Assembly (NCBI GenBank): GCA_038198605.1
Contig: JBBPZS010000125.1
Location: 19,362-83,361, forward strand
Origin: Chthoniobacterales bacterium
Lineage (GTDB): Bacteria > Verrucomicrobiota > Verrucomicrobiia > Chthoniobacterales > UBA10450
Length of the DNA: 64,000 nucleotides
Direction of reading: 5' to 3'
The notes beneath the pieces are model-generated. The model made no database searches. It saw only the letters and a list, made by a program, of their open reading frames with translations, and had not been told where the DNA came from. Positions 1 to 64,000 of this stretch are shown in pieces. How positions within the stretch are numbered: position 1 is the first letter of the stretch; each line of letters starts with the position of its first letter. The position numbers and the translations under genes are program-made.

Positions 1-1
1 G

Positions 2-160
2 GAACATCAAACCGCGGAGGGCGAAGCGTTGCGCAACGACGAAAATTTCGCGGATGTTTTCGCCTGGGAATATCAGGGCGAACCGGCCGCGGAACCAAAA
101 CTTCACACCGAACCGCTCGTCTTCGAGTCCGTCCACCTCGCCACCCGCAGTTACAAATAG
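2..160 (+). CDS. sdhA: succinate dehydrogenase/fumarate reductase flavoprotein subunit, C-terminal end (5' partial at window edge)
   Basis: Frame is open from the window edge to TAG 158-160. The translation ...[16 protein letters not shown] resembles the conserved SdhA/FrdA C-terminus, and sdhB follows. Confidence 0.7.
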
Positions 161-184
161 AGTTGAGAGTTTTCAGTTGAGAGA
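160..184. repeat. left inverted repeat (GAGTTGAGAG units) bracketing the four-helix-bundle gene
   Basis: gagttgagagttttcagttgagaga matches the reverse complement of 581-605 at 21 of 25 positions. It overlaps the last base of the sdhA stop codon. Confidence 0.8.
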
Positions 185-208
185 TGAGGGACGGAAGAGC
201 GAGGAATT

Positions 209-565
209 ATGTTTAACTTTGAAAAGCTCGAGGTTTGGCAAAAGGCGATTGATTTCGCCGATTTGGTCTACGTAACAACCAAACGGTTTCCCGCCGACGA
301 GCGTTTTGGCCTAACGAACCAAATGCGTCGGGCGGCGGTTTCGATTTCGTCGAATGTCGCGGAAGGTTGTTCGCGCAGCTCAAAGCCGGATTTCGCGCGT
401 TTCGTCGAAATCACCACCGGCTCCGTCTTCGAAGTCGTTTCGCAAGCGTTCATTGGGCTTCGCCAACAGTTTCTCGACGAAGACGCATTTCAGCGCTTGT
501 ACCAAGCTGCCGAAGAACAAAGCAAGATGCTGAGCGGCCTGCGCAAATCCCTTCTTTCTTCCTAG
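209..565 (+). CDS. four-helix-bundle protein, 23S rRNA intervening-sequence protein family
   Basis: 118 aa with family-typical motifs: F..L.VWQKA near the N-terminus, RRAAVSISSNVAEG, and GSVFEV. It is paralogous to 48520-48873 and to the pseudogene at 43282-43931. Confidence 0.85.
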   Translation: MFNFEKLEVWQKAIDFADLVYVTTKRFPADERFGLTNQMRRAAVSISSNVAEGCSRSSKPDFARFVEITTGSVFEVVSQAFIGLRQQFLDEDAFQRLYQAAEEQSKMLSGLRKSLLSS

Positions 566-580
566 CACCCGACCAATGAT

Positions 581-605
581 TCTCTCAGCTTTCAACTCTC
601 AACTC
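581..605. repeat. right inverted repeat bracketing the four-helix-bundle gene
   Basis: tctctcagctttcaactctcaactc is the reverse-complement partner of 160-184. It ends 5 nt before the sdhB ATG. Confidence 0.8.
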
Positions 606-610
606 TCAAC

Positions 611-1366
611 ATGAACTTTTCCCTCCGGATCTGGCGTCAACCGGCGCGCGATGCGAAAGGCAAACTCGAGGAATACGAGGTGCGCGATATTTCGCCTGCG
701 ACCTCCTTCCTCGAGATGCTCGACATCCTGAACGAACAGCTCACGACCGGTCAAAAAGAGCCGATCGCGTTCGATTCCGATTGCCGGGAAGGCATCTGCG
801 GCACTTGTAGCCTAACGATCAACGGGGAAGCGCACGGACCCTCGCATCCCGCCGCGGCTTGTCAGCTTTACATGCGCCAGTTCAAGGATGGCGAAACGAT
901 CACGGTCGAGCCGTTCCGGGCCCGATCTTTCCCGATCGTGAAAGATCTCGTCATCAATCGCTCCGCCCTCGACCGCATCGTTCAGGCCGGCGGGTTCGTT
1001 AGTGCCCGCACCGGTTCCGCGCCGGAAGCGAACGCGATCCCGGTGCCGAAGCACGACGCCGATCTCGCCATGGAAGCGGCCGCCTGCATTGGTTGCGGCG
1101 CCTGCGCAGCGGCCTGCCCGAACGCTTCTGCCATGCTCTTCACTTCCGCGAAAATTTCCCACCTTGCCCTCCTCCCGCAGGGGAAGCCGGAGCGTTCGCG
1201 TCGCGTTCTCCGCATGGTCCGGCAAATGGATGAGGAAGGTTTCGGCAACTGCACTAACACCTACGAGTGCGAAGCGGTTTGCCCGGCCGAGATCAGCGCC
1301 AGTTTCATCGGGAAAATGAACCGCGAGTATGCCATCGCCAGCTTGCGCGAGCGCATCGGCGAATAG
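611..1366 (+). CDS. sdhB: succinate dehydrogenase/fumarate reductase iron-sulfur subunit
   Basis: 251 aa with 2Fe-2S (CREGICGTC), 4Fe-4S (CIGCGACAAACP) and 3Fe-4S (CTNTYECEAVCP) cysteine motifs. Confidence 0.9.
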   Translation: MNFSLRIWRQPARDAKGKLEEYEVRDISPATSFLEMLDILNEQLTTGQKEPIAFDSDCREGICGTCSLTINGEAHGPSHPAAACQLYMRQFKDGETITVEPFRARSFPIVKDLVINRSALDRIVQAGGFVSARTGSAPEANAIPVPKHDADLAMEAAACIGCGACAAACPNASAMLFTSAKISHLALLPQGKPERSRRVLRMVRQMDEEGFGNCTNTYECEAVCPAEISASFIGKMNREYAIASLRERIGE

Positions 1367-1382
1367 GCGCGCCCGGTTTGCC

Positions 1383-2762
1383 CTAACGAATCTCCACGGG
1401 AGGAGCAATCCCTTCTCGCGCCGCCTCCCGCCAGCGCACGATTTCCACCCCGCTGATGCAAAACATGACCCAGGCTACGCCTTCCACCATCGCGATCAGG
1501 GCATCGCTCAGGAGCGTCACCTCGAGATAGAGACTGCTCAGCGTGATAAGCAAAACGAGCAGGACGGTTGCCGAGATGACAAAGACACGCCAAGGCCAGC
1601 GCTCCAGCGTGCGCACGAGCACAAAGGCCAGCGTGCCGTAAACGACCGTGCTCGTCATCAGGTCGCCATCGAGCGGGCCCAGCGTCGCGCCGTGGCCGAA
1701 GTGCGGGCGCCCGCCGGCAAAAATAAGCTTCAAAATAAAATCGAGCACTACCCCGCCGGGCGCGGCGATCAGCACCAGGCGAAGACGATGCCGGTTGTGC
1801 CGGCCGAGCAGGACCGCGAGTAAAAAAAGCGCGACCAGCCAATAGGCCGAGCCGAGATGCGCCATCAACTTCATCACCGGGCTCATCGGTCCGCCGGAGT
1901 GGTGCGCAAACCATTGCACCACGTCCAGGTCCGCCGCCAGAAACCAGCTGCGCGTGCCGATCCTTTCGAGCAAACCGCCAAAGATCGCCACCGCCGCGAG
2001 CAGGAGAAAAACTCCGATCGTGAGATGGATGCCGAGATAACCATCGGGCGAGAGCCGCTGTTGCAGCCAGTCGATCTGGCGCGCGAAGCGGAGCCGCAGC
2101 CTAACGACCCAGGGCCGGGCGCAGAATTGCCGCCACCATTCCCGAATCTCCAGCTCGCGACTCGTGATGCCGCGCCAGAGCACGATCGTCACCACCACCA
2201 TCGCGCCGAGGATTGCCCCGATCACACCCGCGCGGCCGATCCAGCGATCGACCAGGTGCCAGCTCTGGCCAAAGACATAACCGACCAGGGAGAAAATCGT
2301 CGCCCACAGCACACAGCCGATGGCGTTGAAAATAAGAAAGCGCACGTAAGGCAGCCGCGCCGCGCCGGCGAAGAACGGCATCAGCGCGCGCCCGACATGC
2401 AGGAAATGCGCGAAGAGCACGCTCAATCCGCCATAGCGCAGAAAGAATGCGTCCATCCGGTCGAGTCGTTCCGGCCGGAGCCAGAATTTCTCGCCATGCA
2501 GCCGCAACCAATCGCGCCCGAGCCGGCGGCCAAACTCGTAGCCGATGCTATCCCCCACGATCGCCGCACTCGCCACCACCACGATCAACACCCGCAGATC
2601 GAGCAACTCCTGGCCGGCGAGGAACCCGGCCACCATCACCATGCTTTCGCCCGGCATGAAAAAGCCGAGGAAGGCCTGGCATTCCAGCATCACGATGAGG
2701 AACACGATCACATAACCCCAGTTGTCGAGGCGCAGGATGAGATCGTTAATGTGTTGCAGCAT
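1383..2762 (-). CDS. DedA (VTT domain) fused to a PAP2-like domain, membrane protein
   Basis: 459 aa. The N-terminal half looks like a DedA/SNARE-associated domain. The C-terminal half has the PAP2 motif 1 (KLIFAGGRP), but motifs 2 and 3 are degenerate. Confidence 0.75.
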   Translation of the reverse strand: MLQHINDLILRLDNWGYVIVFLIVMLECQAFLGFFMPGESMVMVAGFLAGQELLDLRVLIVVVASAAIVGDSIGYEFGRRLGRDWLRLHGEKFWLRPERLDRMDAFFLRYGGLSVLFAHFLHVGRALMPFFAGAARLPYVRFLIFNAIGCVLWATIFSLVGYVFGQSWHLVDRWIGRAGVIGAILGAMVVVTIVLWRGITSRELEIREWWRQFCARPWVVRLRLRFARQIDWLQQRLSPDGYLGIHLTIGVFLLLAAVAIFGGLLERIGTRSWFLAADLDVVQWFAHHSGGPMSPVMKLMAHLGSAYWLVALFLLAVLLGRHNRHRLRLVLIAAPGGVVLDFILKLIFAGGRPHFGHGATLGPLDGDLMTSTVVYGTLAFVLVRTLERWPWRVFVISATVLLVLLITLSSLYLEVTLLSDALIAMVEGVAWVMFCISGVEIVRWREAAREGIAPPVEIR

Positions 2763-2846
2763 GGGCAGACGGTAGAATTATCATGCGATCTCGACTGCGC
2801 GAACGGAAAGCGCCCCTGCGGCGCGAAAGATCAGGCGTTTTCTTAA

Positions 2847-2926
2847 CCGCAGAGGACGCCGAGGACGCAGAGCGGCGGTGGAAAGCCAGCCTCTCGCCCT
2901 CGTTCCCAAGCTCCAGCTTGGGAACG
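2847..2926. repeat. left flank of the RAYT unit: outer inverted repeat (2847-2872) plus REP hairpin (2901-2926)
   Basis: ccgcagaggacgccgaggacgcagag matches the reverse complement of 3635-3660 at 25 of 26 positions. cgttcccaagctccagcttgggaacg is a self-complementary hairpin. Confidence 0.8.
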
Positions 2927-2964
2927 CACTTGTCTTGGAAGCTCTGCTTCCCCACTCTCGGCCC

Positions 2965-3495
2965 ATGCGCTCTCGCTACGAGGTCCACGAGAAGCACCAC
3001 GCCCATTTCATTACTGCGACGATCGTCGAATGGCTCCCGCTCCTGGCCACCTCCGGGTGTTGCGACATTATCGTGCGCTCCCTGGCTTTCTGTCGGGAGA
3101 AGAAGGGGCTGAAAATCTACGGTTGGGTGATTCTCGATACCCACCTCCACGCCATTGTCGCCGCGCCGGAGCTATCCGCAGTGCTGCGCGACTTCAAGAG
3201 CTTCACCGCAAAGGAGCTCCTCGCGCAGGTAGAACAGGAAGGCCGCGCCTGGCTGCTCAATCAGCTGAGCTATTACCGCGCGGCGCATAAAGCGACGAGG
3301 CACCAGATCTGGCAGGAGGGTTCGCATCCGCAGGCGATCGTGGGTGATGAAATGATGGAACAGAAGCTGGAGTATCTGCACAATAATCCGGTGAAGCGGG
3401 GATGGGTCGCCTCTCCGGAGCATTGGCGCTACTCCTCGGCGCATGAGTGGCTGCCGGCGGCGCAACCGGGGTTGCGCTGTGATTCCTGGCGGTAG
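2965..3495 (+). CDS. REP-associated tyrosine transposase (RAYT, IS200/IS605 Y1 family)
   Basis: HUH motif (THLHAIV) and catalytic-Tyr region (YLHNNPVKRGW). Start is taken at the second Met because the upstream part of ORF 2878-3495 is translated REP sequence. Confidence 0.8.
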   Translation: MRSRYEVHEKHHAHFITATIVEWLPLLATSGCCDIIVRSLAFCREKKGLKIYGWVILDTHLHAIVAAPELSAVLRDFKSFTAKELLAQVEQEGRAWLLNQLSYYRAAHKATRHQIWQEGSHPQAIVGDEMMEQKLEYLHNNPVKRGWVASPEHWRYSSAHEWLPAAQPGLRCDSWR

Positions 3496-3532
3496 GCGGT
3501 TCAAGACGAAGCTGGAGCTTCGCGGACATCTG

Positions 3533-3660
3533 CGTTGCCAAGCTGGAGCTTGGGAACGAGGGTTGCGCCTGAGAACGAGGAGGCGCGCCGGGGAAAAACC
3601 TGGATGCGCCTGAAATCAAAATCCCCATTTCCCACTCTGCGTCCTCTGCGTCCTCTGCGG
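3533..3660. repeat. right flank of the RAYT unit: REP hairpin (3533-3558) plus outer inverted repeat (3635-3660)
   Basis: cgttgccaagctggagcttgggaacg hairpin, and ctctgcgtcctctgcgtcctctgcgg as partner of 2847-2872. Confidence 0.8.
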
Positions 3661-3722
3661 TGAAATACCTCCCCGCGAAATCTTTTTTTGGCGCACGCGA
3701 CGTTGCTGGCTAAAATCAGCCG

Positions 3723-4766
3723 ATGCTTCAGACTGCGACTCGTGCCGGCTCCTCTTCCTCCAAAGAAGGTCCGCCGCACCCGCGCTACCTCGAGGCATTT
3801 CGCTGGATGCTCCAGACCCGCATCCTTGAAGAAAAGCTGACCAGTCTCTATCGCGGCGGCCTGATCACGGGCGGCGTCTATGTCGGTCGTGGGCAGGAGG
3901 CGGTGAGCACGGCTTGCGGTTTATTTTTGCAAAAGGGCGATGTCTTTGGGCCGCTCATTCGCGACCAGGCGGGACGCGCCGCCGCGGGCGAGCCGCTGCT
4001 GAATGTCACGCGCACTTATCTGGGCTCGCGCGAGGGCTCGATGCGCGGGCGCGACGGCAATATTCACCGCGGCTGGCCCGAGACCGGGCAGATCGCGATG
4101 ATCAGTCACCTCGGATCGCTCATCCCGGTCGTGGTCGGCAAGCTGATGGCGAAACGGATGAAAGGGGAGAAAAATTTCGTTGGCCTAACGACGATCGGCG
4201 AAGGCGGGATGCAGACCGGTGCGACGCACGAGGGGATGAATATCGCGGCGGTGGAGAAGGCGCCGTTCGTCCTGGTGGCGTCGAATAATCACTTTGCTTA
4301 TTCGACCCAAAACGATCGCCAATTTGCCTGCGCCAAACTGGTTGATCGGGCGAAAGCTTACGGTTACGAAGGGCATGAAATCGATGGCACAAAGCTGGCC
4401 GACTGCCTCGAAGTAATCGGCGGCGCGGTGGAACGGGCGCGCAAAGGCGGTCCGCCGCAACTGGTCGTGGCGTCGCTTCTACGACTGGCGGGACATGGCG
4501 AGCACGATGACGCCAGCTATGTGCCGCCGGAGATGAAGAAGGAACCGTGGGCGCAGGATTGCGTGCTCGCGACTGAGAAATTGATCAGTGAAAACGGCTG
4601 GCTCGATACCGCGACCTTGAAGCAATGGCGCGCGGAACTTTCTGCGGAAGTAGGGAAGGCAGTCGATACCGCGCAGCGCGAAGCGGCCCCGGTGGCGAGC
4701 GAAGAAGATTGGTGCGCAATGGCGACGCGCGGAATGGTGGACTCGCCCGCGCTGGCGCGGGAATAA
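3723..4766 (+). CDS. 2-oxoacid dehydrogenase E1 component, alpha subunit (TPP-dependent)
   Basis: 347 aa with a TPP-binding region (GEGGMQTGATHEGMNIAA...NNHFAYST). It is followed by E1 beta and E2. The start codon is uncertain. Confidence 0.85.
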   Translation: MLQTATRAGSSSSKEGPPHPRYLEAFRWMLQTRILEEKLTSLYRGGLITGGVYVGRGQEAVSTACGLFLQKGDVFGPLIRDQAGRAAAGEPLLNVTRTYLGSREGSMRGRDGNIHRGWPETGQIAMISHLGSLIPVVVGKLMAKRMKGEKNFVGLTTIGEGGMQTGATHEGMNIAAVEKAPFVLVASNNHFAYSTQNDRQFACAKLVDRAKAYGYEGHEIDGTKLADCLEVIGGAVERARKGGPPQLVVASLLRLAGHGEHDDASYVPPEMKKEPWAQDCVLATEKLISENGWLDTATLKQWRAELSAEVGKAVDTAQREAAPVASEEDWCAMATRGMVDSPALARE

Positions 4767-4767
4767 T

Positions 4768-4921
4768 CGATGAAATCCGAATCTCGAATGTCGAAATCCG
4801 AAACAAATCCGAATGACCGAATTTTCGAGAGAGGCCCGTTCCTCGTCTTAGCGCCGGGGCTGGTTTCGGATTTTGAACTTCGAACATTGTCTCGGATTTC
4901 GAGATTCGGATTTCGGATTTT
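4768..4921. repeat. hairpin-capable inverted repeat element built of GAAATCCGAA units, filling the E1alpha-E1beta spacer
   Basis: Perfect 17-nt outer arms: gaaatccgaatctcgaa at 4772-4788 and its reverse complement at 4898-4914. Inner arms are imperfect. No ORF lies inside. Confidence 0.8.
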
Positions 4922-4930
4922 CCCCATCTC

Positions 4931-5899
4931 ATGAGCGTTACGTACCTCGAAGCGATCCGCGAGGCGCAGGCGTATCTCTTGCGCGAGGACGAGCGCGTCT
5001 ATCTCTACGGACAGGATATTGCCGGGAAATTCGGCGGAGCGTTCAAGGCGACGAAAGGATTGGCGGAGAAATTTCCCGGCCGGGTCCTAAATACGCCGAT
5101 CAGCGAAGACGCGATGGTCGGCACCGCGATCGGCGCGGCGATGGAAGGGATGCGGCCGATCGTGGAGATGCAGTTCGCCGATTTCTCCAGCATTGCGTTG
5201 AACCAGATTCTGAATAACGCCGGCACCCAGTATTTCCGGACGAATATCCCCTGCCCGATCACGGTGCGGCTGCCGAGCGGCGGAACGAAGGGCAGCGGGC
5301 CGTTTCACAGTCAGAGCATGGAGGCGATTTACTCGCATTATCCCGGCTTGGTCGTGGTCACGCCCGCGACGGTGGAAGACGCCTACACGATGTTGATCGA
5401 TGCGGTCGCGATCGATGACCCGGTCGTTTACTGCGAACACAAGTATCTTTATTACCACCTCAAAGCCGACGCCCTGCCGAAAGACCGGCTACCGATCGGG
5501 AAGGCGCGTATCGTTAGGCCAGGTCGCGACCTGAGCATCGTGACCTACAGCGCGATGGTGCACGAGGCGCTCGCGGTGGCGAAGGAATTCAGCGCCAACG
5601 GCGTCGAGATCGAAGTGGTCGATCTGCGCAGTATCAAGCCGCTCGATACCGGGACCGTGCTCGCCTCCGTTGCGCGCACGGGGCGGCTGCTCTGCGTGGG
5701 CGAGTCGTTTCCCTGGGGCGGTGCGACGGCGGAAGTGATCGCGCGCGTCGCGCCGGAAGGTTTTCATCTCCTCGATGCGGCGCCGGCGCGGATCAACGCC
5801 AAGGACACGCCGATTCCTTATCATCCCAATCTCTGGACAGAGCATCGCCCGAACGCGAAATCGATCGCCGCGCAGGCGCGCCGGATTTTAGCCGAATGA
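4931..5899 (+). CDS. 2-oxoacid dehydrogenase E1 component, beta subunit
   Basis: 322 aa with a transketolase-like pyrimidine-binding and C-terminal domain pattern (NTPISEDAMVG, EMQFADF). Confidence 0.9.
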   Translation: MSVTYLEAIREAQAYLLREDERVYLYGQDIAGKFGGAFKATKGLAEKFPGRVLNTPISEDAMVGTAIGAAMEGMRPIVEMQFADFSSIALNQILNNAGTQYFRTNIPCPITVRLPSGGTKGSGPFHSQSMEAIYSHYPGLVVVTPATVEDAYTMLIDAVAIDDPVVYCEHKYLYYHLKADALPKDRLPIGKARIVRPGRDLSIVTYSAMVHEALAVAKEFSANGVEIEVVDLRSIKPLDTGTVLASVARTGRLLCVGESFPWGGATAEVIARVAPEGFHLLDAAPARINAKDTPIPYHPNLWTEHRPNAKSIAAQARRILAE

Positions 5900-6038
5900 T
5901 GACCATCGCGCACCAGGACCGGAGCACAGGCATCCTGCCTGTGTGGACGGTAGGCGTCCCGCCTGCCGCACCGGCCGTGCCTGGCCCCACCCCTGCTTCC
6001 CCCACCGGAAAGTTGCCGGTGCACCGACACTTTTAATT

Positions 6039-7304
6039 ATGCCGAAAATCCCAATCACTATGCCACAGCTCGGCGAATCGATGGCCGAGGCCACGATCGT
6101 CGCGATCAAGGTTCAGCCCGGAGATAAGGTCGCGGCCGACCAGGAGATCATCGAAGTCGAGACGGACAAGGCGGTCATGGGCGTGACCACGCCGTGCCCC
6201 GGCGAGATCGCGAAGATCGATGCAGAAGTGAAAGGCGTGTATGCGGTCGGCGCCGTGCTCGGCTATATCGAGGCGAGCGAAGCAGACGCAGCGCGCTTTA
6301 CTAAAAACGCGCCAGCACCTCCGCAGGGCGAAGTAGCGGAGGAGATTCCAGGTCGCGAAGAGGAATCAGCCAAGGCGGCGAAAACGCAAAACGGCAGCGG
6401 CTCCCATTTTCAGGTGGACGAAACGAGCCTGCCGCAGGTGGACTCGTATTCCCAGGCGGATAAAGCCGGCGGCCTGCCGGTGCCGGCGGGAGCGAAAGGC
6501 GCGGGCTATCTTTCACCGCGAGTGAAGGCGCGGATGGCCGAATTGAAACTGACGCAGGCCGATCTCGCAGCCGTCCAAGGAAGCGGCAATGCCGGGCGGG
6601 TGACGATCAAGGACTTGGAAACATTTCTCGGCAGCCTGGACAAACAAACGGCAGAAGACGCGAGCGCGATTCGCACCGGCGTGGCCGATGCAATGCGGCG
6701 GAGCTGGACGCGCCCGCTCGCGACGGTGGGCCTGTCGGTTTGTCTAGACCCGGTGCTGGAAGATCGCAGAAAACGCGATCCGAAACCGGGCCCGGCCCTG
6801 TATGTTTTGCGCGCGCTGGCTTTGGCGCTCGCGGAAACGCCGGCCGCGGCTGCACGATTAATCGGCAACCGCGCTTTGCGTTCGGAATCGATCGACATCG
6901 GCGTCGCTGTGGAAGCGCAGGACGGCATCATGGTTCCGGTCATTCGCGGCGCAGACAAGACTTCACTTGCTGACCTAACGAGTCGCTACACCGAGCTAGT
7001 CGACCTCGCGCGCCGGCGGCGCGTGACCGCGGAGATGACCGCGGGCGGCATCGCATCCGTTTCAAACTTCGGCACCTTTGGGCTGGACTGGGGCACGCCC
7101 ATTCCCCTGCCCGATCAGACGCTTCTCCTCGGCCTCGGCGCGGGAAAAAAAGCGCCCACCTGGAGCGAGGAGAAAATGCAGTTCGTGCCGACGACGCAGG
7201 CTGAACTCACCCTCAGCTTCGATCACCGCAGCCTCGACGGCGGGGGCGCCGGTCGGCTGCTGCAGCGCGTAACCGAGCTACTCGGCACGCCAGACAAGCT
7301 CTAG
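6039..7304 (+). CDS. dihydrolipoamide acyltransferase (E2)
   Basis: Lipoyl domain (EVETDKAVMGV), E3-binding domain, and catalytic DHRSLDGG. Start is taken at MPKIPITMPQLGESM because the upstream 32 codons are REP sequence. Confidence 0.9.
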   Translation: MPKIPITMPQLGESMAEATIVAIKVQPGDKVAADQEIIEVETDKAVMGVTTPCPGEIAKIDAEVKGVYAVGAVLGYIEASEADAARFTKNAPAPPQGEVAEEIPGREEESAKAAKTQNGSGSHFQVDETSLPQVDSYSQADKAGGLPVPAGAKGAGYLSPRVKARMAELKLTQADLAAVQGSGNAGRVTIKDLETFLGSLDKQTAEDASAIRTGVADAMRRSWTRPLATVGLSVCLDPVLEDRRKRDPKPGPALYVLRALALALAETPAAAARLIGNRALRSESIDIGVAVEAQDGIMVPVIRGADKTSLADLTSRYTELVDLARRRRVTAEMTAGGIASVSNFGTFGLDWGTPIPLPDQTLLLGLGAGKKAPTWSEEKMQFVPTTQAELTLSFDHRSLDGGGAGRLLQRVTELLGTPDKL

Positions 7305-7529
7305 CGCCGCGACTTAATCCGGGGAGCGCACGCGCCCTCGCGTGCTCAATCCGGCGCCTCGCCGGATTGCCTGGACGGCTCACAGGCCTGTCCCACGGCT
7401 TGTGATGCCGGGCGGGGAATGTTTGCGGCGAGGCGCCGCAAACGGCACTCGAGGCGCGTGCGCTCCCCGGAGTTGGGCCCGGGTGCGCCCTTGCGATTCA
7501 ACCCCCGTCCTTTAAGTTTGCGCCAGCTG

Positions 7530-8084
7530 ATGAATTCCACTCCGACGATTGATCCCGCGATCCGCATGGATGAGCTGCTCGAGCAGTATCCCGGCGCTCA
7601 ACGCGCGCTTTTCCGCCGCTATCACATTGGCGGCTGCGCGAGCTGCGGCTTCAGCCCGGAGGAGACTTTGGGCGGCGTTTGCGAACGCAACGAGAACCTC
7701 GATGTCGATGAGGTCATCGAACACATCCAGACCAGTGACGCCGCTGACCGCGCGATGCAGATTGAGCCCCGCGAACTGGCTGATCGACTCGCCGCCGGCG
7801 AAACGATTCACCGCCTCGACATCCGCACCCGCGAGGAATTCGACGCCGTAAAAATCCCCGGCGCACAGCTTTTCACCCAGGAATTCATGCAGGAAATTTT
7901 GGCCAAGTGGTCACGCTCGGACCTGGTTGTCATTTACGATCATCAGGGCGCGCGCAGCATGGATGCAGCCGCTTATTTTCAAGGGCACGGCTTTGAGAAA
8001 ATCAAGAGCCTGCGCGGCGGGATCGATGCCTGGAGCGCGGAGGTGGATTCGAAATTGCCCCGCTACCACCTGGAAAACGCCTAA
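7530..8084 (+). CDS. DUF1858-like redox-disulfide domain fused to a rhodanese-like domain
   Basis: The N-terminus (YHIGGCASCGF) is typical of hybrid-cluster-associated disulfide proteins. The C-terminal half has a rhodanese fold pattern. The TAA stop lies inside a CCTAACGA motif. Confidence 0.65.
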   Translation: MNSTPTIDPAIRMDELLEQYPGAQRALFRRYHIGGCASCGFSPEETLGGVCERNENLDVDEVIEHIQTSDAADRAMQIEPRELADRLAAGETIHRLDIRTREEFDAVKIPGAQLFTQEFMQEILAKWSRSDLVVIYDHQGARSMDAAAYFQGHGFEKIKSLRGGIDAWSAEVDSKLPRYHLENA

Positions 8085-8087
8085 CGA

Positions 8088-8561
8088 ATGAACGACGACC
8101 TCGAGAAACGGATCGAAGCGGCGGTGAAGAACCCGCAAAACCTGGGCGAGATGGAAAACGCCGACGCCATCGGCACGGTCGGCAGCGCCGATTGCGGCGA
8201 CATGCTGCGGATGTGGGTGAAGTTCAAGGAAGAAGGCGGGCGCAAGGTGATCGATCGCGCGACTTTCCAGACTTTTGGCTGTCAGACCGCGATCGCGGTC
8301 GCCAGCGTCGCGACCGAGATGCTTGCGGGCAAGACAGTCGACGAAGCGATGTCGCTGTCGGGCGAAGAGCTGGCCGCGCCGTTAGGCGCGTTGCCGCCGG
8401 TGAAGATTCATTGCGCGCAGCTTGTGGAAGGCGCGCTCCGTTCCGCGCTCAGCGGCGCTCCCGCGCCGGCCTCCCCGTCAGCACAGGCGCCGACCCTGAT
8501 GGATTCCTTTTCCCCCGCAGCGTCGACGCCGAAGAAGCTAAAAATCGTTCTCGATTCCTGA
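8088..8561 (+). CDS. NifU/IscU-like Fe-S cluster scaffold protein
   Basis: Three conserved cysteines in the contexts GSADCGD, FGCQTAIA and IHCAQL. Confidence 0.8.
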   Translation: MNDDLEKRIEAAVKNPQNLGEMENADAIGTVGSADCGDMLRMWVKFKEEGGRKVIDRATFQTFGCQTAIAVASVATEMLAGKTVDEAMSLSGEELAAPLGALPPVKIHCAQLVEGALRSALSGAPAPASPSAQAPTLMDSFSPAASTPKKLKIVLDS

Positions 8562-8578
8562 CCTAACGAATTTTTCCC

Positions 8579-9136
8579 ATGCACGAAAACACTGAATTCA
8601 CCACTTCTCGCGACCTCGAAGTCATCCAAATCCCGGCCGGCACCAAAACGACGATTCCGGCGGGCACGCCGGGTGTTGTCACCCAGACGCTGGGCGGCAG
8701 CTACACCATCGCCACTTACCAAGGTCTGGCTCGCGTCGCTGAAAAGGACCTCGACGCGCTCGGCCTGGAAAAGCCGGCGTCGGAGAACGGCGACAAACCG
8801 GATTCAGCGGGAATAGGCGGACCGGTCGATGAGAAGGCGGTCTGGGAGCAATTGAAGCAGTGCTTCGACCCGGAAATCCCGGTCAATATCGTCGACCTCG
8901 GTTTGGTCTACGATTGCAGCCTTGTGCAAAAGCCGGACGGCGGCACCAAGGTCGAAGTGAAGATGACGCTAACTGCACCGGGCTGCGGGATGGGCCCCGC
9001 CATCGCGAATGATGCCCAGAGCAAAATCCTCAGCATCGATGGCGTCGAAGAAGCGGACGTCCAGCTCGTCTGGGACCCGCCCTGGAACCAGAACATGATC
9101 AGTGAAGCCGGGCGGATGAAGCTCGGGATGATCTAG
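8579..9136 (+). CDS. SufT-like Fe-S assembly protein (DUF59/MIP18 domain)
   Basis: C-terminal DUF59 pattern (CFDPEIPVNIVDLGLVY...MTLTAPGCGMG) with an N-terminal extension like long SufT proteins. Confidence 0.7.
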   Translation: MHENTEFTTSRDLEVIQIPAGTKTTIPAGTPGVVTQTLGGSYTIATYQGLARVAEKDLDALGLEKPASENGDKPDSAGIGGPVDEKAVWEQLKQCFDPEIPVNIVDLGLVYDCSLVQKPDGGTKVEVKMTLTAPGCGMGPAIANDAQSKILSIDGVEEADVQLVWDPPWNQNMISEAGRMKLGMI

Positions 9137-9228
9137 TCGATCGACTCTTCCCCGAGATCTGCCGTTTCGGAGAAGGGAATCGGCTTTAGCATGCGGGTGC
9201 AGAGTGCTCCCTGTTCTCCCTCTCCCTA

Positions 9229-9951
9229 TTACAGGGGTCGCAGCGTTAGCCCGATGCAGAGATTGATATCCACCAACGGAACCAGAAGCGGATAGAAAGA
9301 CCTGTGCTCGACGCAAAAAAGGGCCTTTAACTCTTCCAGAACTTCTCGCGCTTGATTCACATGCTCCACTGCGATGAATGGTTCATAAGGAACACCGTAG
9401 CGCGCTTCGAACATTCGCTTGGACGTAAATTTGCGGCCAAGCGTGTAGCCAATTCCTCCCTCGCAAGGGATCACCACCAGCAAACGTCCGGTGCCTTTTC
9501 GTAAAAGCCGGCGCGCCTCTCGGAGAAACGCAGGCAGGTCAGGTAAATGCTCCAGCACGTGAATGGCAATAATCCGGTCAAACGCGCCATCGACGAAAGG
9601 CATCGTCTTCTGGCAGTCGAACCCGTGGACCACCACGGTGGGCCAATTTTCCCTTATCGTGTCCGCCATTTCCGGGCGGATCTCCAATGCGACATAGTTC
9701 TGCAATTGCTCCGGCCCGAGACTCTCGTACTGCAAGTGTTCTCCCAAGCCAGCGCCCACATCTAACGTCGACAAAAATCCGCCAGGACTATGTTGCGCGA
9801 CATAGCGATGGTTAAAACCGACCACCCCCGAAAACTTTGTGCGGTTTACCTCGTGAAAATACTTCATCCAATCGTCGCTGATCTCCATTTGCTCCGCGGT
9901 GAGCGCTGGAATCTCTTTCGGCCACTTGGAATCGGACCGTGGTGTCGTCAT
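9229..9951 (-). CDS. class I SAM-dependent methyltransferase
   Basis: Motif I-like LDVGAGLG and motif post-II FDRIIAIHVLEHL. Confidence 0.75.
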   Translation of the reverse strand: MTTPRSDSKWPKEIPALTAEQMEISDDWMKYFHEVNRTKFSGVVGFNHRYVAQHSPGGFLSTLDVGAGLGEHLQYESLGPEQLQNYVALEIRPEMADTIRENWPTVVVHGFDCQKTMPFVDGAFDRIIAIHVLEHLPDLPAFLREARRLLRKGTGRLLVVIPCEGGIGYTLGRKFTSKRMFEARYGVPYEPFIAVEHVNQAREVLEELKALFCVEHRSFYPLLVPLVDINLCIGLTLRPL

Positions 9952-10123
9952 ACGTTTACTCTAATGGCATACGCTACGGGGTGCGAACTGGATCGCTGAC
10001 AAGTCCCGGTGCGGTAGGGTCGTTGATCGCAGGCGCTGCTGAGCATCATTACCTACTAGCCCCGACCGCTGTTCATAAAAAGGCTTGGCAACTCCCAGAG
10101 GGACTTGATCAATAAGAGAATGA

Positions 10124-11800
10124 CCGGAACAACTGCACGTCGTCTTTTTCAGCTCGCATCTCGACGGAACCGTAACTTTTCTTCATGACTACTCAGATAT
10201 AGGAGTCATCTCCTTCCATCACAATGTGGATCGCGGCAAGAGAGGGCTGATTTTGGATGCCAATACCGCTACTCATCAGGAATCCCTCAACCTCGAAGTC
10301 GATATCGCCGGGAACGTGGTCAAGATGTGGGATATGGTCGACGTCATCTCCGAGGCAATGCGCGCGGGCGACGATAACCCGGATGATTTTATCGTGCCCT
10401 CCTCCGACGATTGGTTTCATAACAACGCGACGGCCTATAATCGGGCGGATGATTCTCTACTCATCTCGAGTCGGGAAAACTTTGTCATTTGCCTTGACTA
10501 CGAGAGTCTCGCGATCAAGTGGATCCTCGGCGATCCAACCAAGAAGTGGCATCAATTTCCTTCGCTGGCGCCATTCGCATTGGAGATGGCGCCGGGAAGC
10601 CTGCCGCCCATTGGCCAGCACGCGGTCTCGATCACCTATGATCAACATGTGATGGTCTTCGATGACGGAAAGGATAGTGACATCCAAATCCCGGTGGGGC
10701 AGATGCGTGATTACGCCAGCCCGCGCAAGTATCGGATCGATCTGGCTACGAAGACGGCGACGGAAGTGTGGAATTATGAGATGGACCAATCAATTCGTTC
10801 GGGTATCTACTCGGGAGTCTACGAAGATCAGCCGCTGAATTATCTCGTCGATTACGCGGATGTGAACGGGCCGGGTGCGCCGGTGCAGTATGCGGAGTTT
10901 GTGGGGTTGGACGCAGCCGGAGAGAAGATATTCCACTACCAATACCCCACCGTGTTTTGCATCACCGCGTTCAACGTGCTGCCGCTTCATCTGGAGAATA
11001 CCGCGTTTCCAACAGTCGGACCGCAGGCGCTTAACCTTTCGACCCGCGGCTTGGTTGAAACGGGCGATGGCTCGTTGATCGGCGGCTTTATCGTCACCGG
11101 CGACAATCCAAAGGAGGTCTTACTGCGAGCCCTCGGACCTTCTCTGGCCGACTCCGGCGTCTCCGGAGCTTTGGCTAACCCCAAGCTTGGCGTCTTTGAC
11201 TCCGCCGGCACACTTATCGCCGGGAATGACGACTGGCAGGACGATCCGGCTGCCTCGGAGATCACGGCCGCTGGCCTGGCGCCGCTGGATTCGTCGGAAG
11301 CAGCAACTCTTCTAACTCTCTCCCCGGCCGCCTATACCGTCGTGGTGACCGGAGAGGGCCACACGTCCGGAATCGGCCTGGTCGAGGTTTACGATCTTTC
11401 ACCCAATTCCGGCTCTCGTCTGGCCAACCTCAGCACCCGAGGATTTGTGGGCGAATCCGACTCCGTCCTCGTCAGTGGCTTCATCATCGGGGAAGTGGCG
11501 CAAAGCACCGTTATCTTGCGCGCACTGGGACCGTCGCTCGCGTCCGCCGGCGTAACCGAACCCTTGGGCGATCCCCTTCTCACTATCTTCGATGGCAACG
11601 GCGATTCCATCGCCGTCAATGACAATTGGCAGGAAGATCCCGGGGCGGATGAGATCAGCGGTAATGGCCTTGCCCCCACCGACGCCGCGGAATCTGCCAC
11701 CGTGCTTTTCCTACCGGCCGGCGCCTATACCGCGACTGTGCGGGGGGCGGATGCCGGGACCGGAGTGGGCTTGGTCGAGTTTTACGAACTCTCGGAATGA
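10124..11800 (+). pseudogene. 5'-truncated arylsulfotransferase-like paralog (no signal peptide or N-terminal domain)
   Basis: Homology to the three downstream paralogs starts mid-protein (LDGTVTFLHDYSDIGVISFHHNVDRGK). There is a stop at 10121 and no ATG. Upstream DNA shows only frame-shifted remnants. Confidence 0.65.
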
Positions 11801-11897
11801 GCGACAACAGTTCGTAACGACGGATTAAAACCTCGGAAACTTTTGCGTAAAATACACCTTGCATCTTCGAGGACGCAGCCTAAAAACAACATCGTAT

Positions 11898-14174
11898 ATG
11901 AAGCCTCGTTCACTGCTGCTTGTCCTTCTTTTCATTGGTGCTTTTGCGCACGGCGCGACCGCCACACAGGCGGATGACACAACGATCACGATCGATAGTC
12001 AGGCCGACGGGCCCACGGCACTTATCGTGCAACTCACCTTAAGCGCGAGCGACACGACCTTCCTGAGAGGGATCCATTTCACCGTCGCCTCGAAACCCGG
12101 CTCGGTGGTCCGTCCTTTCTCGCAAAACTTTTCTGCCAGTTACCTCACGAGCCACGGATACCTCGACGCGGCCGCCGGGAAGATCTACCTACCGGTCTAC
12201 GGCCTGTATGCCGAGTACGACAACTCCGTAACACTGACTTACGATTTTTTCGATGGTTCGTTGAAAGAAGACACTACTACCATTCCGACCGGAAGCTTTA
12301 CGGATCTCTGCGGCATCAGCACGCCGACCGTGCTCAAAGCCAGGACCGACACGACGGACCTGAGTTATGACTATATGTTAGTCCGTGGCGCCTGCGGCAG
12401 CGGCAGTGGGATCTCGCCCGTTATCGTCGACACTGATGGGGCAGTCCGCTGGATCAGTCCTTTTGCCACCGACGGGATCCTGACCGCGGCTTCGACCTTT
12501 TTCGATCACGCGGTTTATATCACTGAAGGCAGCACCTTGAACCGGGTGGATTTGGATGGAACGATTACGCCCGTGGCCGATTATGCCAGTTTGGGCGTCA
12601 TCAACTTTCACCACGAGATCGACCCGGGTAGCACGGGGATGATCCTGGACGCGGACACCGATACCTACTTCGAGACGATTAACATGGAAGTCGATGGGGC
12701 CGGCACGGTCATCAAGACGTGGAACCTGGCGGACATTATCAGCGCAGCCATGACCGCCGACGGGGACGATCCGAGCCAGTTCGTTTATCCTACGCCGACC
12801 GATTGGTTTCATAACAACAGCACCGCCTATCGCCTGTCGGATAATTCACTCGTCGTCTCCAGCCGCGAAGATTTTGTCATCGCGGTGGATTACAACACCG
12901 ATGTGATCAAGTGGATTTTGGGAGATACAACCAAGAAATGGTATGAGTTTCCCTCGCTTCAAAAATACTCCCTCGACCTAGGGCCCGATACTCTCCCGCC
13001 CATTGGCCAGCACTCTCTCTCTTTCACCTACGACGACAATCTTCTCCTGATGGACAACGGACGGAACAGCCAGTTCCAGACGCCGATGGGAATCAATCGC
13101 GACTACAGCAGCCCGCGAAAATATGTACTTAACCTCCCCGACATGCTCGCCACCGAGGTCTGGAATTACCCTCAGGGCGAGAGCATTTACAGCCAGTTCT
13201 GCGGCAGCATTTACGAGGATGCTCCACTAAATTACCTGATCGACTACGCGTTCATCACGGAAGGCGACCTGCCCACCACCGCACAGCTTGTCGGCTTGGA
13301 TGCGGCTGGTGATCAGGTCTTCGACTACGAATATCCTACTGGCGGTTGCAATACGGCCTACAACTCGGTTCCGCTGCATGCCGAACAGTTCTCTCTTTCC
13401 ACCGCCGCTCAGGCCCTGAATATTTCCACCCGCGGGACCGTCTTGGGCGGTGATAACGTTCTCATCGGCGGCTTCATCGTGACCGGTTTCGCCCCGAAAG
13501 ACATCGTCCTGCGCGCCATCGGGCCTTCGCTGGATGACCTCGGGGTGAGCGGCAGCCTTCCGAACCCGGTCTTAACTCTCTACGATTCGACCGGAGCGAT
13601 CGTGGCGAGCAACGATGATTGGGCCAACAACGCCTCGGCCACCACCATCCAGTTAAACGGGCTTGCGCCCGGCAACGCGCGGGAGGCAGCTATCCTGCAG
13701 AACCTTGCTCCCGGGGCCTACACCGTCGTGGTCAGCAGCGCGGATGACCAAACCGGCGTGGCCTTGGTCGAGGCCTACGATCTCTCACGCAATTCAAACT
13801 CGGATCTGGGCAACCTCAGCACCCGCGGTTTCGTCGGAACCGGCGACAATGTTCTGATTGGCGGTTTTATTGTCGGGAGCCGCAATAACGCCAACGTCGT
13901 TCTGCGTGCCATCGGTCCATCGCTTGGCGTGGCCGACTCTCTCACCGATCCGAAACTCACGCTCTACGATAGCAACGGCACTGAGATCGGCGGTAACGAT
14001 AACTGGCAGGACGATCCGGAAGCCAGCGAACTCGAGTTGCAAGGGCTCGCTCCTCTTGACCCGGCAGAAGCGGCGACCTTGACCACTTTAGTGCCTGGCT
14101 CCTATACCGCGGTGGTGCAAGCCGCGGACGGCGGGACCGGCATTGGCCTGATTGAAATCTATAATTTGCCCTAA
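11898..14174 (+). CDS. secreted arylsulfotransferase (ASST)-like beta-propeller protein with two C-terminal ~110-aa repeat domains
   Basis: Signal peptide MKPRSLLLVLLFIGAFAHG; ASST-like block DWFHNN..Y...D..VVSSREDFV..VDY.T..IKWILGD; twin C-terminal NISTRG...GPSL...NDDW...AYT.VV domains. Confidence 0.75.
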   Translation: MKPRSLLLVLLFIGAFAHGATATQADDTTITIDSQADGPTALIVQLTLSASDTTFLRGIHFTVASKPGSVVRPFSQNFSASYLTSHGYLDAAAGKIYLPVYGLYAEYDNSVTLTYDFFDGSLKEDTTTIPTGSFTDLCGISTPTVLKARTDTTDLSYDYMLVRGACGSGSGISPVIVDTDGAVRWISPFATDGILTAASTFFDHAVYITEGSTLNRVDLDGTITPVADYASLGVINFHHEIDPGSTGMILDADTDTYFETINMEVDGAGTVIKTWNLADIISAAMTADGDDPSQFVYPTPTDWFHNNSTAYRLSDNSLVVSSREDFVIAVDYNTDVIKWILGDTTKKWYEFPSLQKYSLDLGPDTLPPIGQHSLSFTYDDNLLLMDNGRNSQFQTPMGINRDYSSPRKYVLNLPDMLATEVWNYPQGESIYSQFCGSIYEDAPLNYLIDYAFITEGDLPTTAQLVGLDAAGDQVFDYEYPTGGCNTAYNSVPLHAEQFSLSTAAQALNISTRGTVLGGDNVLIGGFIVTGFAPKDIVLRAIGPSLDDLGVSGSLPNPVLTLYDSTGAIVASNDDWANNASATTIQLNGLAPGNAREAAILQNLAPGAYTVVVSSADDQTGVALVEAYDLSRNSNSDLGNLSTRGFVGTGDNVLIGGFIVGSRNNANVVLRAIGPSLGVADSLTDPKLTLYDSNGTEIGGNDNWQDDPEASELELQGLAPLDPAEAATLTTLVPGSYTAVVQAADGGTGIGLIEIYNLP

Positions 14175-14200
14175 CCAACCACCCTGAGAACCACCTACTT

Positions 14201-16495
14201 ATGAGAACCATCAGCCGCCTGTTCATTGCCGCTTCTCTGATTATCTCTTCTCATCTCGCCTTGGCTACACAGGCTGATGACACCACGATCACAATTACCG
14301 GAGACGCAGCCGGGGCGACGCCGTTCATTAGCCAGCTCACCCTCAATGCCAGCGACACAACGGTAATGAAGCGGATCCAATTCTCGATCGAACCTAAAAC
14401 TGGATCAGTCACGCGACCCCTCGCTGCCAGCTATTCAAACGAGTATTTGACGGAACGCGGCTATCTCGACTCCGCCAGCGGCGATATTTTCCTCCCGGTC
14501 TGGGGTCTCTATTCCGATTTCTCCAACACCGTCACGGTGACCTACTACTTTAACGATGGTTCGTCCAAACAAGACTCGACCACGATCTCGACCGACTCCT
14601 TCACTCATCCCTGCGACCTGGATAACCCCACCGTGCTCCAGGCGCGCACAGATACCACCACCCTTAGCTACGATTTTATGCTTGTGAAGGGCGGCTGTGG
14701 CGGCGGCTTTACTCCGGTCATCATCGATACAGATGGCGCCTTGCGCTGGGCCAGCCCGGCCGGCTTTTCCGTTATTCCAGCCACTTTCTTCGATAATGCG
14801 ATCTATCAAACCAGTGACACGTCCCTGTATCGGGTCGAGCTCGATGGTACGATCACCTTGATCCATGACTACGCCGATATCGGCGCCACCTTCCTCCATC
14901 ATAACATCGACCGCGGCAAGGTAGGACTGTTGCTGGATTTGGACACGGCCGATCAAATCGAAGCCGTCAACATAGAGGTTGATGGTGCGGGTAATGTCAT
15001 TAAGACGTGGGATCTCTCCCAGATCATCAGCGACGCGATGACCGCCGGTGGAGACGACCCGAGTCAGTTCGTCTATGCGGCGCCGACCGATTGGTTTCAC
15101 AATAACGCCACCACTTACAACCGGGCTACTGACACTTTTATTGTTTCCAGCCGGGAAAACTTTGTCGTCGGAATCGATTACGAGACTGATCAGATAAAGT
15201 GGATCCTTGGAGACACGACCAAACACTGGTATGAGTTTCCTTCCCTCGCTCAGTTTTCCCTTGATCTCGCGGCCGATACTTTGCCGCCAATCGGCCAGCA
15301 CGCTCTCTCCATCTCCTACGATCAGCATCTTCTCCTGATGGATAATGGTTATAACAGCATCTTCCAGATGCCGCAGGGTCTGAACCGTGGTTATGCCAGC
15401 CCGCGCAAGTATCGTTTGGACTTGGACTCCAACCTCGCGACGGAGGTTTGGAACTACGAAATGGACCAGACGATTCTCTCCCCGATCTGCAGCAGCGTTT
15501 ATGAAGACGCGCCGCTTAACTATGTCATCGATTATGCCTTCGTCGGAGGCTTCGCGGCCACGACACCTTTCGCGCAACTGCTGGGTCTGGATGCGGCCGG
15601 CGATAAGATTTTCTATTACCAGTACCCGACTCGTTTCTGCGACACGGCCTATAATTCGATCCCTCTCCATCTCGAGAGCATCAACTTCCCGACGGTCTCG
15701 GCGCGTAACCTCAATATCTCGACCCGCGGCAATGTCGGACCGGGGGACGACGCCCTGATTGGCGGCTTCATCGTCACCGGAACCGAACCGCAGACGATTA
15801 TCTTCCGCGCCTTGGGGCCTTCACTCGGGATGACAGTGGGAAATTCTCCCACCCTGGCCGATCCCAGCCTGACAATTTACGACTCCAACGGGGCTGAGAT
15901 TGCCAGCAACGACGATTGGGAATCCGATCCCGGCGCGACGCAGATCACTGAAGATGGTTTTGCGCCGCAGGATTCGGCCGAAGCGGCCACTGTCCAGACG
16001 CTCGATCCTGGTGCCTATACTTTTGTCGTTAGGGGGAAAGACGAAACTCCCGGCATCGCGTTGGTCGAGGCCTACGACTTATCGCCTTTGGTTGATTCCA
16101 AGCTCGCAAACATCAGCACGCGCGGCCTCGTCGGCACAGGCGACAATGTCCTGATCAGCGGCTTCATCGTTGGCGAGGTTGATAGCACAACCGTCGTCCT
16201 GCGCGCCATCGGGCCTTCGCTTGCGGCGACCGGAATCGCCGCTCCGCTGGCAGATCCGAGCCTGGAGGTCTTCGACGCTAACGGCACTTCGATCGCGACG
16301 AACGACAACTGGCAGGATGACCTAAGCGCCAGCGACATCGAACAGAACGGCTTCGCCCCGAGCGATGCCGCTGAATCCGCCACCCTGCTTCATCTGCCGG
16401 CCGGTGCCTACACCACCATCGTCAGCTCGAGCAGTGGCGCTGACACCGGCATCGGCCTGGTGGAATTTTACGACCTCCAGGCACCAGCCGACTAA
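14201..16495 (+). CDS. secreted ASST-like protein, paralog 3
   Basis: Same architecture as 11898-14174. Signal peptide followed by ATQADDTTITITG. Confidence 0.75.
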   Translation: MRTISRLFIAASLIISSHLALATQADDTTITITGDAAGATPFISQLTLNASDTTVMKRIQFSIEPKTGSVTRPLAASYSNEYLTERGYLDSASGDIFLPVWGLYSDFSNTVTVTYYFNDGSSKQDSTTISTDSFTHPCDLDNPTVLQARTDTTTLSYDFMLVKGGCGGGFTPVIIDTDGALRWASPAGFSVIPATFFDNAIYQTSDTSLYRVELDGTITLIHDYADIGATFLHHNIDRGKVGLLLDLDTADQIEAVNIEVDGAGNVIKTWDLSQIISDAMTAGGDDPSQFVYAAPTDWFHNNATTYNRATDTFIVSSRENFVVGIDYETDQIKWILGDTTKHWYEFPSLAQFSLDLAADTLPPIGQHALSISYDQHLLLMDNGYNSIFQMPQGLNRGYASPRKYRLDLDSNLATEVWNYEMDQTILSPICSSVYEDAPLNYVIDYAFVGGFAATTPFAQLLGLDAAGDKIFYYQYPTRFCDTAYNSIPLHLESINFPTVSARNLNISTRGNVGPGDDALIGGFIVTGTEPQTIIFRALGPSLGMTVGNSPTLADPSLTIYDSNGAEIASNDDWESDPGATQITEDGFAPQDSAEAATVQTLDPGAYTFVVRGKDETPGIALVEAYDLSPLVDSKLANISTRGLVGTGDNVLISGFIVGEVDSTTVVLRAIGPSLAATGIAAPLADPSLEVFDANGTSIATNDNWQDDLSASDIEQNGFAPSDAAESATLLHLPAGAYTTIVSSSSGADTGIGLVEFYDLQAPAD

Positions 16496-16751
16496 ACTCC
16501 CGATTGGGCAGATCCGTGCTGCGCGATGTGATGGATACAACGGGAGCCGCGGTTTTATGGCGCGCCAAGCGGCTGATGCTTGCGCCCTGCCAAATTGTCA
16601 GTTTCAGCTGGTTCTCTTCCGTCCGCTTTACGTTCCGGAAACGCGCACAAAAAAAAGGTTCCGGATTTTGCATTTTTTCTTTGAGTCCCTCTGCTCTTCT
16701 GTCATGTTGCGGATCGTCCAAGAAAAGTGTCCCTGAAAATACAAAAGGCTT

Positions 16752-19058
16752 ATGAAATCACGTCTCCTATTCACCGTTGTCGGTCTCGTGTCTCTTCTCG
16801 CCCGAGGCGCGTTTGCGACCCAGGCAGATGACACCACCATTACAATTACCGGTCAAAGCGCGGGCCCGACTCCTTTTATCAGTCAACTGACGCTCACGGC
16901 GAGCGATACGAGTGTAATCAAGAGCATACAGTTCACGATTGCGCCCAAGGCCGGCGCCGTGGCCCTGCCATTGTCCGGCACCTATGCCCAGGATTACCTG
17001 GTCAGCCGCGGTTATCTGGTCCCGCCAAGCACCGATATTTTTGTGCCCGTTTACGGCCTCTACGACGATTACGTCAACGCCATCACGCTCACCTACCACT
17101 TTCTCGATGGCTCGTCCAAGACGGATACCACGACAATCACCACTACTGCCTTCGACGACCAGGGGTGCGGCTACAAGAGTCCGATGGTTCTGCAAGCCAG
17201 GACGGATAGCACCGATTTGAGTTACGACTATATCTTTGTGAGGTCGGGATGCGGCGACTTCTCGCCTGTGATTCTCGATACGGACGGAGCCCTCCGCTGG
17301 GTCAGCACGATGGGCATCCCCAGCGCCCTTACCGCTTCCTCTATCTTTTTTAACGGCGCGGCCTACGTGACGAGCGGCACCACCCTGAGCCGAGTGGACC
17401 TCGACGGCACCATTACCACGTTGGGAGACTACAGCGGGGACGGGGTTGTAAATTTCCATCACAACATCGACCCAGGCAAAACGGGTCTCCTGCTCGAAGC
17501 AGATACCAGCGAATTCTATGAATCCGTTATCATGGAAGTGGATTTTTCTGGCGCCGTGCTTAAGACTTGGAAATTGGCCGATAGCATCAGTGCGGCCATG
17601 ACGGCGGGAGGCGACGATCCCAGTCAGTTCGTTTATCCGGCACCGACCGACTGGTTTCACAATAACGCAGTTACTTACAACAAGGCGGATGATTCCATAA
17701 TCGTTTCCAGCCGGGAAAACTTTGTCGTCGCCATTGATTATTCGACCGGTTCGGTCAAGTGGATCCTGGGAGATACCACAAAGCACTGGTATCAATTCCC
17801 TTCGTTGGCAAATTTCGCACTGGCGCTGGCGCCCGATACTCTGCCGCCAATTGGCCAGCATGCTCTTTCTATCACCTTCGATCAGGATCTGCTGCTTTTC
17901 GACAATGGCTTCTTTAGCACCTTTCAGATGCCGCCCGGAATCAACCGCACTTATTCCAGCCCGCGCAAGTATCAGTTGAATTTGACTGATCCAAGTGTCG
18001 GCGGCAACCCAGGCACAGCGGCGGAAGTGTGGAACTACGAGCAGAATCAGACAGTCTATAGCCCTATCTGCAGCAGTATCTATGAAGACGCGCCACTGAA
18101 CTACCTGATCGATTACGCATTTGTGGGTGGATTCACTGCCATGCCGCCTTATGCGCAGCTTCTCGGTCTGAATGCCGCTGGTGAGACCGCCTTCTATTAC
18201 CAATATCCGACCAATTTCTGTGACACTGCCTACAATGCACTGCCAATCCACCTTGAGAACACTGCCTACCCAATCATTGCCGCCCGGCCGCTCAATATTT
18301 CCACCCGTGGCAATGTTGGCCCCGGAGATGACGCGCTGATTGGCGGGTTCATCGTCTCGGGATCTGACTCAAAGAAAGTAGCGCTGCGCCTCCTGGGGCC
18401 CTCACTCAACATCTCCTACCTAACGAAGTATTTGGCCGATCCCGTCATAACTTTACATGATTCTACTGGAGCGGTCATCGCGACCAATGACAATTGGCAG
18501 GACGATGTCGGTGCCGCCGAGCTTACCGCCAACGGGCTGGCCCCGAAAGACCCCTCTGAGGCGGCTACGATCCAGACTCTTGCCCCCGGTGCCTACACCG
18601 TGGTGGGAACCGGTAAAGGCGCGGATGTAGGCATTGCCTTGGTGGAGGTTTACGATCTTTCGCCGGAAGTCGATGCCAAGCTGGCTAACATTAGCACCCG
18701 TGGAAACGTCGGGACCGGTGATAGCGTGCTAATTCCTGGTTTTATCGTGGGCGATATGGAAAAGACCACCGTTATCGTTCGCGCCATTGGCCCTTCTCTC
18801 TCGGCCTCTGGCGTGGCCAATCCTTTGGCTGACCCCACACTTACGGTTTACGATAGTAACGGCGCGGCGCTCGCCTCAAACAACGACTGGCAGGATGGCG
18901 TCTATGCCAACGATATCAGCAGCATTGGACTTGCGCCGACAGATCCCCTTGAATCTGCCATCATTCTCCATTTGCCCGCCGGGGCCTACACCGCCATCGT
19001 CAGCGGGGCGAACGGCGAAACGGGGCTAGGGTTGGTCGAAGTCTATGACCTTCAATGA
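16752..19058 (+). CDS. secreted ASST-like protein, paralog 4
   Basis: Same architecture as the other paralogs. Signal peptide followed by ATQADDTTITITG. Confidence 0.75.
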   Translation: MKSRLLFTVVGLVSLLARGAFATQADDTTITITGQSAGPTPFISQLTLTASDTSVIKSIQFTIAPKAGAVALPLSGTYAQDYLVSRGYLVPPSTDIFVPVYGLYDDYVNAITLTYHFLDGSSKTDTTTITTTAFDDQGCGYKSPMVLQARTDSTDLSYDYIFVRSGCGDFSPVILDTDGALRWVSTMGIPSALTASSIFFNGAAYVTSGTTLSRVDLDGTITTLGDYSGDGVVNFHHNIDPGKTGLLLEADTSEFYESVIMEVDFSGAVLKTWKLADSISAAMTAGGDDPSQFVYPAPTDWFHNNAVTYNKADDSIIVSSRENFVVAIDYSTGSVKWILGDTTKHWYQFPSLANFALALAPDTLPPIGQHALSITFDQDLLLFDNGFFSTFQMPPGINRTYSSPRKYQLNLTDPSVGGNPGTAAEVWNYEQNQTVYSPICSSIYEDAPLNYLIDYAFVGGFTAMPPYAQLLGLNAAGETAFYYQYPTNFCDTAYNALPIHLENTAYPIIAARPLNISTRGNVGPGDDALIGGFIVSGSDSKKVALRLLGPSLNISYLTKYLADPVITLHDSTGAVIATNDNWQDDVGAAELTANGLAPKDPSEAATIQTLAPGAYTVVGTGKGADVGIALVEVYDLSPEVDAKLANISTRGNVGTGDSVLIPGFIVGDMEKTTVIVRAIGPSLSASGVANPLADPTLTVYDSNGAALASNNDWQDGVYANDISSIGLAPTDPLESAIILHLPAGAYTAIVSGANGETGLGLVEVYDLQ

Positions 19059-19112
19059 GATAATCCGCGCGTCGAACCGCTATCTTCGCTCGGAGGAAAT
19101 ATGGTTCCTTCG

Positions 19113-19140
19113 TTGACACAAGCCGGTCACGTTTTATAGT
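19113..19140 (+). promoter_or_regulatory. candidate sigma70-type promoter for rplI-dnaB
   Basis: TTGACA at 19113-19118, a 16-nt spacer, then TATAGT at 19135-19140, about 60 nt upstream of the rplI ATG. Confidence 0.3.
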
Positions 19141-19201
19141 CGCACCCGCGTCGCCCTCTTTCGGGCGGATGATTCGCGCCAACTACGACCGCCTAATTCT
19201 C

Positions 19202-19732
19202 ATGCCTTCCACTCAAATTATCCTCACCGAAAACGTCCCCGGTCTTGGCGCCGAGGCAGACGTCGTCAAAGTGCGTCGCGGTTATGCCCGGAATTTCCTT
19301 CTGCCCACCGGCAAAGCCCATGAAGTCACGCCCCGTGCCATGCGCCAGCTCGATGCCCTGAAAGCCAAGCGGGCGGAGCGCGAAGCGCGCGAATTGAACG
19401 AGGCGGAAGAACTGGCGCGCCGGATCGGGAAACTAAAAGTCACTTTCATCCTCCAGACCGGCGAGACTGGCAAGGCCTTCGGCTCCATCACCGCCAACGA
19501 TCTCGCGGAGCGCCTCAAAAACGAGATCGGTCGCGAGATCGATCGTCATCTCTTTGTTCTTGAGCACCCAATCAAGACGACCGGCGAACACGAAGTGCCG
19601 CTCAAGTTGCACCCGGACGTCAAGGCGGTCTTCAAATTCAACGTCAAATCTTCCGACGAACCAAAACCGGAAGCGCCGGCCGAAGAATCGGCCGACAAGA
19701 CCCGCGGTCCCCGCAAACGCACCACCAAATAG
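19202..19732 (+). CDS. rplI: 50S ribosomal protein L9
   Basis: N-terminus MPSTQIILTENVPGLGAEADVVKVRRGYARNFLLP is typical of L9. Confidence 0.9.
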   Translation: MPSTQIILTENVPGLGAEADVVKVRRGYARNFLLPTGKAHEVTPRAMRQLDALKAKRAEREARELNEAEELARRIGKLKVTFILQTGETGKAFGSITANDLAERLKNEIGREIDRHLFVLEHPIKTTGEHEVPLKLHPDVKAVFKFNVKSSDEPKPEAPAEESADKTRGPRKRTTK

Positions 19733-19737
19733 ATTAA

Positions 19738-21240
19738 ATGCCGAGAAGTCCCCAAGGGAATGAACCCGGGGGGCCTCGCAAGACATCCCCGAACTTTGTC
19801 GGGGCTGACCGAGGCTCGGCAGCGCGGAACGGGGGAAAAGTTATTGACCACTCGTCCGCAGGTTCTCCCGTAGATATTCACCGGGCCCTCCCCCACAGCG
19901 TGGAAGCGGAGCAGGGTGTGCTCGGCTCCATGCTCATCTCGCCGCGCGACGCCATCGCCGAGGTGGTCGAGAAGATCAACGAAAACTATTTCTACATCCC
20001 CGCGCACCAGACGGTTTACACCGTCCTGGTCGATCTTTGGAATGCCGGTCAGGGCATTGACCTGATCACCTTCACGCAGATTCTGCGCGACCGGAACCTG
20101 CTCGACATCATCGGCGGCGCGCCTTTCGTCACCAGCCTCTTCACCTTCGTCCCGACAGCTGCAAACGTCGGTTACTACCTCGAGATCGTTCGCGACAAAT
20201 ATATCCTGCGCGAGATCATCAGCGCCTGCACCGAGGGCGCGCGGCGTTCCTACGAGGAGCAGGATCAGGTCGACAACCTCCTCGACGAAGTAGAACAAAG
20301 AATCTACGCCGTCGGCGAAGACCGGTTCAAGGACCAGGCGCTTTCCATGAAAGACCAGGTCATGGACGCGATCGAGGCGATCGAAAAACTCTACCAGCAG
20401 CACGGCGGCATCACCGGTCTCGCCACTGGCTTCAAGGATCTCGACCGCCTCACCAGCGGCCTGCACCCCTCAGAGATGATCGTCATCGCTGCCCGCCCCA
20501 GCATGGGCAAGACCGCGCTCGCCATGAACATCGCCGAGCACGTGGCGGTGAACGAAAACCGCGCCGTCGCCGTCTTCAGCTTGGAAATGAGTGCGCAGCA
20601 ACTCGTGCAGCGCCTGCTTTGCTCACGCGCCGGGGTTAATTCCCAAAAGGTGCGTGATGGCACTTTCCTGGCCGATCGCGATTTCCCCAAGCTCACCGCC
20701 GCCGCTTCCAAACTGGCCGAAGCCAGATTCTTCATCGACGACAGCCCGGGCCTCAACATCCTCGAACTCCGGGCCAAGGCGCGGCGCCTGAAAGCGCAGC
20801 ACGACATCGAGCTGATCGTGATCGATTACCTCCAGCTCCTGCGTTCCACTTCCCGCCGCGGGCAGGAAAATCGCCAGATCGAGATCTCCGAAATCTCGGC
20901 CGGGATCAAAGGGCTGGCCAAGGAATTGAAAATCCCGATCATCGTCGCCGCCCAGCTCAATCGAAATCCGGAAAATCGCACCGGCGACAGCAAAGGCCGC
21001 CCGCGCCTGAGCGATCTGCGGGAATCCGGCAGCATCGAGCAGGATGCCGACGTCGTCGGTCTTCTCGTTAGGCAGGAATATTACGCCGACACCGAGGAAG
21101 AGAAAGACGAGACCGAAGGCAAAGCCGACCTCATCATCGCCAAGCAGCGCAATGGCCCGACCGGCGACGTCCCCCTCACCTTCCGCAAGGAGTTCACCCG
21201 CTTCGAAGACCGCGCCCGGGAAGAGCGCGAGCCACTCTAA
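19738..21240 (+). CDS. dnaB: replicative DNA helicase
   Basis: LPHSVEAEQGVLGSML N-terminal motif, Walker A GARPSMGKT, and the IVIDYLQLL and SGSIEQDADVV motifs. The start may be further downstream. Confidence 0.9.
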   Translation: MPRSPQGNEPGGPRKTSPNFVGADRGSAARNGGKVIDHSSAGSPVDIHRALPHSVEAEQGVLGSMLISPRDAIAEVVEKINENYFYIPAHQTVYTVLVDLWNAGQGIDLITFTQILRDRNLLDIIGGAPFVTSLFTFVPTAANVGYYLEIVRDKYILREIISACTEGARRSYEEQDQVDNLLDEVEQRIYAVGEDRFKDQALSMKDQVMDAIEAIEKLYQQHGGITGLATGFKDLDRLTSGLHPSEMIVIAARPSMGKTALAMNIAEHVAVNENRAVAVFSLEMSAQQLVQRLLCSRAGVNSQKVRDGTFLADRDFPKLTAAASKLAEARFFIDDSPGLNILELRAKARRLKAQHDIELIVIDYLQLLRSTSRRGQENRQIEISEISAGIKGLAKELKIPIIVAAQLNRNPENRTGDSKGRPRLSDLRESGSIEQDADVVGLLVRQEYYADTEEEKDETEGKADLIIAKQRNGPTGDVPLTFRKEFTRFEDRAREEREPL

Positions 21241-21309
21241 GGTCGCGCACGCTGCCAGCTTGCATCTTCCTGCCGGCAGATGGGCCGAAAACCGCAAGCT
21301 ATGCTTGCG

Positions 21310-23298
21310 CTAGCCTAACGACTTTGCGGCGTCGATGACGTGCTGGGCGGTGATGCCCAGCTCTTTCAGGACCACGTCGCCGGGGGCGCTGAGCCCGAAA
21401 CGCTGGATTCCGATGATTTTGCCGTCGAGGCCGACGTATTGCGCCCAGATTTGCGGGACGCCGGCTTCGATCGCCACGCGTTTCCTACACTCGTTTGGCA
21501 GGACTTCTTCCCGGTAGCTCTCGGGCTGGCGCTCGAAGCGCTCGAAGCAAGGCATGGAGACGACGCGGGTCCCCTCCCCTAGCTCTTTCGCGGCGGTGAG
21601 GGCGTGCTGGAGCTCGCTCCCGCAGGAAAGGAGGATGAGGTCGAGTTTGCCAGTTTCTTTGCGCGCAATATAGCCGCCTTTGAGGACGCCTTCGCGCCGG
21701 AGCTTGAGGTCGATCTCGCCGAGGAGCGGCACGGCTTGTCTCGTTAGGGCGAGCAAGGTGGGGCCATCGGTCCGCTCGGCCGCGGCGACGAAGGCGCCGG
21801 CGGTCTCCTCGGGGTCGGCCGGGCGGATGACGTCGATCTGCGGCATGACGCGCACGCTGGCCACCGTCTCGACCGGCTCGTGGGTGGGGCCGTCTTCGCC
21901 GACCGCAACCGAGTCGTGGGTGAAGATGTAGAGGTTCGGCAGGCGTGAGAGCGCGGCGAGCCGAATGGCGGCGCGACAGTAATCGGTGAAGACCAAAAAG
22001 GTCGCCCCGGAAGCGCGGAAAACGCCGTGGTAGGCGATGCCGTTCATGATCGCGCACATGCCGTGCTCGCGAATGCCGAAGTGGATGTTGCGGCCGGCCG
22101 GGGTGGTGCGGGTGAAGTCGCCGCCTTCCTTGATGTAGTTCAAGGTGGAGCCGTGCAGATCGGCGCTGCCGCTGATCAGGAACGGCATCGCTTCTGCGAG
22201 CAGCTGGAGCACTTCGCTCCCGGCTTTGCGGGTGGCCAGTTTAGCGTCGTTAGGGAAATTCGGGATCTTTGCGAAGAGATCGGACGGAACTTTCTTGTCG
22301 ATTGCGTCGTCGAGCTGCTGCGCCTTGTCGGCGTTTCTCTTCCGCCACTCCTGGTAGGATTTTTCCCAGCGATCGTATTCCCCGAGCTGGTGCTTTTTGT
22401 GTTCGGCGAAATACTTGGTGACGTCGTCGGAGACGAAATAAGGCTCTTTCGGCAAGCCGAGGCCTTTACGCGCTTCTTCCGCGTATTTGGCGCCGCCTTC
22501 ACCATGCGCCTTGGAGGTGCCGGCGACTTCGGGAATGCCTTTGCCGATGAGGGTGTGGGCGATGATGAACTTCGGTTTACCGTTGTCGGATGACTTCGCG
22601 GTCTCGAGGGCGTCGAGAAAGGCCTGCATGTCCTGGCCATCGACTTCCTGGACGTCGAAGCCGTAGGCGCGGTAGCGCATGGCGGCGTCTTCGCTCTGGG
22701 TAGCCTTGGCCATGGCGTCGAGGGTGACGGCGTTGGAGTCGTAAATGAGGATGAGGTTATCGAGCCCGAAATGGGCGGCGAAGGCGCTGGCCTCGGCGGA
22801 GACGCCTTCCTGGAGGCAGCCGTCGCCGGCGAGGCAGAAGATGTGTTGATCGAAGATGCGGTGCTGGTCGGTATTAAAATGGGCGGCGGCCATCTTCGCG
22901 GCCATGGCGATGCCGACGGAGTTGCCGACGCCCTGGCCGAGCGGGCCGGTGGTGCATTCGACGCCGGGGGTCTCGAAGAACTCGGGGTGGCCCGGCGTCT
23001 TGCTGTGGAGCTGGCGAAAGTTTTTGATTTCCGCCATGGAAATATCGTAGCCGGCGAGGTGCAGCCAGGCGTAATAGAACATGCTGCCGTGCCCGGCGGA
23101 GAGGACGAAGTAATCGCGATTGATCCAGCGCGGCTGATCGGGGTTGTACTTGAGCGAGTAGCCGTAGAGAACGGCGCCCATCTCAGCGCAGCCGAGCGGG
23201 AGACCGAGGTGCCCGGATTGCGACGCGTGCACGGCATCGATGGCGAGACCGCGGGCCTGGTTAGCAGCTTGGGAAAGGACTTCGAGATTGAGGCTCAT
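21310..23298 (-). CDS. tkt: transketolase
   Basis: 662 aa with SGHLG, a [11 protein letters not shown] motif, and typical length and domain order. Confidence 0.95.
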
Positions 23299-23318
23299 CG
23301 GGAGAGTCTAGGGGAAAA

Positions 23319-23390
23319 TTTCGAAATCCGAATATCGAAATCCGAAACAACGGGAAGAAATATCGAAATCCGAATGCCGAAATCCGAATC
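23319..23390. repeat. GAAATCCGAA-unit repeat (same family as 4768-4921), direct copies only
   Basis: ttcgaaatccgaatatcgaaatccgaaac ... atcgaaatccgaatgccgaaatccgaatc. It lies between the tkt start and the deacetylase stop. Confidence 0.7.
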
Positions 23391-23396
23391 GGGCCT

Positions 23397-24668
23397 TTAC
23401 TTCTTCGGAGTGGCGGCCGGGGATGCGACGCCCGCGGGGGCGTCTTTCGCTTTCACCGCAGCTTCCTTGAGGGTGAAGGTCCAGTGGGCTTCGGCTTTGC
23501 GCTCGCCGATCTTGGCTTCCACGATGACGGCACAGGAATCGCCGTGCAGCGGCTGTGTCACCTGGTAGGTCAGCATCTTGGTCGCGGGATCATATTTCGC
23601 CGGGACGACGCCGAGGCCGCTGACGCGCATTTTGACCGAGCCGGGCTCGATCCCGCCGATGGCGCCGAGGTTGGCCTTGATCATGGGCTTGTTGCTCGCG
23701 GTCGAGCCGTCGGCCGGCTCGGGGTTGATGCTGCCGAGCGGGATTTCTTCCGCGCCGGAACCGCCGCTGCTGGAGGAACCGCCGAAGTTAATCGCAGTCT
23801 CGAAGACCTTGGGCTTGTTCGCCTCGATCACGTAGCGGCCGAGGGCTTCGTTAGGCGAGCTATAGGTCAGCTTCTGGCCGTAAACGGTAAAGACGGCTTC
23901 GAAACGCGCTTTCTTCGTCGCCTCCTTCACCACGTCGTTGTAGTAGCCGAAGGGGTAGGCAAAGCAGTTCACCCGGATGCCGAGCTTCTGCTCGAGAGTG
24001 GCCTTGGAGCCGCCGACCTCGCTGTTGAGCCACTCGTCGTATTCCTGCGGGTTGAGGTGTTTGCGTGCGGTCGATTTGTCGGCCGCCTTACGCAGATCCT
24101 GGTGAGTGGCGCTATGCGCCTGGATGTCGACGCCGGCATCGCGCATCTCGGCTAGTTGCTCCCAGCTCATGGCCGCGCCGCCACCGTATTTCCCGCCTTT
24201 GATGCCCTCGGTGTAAATGAAGAGGGTGAAGGGATATTTGTATTTCTTCAGGATCGGCCAGGCGACTTCGTAGCCGGACTTGTAGCCGTCGTCGATGGTG
24301 ACGATGGCGGCGCGCGACGGGATCGCTTTTTCGCCCCGCTTGTAGGCGAGAAAATCCTGCATACCGATGACGGGGATTTTCTTGTCCTGCAACTCCTTCA
24401 TCTGGGCCTCGAAAGCCTCGGGGGTGATCTCGGTGTCGGGCCGGCGGACTTTATTTTCGAAGCGGTGATAGCCGAAAACGACGACTTCGGAGCTCTGGTC
24501 AATGGCCGGCTTGGAAGGGGTCGGCTGGGGGGTGGGCTTGGCCGCGATCGCCACGGTCGGGGCGACGCTCGGGGTGGGTCCGGCGGCTTTAGCCGACTTG
24601 CTGCCCTTTTTGCAACCTCCTAAAACGAGGCCGCAGAGGAGCAAAAGAATGATGAAATAATTGCGCAT
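23397..24668 (-). CDS. polysaccharide deacetylase family lipoprotein
   Basis: Lipoprotein signal MRNYFIILLLLCGLVLGGC, and a NodB-like block (TIDDGYKSGY...HSATHQDL). The longer ORF upstream is antisense to the amidase gene. Confidence 0.8.
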   Translation of the reverse strand: MRNYFIILLLLCGLVLGGCKKGSKSAKAAGPTPSVAPTVAIAAKPTPQPTPSKPAIDQSSEVVVFGYHRFENKVRRPDTEITPEAFEAQMKELQDKKIPVIGMQDFLAYKRGEKAIPSRAAIVTIDDGYKSGYEVAWPILKKYKYPFTLFIYTEGIKGGKYGGGAAMSWEQLAEMRDAGVDIQAHSATHQDLRKAADKSTARKHLNPQEYDEWLNSEVGGSKATLEQKLGIRVNCFAYPFGYYNDVVKEATKKARFEAVFTVYGQKLTYSSPNEALGRYVIEANKPKVFETAINFGGSSSSGGSGAEEIPLGSINPEPADGSTASNKPMIKANLGAIGGIEPGSVKMRVSGLGVVPAKYDPATKMLTYQVTQPLHGDSCAVIVEAKIGERKAEAHWTFTLKEAAVKAKDAPAGVASPAATPKK

Positions 24669-24783
24669 AGCTTGAAGCGTAGCCATCCGGTGAGAGCGCG
24701 AAAAACACAAGCGATTTCGGCGCAATTGGCGGAAGTTTCCCCGCTTTTCATTGCTCGGCACACGAATCGCTTTATCTATCTCC

Positions 24784-25485
24784 ATGCCGCGTTTGCCCAG
24801 CTTCCTCGCCGCGCTTTCCCTGGCGGGCACTCTGCTGCTCGGCGGCTGTGCCACGGTCGCGACCAATACGAGCCAGACGTTCGATACCGTGGTGGTGGAC
24901 GCCGGCCATGGCGGCAAGGACAGCGGTGCCTCGCGCCGGCACAGCCCGCCGGAAAAGGTCGTGGCGCTCGATGTCGCGTTGCGCGTGAACCGCAAGCTTC
25001 AGGAGTCGCAATTAAAGACGGTCCTGACGCGCGACAACGACACCTTTATTCCGCTCGACCGCCGGGTCGCGCTCGGCAATCAACAAAAAAATTCGATCTT
25101 CGTCAGCATCCATTTCAACGACTCGCGCCGGCGCGGGATCGAGGGGGTGGAAACGTATTACCATTCGCCCTATGCCTTCGCCCTGGCCTCCAGGATCGAG
25201 CGCTCGTTGCTCGCGCTGCCGGGGACGGTGAATCGCGGCGTGCACACGGCGCGTTTCCGCGTCCTGCGCAATGCGCAATATCCTTCTGTGCTGGTGGAAT
25301 GCGGCTACCTGAGCAACCGCTCGGAAGCGCGCGAAGTGGCCGGCGCGGCTTATCGCGAACAACTCGCCGACAAGATCGCGGAGGCGATCGTGGATTACCG
25401 CTACGGCGAGGGCGTTTATCGGAGACGGTCGGCGCTGGCGCGCGCGGGTGGCGGCGGAGCGTCGTTTCTGCCGAGCTTTCGCTAG
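24784..25485 (+). CDS. N-acetylmuramoyl-L-alanine amidase (Amidase_3) lipoprotein
   Basis: Lipobox LLLGGC, VVVDAGHGGKDSGA, IFVSIHFN, and ECGYLSN motifs. Confidence 0.85.
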   Translation: MPRLPSFLAALSLAGTLLLGGCATVATNTSQTFDTVVVDAGHGGKDSGASRRHSPPEKVVALDVALRVNRKLQESQLKTVLTRDNDTFIPLDRRVALGNQQKNSIFVSIHFNDSRRRGIEGVETYYHSPYAFALASRIERSLLALPGTVNRGVHTARFRVLRNAQYPSVLVECGYLSNRSEAREVAGAAYREQLADKIAEAIVDYRYGEGVYRRRSALARAGGGGASFLPSFR

Positions 25486-26873
25486 AACTCGATCCCGCGT
25501 TGCTCGCGGCCGATGGCGGCGAGGACGATGAGGGCCACGAAAACCGCCAAGGTGACGCAGGCCATGGTAAGGGCGTAATTCGGCTCCCCGTTTGGCCTAA
25601 CGAAATGCTCGGCCAGCTTCGCCTGGAGCATGGCGGCATTGGCGGAAAGGAAGTTTCCCATTTGGTAAACCACGCCGGGGAAAGTGCCGCGCCAGGCCGG
25701 CGGCGAGAGTTCGTTCAGGTGCACCGGCACCACGCCCCACGCGCCCTGGACCATGAATTGCATGAAGAAGCCGCCGACGATCAGCAGCGGCAGGGCCGGC
25801 GAAAAGATCCAGACCGGGATGAGCAGAATGCCGAGCACGGCTGCGATGATGATGGTGCGACGGCGCCCCCAGCGTTGCGAATAAAAGCCGAGGATGGTGC
25901 CGCCGCAGATCGCGCCGAGGTTGTAGATGATCGCGATCGGCGCGGTCTGGTTGACGGAAAGCCCACGCTGCTTTTGCAGGAAGGTCGGGTAGAGATCCTG
26001 GGTGCCGTGCGACATGTAATTGAAGGCGGTCATGAGGAGGACGGCGTAGATGAGCAGGCGCCAGTTCTCCCGAATCATGCGGCCCATGCCTAACGACGCC
26101 TCCTTCACGCTGTCGCGTTGCCGTTCCCAAACCGGCGACTCCGGCACATGCGCCCGGATGTAGATGACGAGCAGGGCCGGGAGCGCGCCGACGATGAAAA
26201 GAGCGCGCCAGCCGAAGTGCGGGAAGACGACCCAATAGACGACCGCGGCGAGAAGAAAACCGAACGAGTAACCCTGTTGCAGGACGCCCGAAGCCAGGCC
26301 GCGCGCTTTCGCCGGCAGACTCTCCATCGCGAGCGACGCGCCGAGGCCCCATTCCCCGCCCATGCCGATCCCGTAGAGGGCGCGGAAGATGAGAAAGACG
26401 GTGTAGTTAGGCGAAAAGGCGGTCAGCAACTCCATCAGCGAATAGAAAATGATGTCGACCATGAGCGGCACGCGCCGCCCGAAGCGATCGCCCAGCATGC
26501 CAAAGATGAGCGCACCGAACGGGCGCATCATGAGCGTGAGAGTGATGGCGAAGACGACCTTGACGATCGAGACGGAGAACTCGGCCGCGACTTCCTTTAC
26601 GACAAAGGTGAGAAGGAAGAAATCGAGGGCGTCGAGCGTCCAGCCGAGGAAGCAGGCGAGGAAAGTCTTTCGCTGAACGTCGTTCAGAGACCGAAAGATC
26701 TGCCAGGCTTCCACGAATCGCTTGTAGCGAAGCGGACCGATGCCCGCAATCTTTCTCCTGCTCCTGCTCCTGCTCCTTTCGAGCTCGAGCTCGTGCTCGT
26801 GCTCCCTATCGGCTGGAGGGGGATCAGGATTAGGAGCAAGAGCAGGAGAAAGAACAGGAACAAGAGCACTCAA
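25482..26873 (-). CDS. MFS transporter
   Basis: 12-TM pattern with GMLGDRFGRR between TM2 and TM3. The first ~50 codons are encoded by low-complexity repeat DNA. An alternative GTG start at 26714 is possible. Confidence 0.8.
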   Translation of the reverse strand: MSALVPVLSPALAPNPDPPPADREHEHELELERSRSRSRRKIAGIGPLRYKRFVEAWQIFRSLNDVQRKTFLACFLGWTLDALDFFLLTFVVKEVAAEFSVSIVKVVFAITLTLMMRPFGALIFGMLGDRFGRRVPLMVDIIFYSLMELLTAFSPNYTVFLIFRALYGIGMGGEWGLGASLAMESLPAKARGLASGVLQQGYSFGFLLAAVVYWVVFPHFGWRALFIVGALPALLVIYIRAHVPESPVWERQRDSVKEASLGMGRMIRENWRLLIYAVLLMTAFNYMSHGTQDLYPTFLQKQRGLSVNQTAPIAIIYNLGAICGGTILGFYSQRWGRRRTIIIAAVLGILLIPVWIFSPALPLLIVGGFFMQFMVQGAWGVVPVHLNELSPPAWRGTFPGVVYQMGNFLSANAAMLQAKLAEHFVRPNGEPNYALTMACVTLAVFVALIVLAAIGREQRGIEF

Positions 26874-26887
26874 CGCATTGACGCATC

Positions 26888-28156
26888 ATGATACGTCAAT
26901 TTGTTAGTTGCGAGGAGGGGCGGTTGTCGTTAATTGCTCGCTTCGACGTGCACGCTGCATCCACTCATCCGCTCGCTGCGCTTTTGCGCCAGCGCATCGT
27001 CATCCTCGACGGCGCCATGGGCACGATGGTGCAGCGGCTTAAATTCACCGAGGAACAATTCCGCGGCCGCCGCTTCGCCAATCACCCGGCGAAGAGCCTG
27101 AAGGGCGATCTCGAGCTGCTGCAACTCACCCACCTTGAGGCGATCGAAGAGATTCATCGGCAATATCTCGAGGCCGGCGCGGATGTGATCGAGACCAACA
27201 CTTTCAGCGCCACCACCATTGGCCAACAGGATTTCCTTTTCGCCGGGGAATCGAAAAGCGGACGGAAAGATGAAGCTTTTTTTGAGCGCGTGGTGCACGA
27301 TCCCGAGCTCGTCGCGCTGGCGCAGGAGATGAATCTCGCGGCGGCAAAAATCGCCCGCAAAGCCGCCGATGAATTTACGAACAAAACCGGCTCGTCGCGT
27401 TTCGTCGCGGGAGCGCTCGGTCCGCTGCCGGTGACGGCCTCGCTTTCGCCCGACGTGAACGACCCGAGTTTCCGCGCCGTCACGTTCGACCAAATCCGCC
27501 GTGCCTACGGCGAACAGGCGCGCGCGCTGATCGAAGGCGGAGTCGACGTGCTCTTGGTCGAGACGATCTTCGACACGCTCAACGCCAAGGCCGCGCTCTT
27601 CGCGATCGACGAGGCGTTCTTGGTACTCGGGCGGAAGCTGCCGGTGCTGATCTCGGGCACGATCACCGATCTGTCCGGGCGCACCTTGACCGGCCAAACT
27701 GTCGGCGCGTTTCTCACTTCCATCCTGCACGCCGAGCCGCTGGTGGTGGGATTGAACTGCGCGCTCGGCCCGGCCGAGATGCGGCCGCACGTCGAGGAGA
27801 TGGCGCGGCTCGCGCCCTGTTTCACCAGCGCGTATCCAAATGCCGGACTGCCCGATCCATTGTCGGAGACCGGTTTTCCCGAGACGCCGGAATCGATGGC
27901 GCCGCAGTTGCGCGATTGGGCGCGGAGCGGCTGGCTTAATCTCGTCGGCGGCTGTTGCGGCACGACGCCGGATCACATCCGCGCGATCGCGGCGGCGGTA
28001 CGAGAGTTTTCGCCGCGCGTGCTGCCAACGTGGGAGGGGCCTTTGCGCCCCGATTCCTTCAACTCGCGCCCGCCGGAAGATCGGGACACAAAGGCCCCTC
28101 CCACATTGCCTCTTTCCGGCGTCTCGCCGGAAACAGCGTCGGCACAGACAGGTTAA
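26888..28156 (+). CDS. metH: methionine synthase, homocysteine-binding (S-methyltransferase) domain only; separate ORF
   Basis: ILDGAMGT ... GLNCALGP ... [11 protein letters not shown]. The tail (TWEGPLRPD...KAPPTLP) is translated REP sequence and ends at TAA 28154-28156. The start may be GTG 26948. Confidence 0.85.
28028..28109. repeat. REP doublet (TGGGAGGGGCCTTTGCGCCCCGAT family) inside the metH interdomain linker
   Basis: Arms 28028-28054 and 28079-28109 are inverted copies. Same family as 30976-31047. Confidence 0.85.
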
Positions 28157-28158
28157 CG

Positions 28159-30975
<2,817 letters not shown>

Positions 30976-31047
30976 AATGTGGGAGGGGCCTTTGTGCCCC
31001 GATCCCCTTCCGAAATGATCGGGGCGCACAGGCCCCTCCCACATTGC
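30976..31047. repeat. REP doublet between the convergent metH and ClC genes
   Basis: aatgtgggaggggcctttgtgccccgat ... gatcggggcgcacaggcccctcccacattgc; near-perfect hairpin. Confidence 0.9.
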
Positions 31048-32758
31048 TAGTGCGTGCTGCGCACGGCGAGCGTCTCCTGCGCCCGCAGCAGATCGTGCAG
31101 GGTGATGATGCCGGCCGGTTTATCGCCCGCGAGCAGAACGGCAAATCCGCCCGGCGCTTCGATCAGGATTCGCGCCACTTCGCCAATGGTGTGGCTGCGT
31201 TTGCAGACGGCCGCCTTCTCGAGCACGGGCGCACGATTTTCCGCCAGTGCCGCCGCCGCTTCCGTGCGCGCGAGGCAACCGGCGAGCAGTTCGCACTCAA
31301 CCACCGGGAAACGTTTGAACTGATTTTTTTTCAGAACCGCCCGCAGATTTTCCGGGGCGAGGTTGTTGACTACGACCGGCCGAAAGTTGGCGATGGCGGA
31401 AACGGGATAGGCCTGCCAGCTGCGTAAATCCCGCGGCGGGATGACGTGGACGAGGACGTTGCCATCCTGGGCCAGGACTTCGTCGTAGAAATTGTGCGTC
31501 GTTAGGCCACGGGAGATCGCCTCGCTCACGAGCGCGCCGAGCATGAGCGCGGGGACGAGCGAAAACTGATGGGTCATTTCAAAAACAATCATGATCGAAG
31601 TGAACGGCGCCCTAACGACGGCGCTGAGGCAGGCGCTCATCCCGATAATGGCAAGGAGGGTCTGGCCATCGTGGGTGAGCGGGAGGACATAGCTGAAGAG
31701 GCCGGCAACGGTGCCACCGGCCGCGGCGCCGAGGAAAAGGAGCGGAGCGAAGATGCCACCACAGCCGCCCCAGCCGTAGCAGGCCACGGTGGAAATCCAT
31801 TTCGCGCCCAGGAGAGCGGCAATGACCAGCCACGGGACTCACCGTGAAGGAGCGCGGAAAGGTCGTCGTAGCCGAGCCCGAAAACGCCGAGATGACCCGA
31901 CCAAAGAAAGATGGCCACCCCAAACATCCAGACCGTGAGTCCGCCAAAGAGCGGATGGGTCCAGCGCGGAAGGCCGTTCCAATTCTTGGAGAAAAGGCGC
32001 AGGCGCAGGGTGGCGCGCTGAAAAGCGATCCCGACGACTGAAGCAAAAGCGGAGGCGAGCGGCACCCCGATGTAGGCGCGCCAGGTAGCGCCTTCGATCT
32101 GCGGGAGAAGGAAGGCGGGATTTTTCCCGATGATGGCGTGGACGGCAAAGGCGCCAAGGACGGAAGCGAGAATGACGCTGCCGACGAGCGGGCTGTTCAG
32201 GTCGTGCACGATTTCCTCGAGCACGAAGGTGATGGCAGCGAGCGGAGTGTTGAAAGCCGCAGCCAAACCGGCGGCGGCACCGGCCGCCGCCGGACGATGT
32301 CGACGTTGTTTCGGCACACCGAGGGCGCCACTCAACTCCGAAGCCACACCACCGGCGATGAAAACGGACGGACCTTCACGCCCAAGGCTCATCCCGCCGC
32401 CGACATGGAGCAGCCCCGCGCAGAACTTGACCAGAACGGTCCGCATCCTAACGAGTCCGAAATCCTGCCAGAAGGCGAACTTAAGCTGGGGAATACCGCT
32501 GCCGGCCGCGTTCTGGTCGACGCGAAACATGAGCCAGCCTCCGCCTAACGAGCAGACCACGACTACGGCGAGAGTGCCGAGAAGGAAAACAGTCAGGGTG
32601 CGGTGGGAAAGCGCAACGAAGGTCGAGAGATAGACCCAGTTGATCCCGAGCTCGAAAGAGACGGCGGCGAGGCCTCCGGCGAGACCGTAGATCGCGGTGA
32701 GGAGGATGGACCGGCTGGATTCTGGAAGACGCTGGAATTGCCGGGCAAGAATGGACAC
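31047..32758 (-). pseudogene. ClC-type chloride channel with C-terminal CBS domains, interrupted by a frameshift
   Basis: ORF 31637-32758 carries GREGP. ORF 31047-31787 carries GGIFAP plus CBS-like domains. The frames switch near 31830-31845 (…ALLHGES / PWLVIAALLGAKW…). Confidence 0.75.
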
Positions 32759-32847
32759 GGTGCCCTGCCACTAAACCTGGTCGAAGCGGTTTGGCACGGA
32801 CTTTTCCTGCCGGCCCGGTCCGACCCAGGCGCCGCCGCGGAAGCCGC

Positions 32848-34290
32848 CTAACGAGTGTCCTCGACCCAGCTCACAATCTTGTAGTTGTTGATCAGGCCGG
32901 TAAACGCGAGCGCTTCGTCGTAATGCAGGTTGGTCACGCCATTCATCCCCACCGTCTTGCCGACAACGGAACCGAAAACATGTCCGCTATTTCCGCCGCC
33001 GTTCACCGTCACGTCGTAGTCGGGGGCATAGACCGCCGCGGTGATCTGGCCGTTACCGCCGAGCGTCAAGCTATGGGTGGAACCATCGGTCGGCTGCACG
33101 CCATAAAGGAGGAGATCGGAAGGCCGGTCGTTCGGATTGAGCATCCCTTTGCCGGCAATGGTTACGTCGCCTTTGAAATAGATCTTGGCCTGGACACCGT
33201 TGCCCAAAATGATCTGGGAACTGCCGGTGACGGAGATGTCGCCGGCCACGTAAATCTCGATAAAGGTGGGACTCCCATTCGGGTCGCCAGCGATGGTGAG
33301 AGTCTGGGTCCCGCTGACGGAGATGCCGCTCAGGAGATAGCGCGACGAGGACGATCCGGCCGTGGCGCTGGCGTTTAGCGTGGTGGTGCCGCTGACCGTG
33401 GACGGGGTCGGGTTGATCGAGGGCCAAGTGGGCGCGCCGATCGGAATCGGCGCCTGATAGAAATCAGTGCGCTGCACGCCGGTTACATTGCTGACACCGG
33501 TGGCGGTGCCAGAATTGGTCGCGACATCGCCGTAAACGTAAGCACCGCCAGCCTGGATCAGGTTGCCGTTGGTCGCGATGTCGCCGTTCTGCTGGCGTTT
33601 CGCGACATCGTAGAGGCCGTTGGTGGATTTGGCCGCATCGCGTGAGTCGTAACTGTCAATCACGATATTTTGATTGTTTAAATTCAGCGTGCCGATGGAG
33701 AGAATCGCCTGTTGGAAAGAAGAGACCGGGGCGATGATTGCCTCCAGCCGGCGGGCGGTGTGCGGCTGGGTGGTTTCACTCGCAAAAAGCGTGTCGATGA
33801 CCCGCTGCCAGCGGAGAGTGAGTTTGCGCAGGCGATTGTCCTGCTTGTTGAATCCGACGCGGGGCGGACCGGTCAGCGGCAACCACCCGAGCGTGCGAAT
33901 CCGGTAGTATTGCCAGCCTGTGGCGGGATCGACCAGTTGAGCCGGCGCATCGACCGCGACCTCGATCGTCATCGGGGTGCCGGCAAGTCCGGCGTTGGGA
34001 ATAGTCGTTAGGCCGTGGCTGATGACGTTGTTGCCGGGCGCATTATCCCAGCCGCTCCAGGCGCCGTTTGGGGCCGGGTAAAGCGATTTGCGCAGTTCCA
34101 CGATCGCCAGATCGATCCCGGACTCGGCGGCGATGAGGGATTCCTGCCAACTCGCCACCTGCAGGCCGAGTTGGAATCTTCCCGAAACCGCCCGCAGCAC
34201 TTCGGTCGCAAGGATCGAGAGTACCGCCATGATGACGACGGTCCACAAAATGACCCCGCCGCTGACGGAAGATTTGGCGGAACGGCGCAT
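32848..34290 (-). CDS. large PilX/GspK-like minor pseudopilin
   Basis: N-terminal hydrophobic helix without a cleavage motif, then a long Thr/Gly/Asn-rich beta-type region. Its start overlaps the stop of the upstream pseudopilin gene. Confidence 0.5.
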   Translation of the reverse strand: MRRSAKSSVSGGVILWTVVIMAVLSILATEVLRAVSGRFQLGLQVASWQESLIAAESGIDLAIVELRKSLYPAPNGAWSGWDNAPGNNVISHGLTTIPNAGLAGTPMTIEVAVDAPAQLVDPATGWQYYRIRTLGWLPLTGPPRVGFNKQDNRLRKLTLRWQRVIDTLFASETTQPHTARRLEAIIAPVSSFQQAILSIGTLNLNNQNIVIDSYDSRDAAKSTNGLYDVAKRQQNGDIATNGNLIQAGGAYVYGDVATNSGTATGVSNVTGVQRTDFYQAPIPIGAPTWPSINPTPSTVSGTTTLNASATAGSSSSRYLLSGISVSGTQTLTIAGDPNGSPTFIEIYVAGDISVTGSSQIILGNGVQAKIYFKGDVTIAGKGMLNPNDRPSDLLLYGVQPTDGSTHSLTLGGNGQITAAVYAPDYDVTVNGGGNSGHVFGSVVGKTVGMNGVTNLHYDEALAFTGLINNYKIVSWVEDTR

Positions 34291-34901
34291 TAGTAGACTC
34301 CGCTCCCCAGGTCGGAGCGCGTGTTGCGCAGCAGAGTGGTGTTGTAAACCGCGCTCCCCGTTTTGGTCGTGGCGATTCCCAGATTCGCGGCGTTCGAGCC
34401 GGCTGAGGTATAGATGGTGTTAAAGGTGATCCGTGTGGCGACGACTTTCCCGGAGTCAGTCACGTCGAAAAGGAAGTCGCGCACGTTTTCCGCGATCCCC
34501 ACGGCCGGAGCGGCGCCTTGCTGGCGGAAGATCGTATTACCGACCAAAAAATAGTGCACCGTGACCGAACTCCCAGCACCGCCATAAATAACGCCGCCGT
34601 TCCCATCTAGCGTGGGCAACTGCGGGACGCCATTGGCATCGTAATAAGAAGGGATGGTGATGGTGGTGTTATTTTGGGCCGCCTGCACGGTAAGAGCTCG
34701 ACGCAGGTCGAGCGCGAGATAGTCGGAAATTCGAATCGCGTCCGCGTGATTGGTGGCGAAATCGGTCGTCGCGGCAAAGTTCCGCTCCAGGCTCACGAAA
34801 CCCATCAGAAGTCCCATGCTGATCGCGCTGAAGATGACGATCGAAATCATCATCTCGGTCAGCATAAATCCTCCTGAGCCTCTGGCGGCGTCGACCTTCA
34901 T
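34290..34901 (-). CDS. prepilin-type N-terminal cleavage/methylation domain protein (pseudopilin)
   Basis: GGFMLTEMMISIVIF prepilin-like N-terminus. Translationally coupled in the operon. Confidence 0.6.
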   Translation of the reverse strand: MKVDAARGSGGFMLTEMMISIVIFSAISMGLLMGFVSLERNFAATTDFATNHADAIRISDYLALDLRRALTVQAAQNNTTITIPSYYDANGVPQLPTLDGNGGVIYGGAGSSVTVHYFLVGNTIFRQQGAAPAVGIAENVRDFLFDVTDSGKVVATRITFNTIYTSAGSNAANLGIATTKTGSAVYNTTLLRNTRSDLGSGVY

Positions 34902-35401
34902 TTGGCCACCCCTCCTTTGGCCAAAATGGCGACGATCTGCCGGCTGCTCGGGTGGTTGTTAGGCGCACCGGTAAAAGCGGCCGTCCAGATGATTTTGACC
35001 GCGTTCTCAGTCAAGAGCGACGCGTTCTGATTAACGATCGTCGCCTGTCCGTTGGAACGAGTGAGCTGGGTATTACCGACGCTGCTGCTGCCATAAGGAA
35101 CAAGGGTGACCGTTTCGGTGAGATTCTTGAGTTGTTCGCTGCCTGGGACGTCCGTGTTGAGCAAATTATCGCGCAGCCAGACTGCATCCGTCACCTCGTG
35201 CCAATTTGCGATGCGCATGGACTCCATCCGCTGCTGCAACGCCTGGCTGGCGGCGGTCGATTCCTTCGCCGCGCGAATCGTCTCCATCGAGGAAAGATTC
35301 ATGGCAAAAAGCGACGACAGAAAAAGCGCCGAGATGGCGGCTGCCACCACTGCCTCGAGCAAGGTAAAACCAGCGCGGCGGTTGGAAGCTCCGAACTTCA
35401 T
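34898..35401 (-). CDS. prepilin-type N-terminal cleavage/methylation domain protein (pseudopilin)
   Basis: RAGFTLLEAVVAAAI is the canonical G/FTLxE prepilin motif. Confidence 0.7.
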   Translation of the reverse strand: MKFGASNRRAGFTLLEAVVAAAISALFLSSLFAMNLSSMETIRAAKESTAASQALQQRMESMRIANWHEVTDAVWLRDNLLNTDVPGSEQLKNLTETVTLVPYGSSSVGNTQLTRSNGQATIVNQNASLLTENAVKIIWTAAFTGAPNNHPSSRQIVAILAKGGVAK

Positions 35402-35545
35402 CGGCTTCCTTAGAAGCAGGAACTACACCTGGGCGTTATAATTTCCATAATCCCCCGGGGTTCGGTTTCCCTCTCGGTCACTATGGACGCAGATCCTGCG
35501 ACTGCGACGCAGGAGCGGACCCAGTTTTCTTCAAACGGGAGATCC

Positions 35546-36439
35546 CTAGACCGAGTTCGGATCGGTGCTGGCGATCAGCATTGTTCCGGCTTCATCGGCA
35601 GCCACGTCATCGGTGCTTTTCTGCGCCGGCGTCGGCTCGGGCCAGACGACGTTCCAGGCGAGATGAAGTTTTTCCAGCGTCCAGATGGTATAACGGGTCA
35701 GATCGAATTCCCACCACTTCAGCCCGTGGGCCGCGCAGCGCGGCTTGGCGTGGTGGTTGTTGTGGTAACCTTCGCCGAGCGCGCCGAGACCGACCCAGAA
35801 ATTGTTTTTGCTTTCGTCCGAGGTCTCAAAGCTGCGGTAACCGAACTGCTTCATGTGGCAGATCGAGTTCACCGCCCAGGTGCAATTGTAGACGAACAAC
35901 ATCGGGACGTAGAGACACCAGAGGATGCCGGCAAGTCCGAGCGTCGCGTAAAGAGTGCCGGCGACGATGAGATGCGGGATGACGTAGAGCGCGGAATTCT
36001 CCCACAATTTGCAATACCAAATCTTCCGCACATCGGCCGCATAACGGAGCGAGCGCTCGCGGAACGAGGGCGGCTTGCGAATCAGCCACATCATGTGGGC
36101 GTAGGGGAAACCGTGGCGCGGGCTGTGAATGTCTTCTTCGGTATCGGATTTGAGGTGGTGATAACGATGGTCGCCGACCCAGGTGACGGGGTCGCCCGAG
36201 AGCCCGATGGCGGAGCCGGTAGCGAAGATAAATTTCAACCAGCCCGGCATCTCAAACCCGCGATGGGTAAGATAACGATGGAGATAAAGCGTGGTTCCGA
36301 GGCCGATCCACAGATAAACGCCGATCATGATCGGCAGATAGAAAAGTTGAAACCGGGTCCAGACCGCGGCGACTCCGAGAGCCTGCAGCACGACGAGGAT
36401 CGTGAAAATAGCGATATTGAATTTTTCGTTCTTGAACAT
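35546..36439 (-). CDS. acyl-CoA/acyl-lipid fatty acid desaturase (delta-9 type)
   Basis: Three histidine boxes: HRYLTHRGF, GDHRYHHLKSD, and GEGYHNNHHA. Start taken at MFKNEKF. Confidence 0.85.
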   Translation of the reverse strand: MFKNEKFNIAIFTILVVLQALGVAAVWTRFQLFYLPIMIGVYLWIGLGTTLYLHRYLTHRGFEMPGWLKFIFATGSAIGLSGDPVTWVGDHRYHHLKSDTEEDIHSPRHGFPYAHMMWLIRKPPSFRERSLRYAADVRKIWYCKLWENSALYVIPHLIVAGTLYATLGLAGILWCLYVPMLFVYNCTWAVNSICHMKQFGYRSFETSDESKNNFWVGLGALGEGYHNNHHAKPRCAAHGLKWWEFDLTRYTIWTLEKLHLAWNVVWPEPTPAQKSTDDVAADEAGTMLIASTDPNSV

Positions 36440-36664
36440 AACGGAAGAGAGCGGGGGGAGTCCGCCTGAGAAAGAGGCCAGAGTGTCGCTGTGAAGGGAG
36501 GCGAAGGCAAGCGCTTTTGGCTGTAAGAAACGCGCCGCTACGGTCGTGGTCGCAACGGTTTTCCGCGTCACTCACGACTGCGGTGTGCGGCCAAGGCGCG
36601 GATATGTTCAGGAAAGTTCGCATGCGCAAGCTGGGTTCACGTGGTATAAGGGCAGCGCACTGTC

Positions 36665-36738
36665 CGGGGTGTAGCTTAGCTTGGTAGAGCGCCTGGTTTG
36701 GGACCAGGAGGTCGCAGGTTCGAATCCTGTCACCCCGA
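36665..36738 (+). tRNA. tRNA-Pro (anticodon TGG)
   Basis: Hand-folded cloverleaf: acceptor cggggtg/caccccg, anticodon stem cctgg/ccagg with loop tttggga, and T-loop ttcgaat. CCA is not encoded. Confidence 0.85.
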
Positions 36739-36806
36739 TTTCTCCTCTAAGTATTCGTGATTTGCTCTCCAGGAACCAACACGACCGAGCGGTCGCCGCG
36801 GCGACA

Positions 36807-36834
36807 GGTCGCAGGTTCGAACCTGTCACCGCGA
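36807..36834 (+). other. near-identical duplicate of the 3' end of tRNA-Pro (att-like scar or tRNA minihelix)
   Basis: ggtcgcaggttcgaacctgtcaccgcga versus tRNA positions 36710-36738 (one deletion, one substitution). Confidence 0.6.
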
Positions 36835-36943
36835 TGCCGCCTCGCGCCGCACGAGTGCTCTCCTCTGTCGCTGGTGGGAATGAATTTGCCTCCTGGCCAG
36901 CCGCCACCGTATCGTCCCGGCGCAGCGACTACCTTGTGATTAA

Positions 36944-37591
36944 GTGACGACCATTCCTTTTCGTATTCTCCTCGCCGCGCTCGGAGGTTGCGCGCTGACA
37001 TCGTTCGCTCAATCGCCCGCCCCGAGCGACACCTCCGTCCAGGCGACCAATACCGAAACCGCCGCTTCGGCCGCCGCCCCCTCCCCTTCAGTCACTGAGT
37101 CGGTCGAGCCGCCTTCCCTGATTCCGCCGAATATTTTGCCCGCACCCGAGTCGCTTCCGAAAACTCCCGCGGCACCCGAGATCGAATTGTTAAAGTCGTA
37201 TTTTAAAACGACCTCACTCGGCAAGGCGGCCGACGAACACCGGCTCCATGTCGAGATGGTGGCGCTGGAAGCCGGCATTCGAAACGACGAAGATCTGCGC
37301 GCGATGAAGGCCCTGGCCATGCAGGCGCCGACCGATCTCGAGCGCCGCCATCGGCTGAAGGAGTACTACGGACGTTATTTCGGAAAGCTGCGCGCCCTCG
37401 CCACGACTTCAGATTTAAAAGAATATCTCGACGCGCAGGAAGCGACTCGCAAATTGGCCCTCCTCCAGCCGCGGGTGCGGCATGAGACCGATGAAGCCGA
37501 GGCCGCCGCCCTCGCGAAGGCGAGTCAAGGCGCGGTCACGGCGCTGCCCACGCCGGTCCAGGCGAGAGCCGGCCAGGTGGTGAGTCCCTGA
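36944..37591 (+). CDS. hypothetical secreted protein
   Basis: Non-ATG start; signal-peptide-like N-terminus (ILLAALGGCALTSFAQS). No recognisable domain. Confidence 0.45.
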   Translation: MTTIPFRILLAALGGCALTSFAQSPAPSDTSVQATNTETAASAAAPSPSVTESVEPPSLIPPNILPAPESLPKTPAAPEIELLKSYFKTTSLGKAADEHRLHVEMVALEAGIRNDEDLRAMKALAMQAPTDLERRHRLKEYYGRYFGKLRALATTSDLKEYLDAQEATRKLALLQPRVRHETDEAEAAALAKASQGAVTALPTPVQARAGQVVSP

Positions 37592-37659
37592 TTGCCGTCG
37601 GGCGGAGAATCGGCCGGTTGCCGCCTCGCCGGAGCGCAGCTAAAATGGGCGGCACCAAC

Positions 37660-37734
37660 GGCGCGTTCGTCTAGTGGTTAGGACACAGCCCTCTCAAGGC
37701 TGGTGCACGGGTTCGATCCCCGTACGCGCTGCCA
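37660..37734 (+). tRNA. tRNA-Glu (anticodon CTC), CCA encoded
   Basis: Hand-folded: D-arm gtctagtggttaggac, anticodon stem cagcc/ggctg with loop ctctcaa, T-arm acggg-ttcgatc-cccgt, and 3' gcca. Confidence 0.8.
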
Positions 37735-37811
37735 CTTCTCTTCATAGGTAAAGACGCGCGAATCCGCGATTTTTCTTGCAAAAGTCGGGCAGAAGTCGGA
37801 CAAGTGACCCC

Positions 37812-39098
37812 ATGAACACGAAACAGCCACAGTTCCCGATTCTCGTTAAAGTCGGCTCCTGTACGGTCAAAATCTATTGTGACCCCAAACCGCAGGGCAC
37901 GTATTACCGGGTCGTCTATTACCTCGGCGGGAAACGCCACCGAATTCATTGCCGCGATCTTGATACGGCGACCGAGGAAGCGTCAAAGAAGGCGAAGTTG
38001 CTGTCGCAAGGCGAGGTGGACGTGTTGCAGCTTACCGGACGCGACCGCCTCATTTACGGGACCGCGCTCGAAGCGGTGAAAAAATCTGGCGTCCGGCTGG
38101 ACGCTGCCGCGCTCGAGTACAGCGAGGCGCGGGACCTTCTCAATGGCGTGCCGTTGGTGGACGCGGCCCGATTCTACGCCCGTCATCATGCGCGTGGTCT
38201 CAAGCAAAAGGAGATCGCTGAGGCGGTGGCCGAAATGATCGCGGAGAAGAATTCGGCTGGCTTGAGCGCCCGCTACCTCGAAGACCTGCGCTATCGGCTT
38301 GGGACTTTCGCGGCTCGCTTCCACTGCAACCTTGCGTCGCTGACAGCCGATGATGTGCGGGAATTTGTCGCGGACCTGAGAAAGGGAACTTCGGCCATGA
38401 AGCAGAGCGTCCGCAGTCACAACAATTTCGTCGGTGCGCTGAAAACCTTTTTCGCTTTCGCGCAAGATCGAAGCTGGCTTGCAAAGGAAACCGACCTGCT
38501 GGCGAGCACGAAGAGGCGCAAAGAAAAAGCGACGCCGGTCGAAATCTTCACGCCAGCGGAAATGCGTTCGCTCTTGGCAGAGGCGACGCCGGAAATGGCC
38601 GTGTGCCTGGCATTGGGTGGATTTGCCGGGCTTCGATCGGAAGAGATTCTGCGCCTCGAATGGGCCGACTTGGAACGTTCGCCGGGCTTCGTTGTCGTCG
38701 GGGCTGACAAGGCCAAGACCGCGACGCGCCGCCTTGTGCCGATCTCCGACAATCTTTCGCGCTGGCTAGCCGTAGTGCCTCAAGGCAAGGGGCGCATCTG
38801 GAAAGACACGAAGGCAATGTTTTTCAAAATGCGTCTGGCCGTCGCGTCCGAAGCCCGGGTTAAGTGGAAACAGAATGCGCTGCGGCATTCGTGGATCAGC
38901 TACAGACTCGCCGAGATTCAAAACGTCAACCAAATCGCGTTGGAAGCAGGCAACTCGCCGCAGATGATCTTCCGGCACTACCGGGAGTTGGCGACACCCG
39001 CACAAGCGAAAAGCTGGTTCACGATCGCGCCTAACGAAGCGAAGAACGTCGTGCCGATGCGTCACGGCCTAGCGCAATCTTTCGCGATTCCGTGTTGA
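37812..39098 (+). CDS. tyrosine-type site-specific integrase
   Basis: C-terminal catalytic region (GLRSEEILRLEW ... ALRHSWISY ... FRHY) and N-terminal SAM-like domain. Adjacent to a tRNA. Confidence 0.9.
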   Translation: MNTKQPQFPILVKVGSCTVKIYCDPKPQGTYYRVVYYLGGKRHRIHCRDLDTATEEASKKAKLLSQGEVDVLQLTGRDRLIYGTALEAVKKSGVRLDAAALEYSEARDLLNGVPLVDAARFYARHHARGLKQKEIAEAVAEMIAEKNSAGLSARYLEDLRYRLGTFAARFHCNLASLTADDVREFVADLRKGTSAMKQSVRSHNNFVGALKTFFAFAQDRSWLAKETDLLASTKRRKEKATPVEIFTPAEMRSLLAEATPEMAVCLALGGFAGLRSEEILRLEWADLERSPGFVVVGADKAKTATRRLVPISDNLSRWLAVVPQGKGRIWKDTKAMFFKMRLAVASEARVKWKQNALRHSWISYRLAEIQNVNQIALEAGNSPQMIFRHYRELATPAQAKSWFTIAPNEAKNVVPMRHGLAQSFAIPC

Positions 39099-39225
39099 CA
39101 TAGCTCTCGGCACGCCGATAATTCCCTTAGAAAACACGAGAAAGGGATAGCAGTCCGCTCGTGTTTTTTCGTTTGTACGGAAGCACGGACGGCCCGCTGT
39201 TCCTGACTCATAACCTGAGGAACAG

Positions 39226-39435
39226 ATGATGGAAAAACTTGCTGCTTCGATGAATGCCGACGACGCCGATCGGCTGCTGGATAAACACGGCCTCGCCGAG
39301 CGGTTGAGCGTCTCAACCAGAACGGTCGATTGCTACATGCGTGCCGGCCGCCTGCCCTTTTTGAAGATCGGCAAAACCGTCCGCTTTAGATGGGCGGACG
39401 TGATGGAAAAACTGAGCGACTGCCGCGTGAACTGA
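39226..39435 (+). CDS. excisionase-family helix-turn-helix DNA-binding protein
   Basis: LAERLSVSTRTVDCYMRAGRLPFLKIGKTVRFRWADV is a typical MerR-type excisionase HTH. Confidence 0.8.
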   Translation: MMEKLAASMNADDADRLLDKHGLAERLSVSTRTVDCYMRAGRLPFLKIGKTVRFRWADVMEKLSDCRVN

Positions 39436-39499
39436 GGGAAAGAAAATCGCCGATGCGACTCGCGAAAATCTGCATCGGCGAAAATTCAACAATTACCGG

Positions 39500-40291
39500 A
39501 TGGATGCTAACTCCGATGCCGAACCAGAGCAACTGCCGACACAAAGCACCACCGGCTACAAGCTAATGAGCAACCTGCGCGATCGCTGCAAGCAGCCTTA
39601 CCCCGAAAAATGCTTTTTGTTCACGTTGGGAACATACTGCGACCGCGACGGCACCTGCTACGCGAGCAGCGAAACGTTGGCGGAAAAGATGGGTGTAAGC
39701 CCGAGCACGTCCAAGAGGATGCTGCGGAAACTCATTGCAGATGGAGAGGTAGAGATTCTCGAACCCGGAGTTGGGCGCAGCAAGAAGCGCGTTCTTAGAC
39801 TTACCCGCTATCTCGACTTCGTGCCGAGAAAGAGCGCGTCGGAGGACGAAAACAGGTCATGCTCTCGGAGCAAGGTGACCTGTGAAAACGGGTCACGCTC
39901 TTGGGGTAACGTGGCCCCTAACAGCCATTCTGAACAGCCAGAGGGTGCTCCGGCTTTCTTGAAAGCCTCCACACCCAAGGGTTCTGCTCGAACCCGTTTG
40001 AGGAAATCTTTTTCGCCAAGACTCCCGTATCCGAAGACCGAGGCGGCGCTTTACGCGAAGCTGGACGAGTTGGGCATCGAAAGTGACCCCACCTACGACG
40101 GCAATTTCTTTGAGCAGATGCAGCGGTCCGGTTGGACGATTCGCGGCAAGCCGATTCTCGACTGGCCAAAGGCTTACGCGGCGCGGCTCAAGAAAAGCCA
40201 GCCGCAGGACTTCCCGGCGAAACAGACCGCAGCGCAGCGGATGGCAGCGAAGCGTTCGGGCGAGTACGAGGAAGATTACTCTGATCTTTAA
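39500..40291 (+). CDS. winged-helix DNA-binding protein (possible replication/regulatory protein of the element)
   Basis: SETLAEKMGVSPSTSKRMLRKLIADGEVEI is a wHTH-like segment. The rest is unassigned. Confidence 0.5.
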   Translation: MDANSDAEPEQLPTQSTTGYKLMSNLRDRCKQPYPEKCFLFTLGTYCDRDGTCYASSETLAEKMGVSPSTSKRMLRKLIADGEVEILEPGVGRSKKRVLRLTRYLDFVPRKSASEDENRSCSRSKVTCENGSRSWGNVAPNSHSEQPEGAPAFLKASTPKGSARTRLRKSFSPRLPYPKTEAALYAKLDELGIESDPTYDGNFFEQMQRSGWTIRGKPILDWPKAYAARLKKSQPQDFPAKQTAAQRMAAKRSGEYEEDYSDL

Positions 40292-40385
40292 GCCCGAGAA
40301 AACTTTGACCAATTTCTACTTTAACGAGTCTTTCCCCAGAAGCAGAAACCGAAACCACAACCAACCAAACCGGAGAAACTAACCA

Positions 40386-41273
40386 ATGAAAACTGACAGA
40401 CCCATCGGCTCGCAGGACCTGACCTCGTACGAGCATCAATCGAAGCAGCTATTCCCCAAGGCGCGGGCCGGCGTCGAGTTTAACAGAAGTGACCAACTCG
40501 ACGACGTTTCACGCCGGGGCGGCGTCGGCCTCTTCCGTTCGCTCAGCGACCTGAGCGGCCGGGAAAATATCGGAATCGCGGACTTGGAAGCGCTGCTCAC
40601 GAGGATCGCCGAAACCGTGCCGGATAGCTGGCCGTATAACGATCGCTCAATGGGCCTCGTGCAGAGTTGGAAGGTCTCGGCCCAAAAGGCTCCTGTCACG
40701 CCAAACGCAGATAGATGGAAAAGTCCTGTCGATGCTAGTCCTCTTGGCTCCCCATGGGCTGAAGGCCAAATCGACCGTGTAGGGCAGGCAGTTCTCATCG
40801 CATCCGACCCAAAACTTGCCGAATTGTATATGGACCTTGCGAAACGATCGCCCTTCGAAATCGTGCGCGAGCGGGAAGAGCGCGAAGCGGTGCGGAAGAA
40901 ATTGCTCTCGATTTCTTACGACACAAAAAATCATGGGAATAATCCTTGGGCGCTTGGTCGCGAAGACCACGAGGCACAAGCAGCGTTCGTTGCTGAATAC
41001 GGCTCAGTCGAGGCGGGCGTGTGGCGCGAAGAGGGTCGGCAAAAAGTGCGCCTCCCGTGGTCGTCGAATGTCGATTCTCAGAACCGGACCATCAACGGCA
41101 ACCTCGCCGCTGGCTTCGATCGGGTGCCTTTTCTCGGCTGCGATGGCGAACTTTTCCGCCGGGCCGCTGGAATCGATTCCGCTCTGGCGAAGGCGCTGCA
41201 TGATGCCGCAGCTGATCGCGCCGCCCGTGCTTCCGAGGAAGCCCAACGCCTCGCACTCGCTGCCCGTCGCTGA
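40386..41273 (+). CDS. hypothetical protein of the element
   Basis: 295-aa ORF in the same direction with tight spacing. No domain recognised. Confidence 0.45.
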   Translation: MKTDRPIGSQDLTSYEHQSKQLFPKARAGVEFNRSDQLDDVSRRGGVGLFRSLSDLSGRENIGIADLEALLTRIAETVPDSWPYNDRSMGLVQSWKVSAQKAPVTPNADRWKSPVDASPLGSPWAEGQIDRVGQAVLIASDPKLAELYMDLAKRSPFEIVREREEREAVRKKLLSISYDTKNHGNNPWALGREDHEAQAAFVAEYGSVEAGVWREEGRQKVRLPWSSNVDSQNRTINGNLAAGFDRVPFLGCDGELFRRAAGIDSALAKALHDAAADRAARASEEAQRLALAARR

Positions 41274-41470
41274 TGGACCAAAGACGCCTAACGATCGCCC
41301 GGAACCGTCGGATCGCGCTCTGGCGTGCGCGATTCATCAAGAGCCTGCGCGCCTGCCCGAATATCCGGGCAGCGTGCAAGGCCGCGAACGTGTCGCCGCA
41401 AACTGTTTACCGCACAAAGCGAGACGACCCCGCTTTCGCGGCGCAGTGGCAGGATGGTAGAGAGGATTGA
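41273..41470 (+). CDS. small HTH protein resembling phage terminase small-subunit N-termini, probably 3'-truncated
   Basis: ACPNIRAACKAANVSPQTVYRTKRDDPAFAAQW. The ORF ends a few codons after the junction with the carbamoyltransferase. Confidence 0.4.
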   Translation: MDQRRLTIARNRRIALWRARFIKSLRACPNIRAACKAANVSPQTVYRTKRDDPAFAAQWQDGRED

Positions 41471-43175
41471 TCTCGCGGTGGACGGTCTGGAGCCGGCCGG
41501 AACCGTCGACGTGGCAGACGGCGGGGAGTTGGGCACGTTTCTCCTCCTTAATCTGGAAGACTTCCATCATGTAGGGGACATCGTCCTCCTGCTCGAACCA
41601 GTCACTGACCGCTTCTCGCAGGATCGAGGGAGCGAAAGGCCGGAAAGACTCGCGGCGCTTGATCTTGGCGTTGAGGATGTCCTTCATATCGGCTCGGCGC
41701 GGATCCCCGAGGATGGACCGGTTGCCCAGAGCGCGTGGGCCCCATTCCATCCGGCCTTGAAACCAGCCCACCACTTTGCCGTCGGCAATCGCGTGCGCGG
41801 TGCGGTGGCAAAGGGTGTGCATGTCGGAGATGTCGGCCAGCTCGCAATTGTCTTCCTTTAACTCATTCCGCCGCGGGTTAAGGACTCTCCAGCAGTCGTC
41901 CTTGGAGAATTGCGGACCGAGATAGGGCGAGAAACAGCCGGCACTGACGGACCCGGCCAGGGTAAGTGCCGGTTTTCCAAGACTGAAACGCGGAGCGCCG
42001 ATGGCCGTCGGTCGGGAGCTGGGAGATGGGAGATCGGAGTTGGAAGTTGGGAGATGCACGTCGCGACTGCGCACGCTGTCGGAAGGGCCCGTGATCGTGC
42101 CGGAAAGTTTGGCCGCCACCATCGCCGCGGCTCCGATAGCACCGCCCGCGTCGCCCGCCGCCGCAGGCAGATACATTTTCTTGAAAGGGGTCTGCAGATA
42201 CACCTTCCCGTTGGCCACTGAGTTCATGGCGCAGCCGCCAGAGAGCGCGAGGTTGGGCGACGGGTGGCGGTCATGGAGGCCGTGCAGGAGAGCGAAAAAC
42301 GCTTCCTCATACATGGCTTGGGCAGAACGGGCCATGTCCTTATGCTTTTGTTCGAGCGGCTCGCCATTTGCGCGGGGAGCACCGAGCAGGGAGCTAAGAG
42401 CAGAGGTGTAAAGCGTGCCGACTTCGGGCGAACAATCGTTCCAACTGTAGGAGACGTTGTCGGTGTGATGCCGGAAGTAGGCCAGATTGAGGCGAAAGGT
42501 GCCGTCGGATTGGATGCGGACGAGCTCGCGCATCTGCTCGAGGTATCTCGGCTCGCCGTAAGGCGCGAGGCCCATAACCTTGTATTCATCACCGTAATGC
42601 GGGAAGCCGATGAACTGGGTGATGGCGGAGTAGAAAATCCCCAGCGAGTGAGGGAAGTAAACGCGCTGGTCGATCTCGATCCGTCCTCCGCTCCCCCACC
42701 CCAGCGCGGTGCTGGCGAAATCGCCAAAGCCGTCGACCGAAAGGCAGGCGGCTTCGTCAAACCCGGAGATAAGGACGGCCGAAGCGAGGTGCGCAAGATG
42801 ATGCTCGACGTGATGGACCTGCGCTTTGAGCTGGATCCCATACGCCTTCTCGAGTGCTTCCGCCGCGGATGAGGCGCTCCGCATGTTCTGGATCTTCTGC
42901 CACATCAGACGCGGGTCGGGCAGATGAGTCACGACGAAGCCGAGCCGGCGCCAGTTGTTCGCGCCGGGTTTGCGATTGATCGCGATGTGATCGACGTCGC
43001 TCAACGACGCGCCAACTTCGGAGAGGCAGTAGTCGATCGCCTGTGTGGGCAGGCCCGCCCAGTGCTTGATCCGCCGGAAGCGCTCCTCTTCGGCCGCGGC
43101 GACGAGGCAGCCATCCTTCATGACACACGCTGCGGAGTCGGCGTGGTAGGCGTTAAGGCCGAGAATCAGGAACAT
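41337..43175 (-). pseudogene. NodU/CmcH-family carbamoyltransferase, 3'-truncated, with an internal repeat-derived insert
   Basis: N-terminus MFLILGLNAYHADSAA ... CHVDGSGRLQTVHREINPLYH, after which homology stops near 41454. The expected NTSFN C-terminal segment is missing, and the ORF reads on into island DNA. Confidence 0.7.
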
Positions 43176-43237
43176 TGGGGAAGGTGGGAAGTGGGAAAGT
43201 GGGAAGGTGAGAAGCCGGAGATCAGAGGTCTGAGATC

Positions 43238-43267
43238 GGAGCACGGAGCGGGGAGCAGGGAGCGCGG
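43238..43267. repeat. G-rich heptamer repeat (GGGGAGC/AGGGAGC), left bracket of the four-helix-bundle pseudogene
   Basis: ggagcacggagcggggagcagggagcgcgg. The complementary C-rich array is at 43959-43994. Confidence 0.7.
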
Positions 43268-43483
43268 AACTGGAGCGCTGGCTAGGGACGGAGGTGGCGC
43301 ATGAAGGCGAGGGTCATGCGGCTCTGCTCTTGGAGTTGGCTTATCAACCCCGCTGTGTCGCAGGCTTGAAAGGCCGCATTTCGCGTGAGCAGAATCAGCA
43401 TGTTGGCAACTTCAAAGACTGAGCGACGGGAGATGTTGAGGAAATTACGAAATTCCACGTCCGAGACGCTTCCAGATCCTTCT

Positions 43484-43738
43484 TTAGCCTGTGAAGTACC
43501 CCCTGCATCGCGTTTTGATATAGCGCTTGCCATAAGTCGTCTTGAGGTATTTCTCCCGGCGGAAAGCGTCCTGCTCGTTTGTGCAAGCTTCGTAATAAAT
43601 GAGGCAGAGTGGCCGTCTTTTAGATGTCGAAACAACTTTTCCTCTGTGGTGCAAATCCGGTCGCTTTCGTAGATCGCGCGTGCATCCGGTATAGAGCAAA
43701 CCGTCCGGTCCGGATCGAAGGACATAAACGTAGATCAC
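43484..43738 (-). CDS. GIY-YIG nuclease family protein (84 aa)
   Basis: IYVYVLRS..G.LYTGCTRDLRKR...H motif; GTG start. Confidence 0.85.
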   Translation of the reverse strand: MIYVYVLRSGPDGLLYTGCTRDLRKRPDLHHRGKVVSTSKRRPLCLIYYEACTNEQDAFRREKYLKTTYGKRYIKTRCRGYFTG

Positions 43739-43754
43739 GCTCCTACTTCACAGG
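43488..43754 (-). mobile_element. 267-bp mini-element with 11-12 bp terminal inverted repeats, encoding only a GIY-YIG nuclease
   Basis: cctgtgaagta at 43488-43498 and tacttcacagg at 43744-43754 are perfect inverted repeats. The length is a multiple of 3, and it is inserted within the conserved NI.EG region of the host gene. Confidence 0.65.
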
Positions 43755-43958
43755 CCAAGATGTTGTTCATGACCGAGATCGCAGCCCGCTGCAGCTGATC
43801 GCGAAATGAGTAGTCTTTCGCTCCAGGTGTAGCAGGACGGAAGCAGCGATAGCACGACTTCACCTGCGCTCGTGCGTCCTGCCAGATCACCAAATCTCGA
43901 AGTCTTGGAATCTAAATCGTTTCTCTTCCATTCTGCCGCCTTCCGTTGGTTTGTCTGA

Positions 43959-43994
43959 CTCCCCGCTCCCCGCTCCCTGCTCCCTGCTCCCTGC
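43959..43994. repeat. C-rich heptamer repeat, right bracket of the four-helix-bundle pseudogene
   Basis: ctccccgctccccgctccctgctccctgctccctgc has complementary polarity to 43238-43267. Confidence 0.7.
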
Positions 43995-44252
43995 TTTACG
44001 CTACCACCGCTGTGCGAAGGCATGCTGCCGCCCTTGATGCAGCCTCGAATTTCGTCGCGGCAGTATCGGTCGGTGAATGGAATGTCGTCGTTCTGCGGGC
44101 GAATCTGTCTCGAGGGGTTACATGCGAACGAGGGCATCGAGAATTAGCGAAGCGGAAATTCCCGTCAACGATATTCTCCCGGGCAGGTAAAAAGTCGCGC
44201 CCCCACCCTCCGGCGTTGACGATGGATCGCAGAATGCTGGATGTTGAAGTCG

Positions 44253-44762
44253 ATGGAATGGTATTGCCTTCACACGGAACCCAGGCAGGAAGCGAAGGTG
44301 GCGCATCTGCTGCGCCGCGACTTGGGACTTGAGGTTTTTGCCCCTCGCATCCGCTTCCGACGGCTGCGAGCGGGACGTCCGCTCTGGACAACAGAGGCGC
44401 TTTTCCCGAGTTATCTTTTTGCCCGCTTCGACTATTTTGAGCGCAGGCGCCAGGTGAACGCTCTCCGCGGCGTCAGCCGAATCGTTCGTTTCGGCGACCG
44501 GCCGGCACCGGTGGAGGGGGCGGTCATGAGGGAGTTGCGTGCCTTGGTGCACGATCATGAAACGGTGGAAGTGCAGGTGGAACCGCAACCCGGCTCCGAG
44601 GTTGTTATCGCCGGGGGTTCGCTGGGAGGCCTCCGGGTGCTGGTGACGCGGCTAATTCCCGCGCGACAACGCGTCGCTATTTTGCTCGAGATGCTCGGGA
44701 GCGCCCGGGAGGTGGAGATCGAGCGAGCCCGCGTCTTCCCGGTGAATCCGCGGCGGCCGTAG
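44253..44762 (+). CDS. NusG-paralog transcription antiterminator (UpxY/RfaH-like)
   Basis: MEWYCLHTEPRQE...FPSYLFARF is an NGN-domain pattern with a C-terminal KOW-like region. It precedes a polysaccharide/exosortase locus. Confidence 0.75.
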   Translation: MEWYCLHTEPRQEAKVAHLLRRDLGLEVFAPRIRFRRLRAGRPLWTTEALFPSYLFARFDYFERRRQVNALRGVSRIVRFGDRPAPVEGAVMRELRALVHDHETVEVQVEPQPGSEVVIAGGSLGGLRVLVTRLIPARQRVAILLEMLGSAREVEIERARVFPVNPRRP

Positions 44763-44885
44763 CGACCAGACCTCATCCTTCCGCGATCAGGCCTGATCTT
44801 GTTGCCATCGGGCCTGTCCACTCTTGCGGCCGACACGGCCGCCGCTACAGCATTTGGCTTCGCCTATGGAGGAACCATTCAGCTG

Positions 44886-45830
44886 TCAGCTTTCCATTGA
44901 CGGCAGTTTGTCCCCCCATTGGAAGATCAGCCACGGCAGCCGGCGCGCGCTCCAGAAGCGCGGGATGAAGACGCGCGGCTGGGCGAGCGAACGGAAAAAC
45001 CAGCCGAGATAATATTTGTCGGCCCAATCCGGGATTCGCACCTGATCGCCGGTAAGGAATCCGATGGCGGCGCCGATGCAATGCACCGCAGGACGATAAT
45101 CGAGCTGCTCGAGGAGATACTGGCCGAGCTTGTCCTGGATTCCGCCGCCGACCGCGATGACGATGTGCTTCGGGTGAGTCTGCCTAACGAGTTCAAGCAA
45201 GGCCTCGTCCTTGACCGGCCGGCCGTATTTCGGGGCAACGTACAAACCGGAGGCCAGAGGCCGGAGGTCGGTGGTCAGCGGTGCACCCGAAGCAGTATTC
45301 CCATCATGCCTGTCCTCTATCCTCTGTTCTCTGTTCTCTGTTCTCTGCTTTCCGATCTCTGTCCTCTGTCCTCTGTCCTCTGGTCGCCCCTGTTTCAGTC
45401 CCAAATCCTCATCGGTAGGGCGAGACTCCGTCGAGCCAAGCCCTCGATCCACGGACGCGACGGCGCGCGTCCCTCCAGCGAGGAATCCTTCCAGCTTCTC
45501 GCGGGAGGTTTCGGTCGCGACAACCCAGATTACCGCGCCGGGTTGCCGGACGGATTCGTGCTCGAGCAGGCGTTTGACGTGTTCGAGCCCGGAAATGCGC
45601 GGGACGCGTTCACCGGTAAAGAATTTCCAGAGCAGGACCATGAAACCGCTGTCGGCGATCGCGATCTCAGCGCTGATCAGCGCGCGCCGGTAATCTTCGT
45701 CCCGGCAAAGATTGATCATGGAAGGCGCGGCCGGCGCGACGAGCAATCCGCCGCGGCGGGTGATCTCGTCGACCGCCTCGCGTGATGTCCCGCCGAAGAA
45801 TTCAATGCCGAGGATACGATGCGTTCGCAT
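44886..45830 (-). CDS. WecB/TagA/CpsF-family glycosyltransferase with a ~77-aa in-frame repeat-encoded insert
   Basis: Family blocks LGIEFFGG...ADSGFMVLL...IAVGGGIQDKLG...IGAAIGFLTGDQVRIPDW. The insert is at 45246-45476. Confidence 0.75.
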   Translation of the reverse strand: MRTHRILGIEFFGGTSREAVDEITRRGGLLVAPAAPSMINLCRDEDYRRALISAEIAIADSGFMVLLWKFFTGERVPRISGLEHVKRLLEHESVRQPGAVIWVVATETSREKLEGFLAGGTRAVASVDRGLGSTESRPTDEDLGLKQGRPEDRGQRTEIGKQRTENREQRIEDRHDGNTASGAPLTTDLRPLASGLYVAPKYGRPVKDEALLELVRQTHPKHIVIAVGGGIQDKLGQYLLEQLDYRPAVHCIGAAIGFLTGDQVRIPDWADKYYLGWFFRSLAQPRVFIPRFWSARRLPWLIFQWGDKLPSMES

Positions 45831-46688
45831 ACGTGGTTAATGGTTATCGGTTATTTGTTGTCCGGGAAGAACGGAAAGCAAGAAGCGGGCGGAGCGGAGC
45901 GCCCCCCAAGGAGCGGCGGTTTACAACCGCAGAAGGCGCTTACAAAGCGCCTTTCCTTGCCATCCTCCCCTCCGTCAATCCAACCAGACGACATCCGCCT
46001 ATGGCGGACCGTCCCTCTAATTGAGGCGGCAGGCGGAGCGCCCGCCCTACAATTTTTCCTTCGCCGCTTCGCGCGAGGCGCGCAGCTGCAATCTTGTTCC
46101 ATCCGTGTCATCGGTGTAATCCGTGGTTCAGCCGTTCAGCTTTTCCCTCGCCGACGCTCTGTAGCCGCGGCTCTGCGTAACCGTGCGGGCAGTGCCTCAA
46201 CACAGTGAGGCGGCTACAGAAAGCGGACACAGAGTCCCTCCAGGCAAGGCTACAAATTTTCCATTCTTCCATCCGTGTATTCCGTGGTTCATCAGCGTTT
46301 GATTGACTCGACTTGGCCCCAAGTCTCGGGGCTTCACCCGCGCTTCGCTTGTCCATGTCGCGCGGTTCCCACCGGCTCCGTCGTTTTCCGGGGAGCACGG
46401 GCTGCCAGCCCGTCGGTTCGGCGAGTCTCGCCGCACAGCTTCCTCTTTTTGCCGGGCGAGGAGCTGGGCGGCCCGCTTTTGAAAGTTCGTGCTGGGTGAC
46501 ACCCAGCACCCACGGGGTGGCACCCCGTGCTCCCCAATCCGTGGTCCATGTCGCTCCCGTCAGCGTTTCCCTGATCCCTATCCATCCGTGTCATCCGTGG
46601 TTAAATTTTCAGCGTGTCAGCTTTCGCCCAGTAACCAATAACCAATAACGATTAACAAATAACCTTACTCCTGCTATTCTCCGCCGCC
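45831..46688. repeat. REP/low-complexity repeat mosaic with no credible ORF
   Basis: Contains copies of several families seen elsewhere in the window: GGCAGGCGGAGCGCCCGCCCTACAA, CCATCCGTGT.ATCCGTGGTT, GCCTCAACACAGTGAGGCGGCTAC, GACGACATCCGCC..GGCGGACCGTCCC, and GGTTATCGGTTAT units at both ends. Confidence 0.75.
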
Positions 46689-48503
46689 TTGAATGCCGCT
46701 GTCGCTGAACCGCCGCCTCCCGTCGTACGGCGTCGCTCCATTACTCCAGCGGTGGTTTTGCTCTTCGCCACGCTCGGCCTGCTCTGGTTTATCCTCTGCC
46801 GCGATCTCAGCCTGGAGTGGTCCTCGAACGAGCAATACAGCTACGGCTGGTTCGTCCCGTTCTTCGCCCTCTTTCTCTTTTGGCTGCGCTTCGAAGATGC
46901 GGGGCATCTTCGAAGCGGTTATCGGTTATCGGTTAATGGTTCCTTGGACTCCGCCGGGACGGCTCCCGCCATAACCAACAACCAGCAACTAATAACCATC
47001 GGCGCGATTATCGGCCTCGCGATGATCGCGCCGATCCGCCTCTTCGAATACGCCAACCCGGACTGGCGGCCGCTGAGCTGGGGGCACGTCCTCGCGGTCG
47101 TGGGTTTAACGTTATTGGTTATTGGTTATTGGGGCGGCCGAAAGGCAGTGCGGCATTTCGCCTTCCCCGTCTGCTTCATTCTCGTTGCCGTCCCATGGCT
47201 GACCCCGATCGAAGCGCCGCTCGTGCAATGGCTGATGCGCCTGGTTGCGTCCGTCGCCACGGAGACGCTGACCCTTTTCGGCATTCCCGCACAACTCGAA
47301 GGCAGCCTCATCCGGGTGAACAACGGCGTCGTCGGCGTGAGCGAAGCGTGCAGTGGTGTGCGCTCGCTCCAGACTTCGCTCATGATCGGGCTGCTCTTTG
47401 GCGAACTGAAACGCCTAACGATCGCGCGAAGGGTCGCACTCGTTGCCGCGGCGCTCACGATCGCGCTCTTCGCAAATTTCGGACGAGCTCTTTTCCTGGT
47501 CTGGATCGCCGCGACCCAAAATCTGGCCGCGGTCGAGCGCTGGCACGACATCGCGGGCTACGCGATTGTCGGCGCCGTCTTCGTCGGCACGGTGGCCCTC
47601 GCGAGCTGGCTCGCGGGGCAAGTCAGAAGTCAGAATGAAGAAGGAAGAAGCGACCAAGGGAAAGGCAAATGTCAGAAGGAAGAATTAAGAAGTTCAGCAG
47701 AGCTGACCACTGACCTCCGATCTCTAAGTCCTACCATCGCTACCAGCGGGCGACACGCCCGCCTCTACATTTTCCGGCTTCCTCCTTCTTCCTTCTTACT
47801 TCTCACTTTCAGCTGGCTTCTTTTCGTCGAAGCCGGCGTCACCACCTGGTATCGGTGGCATGAACGTAACTTCGTTCCGACAACCGCCTGGAGCGTGCGC
47901 TGGCCGGAAGATGCGCCGGGTTTTCGCGAGCTTCCGATCGCCGACAATGTTCGCACCACCCTGCGCTACGATTCCGGACGGGAAGGTGCCTGGCAGACCA
48001 TCCTCGCGACCCCGCCCGACCAGCAGCCGGCGCCGGCCACCGTAACGATGTTTTTCTTCCGCTGGGAACCAGGGTCCACAAGCATCCTGCGGGCACGAGC
48101 GCACCGGCCTGATATCTGCCTGCCGAACACCGGGTGGCGCGTGGCAAATGATGAAGGCGTGCGGTGGTATGAGGCGGCACCCGGTCTCGCCCTGCCCTTT
48201 CGCCATTTCAGCTTCGTCCGCGAGGCAACGCCCGGACGACAGGTGTTCGCGCACGCGTTTTTCTGCCAGCGGGAAGATCGCGTGCCACCGCGCGCGGCCG
48301 ATCGGTTCGATGTCACGGCCGGGGAGACCAGCGACTGGATGCGTAACGATCGCGTGCGGGTGGTGCGGGAAGGTCTGCGGAACCAGGGGCAACAGGTCAT
48401 GCAGTTAGTTCTCCTCTCCAAGCAGGAGCTCAGCGCAGAAGAAGCCCAAACCGAATTCGCCGCCCTCGTGCCGGGGCTGGTCATGTCAGAAGGCAAAAGG
48501 TAA
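46689..48503 (+). CDS. exosortase fused to an EpsI-family domain, with two repeat-encoded in-frame inserts
   Basis: Multi-TM N-terminal half with EACSGVRS (exosortase Cys motif), and a soluble C-terminal half resembling EpsI. Inserts at 46917-46999 and 47622-47805. The last 5 codons lie in repeat 48485-48522. Confidence 0.75.
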   Translation: MNAAVAEPPPPVVRRRSITPAVVLLFATLGLLWFILCRDLSLEWSSNEQYSYGWFVPFFALFLFWLRFEDAGHLRSGYRLSVNGSLDSAGTAPAITNNQQLITIGAIIGLAMIAPIRLFEYANPDWRPLSWGHVLAVVGLTLLVIGYWGGRKAVRHFAFPVCFILVAVPWLTPIEAPLVQWLMRLVASVATETLTLFGIPAQLEGSLIRVNNGVVGVSEACSGVRSLQTSLMIGLLFGELKRLTIARRVALVAAALTIALFANFGRALFLVWIAATQNLAAVERWHDIAGYAIVGAVFVGTVALASWLAGQVRSQNEEGRSDQGKGKCQKEELRSSAELTTDLRSLSPTIATSGRHARLYIFRLPPSSFLLLTFSWLLFVEAGVTTWYRWHERNFVPTTAWSVRWPEDAPGFRELPIADNVRTTLRYDSGREGAWQTILATPPDQQPAPATVTMFFFRWEPGSTSILRARAHRPDICLPNTGWRVANDEGVRWYEAAPGLALPFRHFSFVREATPGRQVFAHAFFCQREDRVPPRAADRFDVTAGETSDWMRNDRVRVVREGLRNQGQQVMQLVLLSKQELSAEEAQTEFAALVPGLVMSEGKR

Positions 48504-48522
48504 AAGGTAAAAGGAAGAAGTG
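48485..48522. repeat. left inverted repeat (GTCAGAAG / AAAAGG / GAAGAAG units) of the four-helix-bundle cassette
   Basis: gtcagaaggcaaaaggtaaaaggtaaaaggaagaagtg. Its termini match the reverse complement of 48913-48943. Confidence 0.75.
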
Positions 48523-48873
48523 GCGGACGAACTAGATCTGCGGGAACGCACAACCGAGTTTGCCCTCCGAATTATTCGAATGTTCGTGACGCTGCCCAAG
48601 GCGACGGAAGCGCAGGTTCTCGGAAAACAGGTGCTGCGTTCCGGAACATCCATCGGCGCAAACTATCGTGAGGCTCACCGGGGTCGCAGCAAAAATGAAT
48701 TCATCGCCAAGTGCGGAGATTGTCTGCGGGAAGCTGAAGAAACTGCATATTGGCTGGAGCTGCTTGTCACTTCGGAGATCGCTCCAGCGGCTCGGCTCGC
48801 GCCGTTGCGACGCGAAACTGAGGAATTAATTGCCATCTTCGTCACCATCGTGAAACGCTCCAAAGGCCTTTAG
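48520..48873 (+). CDS. four-helix-bundle protein, 23S rRNA intervening-sequence protein family
   Basis: 117 aa with FALRIIRM...LRSGTSIGANYREA...E..YWLELL, typical of the family. GTG start inside the left repeat. Confidence 0.85.
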   Translation: MADELDLRERTTEFALRIIRMFVTLPKATEAQVLGKQVLRSGTSIGANYREAHRGRSKNEFIAKCGDCLREAEETAYWLELLVTSEIAPAARLAPLRRETEELIAIFVTIVKRSKGL

Positions 48874-48912
48874 TCTTAGGCTTCACTTCTTCCTTTCCTG
48901 ATTCTGGTTTTT

Positions 48913-48943
48913 CACTTCTTCCTTCTTCCTTTTGACTTCTGAC
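48913..48943. repeat. right inverted repeat of the four-helix-bundle cassette
   Basis: The reverse complement is gtcagaagtcaaaaggaagaaggaagaagtg. An extra partial copy is at 48881-48900. Confidence 0.75.
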
Positions 48944-50378
48944 TTGCATTTGATCGATCCCGAGCTGGTCCAGCGTCAGCACCGGCGACGGTTGCTGCTT
49001 GGAATCGGCGGCGTTCTCGTCGTTCTCATCGTTCTCGTCCTCGTCTTCGGCCGGCCGGCGCGCCACGCGATCAAGGCCTGGCAAGCGCGACGTCATGCAG
49101 AAAAGGCATTCACCCTCATCGCCGCGGAAGAATGGAACGACGCGACCAAAGAGGCACGGAGCGCCTACCAACTCAGCACGACCGAGCCGGAGGCGGTCCG
49201 GGCCGTGGCCCGCCTGCTCTCGCGCACCCGGCAGCCACAGGCGCTCGGCTTCTGGAAAGCGCTGTGCGATGAACAGCCGCTCACGCGGGAGGACCTGCGC
49301 GACGAGGCTGCCATCGCACTCGCGGTCGGGGAAAATGGAATCGCCGGGCGTGCGGTGGAGGAGTTGTTAGGCAAAACCGAAGGCGGACCCGGCCCAGCCG
49401 ATCGGCTCCTCGCCGCCCAGCTCGCCGCGCAAAGTCGCGAGTCGGAAAAAGTGTCCGATTACCTCGCCAAGGTCGTCTCGGATCCCAAGGCGACGGAACG
49501 CCAGGTTTTCCAGGCTTCGTTGTTTCAACTCGCCGCCACCAGCGGCACCGCTCCCGGCGCCCGGGAAACGCAGGCCGCGGCCTGGAATCGTGTGACCAAG
49601 ATCGCGCGCGGAAAAACCGACGTCGCGCTCGACGCCCTGACGATTCTCGCGCAGCACGCCCTCTCCTCGCCTAACGAGATCGTTTCCGATCCCGCGATCA
49701 TGCCGGATACGGAGTTGATCCAGGCTCTCGAAGCGCACCCGCTCAGCCGCGCCGCGCAGAAACTGCTCGCGATAGACCTGCGCATTCATCTCGACCCGGA
49801 TCAAAAAGAAAATCTTATCGCGCAAGCGACCCAGACCTGGCGCAAAGCGGATAACGAATCGCTAGCCATTTTTGCGCGCTGGTTAAACGGCAAAGGCGAA
49901 TTTCAGCGCGAACTCGACACCATCCCGCTCGATAAGGCTCTGCAAACCCGCGACCTCTTTTTGCAGCGACTCGACGCGCTCGGCGCGCTCGGGAATTGGG
50001 CCGAAATCAAACGCCTGCTCCAAAATGAAACCTTCCCGCTCGATCCGGTCATCGAGCACATGTATCTGGCGCGCTGCAATCAGCAGCTCGGCGAAGTCGT
50101 CGCGGCTGAAAACAACTGGCAGCGGGCCCTGGAAGCTGCTGCCGGCGATCCGCAAAAACTTCTACCGCTGGCCGATTACCGAAAAAAACGGCGCGACGAC
50201 GACCGCCGGCGCTGCCTACGACACCGTCGCCCACGACAATCCGGCGGTGCGTCCAGCGCAGCAAGGCCGGCTCCGGTTGGCCCAGCAGAAACGCGACACC
50301 CGCCAGATGCATCGCATCCTGGCCGAAATGCTGAAGCAATGGCCTAACGACACCGCGATCCAGAACGATGTTCACCGC
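48932..50378 (+). pseudogene. membrane-anchored TPR-like repeat protein, frameshifted near 50178-50188 and 3'-truncated
   Basis: TM helix LLLGIGGVLVVLIVLVLVF followed by helical repeats. The reading frame continues in ORF 50025-50513 after ...LLPLADY. Homology style changes after ...WPNDTAIQND. Confidence 0.5.
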
Positions 50379-50513
50379 GGCGGGGAAGCTTTTGAAGTGG
50401 AGTTCGTAGGTTACGACGGTCATACGGTCGCACTGCTGACCCTGGAACGCGCGCAAGTGCGTCCGCTCCGTGCCAGTGACATACCTCATGCCCGCGAACT
50501 TGCGCCGATGTGA
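50379..50513 (+). pseudogene. C-terminal fragment resembling DUF4926-family small proteins
   Basis: GGEAFEVEFVGYDGHTVALLTLERAQVRP resembles the family C-terminus from memory. It has no N-terminal half or start codon of its own. Confidence 0.3.
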
Positions 50514-50542
50514 GTCTCCTCCCTGTTCCCGCGGCGTCCTTA

Positions 50543-50622
50543 GGGGTCAGTCCTCACTTTTGACACAAACGTGCCACAGTAAGCGCGACCAGATCGGCGC
50601 ATTTTCAGGAATCGCATTTTCG
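50543..50622. repeat. ~80-nt repeat family, copy A
   Basis: ggggtcagtcctcacttttgacacaaacgtgccacagtaagcgcgaccagatcggcgcattttcaggaatcgcattttcg. Confidence 0.85.
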
Positions 50623-50970
50623 AAGTCCGCGAACGCGTTTTCCGAAGGAAACTCGGGCCCCATCCGTCGGTTCGTCCATAGGCGAAGCCACAGCGGAAAT
50701 CCAAAATCATAGAGCGGAAATCGGCGCCCTGCCCTCGATCCATTGCGCACGCACCATCATTCCCGCGATGCATTCTGCGGACAGCTGTTCGGCGAGTCGC
50801 CGAAGAGAGGTCGCCGCGGCGACCGCTCCCCATTCCCTATCCGTGTCAGCTGTGCCGTAACGGATTCGGAGAAACGGCCGGGCTTTCAATCCGCGGTTCC
50901 TCGCTCCTCTCCGCTTGCCGGGCCGGCTTTGAGCGCTAATATTTAAAGCCCGCTCGATTCCCTAACCGAG

Positions 50971-51447
50971 ATGAAAGTTCCGACTCTCTACCTCGATACT
51001 TCGATTCTCGGTGGTTATTTCGATGACGAATTTCAGGAAGCGACGCGACGACTTTGGCGCGAAAGGGACGAGGGCAGATTCACATTTCTCACTTCCGCGC
51101 TCGTCGCGCAGGAGATCGTGGCCGCGCCAGAAAAGGTCCAGGCCTTGCTCGCCTCTACCTTCATCCAACGCGAGTTATTGCCTTTGACAGATGAAGTGGA
51201 AGAGCTGGCCGCCGCCTATCTGGCGCAAAAAGTAGTTCCTCCGCGCTACGCCAATGATGCGCGTCATATCGCCATAGCCACAGTGAATCACATTGGTGTT
51301 GTCGCGAGCTGGAATTTTCAGCATCTTGTGAACTACGAGCGGGAAATCGCCTTCAATGGCGTTAATTTGTTGCAGGGATACGGCTCCGTTCGTATTGTCA
51401 GCCCGTTGGAGCTCATCCATGCAAACGAAAGCGAAGAAGGGATTTGA
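50971..51447 (+). CDS. PIN-domain (VapC-like) protein
   Basis: YLDTSILGG acidic N-terminal motif, plus later E and D (NDARHIAIA) positions consistent with a PIN fold. Confidence 0.55.
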   Translation: MKVPTLYLDTSILGGYFDDEFQEATRRLWRERDEGRFTFLTSALVAQEIVAAPEKVQALLASTFIQRELLPLTDEVEELAAAYLAQKVVPPRYANDARHIAIATVNHIGVVASWNFQHLVNYEREIAFNGVNLLQGYGSVRIVSPLELIHANESEEGI

Positions 51448-51607
51448 TGCGGTCGCCGAATCGCGCAGATGGCGTCGTGAGACCAGCGCGTTGTTGGCGA
51501 CAATGAGTCCGGAACGGCGGATCGAGTTCATCAACAGCCGAATTTCCAGTTTACCCAAGACTCGCCGAGCGACCGCAAGCAAAGCCGCGAAAATCTCTTC
51601 TGCCTAG
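51419..51607 (+). CDS. small hypothetical protein overlapping the PIN gene end
   Basis: 62-aa basic ORF with a 29-nt overlap with the upstream gene. No recognisable domain. Confidence 0.3.
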   Translation: MQTKAKKGFDAVAESRRWRRETSALLATMSPERRIEFINSRISSLPKTRRATASKAAKISSA

Positions 51608-51663
51608 GCACAACTCAGTCTGTCGGAGTCGATCTTTGGCCATGAAAAGTCAGGGGTCTCCTC

Positions 51664-51741
51664 GGGGTCAGTCCTCACTTTCGACATAAACCTTCCATAT
51701 AGGCGCGACCAGAATCGGCGCATTCAGGAATCGCAGTTTCG
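51664..51741. repeat. ~80-nt repeat family, copy B
   Basis: ggggtcagtcctcactttcgacataaaccttccatataggcgcgaccagaatcggcgcattcaggaatcgcagtttcg. Confidence 0.85.
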
Positions 51742-51812
51742 CGAGCACTCGATTCCTGGCGATCGCTGCAAACCGCGTTGACGGTAGAAAACACAAATGA
51801 GAGGATCCAAGA

Positions 51813-52034
51813 ATGGCTAAAATCTCGTTGAGCGACGTGCTGGAGTTGAGCGTGTCGGAGCGCATTCAACTGGTGGAAGACATCTGGGACTCCATCGCCA
51901 AAGGTCCCGAGCCCGCGCCGCTGACGGAAGCGCAGCGTCAGGAACTCGATCGTCGTCTGGCAGCGCACCGCGAGAATCCAACAAATGGCGCGACCTGGAC
52001 GGAAGTGAAAGGTCGGACGGTCGATCCTGAGTGA
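51813..52034 (+). CDS. addiction-module antitoxin component (ParD/Phd-like, TIGR02574-type)
   Basis: LSVSERIQLVEDIWDSI...LTEAQRQELDRRL is typical of this antitoxin family. It has a 4-nt overlap with the toxin ORF. Confidence 0.7.
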   Translation: MAKISLSDVLELSVSERIQLVEDIWDSIAKGPEPAPLTEAQRQELDRRLAAHRENPTNGATWTEVKGRTVDPE

Positions 52035-52357
52035 GTCGGCAGGTCATTTTCAAGCCCGAAGCAGAACTCGATGTAATCGAGGCTTATCGCTGGTATGAAG
52101 GACGCGATAAGGGATTGGGCACAGAATTCAAGCGAGCCGTTGACAGCGTGGTTTGCCAAATTCAACGCCATCCAGAAATGTATCCTGTCGTGAATAAAGA
52201 ATAGCGGCAAGCCGTGACGCGGCGATTCCCCTACTCCATCTTTTATCTCGTCGAGGAAGAAGCCGTTTACGTGCTGGCCGTCTTTCATGCCTCTAGGAAT
52301 CCCCAATCCTGGAAGGATCGCACCACATCCGCCCGAGGCGGGCCGTCCCAGCAATGA
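52031..52357 (+). pseudogene. RelE/ParE-family toxin with an in-frame TAG
   Basis: GTG start overlaps the antitoxin stop. ...YPVVNKE*RQAVTRRFPYSIFYLVEEEAVYVLAVFHASRNP, with TAG at 52202-52204. The C-terminal tail is REP-derived. Confidence 0.65.
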
Positions 52358-52518
52358 AGCGTGGCAAGCGCTTCAACACAGTGAGGCGGCTACGTTGAGC
52401 CTCGCCAGGCCGGCAATCCGCCTGGGACGCGCGGGGCAGGCGCCTCAACACAGTGAGGTCCCCTCGGGGTCTGAGGTCCCCTCGGGGTCAGTCCTCCCTT
52501 TCGACATGAGGTCCCCTC

Positions 52519-52599
52519 GGGGTCAGTCCTCCCTTTCGACATAAACCTGCCATAGTAGGCGCGACCAGATCAGCGCATTTTCAGGAATCGCATTTTTCG
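52519..52599. repeat. ~80-nt repeat family, copy C (tandem partial 5' copies at 52455-52518)
   Basis: ggggtcagtcctccctttcgacataaacctgccatagtaggcgcgaccagatcagcgcattttcaggaatcgcatttttcg. Confidence 0.85.
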
Positions 52600-52847
52600 C
52601 GTCGACAAGCTCGCTTCCTCCCTCATCGTCAACCTCGGGATTTGCGGACCTCACTGCGCGCGGCATTTTTCCGCGAGTTTGATCCCGTAATCTGCGAATG
52701 ACTGTTCGGCGAGTCGCCGAACAGTGCGTGCGAGTCGCACGCGCTCCCCAGAGTTCTTCCCATCCGTGTAACCCGTGTAATCCGTGGTTAAATTTCCAAA
52801 CGGGACGACATCCGCCTGGAGCGGATCGTCCCTCCACGCAGACTAAG

Positions 52848-53078
52848 TTAAACGATGGCCTCTATCTCGCGGAGCGAAGTCGATTCCGGTAAAGGCTCAC
52901 CTTTTGACTGGAGCAGGCTGATCCATTCATCGACGGCGGCGCAGAGCTCTGCGTAAACCCCCTGCTCGTCGCTGCCGTGCACGCCCCCTCACATCAGACC
53001 CAGACAGCGCCCAACATAGCACTGGTCTTCCTCACTCCAGGCTGCGACCTTTACGTAGCGATCTGATGGTTTACTCAT
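52848..53078 (-). pseudogene. HicB-like antitoxin with an in-frame TGA
   Basis: MSKPSDRYVKVAAWSEEDQCYVGRCLGLM*GGVHGSDEQGVYAELCAAVDEWI..., with TGA at 52989-52991. Only very decayed HicA-like traces lie upstream (53079-53240). Confidence 0.55.
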
Positions 53079-53341
53079 GGTCGGATTCGTTCGAGGGCCC
53101 CCGCTTTAAATCGCGCTCTTGATAGTGCTTCGCATCGTCGCCCCTTCCACCAGTCAAGATTTCCTGGATCGTGCGGTTTCTCGGCGCGCGTTGTTCTACG
53201 CGCTTTTAATCACTTCACCTACGCTTCGCTGTTCGGCGAGTCGCCGAACAGGGCGTGCGAGTCGCACGCGCTCCCCGGATTTTCAGCTTTCAGCTTTTCC
53301 CACTACGCCCGCCCTACAATTTCCGATCTGCGGGCAGTTTC

Positions 53342-53779
53342 TTATTCGGACTCTTCTTGCAGAGCGACCGAATCCAGGAACCGGATGGTCGCGCCGGGAA
53401 GAGAGCCCGCTACCTGGGCCGCATACTTCAAGACCAACGCTAGTTTCTCCGGGTCCAGTTGGAGATCGTAGGCATGGACGATGACATGCCGGAAGGCCTT
53501 TAATTCATTGAGCGCAAGCCGTAGCTCAGGCGGGATCAGCGCGGGCCGAACTCCGGGAATGGCCAGCGCGAGCCGCTTGAGCAGCGCGCCATGCCAGCCT
53601 TGTTCGTCGTCGATGTTATTCTCAAAAGCCTTGGCGACACGAAGTCCCATTTGTTCAATGACGTTGAACATGCGGCTAAGGTGATGGGCGCAGGCCTCGT
53701 AGCCGACCTCGTCCTGCCGCGCGTAGCGAGCGGCCGCGGCCTGCCCCGCCTCGACCGCCACCCGAACGTCATCGAGCAT
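53342..53779 (-). CDS. HEPN-domain protein (HepT-like toxin partner of the nucleotidyltransferase)
   Basis: An Rx4H-type motif in KAFRHVIVHAYD near the C-terminal half. It lies downstream of an MNT gene. A TTG start at 53815 overlapping the MNT stop is possible. Confidence 0.6.
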   Translation of the reverse strand: MLDDVRVAVEAGQAAAARYARQDEVGYEACAHHLSRMFNVIEQMGLRVAKAFENNIDDEQGWHGALLKRLALAIPGVRPALIPPELRLALNELKAFRHVIVHAYDLQLDPEKLALVLKYAAQVAGSLPGATIRFLDSVALQEESE

Positions 53780-53802
53780 CTCCTGGCGCAGCGTCTGAAA
53801 AG

Positions 53803-54129
53803 CTAGAGAGTCCAAACTTCTCCTTCCCGCAGGATTTTCTCCCGTAGGCGGCACTCGGCAAGAAGCACGATGTCGACCCTGCGTGCCATTCGTTCCATCA
53901 ACTCGACCATGAGGCACCCACGGCTGATCGTGGAGGGCTCCCGTTCAAGAGCCAGATCGATGTCGGACGCATCGTTAAACACGCCAGGCTGAGTGATAGA
54001 GCCAAAGACGATGACGCGCTCGCCGGGAATGAGATCGGTCAGGGCGCTGCGCAGCCGCTCCCGTGTTTCCTCGCGCACCTGCAAACGGCGCTGGCGACGA
54101 GCGGCATCCCGGGCCTTTAAGAACGTCAT
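53803..54129 (-). CDS. minimal nucleotidyltransferase (MntA-like antitoxin)
   Basis: VFGSITQPGVFNDASDIDLAL is the GS...DxD nucleotidyltransferase signature. 108 aa from MTFLKARD. Confidence 0.75.
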   Translation of the reverse strand: MTFLKARDAARRQRRLQVREETRERLRSALTDLIPGERVIVFGSITQPGVFNDASDIDLALEREPSTISRGCLMVELMERMARRVDIVLLAECRLREKILREGEVWTL

Positions 54130-54515
54130 GACCCCACGAGTATAACGCAGTCTGGGAAGGCGTCGATGGGAGGGCAGCGCGGGGGACGAAGCCGGCGGAA
54201 CGCGGACAACTGATGGCAGAAATCTGGTCTCGGAACCTCCGCCCCATGGCCTTCGTCCCTCTGGCCTCGCCGTTTGGTGCTCTGCAGCGATCTGTTCGGC
54301 GAGTCGCCGGACAGTGCGTGCGAGTCGCACGCGCTCCCCGGAACGAAACTCGGGAAAACATCCGCACATGGCGGACCGTCCCGCCAATGAAACGTGGCAG
54401 GCGCCTCAACGCAGTGAGGCGGCTACAATCTCCGATTCCCCATCCGTATCATCCGTGTAATCCGTGGTTCTCTCCGCTCCATTCAGCGTTTCAAAAAGCC
54501 CCAATCCAAACCCCT

Positions 54516-54839
54516 ATGTCCCCAAAACTCGACTCCTACGCCACTTCTTCCAATCGGCTGATTGATGCCATCCTCATTCTGTTTGTCATCGTCGTGATCG
54601 CGTTCACGCTCATCACCGCGCCAAAGTCGCATTCGAGCGATCAGAAGACCGCCGGATCGAGCGCTTCTTCGCTCACGGAAAATAAAAAGGCGGACGACAC
54701 GGAGGTCGTCCCTCCAGGCAGGCGGAGCGCCCGCCCTACAATTTCGGCGTTCGAGATTCCCATCCGTGTAATCCGCGGTTCTCCGCCTTCTATTCGCCTA
54801 TGGCGGGCCGCCCCTCCCCCATCCGTGCCATCCGTGTAA
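54516..54839 (+). CDS. hypothetical small membrane protein; 3' part reads through REP sequence
   Basis: One TM helix (LIDAILILFVIVVIAFTLI). From about codon 60 onward the translation is of repeat DNA. Confidence 0.25.
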   Translation: MSPKLDSYATSSNRLIDAILILFVIVVIAFTLITAPKSHSSDQKTAGSSASSLTENKKADDTEVVPPGRRSARPTISAFEIPIRVIRGSPPSIRLWRAAPPPSVPSV

Positions 54840-55051
54840 TCCGTGGTTCTCTCAAATAACCCTTAACGAATAACTTCCCATCCACCTTGCTTATTCCCCG
54901 AAGCAGACTAACGTGGCGACTCTTGGATAAGTTCTGTTCTGTTCGTAGTGCGGTAGATCGTCAGGTGAGATTCCTCATTGGTGATTCTGAAACCCGATTC
55001 CCGGGAACGGCTCTGTAGCTCGCAGCTCCTTGCTCCAAAATCACAAAAAAA

Positions 55052-55333
55052 ATGAAACTATACGTAGGAAATCTCTCTTTTGAGACCACTGAAAACGATC
55101 TTAGCGATCTCTTCTCCGAACATGGCAAAGTGACTGAAGTCGCGATCCTGAGCGACCGCGAAACCGGCCGCTCGCGCGGGTTCGGTTTTGTCACCTTCAC
55201 CGATGCAGCCGGCGCCAACGCCGCCATCGCCGCCCTCAACGGCAAGGAAATCGGCGGCCGTGCCCTGACCGTGAACGAAGCGCGTGCGCGTGAAGAACGC
55301 CCCCGTGAATTCTCCGGCGGCAACCGCCGGTAA
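55052..55333 (+). CDS. RNA-binding protein with RRM domain
   Basis: RNP-2 (LYVGNL) and RNP-1 (RGFGFVTF) motifs. Confidence 0.9.
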
Positions 55334-55408
55334 TCGACCACTTTTGATTTTGCAGGCCGGCGCCCGTGTACGCGGGCGCCGGTTTTGCACTTCAAGCAAC
55401 CAAATTAA

Positions 55409-55633
55409 ATGGCTGTAGATCCCAAAAAAGCGATCGAAATTGAAGGCAAGGTCATGACCGTCCTGGCCGGCACCATGTTCCGGGTACAACTGTCGAATGA
55501 GCACATCGTGCTCGCCCATATCTCGGGCAAAATGCGGAAACGGTTCATCCGCCTGACGACTGGCGACCGGGTGCGTCTCCAGATGTCGCCCTACGATGTG
55601 GACAAGGCGCGCATCGTTTATCGGCTGGGGTAG
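55409..55633 (+). CDS. infA: translation initiation factor IF-1
   Basis: 74 aa; [43 protein letters not shown] is a canonical S1-like IF-1 sequence. Confidence 0.95.
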
Positions 55634-55670
55634 GCGCGCCTTGCGCGCCGGTAATTTGTTGTTTATTCTT
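55633..55670 (+). terminator. hairpin plus T-rich tract after infA (also a module of a dispersed composite repeat)
   Basis: ggcgcgc-ctt-gcgcgcc 7-bp stem followed by ggtaatttgttgtttattctt. The same module recurs near 55765 and 56353. Confidence 0.4.
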
Positions 55671-56568
55671 GGTTGTTGGGCGGGTAGCTCGCTCGCGAAA
55701 ACTTTCGGAGCTCCGGCTGCGGCGCTGCAACCCTAGGCAAGCGGAGCGCTTGCCCTACAATAGGCGCGCCTTGCGCGCCGGTTATTTGTTCTTGGTTGTT
55801 GGGGGATGCACTGGGTGCTCCTTCCCAATTTTTAGGACGGACGCTCCGCCTGCCGCGTTGCGTCCACTCGGCAAGCGGAGCGCTTGCCCTACAATTTTCC
55901 TGCCTTGCTCCTCTGCTGCTGGACGGCACGGCGGCCGTCCCTCCAGGGATGGCAGCGACGCGCCCGCCCTACAACTGCTTCCGCCCCGGATTCCTCCGAA
56001 TCCGTGTCATCCGTGTCATCCGCGGTGACCAGCCGTTTTCTGACTGCGGATTTGAAAGCCCGGCCGTTGCTTCGCATCCGGTACGGCGCGGATAATCTAG
56101 GGAGCGCGTGCGACTCGCACGCTGACGAAGGCGACCCGCCTTCGTGAACTTTTCCCTCTCTTGGATTAGAGGGCTTCTCCGCGCTCCCTGCTGATCGCCA
56201 ACTCCTCGCGCAAAAAAAGTCGAAGCCTGTTCGGCGAGACTCGCCGAACCAACGGGCTGGCAGCCCGTGCTCCCCGGAATGAAACGCCGACGACATCCGC
56301 CTACGGCGGACCGTCCCTCCACGGAGGCAAGCGGAGCGCTTGCCCTACAATAGGCGCGCACTGCGCGCCGGTTATTTGTTAATTGTTGTTGGGGGATGCA
56401 CTGCCTCGGCGACCGTCCCTCCAGGAGTGGCAGCGACGCGCCCGCCCTACAACTGCTTCCGCCCTCTATTCCTCCCCATCCGTGGCATTCGTGCAATCCG
56501 TGGTCAAAAAAATTGCCGCAGAGAGGACCCTTCTTGCGGGCGACACGCCCGCCGCTACACTCTTCGCC
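55634..56568. repeat. REP/composite-repeat mosaic between infA and icd
   Basis: GGCAAGCGGAGCGCTTGCCCTACAA at about 55739, 55870 and 56329; GGCAGCGACGCGCCCGCCCTACAA at about 55950 and 56430; plus CATCCGTG... and GGCGAGTCGCC-type hairpins. Confidence 0.8.
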
Positions 56569-57882
<1,314 letters not shown>

Positions 57883-57920
57883 AGGGGGGCGACGAATTGC
57901 CCTAACGGATCGCGGCAGAA

Positions 57921-58029
57921 ATTGTAGGGCGGGCGCTCCGCCTGCCGCGCGTAAGCGCACGATTGTAGGGCGGGCGCTCCGCCTGCCTCTTAATGAATGC
58001 GGCGGCAAGCGGAGCGCTTGCCCTACAAT
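57921..58029. repeat. REP array upstream of RAYT-2 (two forward copies, one inverted)
   Basis: attgtagggcgggcgctccgcctgcc at 57921 and 57962, and ggcaagcggagcgcttgccctacaat at 58004. Confidence 0.9.
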
Positions 58030-58054
58030 TCCGTGGAAGATATCATCCGCCGCG

Positions 58055-58486
58055 ATGGCGCATCCCCCGCGAATACCTGTGTGGCTGAAATGCGATCAGG
58101 AGGTCGTCTATTTTCTTACATTCTGCGTCGCCCGGCGAGAAATGGTGCTCGCAAATGAGGCGACCTTCGCAGCTTTCCAAAGGGCGATCACTGGCCTGAC
58201 GAAGTGGAATGTCATCGCCGCAGTGCTGATGCCGGATCATGTTCATCTCCTTATCGCGCCGAAGGATCGCGAGGAAGAGGTTGGGCATGCAACTGGCGCA
58301 TTGAAGCGTTGGATTCGCCAGGAGGTGAATGCCAAATGGCGCTGGCAATCGGGCAGCTTTGATCGCCTGCTGCGGTCAGATGAATCGGCCTACGAGAAAT
58401 GGCAATACATCCGGGAAAACCCGGTGCGCGCGGGCCTCGCGGAGAAATGGCAGGATTGGCCGTATCGAATCGGATTCGAATTGTAG
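58055..58486 (+). CDS. REP-associated tyrosine transposase (RAYT, IS200-like), second copy
   Basis: HUH motif PDHVHLLI and Tyr region WQYIRENPVRAGL. The TAG stop lies inside the first downstream REP. Confidence 0.75.
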   Translation: MAHPPRIPVWLKCDQEVVYFLTFCVARREMVLANEATFAAFQRAITGLTKWNVIAAVLMPDHVHLLIAPKDREEEVGHATGALKRWIRQEVNAKWRWQSGSFDRLLRSDESAYEKWQYIRENPVRAGLAEKWQDWPYRIGFEL

Positions 58487-58620
58487 GGCGGGCGCTCCGC
58501 CTGCCGCGCGCAGCGCATGATTGTAGGGCGGGCGCCCCGCCTGCCTTTATCCGACAGGGCGGCAAGTGGAGCGCTTGCCCTACAACAGCAGAATGGCAGG
58601 CGGGGCGCCCGCCCTACAAT
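58480..58620. repeat. REP array downstream of RAYT-2 (two forward copies, two inverted)
   Basis: Copies at about 58480, 58520 (forward), 58561 and 58596 (inverted) of the GTAGGGCGGGCGCTCCGCCTGCC family and its AA/T variant. Confidence 0.9.
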
Positions 58621-58656
58621 TTGCCCTGCCGACGGTCGCGGCTTAGATGTCCGCCC

Positions 58657-60540
58657 ATGCACTGCTTCCGATCGCTCATCATCGCACTCGCCCTAACGAT
58701 CCTGCCACTACCCCTGCTCGCGGCCCCTTCGCCTTCCCCGGCGGCGGCCGCTGGGGCTCCGACGCAGTCGGCCGTGCAGGACCAGGCCGATCGTTTTCTG
58801 GCGCTGGTGAACTCGAGTTATCAGGCGCTCTACAGGGTCAACAGCACCGCGCAATGGGACGCGGTGCGCGATGTCACCCCCGCACATGACGCCGCCTCGG
58901 AAGCGGCGAGCCGCGCTTACGCCGCCTTCAACGGCAACCCCGTCGTGATCAAGGAAGCGCGTGAATTGCTCACGCACAGCGCGGAACTGACGCCGCTGAG
59001 CGTGCGCGAACTGAAGCAGGTCCTGCTCAATGCCGCCGAAGGGCCGATGACGAATCCGTTCCTGGTCGAACGCCGCATTCAATCCGAGACCCGGCAGTCT
59101 TCCTTACTGAACAGCTTCCAGTTTAAACTCAACGGAAAGCCGATCACGGCGAACGAGATCGATAATCTTCTGAGCTCGAGCAGCGACCTGAAAGAGCGCA
59201 AGGCGGTCTGGGAAGCGTCGAAAGAAATCGGCAAGACGCTGAAAGAAAACCTCATGATCCTGCGCGATCTGCGCAACGGGGTCGCGGGCGAGATGAATTA
59301 TCCCGATTACTTCACCCTCCAGGTCGCGCCCTACGGCATGACGACGGACGAGATGCTGAAGATGAACGAGCAGTTCATGAAGGATCTGCGTCCGCTTTAT
59401 CTGCAACTGCACACCTGGGTGAAATACAAGCTGGCAGAGAAATACAAGCAGCCGGTCCCGGACAAGATTCCTGCGCATTGGCTGAACAATCGTTGGGCGC
59501 AGAACTGGACCGGACTGGTCGAGGCGGCGGATCTCGATCCTTATTTCAAAGGCAAAAGCGCGGAGTGGGTCGCGAAGACGGCGGAAGATTTTTATCTCGG
59601 TCTCGGGATGCAGGGGCTTCCGGGAAGTTTCTGGGTGAAATCAGATCTTTATCCGGTGCCAAAGGACAGCGCGCGGAAGAAAAACACGCATGCCTGGGCT
59701 TACCACATCGATCTCAATCTGGATATCCGCTCCCTCATGAGCATCGAGCCAAATGCGGAATGGTTTTTCACCGCGCACCACGAGCTCGGTCACGGGCACT
59801 ATTTCCTCGCTTACAGCCGTCCGGAGGTGCCGCCTCTCCTTCGCCTCGGGGCCAATCCCGGATTTCACGAAGGCATCGGCGAACTGATCTCGCTCGCCTC
59901 CAGCCAGGTCCCTTACCTGCAGGCGAAAGGAATTTTGCCTAACGATTTCAAGGCGGACAAGACCGCCTTCCTCCTCGACGACGCCCTCGCCCGCTCCATT
60001 CCGTTCATCTTTTTCGCCTCCGGCACGATGACGCACTGGGAAGCCGACATCTACGCGCATCAGCTCGAGCCGAACGACTGGAACGATCGCTGGTGGAAAT
60101 ACGTGAGCGAGTTCCAGGGCGTCGAGCCGCCGGAAAAGCGGAGCGAAGAATGGGCCGATTACGCGACCAAGACCCACGTCAACGACGCGCCGGCTTACTA
60201 TTACAACTACGCCTTTGCGACGGTGCTGAAATTTCAACTGCACGACTACATCGCGCGCAAGATTCTGCATCAGCCGCCGCAATCCTGTAACTACGACGGG
60301 AACAAGGAGGTCGGGAAATGGCTGAGCGACAACATTCTCAAAAAAGGCGGCACAGAAGACTGGCACAAAGTGTTGAAGGACGCGACCGGCGAGGACATCT
60401 CGACCCGGGCGATGGTGGATTATTTCCAGCCGCTCATGGCCTGGCTCGAGGAACAGAACAAAGGCCGCAAGATCGGCTGGGAAGCCGACAAGGAAGAGAA
60501 AGAGCGCGAGGAACGCGAACGGCGCGAGAAGAGTTCGTAG
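58657..60540 (+). CDS. peptidase family M2 (angiotensin-converting-enzyme-like peptidyl-dipeptidase), secreted
   Basis: Signal peptide [24 protein letters not shown], zinc motif HHELGH, and downstream [10 protein letters not shown]. Confidence 0.85.
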
Positions 60541-60820
60541 TTGTCGCGCGGGCGCTCGACCTCCCGCGCGCAAGCGCGCAATTGTAGGGCGGGCGCTCCG
60601 CCTGCCTCCCCGCGAGCGCGCATTTGTCGGGCGGGCGCGCCGGCTGCCATCGGGAACCAGAGGACGACACGGCGGTCGTCCCTCCAAGATGGCGGCAAGC
60701 GGAGCGCTTGCCCTACAATTTTGCGTTCGCTCGCTCGAGCCTGGAGGGGCGGGCGCCGTCCCGTCCCCGATAGGAAAAAAGGCGGACGACACGTCGAGCG
60801 TCTCCGCTAATCTTTTCCGC
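60541..60820. repeat. REP mosaic between the M2 peptidase gene and pgi
   Basis: aattgtagggcgggcgctccgcctgcc near 60580, ggcaagcggagcgcttgccctacaat near 60697, and GGACGAC...GTCGTCC hairpins. Confidence 0.8.
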
Positions 60821-62392
60821 ATGGCCAATCAATCTCTCTGGCAGCGCTTTCAAAGCTACTATCTGCGCTACGACGACCTCGGCTTTTCGCTCGACATCAG
60901 CCGGATGCGTTTTCCCGACGGCTTTCTCGAGAAGATGGAGCCGCAGGTGGCGAAAGCCTTCGCCGCCATGCGCGACCTGGAAGCAGGCGGGATCGCCAAT
61001 CCGGACGAAAACCGGATGGTCGGCCATTACTGGCTGCGCGACCCGCAGCTCGCGCCTAACGACAAGCTGCGCGCCGATGTGGAGGAGACAAACGCCCGCA
61101 TCCAGAAATTCGCTTCCGACGTGCACGGCGGCCGGATCGCCGCGCCTAACGGAAAGCCGTTCGAGCGCGTTCTGCTCATCGGGATCGGCGGCTCGGCGCT
61201 CGGGCCGCAGTTCATCGCCGATGCTCTGGGCTCGGCGGCCAATCAGATGGAGATTTCATTTTTCGACAACACCGATCCGGACGGTTTCGATCGCGTCTTT
61301 GCCAAAATCGGCGCTGGCCTCGCGCAAACGCTCTCGGTCGTCATCTCCAAGTCCGGCGGGACCAAGGAAACGCGCAACGGCATGCTGGAAGCGAAAGCGC
61401 ATTTCGAGCGGGCCGGTTTGGATTTTGGGAAACAGGCGGTGGCAGTCACCGGCGTGGGAAGCGAGCTCGATCTATTTGCGGAGAAGAACGGATGGCGGGC
61501 GCGTTTCCCGATGTTCGATTGGATTGGCGGCCGCACCTCGGTCATGAGCGCGGTCGGTCTCCTGCCCGCGGCGCTGCAAGGCCTCGACACGCAAGCGCTC
61601 CTCGCGGGAGCGGCGGCGATGGATGCGCACACGCGCGCGCCGGAGTGCGATGAAAACGCCGCCATGCTCCTCGCCCTGATGTGGTTTTACGCCGGCGACG
61701 GCCAGGGAAAGAAGGATATGGTCATTCTGCCCTACAAGGACCGGCTCGCGCTCTTCAGCAAATATCTGCAACAGCTCGTGATGGAGTCGTTAGGCAAAGA
61801 AAAGGATCTTGCCGGCAAGGTGGTGCACCAGGGGATCGCGGTTTATGGCAACAAGGGCTCGACCGACCAGCACGCCTATGTGCAGCAACTGCGCGACGGC
61901 GTGCCGAACTTTTTCGCCACCTTCATCGAGGTGCGGCAAGACCGCGCGACCGACCGTTTCGAAGTGGAGCCGGGGGTGACGAGCGGCGATTATCTGCAGG
62001 GTTTTCTGCGTGGGACCCGCGCCGCCCTTTACGAAGGCGAGCGCGACTCGATCACGCTCAGCATTCCGGAGGTGGACGCCTTTCACGTCGGCGCGCTGAT
62101 CGCGCTCTACGAACGCGCGGTCGGGTTTTACGGTTCGCTGGTGAACGTGAACGCCTACCATCAACCGGGAGTGGAGGCGGGCAAAAAGGCGGCCACGCGC
62201 ATCCTGGAACTGCAGCCGCGGGTGCTGGGCGAGCTTTCAAACTCGGGCAAAACCGCTGAGGCGATTGCCCATGCGATCGACGCCGACCCGGAAGATGTTT
62301 ACCACGTGCTGCGGCACTTGGCGGCGAACGACCCGAAAATGCAGGCAACCGGCGAGGAACCCGGGGACGAAAAATTTTCGCGGATCGGGTAG
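60821..62392 (+). CDS. pgi: glucose-6-phosphate isomerase
   Basis: [19 protein letters not shown], and [14 protein letters not shown] motifs. Start taken at MANQSLW. Confidence 0.9.
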
Positions 62393-62463
62393 CGCTCGCC
62401 GCCTCACCGCCTAAATTCGCTCCGCCCGCGCGCCGAAAACGACGCGCGCGGCTCTCCTACAAA

Positions 62464-63144
62464 TTGCAAGCTGAGCCACAAATCCCATGGAACGAGCTGA
62501 CGAAATTCATCGGCCAGCTGAGTCACGATCTGCGCAATCACCTGAACGCGATCGAGCTGCAGGCGGCGTTTCTGAACGAGCTCGCGACCGACCCGGAAGC
62601 GAAGAGTGAGATCGGACGGCTGCGCGAAATGACAGGCGAAATGAACACGCACTTGCAGCGTCTTTCAAACTCCCTCGCCCGCCTTCAACCGAGCACGATG
62701 CGTTACCTGGCGGCGGAATTCGTCGAGGACCTGCAGGCCAAGCTCGGACTGGAAAAGCCGGAAATGGCCAAGGCGATGGAATGGAAAATCGCGTTAGGGG
62801 AAGAAGCCCTGGAAATCGATCCCCATCTTTTGCAGGAGGCGTTTCTCGAGCTCCTGAGCAACGCTGCCGCTCACGGCCGCGGGGAAGGCGCGCTCGTTTT
62901 CGAGGCCCGCCGCGAAGGCGAAACGGTTGAATTCATCCTGCGTGAACCGAAGACGAAATTCGAAGGTTCGACGGAAAACTGGGGACACCGTCCGCTCGGA
63001 CGGCTCCGGAGCGGCCATTATGGTCTTGGCCTCTTCCGGGCAAACGCTATTTTTGAAGCGCACCATGGCACGCTCCGCGCTCAATTCGATCCGCCCACTT
63101 CCACCCTGGTCACGACGGTCTCGCTTCCGCTCCTCGTTTCCTGA
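62464..63144 (+). CDS. cytoplasmic histidine kinase (HisKA-like H-box plus HATPase_c)
   Basis: H-box LSHDLRNHLNAI; C-terminal N- and G-box-like segments (LLSNAAAHG, HYGLGL). Non-ATG start. Confidence 0.65.
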   Translation: MQAEPQIPWNELTKFIGQLSHDLRNHLNAIELQAAFLNELATDPEAKSEIGRLREMTGEMNTHLQRLSNSLARLQPSTMRYLAAEFVEDLQAKLGLEKPEMAKAMEWKIALGEEALEIDPHLLQEAFLELLSNAAAHGRGEGALVFEARREGETVEFILREPKTKFEGSTENWGHRPLGRLRSGHYGLGLFRANAIFEAHHGTLRAQFDPPTSTLVTTVSLPLLVS

Positions 63145-63180
63145 GCCGGCGCTTTGCCGCGGCCGCAGCTGGAACTTTTC

Positions 63181-64000
63181 ATGACTTCGGATAATCGACG
63201 CATTCTCATCATCGACGACGAGCGTCCGATCCTGATGACGCTTGAGGCATTGTTAGGCCGGCACGGTTACCAGGCCGATGTCGCGGCCAATGCTTCGACC
63301 GGTTTTCGTCTTCTGCAAAGCAAAGCGCATGCTCTTGTCCTGCTCGATCTGCAACTGCCGGATGCGGACGGATTGCACATGCTGGAGCAAATCAAGGCCG
63401 ACCATTCCGACACCCAGGTCATCATTCTGACCGCGCACGATTCGCTGAACAACGCGATCGAGTCGATCAAGCGCGGCGCCTACCATTTCATCAGCAAACC
63501 GTATGCGCCGGAAGAGCTGCTCAGCCTGGTCGAGAAAGCGCTCGAGAAACAATCGCTCCTGCGCGAAACGATCGAGCTCCGCCAAACCACCCAGAATCTA
63601 AAACAGCGCCTGGCCCAGGCCGAGACCCGGCTGGCGCCGATTTTCAAGAGCAAGGTAATGCAGCAGATCGATGACCTGATCAGCGCGATGGCGCCTTCCG
63701 AAGCCAACGTCCTCATCACGGGCGAGAGCGGCGTGGGCAAGGAAGTGATCGCGAACGTCATTCACAGCCGGAGCCGGCGGGCGGAAAAGCCGATGGTGAA
63801 ACTGAATTGTGCCGCTTTCCCGCAGGCCATGATCGAGGGCGAACTTTTCGGCTACATGAAAGGCGCCTTCACCGGGGCGACGAATGATTTTCGCGGCATG
63901 ATCGCGGAAGCGGACGGCAGCACGCTTTTTCTCGATGAGATTTCCGAGATGCCGGCGGATTTGCAGACCCGCTTCCTGCGCGTTCTGCAGGAGCGCGAAT
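63181..64000 (+). CDS. sigma-54-dependent response regulator (NtrC family), 3' partial at window edge
   Basis: Receiver domain (ILIIDDE...LLDLQLPDADG...KP) followed by an AAA+ domain with Walker A GESGVGKE and GAFTGA. The frame is open to the window end. Confidence 0.9.
   Translation, partial: MTSDNRRILIIDDERPILMTLEALLGRHGYQADVAANASTGFRLLQSKAHALVLLDLQLPDADGLHMLEQIKADHSDTQVIILTAHDSLNNAIESIKRGAYHFISKPYAPEELLSLVEKALEKQSLLRETIELRQTTQNLKQRLAQAETRLAPIFKSKVMQQIDDLISAMAPSEANVLITGESGVGKEVIANVIHSRSRRAEKPMVKLNCAAFPQAMIEGELFGYMKGAFTGATNDFRGMIAEADGSTLFLDEISEMPADLQTRFLRVLQERE

Follow-up and report, generated by a model that had tools for sequence, protein, structure and literature searches.

A hyper-abundant octamer as a candidate lineage-specific "self" word in a clade of Chthoniobacterales

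A stretch of 64,000 nucleotides (the window, i.e., all the DNA analyzed) from a soil bacterium of the order Chthoniobacterales (Verrucomicrobiota) is pervaded by one 8-mer, CCTAACGA (the word), whose nine-letter form, GCCTAACGA, is most likely, judging from its pattern of occurrence, a lineage-specific "self" word of one clade of the order. An exact search of the whole window recovered 39 copies of the word, 27 on the + strand and 12 on the − strand, against a mean of 1.15 (sd 1.04, at most 4) over 100 dinucleotide shuffles and 0.95 to 1.66 expected under Markov models of order 0 to 3, an enrichment of about 34-fold (24- to 41-fold). The order-4 expectation, 4.9 (8-fold enrichment), is inflated because the motif copies themselves feed the model. 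The strong over-representation noticed in the preliminary description is real. The word is the commonest 8-mer of the window outright and also has the highest z-score at orders 2 and 4. The top 9-mer is GCCTAACGA, with 29 occurrences versus 0.36 to 0.56 expected; that is, a G precedes the word in 29 of its 39 copies. Flanking sequences are otherwise unique, and the logo of the window copies has sharp edges, with no flank information past position −3. At least ten one-mismatch variants had been reported; there are 31, which is the chance level (about 34 expected), so the enrichment is confined to the exact word. Copy spacing in the window is no more even than random. The first count, 38, had the + set of 27 right and missed one − copy (16026), and of the starts listed only two were off by one (39030 and 45183, given as 39029 and 45184). 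The word had not been recognized as a described signal, and our literature search found no description of it or of its nine-letter form either.

Copies (on the + strand unless marked −) lie in sense 20 times, in antisense 17 times and between genes twice, use all six reading frames, encode four different peptides and overlap stop codons in 4 of the 39 cases. Towards the left end of the window, sense copies are found in a small ORF (212-565) at 310-317 (G-L-T-N), in an Fe-S protein gene (611-1366) at 811-818 (S-L-T-I), in a 2-oxoacid dehydrogenase E1 alpha gene (3723-4766) at 4184-4191 (G-L-T-T) and in an E2 acyltransferase gene (5943-7304) at 6974-6981 (D-L-T-S). The DedA-family gene on the − strand (1383-2762) has its TAG stop overlapped by the copy at 1382-1389 and carries another in antisense at 2100-2107 (V-V-R-L), and the E1 beta gene (4931-5899) has an antisense copy at 5511-5518 (−; I-V-R-P). 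The copy at 8080-8087 supplies the TAA stop of a rhodanese gene (7419-8084), and the intergenic one at 8562-8569 begins one base past the stop of a NifU-like gene (8088-8561). Of two arylsulfotransferase genes, one (14201-16495) holds the overlooked antisense copy at 16026-16033 (−; V-V-R-G) and the other (16752-19058) a sense copy at 18419-18426 (Y-L-T-K), the latter identical in L001, a relative with about 91% DNA identity.

Also identical in L001 are the antisense copy at 21065-21072 in dnaB (19738-21240; −; L-V-R), the one at 21314-21321 antisense to the last three transketolase codons (S-L-G-stop), the sense copy at 23848-23855 in a polysaccharide deacetylase-like gene (23397-24995; −; P-N-E) and two antisense copies in an MFS transporter gene (25482-26873) at 25596-25603 (F-V-R) and 26089-26096 (S-L-G). 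The same holds for four copies in metH, namely 28652-28659 (−, antisense, L-V-R), 28783-28790 (sense, P-N-D, retained in some distant relatives), 30298-30305 (−, antisense, S-L-G with the rare TTA codon) and 30910-30917 (−, antisense, S-L-G), and for those of the ClC channel ORFs, which are in sense at 31499-31506 (−; C-terminal ORF, 31047-31787; G-L-T-T) and in antisense at 31611-31618 (V-V-R), 32447-32454 (N-terminal ORF, 31637-32758; L-V-R) and 32544-32551 (S-L-G). The copy at 32847-32854, overlapping the TAG stop of a DUF7305 gene on the − strand (32848-34290), is likewise shared; a sense copy within this hyperdivergent gene, at 34005-34012 (−; G-L-T-T), is the sole aligned copy missing from L001. 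Three more sense copies lie in this part, in transketolase at 21741-21748 (−; A-L-T-R, with rare codons CTA and AGA) and 22247-22254 (−; P-N-D), and in metH at 29173-29180 (P-N-E, a site with other residues in more distant relatives).

Towards the right end, sense copies occur in an integrase-like gene (37776-39098) at 39030-39037 (P-N-E), in an exosortase gene (46689-48503) at 47414-47421 (R-L-T-I), in an ORF (48932-50347) at 49670-49677 (P-N-E), in an M2 peptidase gene at 58692-58699 (A-L-T-I, in the N-terminal hydrophobic stretch) and 59938-59945 (P-N-D), and in the glucose-6-phosphate isomerase (PGI) gene at 61055-61062 (P-N-D). Antisense copies are those at 45183-45190 in a WecG/TagA-type glycosyltransferase gene (44886-45830; L-V-R) and at 61787-61794 in PGI (−; S-L-G). 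The second intergenic copy, at 41287-41294, sits 14 nt past the stop of an ORF (40386-41273), and the one at 50343-50350 supplies the TAA stop of ORF 48932-50347. To the three stop codons pointed out before, all of them correct (TAA at 8082, and TAG of − strand genes at 1383 and 32848), a fourth is therefore added at 50345.

The constraint acts on the DNA rather than on the protein, as had been proposed. Rare codons are used inside the word, 11 of the 55 CTA and 6 of the 46 TTA codons of all window genes being found there, and in about 73 more distant relatives lacking the word the same peptides are written with many other codons. At transketolase site 21741, A-L-T-R is nearly invariant in these relatives, yet among the more than 40 codon combinations encoding it the word never appears. 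Site 22247 reads P-N-D in the word clade and mostly P-K-D in the word-poor relatives, an amino acid change that accommodates the word. Together, the six frames, the rare codons and the different spelling of orthologous peptides argue for selection or drive on the DNA word.

The strongest evidence comes from the relatives, in the form of near-perfect conservation of copies, a clade-specific second word, and tandem and inverted copies piled up between the genes of one dense genome. Conservation in related genomes, named as a check in the preliminary description, is evident in L001, where 18 of the 19 aligned copies are identical versus 55% of random 8-mers (P = 2e-4), the motif being 98% identical and its flanks 90.8%. 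Transketolase identity between the window and L001 falls from 98% to 74% and then returns to 94%, a mosaic divergence indicating homologous recombination. Comparing relatives as genome pieces of about 20 kb, we found the word enriched at 0.2 to 1.7 per kb across one clade and in two separate genomic regions. In the transketolase region, the window's transketolase clade has 0.55 to 1.7 copies per kb, L087 and L088 have 0.3 to 0.8, and the other relatives compared there have none. Away from it, all six PGI-centered loci have 5 to 35 copies. The two PGI copies of the window (61055 and 61787) have counterparts at an unchanged distance from the start of PGI in L161, L163, L164 and L165 (+3 nt in L166), and with L161 and L162 they fall inside the blastn-syntenic block. 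The same copies occupy orthologous sites in independent NCBI, JGI and ENA assemblies.

A sister clade without the word carries instead AAGATCGACA, at 0.3 to 2.3 per kb, in six reading frames and with balanced orientation in dozens of loci (e.g., 13:12, 11:10 and 23:27). This second word, which contains GATC and TCGA, has one copy in the window, and both words are found together in one genome. The dense genome, L164, has five direct copies of the word directly past a stop codon, spaced 11 nt (about one helical turn), and intergenic inverted pairs of the form TCGTTAGGC-N7/N14-GCCTAACGA. Variable DNA is poor in the word, as first noticed. The non-syntenic island at 50370-54886 has none, and the interval 50351 to 58691 is word-free as described; the low-GC block at 9229-19058 (9.8 kb) has two copies, and 8570 to 21064 holds two (16026 and 18419), not one.

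That the enrichment stems from an assembly artifact, a family of dispersed repeats or a recurring peptide can practically be dismissed, being refuted by the information-free flanks beyond −3, the six frames and four peptides, and the orthologous copies across assemblies; nothing in its support was found. The window does contain a REP-like repeat family, separate from the word. The orientation of the copies had been likened, from a count of 27:11 (27:12 on recount, 69% +), to polar motifs such as Chi or KOPS. Genes of both strands show the skew equally (14:7 for + and 10:5 for − genes), and it is confined to the flanks, with 17:2 outside the central 18 kb and 10:10 inside, whereas the same word in relatives is near-balanced (11:10, 19:16, 10:8, 8:6 and 5:4; 50 to 60% in most) and the sister word strictly so. 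A polar motif of either type is thus poorly supported. For a Chi-like recombination hotspot or self-marker, read on single DNA strands by RecBCD or AddAB and co-oriented with replication, speak the skew, the fact that the + strand, with 69% of the coding bases, may be the leading strand, and the likeness to Chi motifs, which are also 5 to 8 nt long, lineage-specific and rarer in foreign DNA. However, an enrichment of 34- to 80-fold at 0.6 to 1.6 per kb is far above the few-fold enrichment of Chi in E. coli (about 0.2 per kb), and Chi gives no rationale for intergenic tandem arrays and inverted pairs, so that we consider it rather improbable. A KOPS/AIMS-type architecture motif steering FtsK-like translocases to dif, although KOPS too is a short, lineage-specific, over-represented word of the core genome, has nothing in its favor other than the window skew, and appears very improbable. 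The skew of KOPS-type motifs exceeds 80 to 90%, and they are neither 30-fold enriched nor piled up as inverted pairs.

A genome word like the cyanobacterial HIP1 (GCGATCGC), maintained by a modification/repair system or another intracellular function without DNA uptake, seems unlikely, albeit less so. It could involve a methyltransferase and a very-short-patch-type mismatch endonuclease turning near-matches into matches, or an abundant chromosome-organizing protein that binds the word. HIP1 is also a hyper-abundant octamer found in all frames and conserved between relatives beyond neutral expectation, with no experimentally established function; the lack of one-mismatch enrichment fits active correction to the exact word, the 11-nt tandem spacing in L164 could suit cooperative protein binding, and the GATC and TCGA of AAGATCGACA are typical methylation sites. 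But HIP1, linked to methyltransferases, and the classic very-short-patch targets are palindromic, while both words here are asymmetric and swapped between sister clades. Very-short-patch repair shifts word frequencies modestly (E. coli CCWGG), not 30- to 80-fold, and a function needing thousands of sites would make a complete switch of words between sister clades hard, something that a drive at work would naturally explain. Besides, the window has no evident cognate DNA methyltransferase; the one gene in it with a methyltransferase domain (9229-9951) gives matches to generic SAM-dependent domains of this kind.

With moderate confidence, we lean towards a DNA-uptake-type self-recognition word kept by molecular drive, like the DUS of Neisseriaceae (with the ComP receptor) and the USS of Pasteurellaceae, albeit unrelated in sequence. 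Observed are the over-representation, the constraint at the DNA level, the alternative word of the sister clade, the near-balanced relatives, the depletion in variable DNA, the pile-ups and the mosaic divergence indicating recombination; our inference is that cells recognize the word when importing DNA and that natural transformation occurs in these bacteria. The receptor, located at the surface and probably belonging to a type IV pilus or pseudopilus, would prefer double-stranded DNA carrying the word, and fragments from close kin would enter the cell and recombine more frequently than the rest. Such a bias would work as a molecular drive in which alleles with an intact word displace mutated ones, so that the word would accumulate wherever coding constraints permit, reaching six frames, rare codons, stop codons, gene ends and, occasionally, amino acid changes. 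The recombining core genome would keep it intact, newly acquired DNA would lack it, and sister lineages use another word (AAGATCGACA), comparable to the DUS/USS dialects. In line with this reading, a pseudopilin cassette is encoded in the window. Our literature search found no uptake or transformation data for Chthoniobacterales. Against the uptake reading stand the 27:12 skew, the few intergenic copies, the lack of one-mismatch enrichment, the absence of a DUS or USS core and a copy spacing that is no more regular than chance.

With the DUS, the word shares its shortness and lack of palindromy, a density of about 0.5 to 1.6 per kb on both strands, coding and noncoding sites, stop codons in some frames, clade-specific alternatives that track phylogeny, strong conservation of the copies and scarcity in acquired DNA; the inverted pairs of L164 resemble DUS inverted repeats. 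In contrast, it lacks the CTG core of the DUS, is shorter (8 to 9 nt versus 10 to 12) and belongs to Verrucomicrobiota instead of Betaproteobacteria, and GCCTAACGA and AAGATCGACA differ at most positions, DUS dialects at 1 to 3. About half of DUS and USS sit in terminators, whereas the window copies are nearly all intragenic (2 of 39 intergenic), with no terminator-like inverted pair or hairpin among them. The USS (Hin-USS AAGTGCGGT and Apl-USS ACAAGCGGT) similarly have a core of about nine bases, are mostly intragenic in several frames, sometimes alter the encoded amino acids and come in clade-specific types. Their density, 31 to 913 per Mb in Pasteurellaceae, encloses that of the word, at 0.61 (8-mer) and 0.45 (9-mer) copies per kb, in agreement with the comparison to DUS and USS made at the outset. 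Unlike them, the word has neither the GCGG core nor, in its logo, AT-rich downstream segments, is sharper, given its one-mismatch copies at chance level, and is skewed in the window, USS orientation being about 1:1. Strong over-representation, preservation as DNA and a different word in sister lineages together form the signature of self-DNA uptake tags, known to date from two proteobacterial families only.

By exact search, the 64-kb window contains 39 copies of the 8-mer CCTAACGA, of which 27 are in + and 12 in - orientation. The preliminary description had listed 38 copies by eye, and this list proved largely right: most of its coordinates stand, one minus-strand copy (16026) had been missed, and two starts were off by one (39030 and 45183). 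Its claim of over-representation is also borne out within the window, since dinucleotide-preserving shuffles predict 1.15 copies (maximum, 4) and Markov models 0.95 to 1.66 at orders 0 to 3 and 4.9 at order 4. No other 8-mer is as frequent in the window, not even the GC-rich ones, and the z-score of the word tops those of all other 8-mers at Markov orders 2 and 4. Among 9-mers the first place belongs to GCCTAACGA, i.e., the same word preceded by G (29 copies versus 0.36 to 0.56 expected). The edges of the motif are sharp, with 43 copies of CCTAACG, 40 of CTAACGA and 39 of the complete word, and one-mismatch variants are not enriched in the window (31 versus ca. 34 expected). There is a preference for G at position -1 (29/39) and for T or C at -3; at all other flanking positions the information content is close to zero. 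The extended logo, Y-N-G-CCTAACGA, is identical in three lineages, and the enrichment was found in 15 related loci belonging to two genomic regions.

Window genes were called by third-position GC content plus Pfam/NCBIfam matches. On these calls, 20 copies read in the sense direction of a gene and 17 in the antisense direction, and 2 fall between genes. The word is found in every one of the six frames, where it is translated as L-T, P-N-D/E, (L/V/I/F)-V-R or S-L-G. Such use of six frames and four peptides, together with the different spelling of the orthologous peptides in relatives, supports the earlier proposal that selection acts on the DNA word and not on a peptide. A recurrent peptide is excluded as its source by the same frames and peptides, a dispersed repeat family (REP/MITE) by the unique flanks, and an assembly or adapter artifact by the presence of the same copies at orthologous sites of independent assemblies. 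At 1382, 8080, 32847 and 50343 the word overlaps a stop codon, and three more copies are located within 15 nt of one (8562, 21314 and 41287). The word imposes rare codons on the window genes, accounting for 11 of their 55 CTA and 6 of their 46 TTA codons. The even spacing reported for USS, the uptake sequences of Pasteurellaceae, is absent for CCTAACGA, the coefficient of variation of its gaps being indistinguishable from random.

Conservation, which the preliminary description had suggested checking in related genomes, is high in a Chthoniobacterales metagenome-assembled genome (L001). Its MetH protein is 95% identical to that of the window (66 to 76% in other Chthoniobacterales and Verrucomicrobiota), and its locus contains 21 copies in 23 kb. 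Along 16.3 kb of alignment at 90.7% identity, L001 has an identical copy for 18 of the 19 in the window and none that the window lacks, compared with 55% of all 8-mers unchanged (P = 2e-4); the motif is 98% identical and its flanks 90.8%. The only copy lost sits in a hyperdivergent DUF7305 gene (32848-34290) that is part of a pseudopilin cassette (32848-35401, - strand). The cassette codes for this 480-aa protein and for two proteins that start with a methylation motif (34290-34901 and 34898-35401), with a weak match to ‘Verru_Chthon cassette protein B’. We considered the cassette as the receptor of the word and regard this as unlikely, because nowhere else do the window and L001, both of which have CCTAACGA, diverge as much (67 to 78% identity or unalignable, versus ca. 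93% around it).

The codons orthologous to each copy were mapped in 86 related loci. At site 21741, in the transketolase gene (21310-23298, - strand), the peptide A-L-T-R is nearly invariant in some 73 word-poor relatives and is spelled there in more than 40 ways, none of them containing CCTAACGA; in the window and L001 the spelling is GCC CTA ACG AGA. At site 22247, word-poor relatives have mostly P-K-D, and five of the eight word-rich loci have P-N-D with the exact word. Here the protein itself was altered (K to N) to fit the word. Judging from these spellings, what is maintained is the DNA word and not the protein. Deeper in the word-rich clade individual sites turn over, a given site being shared by two or five of eight loci, and the density stays high. 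The transketolase gene is a mosaic with respect to L001, 97 to 98% identical at the 5' end, 74 to 78% in the middle and 94% afterwards, a pattern that indicates homologous exchange with unsampled relatives and an imported segment. Copy 22247 lies inside this divergent segment and is intact in both genomes.

We scored 80 soil-metagenome loci around transketolase and placed them on a neighbor-joining tree. The clade of the window (L001, L081, L082, L083, L085 and L127) has CCTAACGA at 0.55 to 1.7 copies per kb, and two further loci, L088 and L087, have 0.82 and 0.32 per kb. A large sister clade is nearly devoid of it and has another word, AAGATCGACA, in the form (A)AGATCGACA(A/T), at 0.3 to 2.3 per kb. 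This was found in L088, L090-L092, L095-L097, L100-L103, L105, L107-L109, L116-L121, L124, L125, L136, L138, L140, L141, L145 and L146, as well as in L002 and L003. The clades of the two words are separate on the transketolase tree, and the window holds a single GATCGACA, the sister word being otherwise essentially missing there. The sister word is balanced in orientation (13:12, 11:10, 8:8 and 23:27), its gaps are weakly sub-random in two of seven loci, and in L088 it occupies all six frames. In this last locus both words are interspersed, 68 of them in 22 kb (ca. 3 per kb). Basal clades have no word comparable to these two; in one group, GGATGACA and ATCCCGAG are enriched ca. 8- to 11-fold.

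A second region, around the glucose-6-phosphate isomerase (PGI) gene, was recovered through homologues of the window protein in six loci of relatives with 79 to 91% PGI identity, two of the contigs being as long as 1.6 and 3.6 Mb. These loci carry 5 to 35 copies of CCTAACGA each, with orientations of 8:4, 5:2, 4:1, 19:16, 5:4 and 8:6. The densest one (L164, GCA_036490335.1; 1.6 copies per kb) has five direct copies within 64 nt, spaced 11 to 21 nt apart, directly after a stop codon. It also has intergenic inverted pairs, TCGTTAGGC-N7-GCCTAACGA and TCGTTAGGC-N14-GCCTAACGA, that may form the stems of hairpins with loops of 7 and 14 nt. These arrays and inverted pairs are located downstream of genes, at 3512-3565, 7080-7098, 13759-13790 and 17328-17391 of that locus. 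The window has no intergenic inverted pairs of the word, and its closest opposed copies are 112 nt apart.

The scarcity of the word in accessory DNA, another point of the preliminary description, is confirmed by two stretches, although this is a small sample of regions, chosen once the data had been seen: an island (50370-54886) that carries PIN and HepT toxin genes and lacks synteny with two relatives has no copies, and a 9.8-kb lower-GC block (9229-19058) has two, versus ca. 0.77 per kb elsewhere. In this block, a methyltransferase-domain gene is accompanied by four arylsulfotransferase paralogues in tandem (10226-19058, + strand; 524 to 771 aa; GC content, 0.56 to 0.57), among which both copies are found. 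However, the syntenic core genes coding for an RRM protein, IF-1 and isocitrate dehydrogenase are free of CCTAACGA in all three genomes (window, 54886-57891; L161, 4970-7309; L162, 4820-7198), and therefore depletion is not confined to accessory DNA. Among known RNA families, the window has two tRNAs and no others. At 36665-39098, an integrase-like gene comes after tRNA-Pro and tRNA-Glu. Synteny with L001 stops where tRNA-Glu has its 3' end (37734), a boundary suggestive of an integrated element. In the 12 kb downstream, with polysaccharide and exosortase genes, the density of the word is near normal.

Where the window has few copies of the main word, it contains an unrelated REP-like family, GGCA(G/A)GCGGAGCGC(C/T)(C/T)GCCCTACAAT, in which a hairpin with an 8-bp stem is followed by CTACAAT. 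We counted 18 copies of CCCTACAA (at 46045 and in 53312-61730), single, in tandem or as inverted pairs and mostly intergenic, and related copies were found in L161, L165 and L166. Its likely mobilizer is a REP-associated tyrosine transposase coded at 2878-3495 on the + strand (NF047646, 98.5 bits versus a cutoff of 80). Relatives carry a Y1_Tnp gene between those of isocitrate dehydrogenase and M2 peptidase (L161, 7456-7884; L162, 7221-7751), and at this place the window has only REP copies. Separately, the ClC chloride-channel gene (31047-32758, - strand) is split into two overlapping ORFs matching positions 6-243 and 254-346 of the Voltage_CLC profile, which could be due to a frameshift, a pseudogene or a sequencing error.

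A polar motif had been suggested by the strand bias of the word, and the 27:12 ratio of the window (69% on one strand) is the only support for a Chi-like or KOPS-like function. This bias is independent of gene strand (14:7 in + genes and 10:5 in - genes) and uneven, the copies from 16 to 34 kb being split 10:10 and those on either side 17:2. As measures of replication direction, GC skew and its strand-corrected form at third codon positions have contradictory signs across the thirds of the window. A Chi-like word would be expected to be strongly co-oriented with replication, and KOPS/AIMS motifs to show a strand skew of >80%; relatives have near-balanced ratios such as 11:10, 19:16 and 10:8, with ca. 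50 to 60% on one strand in most. These ratios speak against both functions, as do the density and the inverted pairs. We regard a Chi-like word as distinctly improbable and a KOPS-like one as extremely so.

We favor, with modest confidence, the reading of CCTAACGA as an uptake-type self-recognition word, because its enrichment, frame independence, codon cost, conservation, apparently near-balanced orientation in most genomes, depletion, pile-ups and replacement by another word match what is known of DUS (the uptake sequences of Neisseriaceae) and USS. Like these, it is short, far above Markov expectation, independent of frame and gene strand, and clade specific. Sequences of the DUS/USS type are words of about 9 to 12 nt in hundreds to thousands of copies, at 31 to 913 per Mb, with minor pilins of the ComP/ComN type as receptors. 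They have dialects that track phylogeny, avoid stop-containing frames, collect where constraint is permissive and, between genes, are often arranged as inverted repeats that can act as terminators. Unlike them, GCCTAACGA and AAGATCGACA lack the CTG core of DUS and the GCGG core of USS; the main word therefore belongs to neither sequence family and, if it is an uptake signal, would have an independent origin. Biased uptake followed by recombination would provide a drive able to keep thousands of sites exact, and the same drive would let a lineage change its word, something that an intracellular function acting site by site would explain less easily. A word of this second kind, similar to the cyanobacterial octamer HIP1 and upheld by a modification/repair system or an abundant DNA-binding protein, would fit the sharp motif and the 11-nt tandem spacing. 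Yet HIP1 is a palindrome and CCTAACGA is asymmetric (its reverse complement is TCGTTAGG, and the two are counted separately), the enrichment is too large, and the word switches between clades, which makes this explanation unlikely. We give a similarly low chance to the idea that CCTAACGA and AAGATCGACA, instead of being uptake tags, are what can be seen of a so far undescribed system of ‘identity words’ that spans the genomes of Chthoniobacterales. Here, a sequence-specific conversion, repair or self-recognition machinery would write and keep an asymmetric 9- to 10-nt word across the core genome, switchable between lineages and able to share one genome with another, as in L088.

In the searchable literature, CCTAACGA appears only inside primers and oligonucleotides. 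We found no papers tying uptake sequences to Verrucomicrobia or Chthoniobacter and none on Udaeobacter with competence and ComEC, and a paper on ComEC evolution does not mention the phylum Verrucomicrobiota; most subscription journals were outside the search, and an earlier report of the word may exist there. [quoted passage not shown] In Neisseriaceae, DUS dialects have helped to locate integrative and conjugative elements. CCTAACGA could likewise be put to practical use by assigning metagenomic contigs to their lineage, flagging horizontally acquired DNA and guiding DNA design for the genetic manipulation of these organisms.

Even if it is not an uptake tag, CCTAACGA is a still unexplained and strongly maintained genome feature. 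If it is one, the pair of unrelated words, the genome that carries both and the sister clades that lack either would be a natural experiment, a contrast that could reveal the receptor by covariation and test the molecular-drive model. Uptake words would then have a third, independent origin, this time in another phylum and among soil bacteria that live free of a host, and kin-biased transformation would have arisen convergently beyond the Proteobacteria. It would also suggest a role of natural transformation in shaping the gene flow of an uncultured soil lineage that has been recovered from many metagenomes.

Follow-up and report, generated by a model that had tools for sequence, protein, structure and literature searches.

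A tiny mobile GIY-YIG nuclease cassette bounded by the arms of a hairpin

A 275-base mobile cassette, made only of an 84-residue GIY-YIG nuclease gene between two inverted repeats, has inserted into a small four-helix-bundle (4HB) gene within the 64-kb stretch of DNA analysed here (the window). This was not a local oddity. Of 162 related GIY-YIG genes from more than 15 phyla, 149 carried the same repeat (consensus CCCTGTGAAATA…TATTTCACAGGG), and 98 sat in 4HB genes, always co-oriented and at the same motif. Other copies sat in PD-(D/E)XK (GxxExxY) genes or toxin–antitoxin genes, or next to mutM.

The original prediction described a minimal 267-bp element, an 84-aa GIY-YIG ORF between perfect inverted repeats of 11-12 bp, which interrupted a 4HB gene in frame within its conserved NI.EG segment and without target-site duplication; this observation was confirmed, although its stated length required correction. 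The sequence GCCTGTGAAGTA occurred exactly twice in the window, at 43487-43498 (+) and 43744-43755 (-), where a given 12-mer is expected about 0.004 times per strand in 64 kb. The repeat extended to 15 nt with one G·T (43484-43498 / 43744-43758). Compared with uninterrupted relatives (locus L083: AACAACATC GCC GAAGGA; L numbers denote individual loci), the inserted stretch was 43483-43758, that is, 276 nt replacing GCC, a net gain of 273 nt. The unit measured from repeat end to repeat end was 275 nt rather than 267. The features of the locus were as follows.

43484..43758 (-): the mobile cassette, repeat end to repeat end (275 nt), reading 5'-TTGGCCTGTGAAGTA ... TACTTCACAGGCTAA-3' on the gene strand.
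43744..43758 (-): the 5' arm on the gene strand, TTGGCCTGTGAAGTA, with the perfect 12-bp core at 43744-43755.
43484..43498 (-): the 3' arm on the gene strand, TACTTCACAGGCTAA, which encodes the last residues (YFTG) and the stop of the nuclease.
43484..43738 (-): the GIY-YIG nuclease ORF, 84 aa, GTG start, single domain.
43759..43893 (-): a donor-type N-terminal 4HB fragment covering helices 1-2, (L/M)VIWQDARAQV...SVMNNI; its ORF runs on into the arm and stops at TGA 43735-43737.
43887..43931 (-): a remnant of the 5' end of the resident 4HB gene, MEEKRFRFQDFEIW followed by a stop.
43282..43482 (-): the resident C-terminal 4HB half covering helices 3-4, EGSGSVSDVEFRNFLN...AFMRHLRP followed by a stop, with no start codon of its own at the junction.
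43238..43273 (no strand assigned): one arm of an outer imperfect inverted repeat of heptamer-like units, bracketing the whole 4HB gene cassette.
43959..43995 (no strand assigned): the partner arm of the outer repeat, (CTCCCTG)n.

The nuclease ORF matched Pfam GIY-YIG (PF01541) with 49.1 bits against a cut-off of 22.6 (E 7e-13), covering profile positions 1-76 of 78. It retained every residue that was at least 90% conserved in 147 relatives; Y3/Y5, Y16-G18, R26, H30 and E50 were invariant or nearly invariant in the family and present in the window's protein. An AF2 model (pLDDT 89) matched 1zg2, Slx1 and I-TevI, the nearest folds being UPF0213 BH0048 and Slx1, while the I-TevI catalytic domain was only a distant fold match (E about 0.3). 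The best PDB relatives were UPF0213 proteins at E 0.002-0.007, and no NCBIfam model named the nuclease. The dN/dS of the nuclease was about 0.05, indicating strong purifying selection. Exact-sequence look-ups of the nuclease and of the annotated C-terminal half, P0121, found neither on record. The GTG start overlapped the TGA that ends the upstream host fragment (GTGA at 43735-43738), and the last four codons and the stop lay in the genomic-left arm. In other subfamilies the arm lay after the stop, so the arm is a nucleotide-level feature and not a coding constraint.

The flanks encoded a 23S_rRNA_IVP / TIGR02436 four-helix-bundle protein, split after NNI (NNI|(A)EG). When the halves were joined, PF05635 was matched with 78.1 bits (cut-off 33.8, E 7e-22) and TIGR02436 with 73.2 bits (cut-off 24). 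An uninterrupted relative was modelled as four helices, with NNIAEG at the end of helix 2, just before the helix 2-3 loop. The two host halves were in the same frame in the window, as originally claimed, but this and the length of '89 codons' were incidental, since host frames agreed in only 9 of 29 loci.

The interpretation offered with the original prediction, i.e., a tiny homing- or transposon-like unit whose only cargo is a stand-alone GIY-YIG domain, bounded by terminal inverted repeats and targeting the NI.EG segment of 4HB genes, was supported. It had been conceded in advance that the idea would fall if no other repeat-bounded copies existed or if GIY-YIG genes elsewhere lacked terminal repeats; instead, an inverted repeat of at least 10/11 bp bracketed 149 of 162 relatives, against 2 of 162 in a shuffled control. 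The core stem was 98.4% paired in 57 family members and 10 of its 12 base pairs showed double compensatory changes, which was reached in 0 of 500 shuffles. The arm alignment was built from repeats found by a complementarity search, which inflates the percentage paired but not the variety of pair types. The suggested link between the GIY-YIG and 4HB families, as small families often multi-copy in the same genomes, was real, but it is a parasite-host relation in which the nuclease cassette lives inside the 4HB genes.

Mobility was shown by three results. First, similarity between copies in unrelated contexts stopped at the repeat ends; HSPs spanned only the repeat-bounded 272-277 nt (for example, L112/L122 from -21 to +0 and L121/L131 from -16 to +1). 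Second, near-identical cassettes lay in diverged hosts. The cassettes of L090 and L111 were 93% identical at the nucleotide level, while their host halves were 67% and 64% identical; L128 and L129 had identical cassettes (100%) but differed in the C-terminal half only (81%). In 43 of 153 pairs the cassette was more similar than both flanks, while the reverse held in one pair. Third, a syntenic empty site was identified in Salegentibacter. S. salarius (L066) was filled, while the syntenic loci of S. mishustinae and sp. BDJ18 (L165-L168) were empty, with nearly identical 4HB flanks; seven nt (TTCTGAA) were replaced by 297 nt, and nothing was duplicated. The more distant S. lacus (L070) was filled at the same junction.

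The 4HB halves broke at about HMM position 55|56, always on the + strand, and the left register was fixed in 35 of 48 loci. However, junctions varied by 1-3 nt between sublineages, and so the target cut is not defined. Uninterrupted 4HB genes with canonical AAY ATH GCN GAR GGN sites sat close to occupied ones; invasion is therefore far from saturating.

The host gene in the window was a mosaic, with about 135 nt of donor 4HB sequence having come in with the cassette. The N-terminal fragment (HMM positions 7-54) was 89% identical at the nucleotide level to L081 and unrelated to L083; together with the cassette it was 89-94% identical to L081, which belongs to another 4HB subfamily. Conversely, the C-terminal half was 72% identical to L083 at the nucleotide level and did not match L081; it was 100% identical to P0121 and 60-68% identical to the uninterrupted P0122-P0125. 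The 5' remnant matched the N-terminus of the P0125/P0122 subfamily (MIEKQFRFQDFEIWKRA), the same subfamily as the C-terminal half, and was put out of frame by an 8-nt duplication (TGATCTGG) at the junction with the donor tract. In L066, by contrast, the flanks matched the empty allele up to the junction and co-conversion was at most about 4 nt.

ORF-less hairpins with the same arms were found in many related loci, mostly outside 4HB genes and often clustered. Such mini-hairpins abutted the right arm of a full cassette in L085, L013/L163/L142 and L040. The window held one cassette and no ORF-less hairpins; as whole genomes were not scanned, the presence of gene-less copies alongside this particular cassette is left undecided.

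These results were best explained, with about even confidence, by a widespread family of 275-300 bp selfish mobile cassettes, of which the window holds an autonomous copy. Each is one small GIY-YIG gene in the 'loop' of a conserved hairpin, formed by a 12-bp covarying stem plus 3-4 semi-conserved outer bases. The analysis itself demonstrates that the cassette is a discrete unit bounded by the repeats, that it has moved recently, that it repeatedly occupies one site (the NI(A/S)EG-coding end of helix 2 of 4HB genes) in the orientation of the host gene, that it replaces 3-7 nt of target without duplication, and that it can bring donor flank with it; the mechanism, on the other hand, is inferred by analogy with the Ssn nucleases and the Slx1-like fold. 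In this view, the enzyme would recognise the stem formed by its two arms in single-stranded DNA and cut at its foot, after which host repair or recombination would copy the cassette into cognate sites of paralogous or incoming 4HB genes. This would be homing-like and would explain the co-converted donor flank. The left arm would supply an in-frame stop for the truncated host fragment, with the nuclease start following within 0-26 nt (here the overlap GTGA), so that the nuclease is probably translated by coupling to the host gene. In the window, the host 4HB gene is left as a disrupted mosaic. Both the DNA and RNA folds of the window's cassette closed with the terminal stem. No biochemical data exist for this subfamily; whether the substrate is ssDNA, dsDNA or RNA is unknown, and cleavage of these or of the empty target (…CCATCTAATATTTCTGAAGGAGCT…) was not assayed. 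A comparison of wobble pairs, intended to separate a strand-specific RNA or ssDNA stem from duplex repeats, was not significant (G·T 9 vs A·C 3 in the core; 46 vs 51 in the outer bases). Since a GIY-YIG nuclease cannot rejoin DNA, every joining step rests on unidentified host functions.

The closest published system is the Ssn family of site-specific, hairpin-guided ssDNA nucleases with NTS/SRM repeats (Chenal et al., Nat Commun 2025; PMC11893778). Ssn proteins are likewise single-domain GIY-YIG proteins of under 100 aa without an additional DNA-binding domain; they bind a hairpin flanking their own gene and cut ssDNA beside it, hairpin copies without the gene occur elsewhere in the genome, and the authors themselves note an IS-like architecture. 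The enzyme also tolerates a stem made of two separate strands and extensions in the loop, the geometry that a gene-in-loop cassette would need. Membership of the Ssn family (CDD cd10448) was not assessed, neither by CDD assignment nor by comparison with N. meningitidis SsnA (CAX49033.1), and the Ssn criterion of cutting ssDNA next to the hairpin, but neither dsDNA nor RNA, was not assayed. Each side of the present cassette carries only half of one hairpin, the gene being the loop; in Ssn there is a complete hairpin on each side. The arm (CCCTGTGAAATA) has no CGTC tag, and the published Ssn-related motif (HGTCWY..YYVSBRH..WNVSBRG..RNCYNB) was found within 300 nt of the cassette in 0 of 73 loci, and not at the window locus. 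Mobility, a defined intragenic target and empty sites are documented here; for Ssn, mobility was only hypothesised. A tblastn search of 72,556 plasmids found one weak hit.

A tentative alternative is a true minimal transposon, in which the GIY-YIG protein acts as sole 'transposase' on the hairpin-forming ends and moves the cassette, and ORF-less hairpins in trans, by an ssDNA cut/copy-and-paste route without need of flanking homology; the 4HB preference would then reflect recognition of target sequence or structure, not homing. The dispersed and clustered ORF-less hairpins in intergenic places without 4HB homology, the mini-hairpins abutting full cassettes, the occurrence of cassettes in at least six unrelated contexts with sharp repeat-defined boundaries, the lack of target duplication (as in ssDNA transposons) and the near absence of co-conversion in L066 are consistent with this. 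The analogy would be with IS200/IS605 and REPIN/RAYT, where one small nuclease gene is flanked by its cognate palindromic repeats, ORF-less repeats are dispersed and clustered, and there is no target duplication. However, the enzyme class is entirely different: HUH Y1 transposases form a covalent intermediate, whereas GIY-YIG enzymes hydrolyse DNA and form none for rejoining, and IS200/IS605 ends are subterminal hairpins, not one long-range stem. No IS family is known to use a GIY-YIG enzyme, and the cassette encodes no transposase of a recognised class (DDE, HUH, serine or tyrosine recombinase), its only ORF being the GIY-YIG domain. Pure transposition does not predict the 135 nt of imported donor flank, and the junctions are imprecise. 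The boldest reading, also tentative, is that the family is the first bacterial transposon class driven by a GIY-YIG nuclease alone, an autonomous element of approximately 275 bp whose ends pair in single-stranded DNA to form the recognition hairpin and which also mobilises a REP-like population of ORF-less hairpins. It would be among the smallest autonomous mobile elements known, and the missing 'autonomous partner' showing that Ssn-type nuclease/hairpin pairs began as, and in many phyla still are, mobile DNA.

It is more doubtful that the cassette is a classical free-standing homing endonuclease gene cleaving the double-stranded empty NIAEG site, with the inverted repeat playing no part in mobility but acting in RNA, as a stem that insulates or processes the nuclease mRNA (by RNase III, as in rRNA intervening sequences) or tunes coupled translation. 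The recurrent occupation of a highly conserved coding motif in a multi-copy gene family, the empty and filled alleles, the co-conversion footprints, the constant orientation, the host stop codon provided by the left arm just before the nuclease start, and the RNA fold all agree with this. GIY-YIG ORFs and 23S_rRNA_IVP ORFs also both occur in non-intron insertions of CPR rRNA genes (10.1101/2024.02.27.582315). The free-standing GIY-YIG homing endonuclease genes (Seg/Mob of T-even phages; the I-TevI catalytic domain) are similarly selfish genes at conserved coding sites, which spread to cognate sites, co-convert donor flank and can split the host gene; in phage Aeh1, mobE splits nrdA. But those enzymes carry a long DNA-binding region and have no terminal inverted repeats, while the catalytic domain here fills the whole 84 aa and its nearest folds are structure-selective nucleases. 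They are mostly in phages, and the present family is almost absent from IMG/VR (one hit, a viral contig). Nor does this reading explain the ORF-less hairpins outside 4HB genes or the copies in unrelated contexts whose homology ends at the arms.

A domesticated and no longer mobile Ssn-like host system, a hairpin-specific ssDNA nuclease policing transforming or conjugating DNA and located in 4HB genes by historical accident, is very unlikely. The Ssn precedent in Neisseria, the purifying selection and the single copy in the window could be read in this way, but near-identical cassettes lay in diverged hosts, the empty and filled syntenic alleles were not congruent with host relatedness, and several copies occurred per contig or genome (L008/L015, L036, L043, L073, L056/L057).

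Least likely is an RNA- or DNA-level intervening sequence removed precisely at the foot of the stem, such that an intact 4HB protein is still made. Both host halves were intact ORFs in nearly all loci (although the C-terminal half usually had no start codon), and their dN/dS was 0.09-0.14 between two Salegentibacter species, which might suggest that the split gene is still functional. That inference was rejected because the low dN/dS is explained by recency: a 98%-identical uninterrupted orthologue exists, and the flanks of the filled allele are almost identical to it. No common excision rule restored the frame. The C-terminal frame relative to the nuclease was distributed 12/17/11 and the junction remainder 17/18/13 of 48; hand-derived rules worked for some sublineages and failed for others (for example, L050 and L157). 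The conserved Glu of NIAEG was often lost or changed to K or Q at the junction. An Rfam search of the window at gathering thresholds, and of 10 loci at E≤1, returned nothing but tRNAs, and so no intron or ribozyme; the ORF has its own start and stop, and its frame relative to the host is random, contrary to expectation for a self-splicing intron or intein. Translational bypass or stop-codon read-through was dropped as speculation, since no consistent matching take-off and landing codons or frame were found.

The cassette provides a concrete, testable case of a mobile element reduced to one 84-residue nuclease and two 15-nt arms, and its hosts include cultivable Bacteroidota (Salegentibacter, Marinilabilia, Carboxylicivirga, Algoriphagus), the Salegentibacter allele pair being a natural system for studying mobilisation directly. 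It links three puzzles: why tiny stand-alone GIY-YIG genes and four-helix-bundle '23S rRNA IVS' genes are multi-copy in the same genomes; where REP-like hairpin families other than the GTAG and CGTC types come from; and whether Ssn-type nuclease/hairpin pairs are mobile. If the enzyme reads a programmable stem as Ssn does, the family is a large reservoir of new ssDNA-cutting specificities. For annotation, split 4HB, PD-(D/E)XK and antitoxin genes around such cassettes should be recognised as insertion products.

Bacterial rRNA intervening sequences that carry 23S_rRNA_IVP ORFs, and the non-intron GIY-YIG insertions in CPR rRNA genes, also comprise a single small ORF bounded by inverted repeats that can pair, and involve the same two protein families. 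The present cassette is in a protein-coding gene, not in rRNA, and no evidence was obtained for RNase III processing. The 4HB genes in the window were themselves bracketed by imperfect inverted repeats; around the interrupted gene these comprised tandem heptamers, forming repeats of 25-34 nt that were 81-92% complementary.

On the minus strand, reading 5' to 3', the region comprised a split four-helix-bundle (4HB) gene and an intervening ORF, together with the inverted repeat that bounds the latter:

43931-43887, minus strand: a short remnant ORF, MEEKRFRFQDFEIW, ending in a stop codon
43893-43759, minus strand: an N-terminal 4HB fragment, (L/M)VIWQDARAQV…SVMNNI, whose reading frame runs on into the repeat (NNI-LACEVGA-TGA)
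43738-43484, minus strand: an 84-aa ORF, whose GTG start overlaps that TGA (GTGA)
43482-43282, minus strand: the C-terminal 4HB half, EGSGSVSDVEF…AFMRHLRP, ending in a stop codon
43484-43498 / 43744-43758: the inverted repeat, 15 nt long with one G·T

The 84-aa ORF is a GIY-YIG domain (PF01541, E 7e-13), while the joined host halves are a 23S_rRNA_IVP / TIGR02436 protein. The 12-mer GCCTGTGAAGTA occurred exactly twice in 64 kb, once on each strand and 245 nt apart; a given 12-mer is expected about 0.004 times per strand over this length, and so the repeat is not due to chance. There was no target-site duplication. Uninterrupted relatives read AACAACATC-GCC-GAAGGATCTGG (as in L083, one of the loci retrieved for comparison), where the window reads AACAACATC, 276 nt and then GAAGGATCTGG; therefore, GCC was replaced and the net gain is 273 nt. 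The element described in the original prediction was confirmed, and only its size, put at 267 bp, needed correction. The host reading frame (43282-43734, minus strand) stays open through the whole nuclease gene apart from the single TGA at 43735-43737, and a public annotation (P0121) calls an 83-aa ORF that starts at an ATG inside the nuclease gene and runs into the 4HB C-half; this is probably chance in GC-rich DNA, and was not seen in relatives.

A word-indexed protein search gave 1,932 relatives, most of them exactly 84 aa long and 70–85% identical, from Verrucomicrobiota, Acidobacteriota and others, while an exhaustive HMMER search found 515 clusters (at 50% identity) with E≤1e-10. Eighty genomic and 80 metagenomic loci were retrieved. 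The genomic loci were sampled at one genome per species and seeded with peptide patterns, so that copy numbers per genome were not obtained; most loci came from MAGs or metagenomes, where binning and assembly errors are possible. The loci came from Verrucomicrobiota, Acidobacteriota, Bacteroidota, Ignavibacteriota, Chloroflexota, Nitrospirota, several CPR groups, Omnitrophota, KSB1, Calditrichota, Desulfobacterota, Zetaproteobacteria and others, although some MAG assignments may be wrong; the closest relatives of the window were verrucomicrobial (Chthoniobacterales-like). The original prediction was to fail if no other copies bounded by these repeats existed, but of 162 evaluable gene copies, 149 were bracketed by an inverted repeat of at least 10/11 bp, placed just upstream of the start and at or just after the stop; a control in which the left region was shuffled gave 2 of 162. 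Its interpretation of the element as a tiny homing- or transposon-like unit was supported.

The consensus of the repeat was (A/G)CCCTGTGAAATA … TATTTCACAGGG(T/C), and in the verrucomicrobial subfamily of the window (C)TYGGCCYGTGAAATA … TATTTCACRGGCTRA(A). In a register-fixed alignment of 57 distinct arm pairs, the 12-bp core was 98.4% paired; ten of 12 pairs showed changes on both sides, with up to four pair types at positions 1, 4 and 8, and no shuffle of 500, nor any slid register, came close. The arms had been found by a complementarity search, which biases the percentage paired but not the diversity of compensatory pair types. Identity is free to change as long as complementarity is kept, while other positions (CC, GT, AATA) stay fixed; this pattern fits a structure-plus-sequence recognition element better than a duplex site read purely by sequence. 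Both the DNA and RNA folds of the window's cassette closed with this stem, although the overall energy z-scores (-1.0 and -1.6) were unremarkable, as expected for a coding interior.

An HMM built from 4HB proteins and iterated on the flanks found 4HB half-genes directly abutting 98 of the 162 copies. They were always on the same strand as the nuclease, with no minus-strand hit in 160 loci, and always broken at about HMM position 55/56, in the N-I-A/E-G motif (the slash marks the break). An AF2 model of an uninterrupted relative (pLDDT 95.6) placed this motif at the C-terminal end of helix 2, just before the helix 2-3 loop. The left junction was regular; in 35 of 48 distinct junctions the host frame read the arm as CCT GTG AAA TAA, such that the arm supplies the stop for the truncated host fragment, and the nuclease start followed 0–26 nt later. 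The right junction varied by 1–3 nt, and the conserved Glu codon was often lost or turned into K or Q.

Other contexts recurred among the loci and were confirmed with Pfam. Cassettes were found inside PD-(D/E)XK 'GxxExxY' genes (PF13366), right after the motif Tyr (L033, L035, L038); in DUF5615; right after an FGE-sulfatase gene (L018, L022); and immediately upstream of mutM (L020, L037). They also recurred at the junction between a MazE-like antitoxin and a PIN toxin (L007, L008, L091, L098, L107, L117, L122, L124), 4–5 codons before the end of the antitoxin gene and directly upstream of the overlapping toxin start, which is left intact; the effect on toxin-antitoxin balance is not known. Apart from mutM and the FGE-sulfatase gene, all these hosts are small genes, from families that are typically multi-copy.

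Several comparisons showed that the cassette moves. Between copies in unrelated contexts, similarity was confined to the repeat-bounded unit; L112 and L122 shared a 277-nt HSP from -21 of the start to the stop, and L121 and L131 shared 272 nt. Cassettes were often much more alike than their hosts: 93% against 67% and 64% for L090 and L111, 87% against 70% and 60% for L136 and L137, and 100% against 95% and 81% for L128 and L129. In 43 of 153 pairs the cassette exceeded both flanks by more than 5 points, while the reverse held in 1 pair.

A natural empty site was identified for the Salegentibacter salarius copy (L066). Its reconstituted host had uninterrupted orthologues at 96–98% amino acid identity in S. 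mishustinae and Salegentibacter sp. BDJ18, which lie in the same place, between two UDP-glucose dehydrogenase genes. The empty allele reads CCATCTAATAT, TTCTGAA, GGAGCTGCTAGG; the filled allele reads CCATCTAATAT, then 297 nt beginning AGCTTGCCCTGTGTAATA and ending TATTACACAGGGTAAAG, then GGAGCTGCTAGG. The 4HB flanks of the filled and empty alleles were almost identical, while the more distant S. lacus (about 18% divergent) was filled at the same junction. Presence and absence therefore do not follow host relatedness, and at least two events occurred. An intervening sequence that is removed to restore the host protein is unlikely, since no common rule restored the frame; the low dN/dS of the host halves, which might be read as continued function, is explained by the recency of insertion.

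The window's own host gene is a mosaic. Its 5' remnant (MEEKRFRFQDFEIW) and its C-half belong to the subfamily of the uninterrupted 4HB proteins P0122 and P0125 (FRFQDFEIW…NNIAEGSGSVSDVEF…AFMRHLRP), whereas the stretch from IWQDA to NNI, together with the cassette, is 89% and 94% identical to L081, which belongs to another subfamily (…NNIAEGFERKTPKDF). An 8-nt duplication marks the left joint and shifts the frame. Therefore, a tract of about 410 nt, made of 135 nt of donor host sequence plus the cassette, was copied into a resident 4HB gene; this is a co-conversion footprint, and it leaves the host gene disrupted. L081 (315-988) and L082 (193-866), from two assemblies, showed a related rearrangement: a 4HB N-half, then nuclease codons 1–58, then a complete uninterrupted 4HB gene, joined at the 11-nt microhomology GAGCAGGACGC that is shared by the nuclease (NEQDA) and the 4HB gene (WQDA). 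This looks like template switching during copying.

Short hairpins with the same arms but without an ORF, and with loops of 8–75 nt, occurred in many loci, mostly outside 4HB genes. They were often clustered (L126, 1128-1376; L112, 1239-1347 and 2029-2137; L029; L057; L061) and sometimes directly abutted the right arm of a full cassette (L085, L013/L163/L142, L040); none occurred in this 64-kb window. The tandem clusters had the arm consensus cTTG-GCCYGTGAAGT-(9-12 nt)-ACTTCACRGGC-CGAGg; they resemble BIME-like REP clusters, and carry neither the GTAG nor the CGTC tag of the two known REP superfamilies. The arms therefore also exist as a REP- or MITE-like repeat population. These dispersed hairpins, and the copies in unrelated contexts, argue for a homology-independent ssDNA transposition, while the enzyme's inability to rejoin DNA and the co-converted flank argue against it.

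The window's protein kept every residue that is at least 90% conserved in 147 relatives, including the distinctive REKYLKTTYGKRY tail, and dN/dS was about 0.05. The AF2 model (pLDDT 89) was closest to the UPF0213 protein BH0048, and then to Slx1, a nuclease that acts on branched DNA; it was only weakly similar to the I-TevI catalytic domain, and there is no room for a separate DNA-binding domain. The family was essentially absent from the viral contigs and plasmids searched. The cassette shows the population-genetic hallmarks of a homing endonuclease gene, but it lacks a DNA-binding module and has terminal repeats; it has the terminal repeats of an IS, but no target duplication and no recognised transposase.

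Membership in the GIY-YIG superfamily is established. The closest published system is the Ssn family (PMC11893778), which are single-domain GIY-YIG proteins of about 94 aa whose genes are flanked by a hairpin repeat. They bind that hairpin and cut ssDNA just upstream of it; they are inactive on dsDNA and RNA, and still cut when the stem is made from two separate strands or carries extensions in the loop. The authors of that study noted the IS-like architecture and hypothesised a mobile origin. The present cassette looks like that logic taken to its minimum, in that the gene is the loop. Membership in Ssn (cd10448) was not assessed here, and the published SRM motif is absent (0 of 73 loci); the cassette is regarded as working like Ssn, rather than as belonging to it. 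Full-text searches of the literature found no description of GIY-YIG cassettes inside 4HB genes, and none of a GIY-YIG/REP pairing other than Ssn.

The interpretation favoured is a nuclease that recognises its paired arms in single-stranded DNA and cuts at the foot of the stem, after which host repair or recombination would copy the cassette into cognate sites; the imported donor flank supports this homing-like copying. The comparisons establish a discrete, recently mobile and site-preferring cassette, and every mechanistic step beyond this is inference. Sequence data do not separate this view from the ssDNA transposition described above, or from a classical duplex homing endonuclease whose repeat acts only at the RNA level, and a test for asymmetry between G·T and A·C was not significant. 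There is a reasonable chance, though well short of even, that the cassette is a new class of minimal, GIY-YIG-driven transposon.

The interrupted 4HB gene sits in a polysaccharide-type neighbourhood (41337-45830), with a carbamoyltransferase, a NusG paralogue and a WecG/TagA glycosyltransferase; the Salegentibacter target (empty alleles L165-L168) also lies between two UDP-glucose dehydrogenase genes. 4HB cassettes seem to favour exopolysaccharide loci. Both 4HB genes of the window are intergenic cassettes, each bracketed by an imperfect inverted repeat built from short tandem units of about 7 nt. For the gene at 209-564 (plus strand), the repeat lies at 159-191 / 581-610 and is GTTGAGA-type; for the interrupted gene it lies at 43238-43273 / 43959-43995 and is GGGAGC/CTCCCTG-type. 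The GIY-YIG cassette is therefore nested inside another repeat-bounded cassette, and L081 showed similar TTCCCAC-type repeats after its 4HB gene. Heptamer or octamer tandem arrays of the same style, at 42014-42056 (GGGAGAT x6), 45310-45382 (CTGTCCT x10) and 43178-43214 (GGGAAGGT x5), lie inside long ORFs called for a carbamoyltransferase (in the linker between its N and C domains) and for a WecG-family glycosyltransferase, and give low-complexity peptide stretches such as DRGQRTEIGKQRTENREQRIEDR; they may be scars or insertion sites of cassettes, or the ORFs may be artificially fused. Two further tandem repeats were unrelated to the cassette, at 52454-52542 and 60541-60648: a 35-nt unit x2 (100% match) overlapping an 18-nt periodicity, and a 42-nt GC-rich unit x2.6.

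Follow-up and report, generated by a model that had tools for sequence, protein, structure and literature searches.

A probable intervening-sequence-type cassette, a four-helix-bundle gene within inverted heptamer arrays, at an exosortase gene junction in Chthoniobacterales

S23p (PF05635) proteins and the intervening sequences (IVS) of 23S rRNA have been known for ~30 years, and we know of no function or origin assigned to them; to our knowledge, the tandem heptamers of cyanobacteria are equally unexplained. These heptamers, the STRR, were reportedly described by Mazel et al. in 1990 as tandem 7-nt units of varied sequence in the intergenic parts of operons, and Vioque is said to have found them in 1997 inside a structured RNA, helix P12 of RNase P. 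The Coxiella 23S IVS is 428 nt long and carries an S23p ORF and a 28-bp terminal stem that is cut by RNase III; its 5′ arm includes AGAAGA plus two to three tandem GACAGAT heptamers, and the element is considered selfish (PMC4990558). A homologous four-helix-bundle (4HB) fold is found in Avd, the accessory protein of diversity-generating retroelements (DGRs; PMC10053308). In our literature search, the only link between heptamer arrays and PF05635 genes was a passing note in the Coxiella paper (PMC4990558), and no paper was found that connects STRR to 4HB genes.

We analyzed 64,000 nt of contig JBBPZS010000125.1 from a Chthoniobacterales bacterium (hereafter, the window), for which a sequence-only reading had described a 4HB gene bracketed by inverted arms between an exosortase gene and a "TPR" gene. 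All of these features were present where that reading had placed them. The 4HB gene (48520–48873, + strand) has a GTG start and encodes a 117-aa protein of the S23p / 23S_rRNA_IVP / Avd-like type, which matched PF05635 (E=4e-19), TIGR02436 “four helix bundle protein” (E=3.9e-26) and PDB 2RLD (E=1.9e-22), and which has >120 database clusters at 72–83% identity. The left arm (48485–48522, + strand) is composed of GTCAGAA, GGCAAAA, GGTAAAA, GGTAAAA and GGAAGAA followed by GTG. As had been recognized, it encodes the last five codons of the exosortase (S-E-G-K-R) and its TAA stop (48501–48503); it also includes GGAAG, which resembles a Shine-Dalgarno motif, and the GTG with which the 4HB gene starts. 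The KEEV + GTG context of this arm is kept in four relatives (L039, L011, L004, and L003). The outer right arm (48913–48947, + strand) holds a TTG at 48932, which is, as proposed, the most plausible start of the next gene; orthologs start MPNDRLLIDPELR, and the window reads (M)TSDLHLIDPELV. The insertion leaves no seam between the exosortase-EpsI gene and its downstream neighbor: the cassette borrows the stop codon of the former and the start codon of the latter.

Over 33 nt (48490–48522 and 48913–48945), the cassette arms are 82% complementary. An inner right-arm copy, CACTTCTTCCTTT (48884–48896, + strand; 13 nt), is the perfect complement of 48510–48522 and pairs with the left arm in a 1.37-kb RNA fold. 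Minimum-free-energy RNA folds contain the cassette stem; the 491-nt fold of the cassette is not better than that of shuffles (z=-1.1). The downstream gene (48932–50347, + strand) gave no Pfam or NCBIfam family match, and is syntenic behind the exosortase in relatives, with orthologs in that position at about 45 loci. The neighborhood as a whole comprises NusG-like, WecG-like, exosortase, TPR-like, PIN and antitoxin genes. A promoter and terminator scan inside the cassette gave nothing above chance, and an Rfam scan gave no match in the cassette region; the window contains no rRNA and only two tRNAs. An assembly error is unlikely, since a public short-read contig that was assembled independently of it (Logan, SRR24807094), and which may derive from the same sample, is 100% identical to the window from 47540 to 50004.

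The closest known system is the S23p-encoding 23S rRNA IVS (helix 45 of Coxiella burnetii; also Leptospira and others), and it is this, and not the MITE suggested by the sequence-only reading, that is the true homologue. Both units carry homologous PF05635 ORFs and are similar in size (428 nt in Coxiella, about 460 nt here). In both, a terminal stem (28 bp and about 30 bp, respectively) has the ORF in its loop, and the 5′ arm is purine-rich and Shine-Dalgarno-like (AGAAGA + GACAGAT in Coxiella, GGTAAAA/GGAAGAA here). They differ in that the host here is a protein-coding operon (or, for the gene-less copy described below, a translated ORF) rather than helix 25 or 45 of 23S rRNA, and in that the ORF here is under purifying selection, whereas that of Coxiella is decaying and probably not expressed. 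Excision by RNase III has been demonstrated in Coxiella, but is only presumed for the window cassette.

Like STRR, the arrays are tandem 7-nt units in several copies, with a sequence that varies between loci, and 4HB genes on plasmids of Nostoc, Geminocystis and Picosynechococcus are flanked by inverted heptamer arrays; the original definition of STRR, however, concerned heterocystous cyanobacteria, whereas the window is from the Chthoniobacterales, Verrucomicrobiota. As with MITEs and Rickettsia palindromic elements (RPE), there is a short gene-less palindrome, kin to a larger element, that is translated in a permissive loop of an ORF. Unlike in those elements, the arms are variable tandem heptamers with no conserved consensus, the insert site is common to many orthologs, and neither a transposase partner nor a target-site duplication was seen. 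Integron cassettes are likewise promoterless single-gene units that lie in line with host transcription and have imperfect inverted repeats folding as hairpins, but here the repeats are on both sides of the ORF instead of forming one 3′ attC, there is no integrase or attI platform, and the copies are dispersed and not arrayed. With regard to Avd, another 4HB protein of the window gave a weak match to NF033474, with a score far below the cut-off of the model. No reverse transcriptase or template/variable repeat pair was detected near the cassette, and ten further window proteins that were scanned (25.5–31, 37.8–41.3, and 51.8–62.4 kb) contained no reverse transcriptase.

The gene upstream of the cassette (46689–48503, + strand) encodes an exosortase (aa 29–308; PF09721, E=3.3e-45; TIGR02602/TIGR03109) fused to an EpsI-like C-terminal half, an architecture common to 44 aligned orthologs and 6 outgroup loci. 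Its 3′ end lies inside the left arm of the cassette and, as the sequence-only reading had it, a gene-less inverted pair (47618–47653 and 47777–47810) is read in frame as the linker between the two halves. Across 32 nt (47620–47651 and 47777–47808; 125 nt spacing), the pair is 88% complementary. Its purine-rich left arm (47618–47653, + strand; GTCAGAA twice, TGAAGAA, GGAAGAA) encodes ...QVRSQNEEGRS... and forms a stem in the RNA fold (z=-3.2), and its pyrimidine-rich right arm (47777–47810, + strand) encodes ...LPPSSFLLLT..., the start of the hydrophobic segment of the EpsI half. Two further arrays lie in the loop. The first (47655–47693, + strand) is a degenerate purine-rich array that includes GAAGAATTAAGAAG and is a 74% direct copy of 47613–47650; its AATTAAG word variant recurs in L011 and L086, in the arms of their clade-A cassettes. 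The second (47700–47735, + strand) is a pyrimidine-type run of CTGACCA, CTGACCT, CCGATCT and CTAAGTC that encodes TTDLRSLS. It is partnerless in the window and complements the GAGGTCA arm family of L033, L035 and L051; its peptide type (PTSDLRP) is found in many orthologous linkers.

All arms, of both the cassette and the linker hairpin, are tandem 7-nt repeats. TRF reported period-7 rows at 47620–47650, 47778–47803, 48490–48514 and 48915–48931, plus about 20 others in the window, and our own array detector found 10 period-7 arrays in the window versus 0 in Markov controls. The word GTCAGAAGTCAGAAG has 9 matches, compared with 1.33 expected, and GAAGAAGGAAGAAG has 6, compared with 0.48 expected; all of them fall within 47.6–48.9 kb. 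Neither count was reached by any of 100 shuffles, and the words are thus more frequent than chance would give. The linker hairpin uses the word family of the cassette, as had been claimed: it shares the GAAGAATTAAGAAG variant with clade-A arms elsewhere, and its left arm is 92% complementary over 36 nt to the right arm of the cassette (47618–47653 and 48912–48947), a pairing absent from the sequence-only reading. We also considered one large element carrying the EpsI half and ended by this 92% pair, and rejected it because outgroups have the fusion without the repeats.

We then scored 44 4HB genes, from the window and from loci L001–L072 of Chthoniobacterales relatives. Clear inverted heptamer arms were present at 33 of them, with arms of 16–66 nt and elements of 389–621 nt, and in every armed cassette the purine-rich arm was 5′ of the gene (33/33, p=2e-10). 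The arms of a cassette pair better with each other than with arms swapped between cassettes (permutation p<1e-4). By a rough gene call, 19 of 31 cassettes are on the same strand as both neighbors. The consensus-heptamer labels on the 4HB tree were noisy, and we therefore compared shared 6-mers. All 42 cassette pairs at different sites with ≥60% protein identity share arm 6-mers, the “different site” classes being heuristic and the pairs not independent; below 45% identity, only 7–18% of pairs do so. Clade-A 4HB genes in L085 and L086, 74–75% identical to that of the window, lie in unrelated contexts and have the same AAGTAAG/AATTAAG words. Each 4HB clade thus keeps heptamer words of its own even where the genomic sites are unrelated, so that gene and arms act as a single mobile unit, inherited and relocated together, which has moved among related soil bacteria. 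The arms do belong to the element, as the sequence-only reading had assumed. In cyanobacteria, plasmid 4HB genes between nrdB/nrdA, cmr2/cmr3 and parA/parB have inverted heptamer arrays on their flanks. The arrays that flank a Pseudanabaena 4HB gene (AAAAGCT x14 upstream, AAAAGCC x10 downstream) are direct, not inverted, and so the stem is not obligatory for the family.

The exosortase-TPR junction, which was to be checked for empty sites, is short (22–72 nt) and repeat-free in six relatives (L012, L021, L029, L032, L052, and L064), and the cassette is therefore a discrete insertion. It is absent from many orthologs. Elsewhere the same junction is filled by at least four 4HB clades with different heptamers, truncated, or occupied by a gene-less hairpin (L005, L006, L010, L030, L035, and L019), and on the exosortase tree the different states are intermingled. 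In L034, the 4HB gene has an internal deletion and both arms are intact; in two sister lineages, the junction holds a hairpin (L006) versus a cassette with different words (L011). Against orthologous junction copies, which are retained across long divergence (window, L039, L011, L004, and L003), the dN/dS of the 4HB gene is 0.10–0.20, with synonymous sites near saturation. At about 0.1, the ratio indicates that the junction gene is under purifying selection and that its protein is functional. A tblastn search of hairpin loops with all 4HB proteins found a gene remnant only in L034, the other matches being translated repeat arms; from shared sites and shared words, the gene-less hairpins probably descend from full cassettes. 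A scan of a single metagenome for near-identical strains with an empty site returned just two distant loci.

The linker was likewise to be checked for orthologs that lack the insert. The insert is absent from the six distant exosortase-EpsI outgroup loci, whose linkers, coding for a loop and a helix, are free of repeats. At the same place, however, 17 of 44 orthologs carry an inverted heptamer pair, made of different words, that scores above the 99th percentile of background inverted repeats, which speaks against a recent or private insertion in the window. The linkers also score far higher than other coding windows within these genes, and linker words resemble the arms at the junction of the same locus (p=0.0004). 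No exosortase-EpsI ortholog has a gene inside the linker, so the linker copy has never been a complete cassette in this position. The 47618–47810 pair is a gene-less member of the cassette arm family, most likely derived from the neighboring cassette lineage by copying or by gene conversion; because the linker is permissive, we predict that it is tolerated and translated.

Taken together, we favor, with moderate confidence, the view that 48485–48947 is an IVS-type selfish cassette, a ~460-bp unit with a functional 4HB gene in the loop of a heptamer-array stem; lineages differ in whether its junction is filled, replaced, truncated or empty. The cassette would be co-transcribed with the operon, and its arms would pair into an RNA stem of roughly 30 bp. 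By analogy with the homologous 23S rRNA IVS, RNase III may cut this stem, which would part the flanking cistrons and free the 4HB message, for which the purine-rich arm could supply the ribosome-binding site.

The sequence-only reading had likened cassette and hairpin to an autonomous / non-autonomous (MITE-like) pair. As a DNA transposon pair, the 4HB protein would be a mobility enzyme that recognizes the arms as terminal repeats, and the hairpin a MITE mobilized in trans. We regard this as unlikely. The cassette and the word-sharing gene-less hairpin are real, gene and arms relocate jointly, the 4HB protein is under selection, same-word gene-less hairpins lie near full cassettes (window, L010, L011, and L022), and the linker hairpin must have come without a gene, as no ortholog has one there. 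However, 17 of 44 orthologs have a hairpin at the same place in the linker, and the full copy has no transposase: its sole ORF is the 117-aa helical bundle, one of the small PF05635 bundles homologous to DGR Avd and PDB 2RLD. We know of no nuclease or recombinase motif in PF05635 proteins, and there is no support for an autonomous role of the 4HB protein, which has no known transposase chemistry. The arms vary in copy number and lack a fixed terminal sequence, and none of the three window cassettes shows a target-site duplication; their arm ends are fuzzy, and no close empty-site relative was found. The strict purine-5′ polarity (33/33) argues for a role that is specific to one strand (RNA or single-strand) instead of symmetric terminal repeats.

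It is slightly less likely still that the hairpins came first, spreading on their own as inverted heptamer arrays like cyanobacterial STRR, by slippage and intrastrand repair or through another enzyme (e.g., a HUH/RAYT-type single-strand transposase), with 4HB genes homing into them and gene-less copies being empty targets. Such an order would suit the Pseudanabaena gene, which splits an apparently single direct array, and the commonness of gene-less hairpins, also within ORFs that could never have held a gene. The nested arrays of two word families in L055 and the RAYT/IS200-like ORF of the window, with its palindromes and inverted 9-mer arrays, are also in its favor, and a GIY-YIG insertion into another 4HB gene indicates that homing-type events occur here. 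Insertion into unrelated hairpins that were already there, however, would not lead one to expect the covariation of arm word with 4HB clade across sites; in addition, hairpin and cassette words differ between L006 and L011 at the same junction, and in L034 a full cassette is decaying in the direction of a hairpin.

We think it very unlikely that nothing here is mobile, and that the stems are mRNA-processing or stability signals formed in place, with the 4HB protein as a host RNA-binding factor. The cassettes do lie at cistron boundaries, mostly co-stranded with their neighbors, the protein is conserved, the junction copy has been kept through long divergence (window, L039, L011, L004, and L003), and heptamer repeats just upstream of start codons in Beggiatoaceae have been proposed as post-transcriptional signals (PMC4679880). 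On the other hand, one junction shows presence, absence and swapping by different clades, the same clade and arms occur at unrelated sites, truncated copies exist, and the genes that cassettes adjoin are functionally unrelated (an Fe-S subunit gene, a carbamoyltransferase, an exosortase). Finally, it is barely credible that a Lys/Glu/Arg/Ser-rich loop with purine codons, followed by a Phe/Leu-rich membrane helix with pyrimidine codons, merely mimics an inverted repeat: in every ortholog, the left linker arm encodes a charged loop and the right one a hydrophobic segment, and purine and pyrimidine tracts are naturally partly complementary, but the shuffles never attain the word counts, the 7-nt periodicity is strict, linkers outscore other coding windows, the same architecture stands at non-coding junctions, and outgroups encode loop and helix without any repeats.

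The IVS-type reading of the cassette can be extended, albeit only tentatively and with all of its parts taken together, to a single widespread class of mobile elements, not described as such, that comprises heptamer-armed 4HB cassettes. Such a class would take in the classical S23p-bearing 23S rRNA IVS, and its clade-specific arrays would be recognized by, or co-evolve with, their own Avd-like protein. Much of the STRR-type DNA in cyanobacteria and Verrucomicrobia, so far unexplained, would trace to its gene-less remnants, among them in-frame hairpins through which host proteins gain peptide segments, and movement would proceed via a stem-loop RNA or single-stranded DNA hairpin intermediate. 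Here and in the related loci, the build of the IVS, a 4HB gene in a heptamer-array stem, occurs in ordinary operons; a single junction documents how cassettes are gained, replaced and decay, along with gene-less states, and the arm words follow the protein clade. An RNase III site in the mRNA stem, binding of an Avd-like protein to its own repeat and the mode of movement are now directly testable. Repeats can also become protein parts, here a linker, and the beginning of a membrane segment, of an exosortase-EpsI fusion protein, and in-frame repeats bear on gene annotation and on the reading of “low-complexity” linkers in these phyla.

The RAYT/IS200-like ORF mentioned above, which is flanked by palindromes and inverted 9-mer arrays, lies at 2965–3495 of the window; we did not base an argument on it, as its Pfam support is below threshold (E=0.05). 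A phmmer search of the window ORFs with the 117-aa 4HB protein returned only the self-match, and the other two 4HB cassettes of the window were located via their repeats.

Directly behind the exosortase gene with its EpsI-like C-terminal half (46689-48503; PF09721, E=3.3e-45) lies a gene encoding a 117 amino acid four-helix-bundle (4HB) protein (48520-48873; PF05635, "23S rRNA-intervening sequence protein"; TIGR02436, "four helix bundle protein"), which matches the solved structure 2RLD (E=1.9e-22). As the sequence-only reading had it, the gene is bracketed by inverted arms (48490-48522 and 48913-48945; 33 nt, 82% complementary), and an extra, perfect 13-nt inner copy of the arm is located at 48884-48896. 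Also confirmed are the claims that the exosortase's last five codons and stop lie in the left arm, and that the right arm holds the putative TTG start of the next gene; TTG 48932 lines up with the position where that gene begins in relatives. A gene-less inverted pair, likewise noticed earlier, is found ~700 bp upstream (47620-47651 and 47777-47808; 88% complementary, 125 nt between), and its entire segment (47620-47808) is in frame in the exosortase ORF. All four arms consist of tandem 7-nt repeats, GTCAGAA, GGAAGAA, GGTAAAA and their complements. We conclude that the locus is an intervening-sequence-type 4HB cassette accompanied by a gene-less relative. Window positions 47540-50004 are identical to a separately assembled public contig (L081, Logan SRR24807094). 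In a minimum free energy fold of 1.37 kb (47600-48965), the left arm of the gene-less pair pairs with the right arm of the cassette, and the other arms form inner stems. This long-range pairing (47618-47653 with 48912-48947; 36 nt, 92%), with the EpsI half and the 4HB gene inside it, is the best of the region, but may be a mere by-product of the common words.

The finding is more general than is visible from the window sequence alone. A genome scan with the exosortase protein yielded 72 loci, nearly all from Chthoniobacterales or other Verrucomicrobiota MAGs, and we scored 44 4HB genes for flanking inverted repeats, of which 42 come from these loci and the other two are the intact copies of the window. 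Clear inverted arms flank 33 of them, and the two diagnostic words of the window occur 9 times (versus 1.3 in shuffles) and 6 times (versus 0.5), counts reached in 0/100 shuffles, with every copy within 47.6-48.9 kb. The unit is a 4HB gene together with complementary heptamer arrays. In this set the arms measure 16-66 nt and are 77-100% complementary, the elements span 389-621 nt, a cassette's own left and right arms pair better than arms drawn from other cassettes (permutation p<1e-4), and the purine-rich arm is 5′ in the sense of the 4HB gene in 33/33 (p=2e-10). By a rough gene call, 19 of 31 cassettes share the strand of both neighbours.

Gene and arms are inherited together. On the 4HB protein tree the arm word is clade-specific, and among cassette pairs at different sites (sites being classed heuristically) arm 6-mers are held in common by 42/42 pairs at ≥60% protein identity, but by only 7-18% of pairs below 45%. 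The window protein has >120 database clusters at 72-83% identity; two of these, 74-75% identical to it, are encoded in unrelated contexts, beside a DUF885 gene and beside a SET-domain gene, and both have AAGTAAG/AATTAAG/AAGGAAG arms, the family of words that the window cassette and its linker hairpin use. Judged by its substitution pattern, the 4HB protein is under selection, and of the purifying kind at the junction, where dN/dS is 0.10-0.20 with synonymous sites near saturation.

The cassettes insert seamlessly at cistron boundaries, and the junction between the exosortase-EpsI gene and the next gene undergoes turnover and decay. An empty junction, which the sequence-only reading had suggested looking for in relatives, was found in L012, L021, L029, L032, L052, and L064 (22-72 nt, repeat-free). 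Other relatives' loci carry a 4HB gene closely similar to that of the window (L039, L011, L004, L003, L055), a second clade with AAGTAGG arms (L022, L023, L036, L046), other clades (L001, L020), or a distant subfamily with GAGGTCA arms (L033, L045, L051, and, on the opposite strand, L018). In L034, GAGGTCA arms surround a 4HB gene with a ~50-codon internal deletion, and gene-less hairpins with arms of 13-38 nt and loops of 36-170 nt occupy the junction in L005, L006, L008, L010, L019, L030, and L035. Since these states are interspersed on the exosortase neighbour-joining tree (L022 beside L033, L006 beside L011), the junction has been filled, refilled, and emptied several times. In the L055 cassette (7700-8330), arrays from two word families are nested and a 4HB fragment is duplicated.

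The gene-less pair lies in the linker joining the exosortase and EpsI-like halves. All 44 aligned orthologs are such fusions, with linkers hypervariable in length and sequence, many of which resemble translated heptamers (KAKVEN, RSEVGSQKSEV, then FLLPTSYFLL). The sequence-only reading likened the cassette and gene-less copy to a MITE-like pair. Both members are real; however, a private, recent MITE hop is rejected, as in 17/44 orthologs the best inverted repeat of the linker scores above the 99th percentile for windows of equal length in other parts of these genes, with words that vary by lineage. Orthologs without the insert, which the sequence-only reading had also proposed to look for, exist further out: in six outgroup fusions (~30% identity) the linker is plain and shorter by ~39 residues, and the N-terminal loop is short. 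Linker words are closer to the junction arms of their own locus than to the arms at other loci (p=0.0004); in the window, L011, L022, and L030, their own junction ranks first of 22. Taken together, the ortholog repeats, plain outgroup linkers, and likeness to the own junction indicate an order-specific insertion or expansion. By sequence comparison, then, the hairpin is old or recurrent at its site and swaps sequence with the neighbouring cassette. No gene was found in the linker of any of the 44 aligned orthologs, and the hairpin therefore entered or arose gene-less. The exosortase ORF reads through this copy, so that in-frame translation is predicted. In L002 the exosortase linker (6885-7120) contains another kind of insert, a GC-rich palindrome that has 52-nt arms and resembles window 7307-7336.

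A strict detector found 10 period-7 arrays in the window versus none in Markov controls; several form inverted pairs, two of which bracket further 4HB genes. The first (209-565; PF05635, E=4e-36) has AGAGTTG arms (159-184 and 581-606, 85%), and its cassette (159-610) precisely fills the gap from an ORF that ends at 158 to an Fe-S subunit gene (Fer2_3 + Fer4) that starts at 611. The other, on the minus strand (43240-43995; GGAGCAG-type arms at 43240-43273 and 43962-43995), has its 4HB ORF interrupted by a gene for an 84-aa GIY-YIG nuclease (43484-43738); the joined halves match PF05635 (E=5.5e-19, model positions 4-104 of 106), and the nuclease gene resembles a homing-type insert in a selfish cassette. 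The three window cassettes use three different heptamers, yet within each the arms are mutually complementary.

The Coxiella burnetii 23S rRNA intervening sequence, 428 nt with an S23p (PF05635) ORF and a 5′ arm of AGAAGA followed by 2-3 tandem GACAGAT heptamers in strain-variable number (PMC4990558), resembles the window cassette in architecture, size, polarity, and repeat period. Cyanobacterial plasmid 4HB genes are likewise wedged between nrdB/nrdA, cmr2/cmr3, cas6/cas4, and parA/parB; six examined have inverted heptamer arrays (3/6), long direct arrays (1/6), a one-sided array (1/6), or non-complementary arrays on both sides (1/6). The direct arrays are those of a Pseudanabaena plasmid (L075, cas6/cas4; AAAAGCT x14 upstream, AAAAGCC x10 downstream), and a stem is therefore not universal in the 4HB family. 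PF05635 genes in cas operons were noted earlier, without the repeats (PMC3936711), and the family is homologous to DGR Avd (PMC10053308); no reverse transcriptase was found directly around the cassette (44.2-51.4 kb) or among the further proteins of the window that were scanned.

Mechanistically, the cassette would be co-transcribed with the operon, and a promoter/terminator scan found neither inside it. Its arms are predicted to form an RNA stem, as in the computed folds, which RNase III might cleave, by homology with rRNA intervening sequences. The purine-rich arm could act as a ribosome-binding site; a GGAAG + GTG context is conserved in five orthologs. The picture is of a lineage where heptamer hairpins of this kind have spread into the junctions of operons and the linkers of proteins. 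In the accessible part of the literature we found no description of the heptamer-arm rule, of the link between clade and word, or of in-frame copies; these may be noted elsewhere.

Further heptamer arrays include a gene-less hairpin (4773-4920; 34-nt arms, 85%, 80-nt loop) in a 164-nt gap between E1 alpha-like and E1 beta-like dehydrogenase genes. In-frame arrays occur in a ~70-aa insert of a WecG/TagA-like glycosyltransferase (45248-45382; peptide ...QRTENREQRIEDR...TTDLRPLAS...), in a carbamoyltransferase inter-domain region (42014-42056), and in that gene's apparent N-terminal extension (43178-43214). A GTTATTG array (47104-47133), which encodes the conserved LLVIGYW, shows 90% complementarity to a CCAATAA array (46627-46656) that precedes the exosortase start; the pair (46627-47133) encloses the start codon and 140 codons, and the hypervariable N-terminal loop has two more arrays (46916-46935 and 46973-46998).

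Other repeats are also present. A 176-aa ORF (~2965-3495) with H-x-H and YLHNNP motifs and a weak match to IS200/Y1 transposases (E=0.05) lies between 48-nt inverted repeats that contain palindromes (2897-2944 and 3515-3562) and, outside these, between inverted arrays of the 9-mer CGCAGAGGA (2843-2875 and 3632-3664); the whole (2843-3664) may represent a REP-associated tyrosine transposase with a comparable, "array-bracketed" arrangement. Two tRNA genes (36665-36738, 37660-37731) precede a tyrosine-integrase-like gene (37776-39098) and an HTH gene in what is probably an integrated island (36665-41300). At least two other palindromic families, GTGGGAGGGGCCTTTGCGCCCCGAT and AATTGTAGGGCGGGCGCTCCGCCTGCC, have many intergenic copies (28026-28257, 30971-31050, 54717-60739), 9-nt tandem units of the CCATCCGTG type recur at five places (46100, 52764, 54442, 54819, 56000), and a perfect 35-nt tandem duplication lies at 52472-52542 (within 52454-52542).
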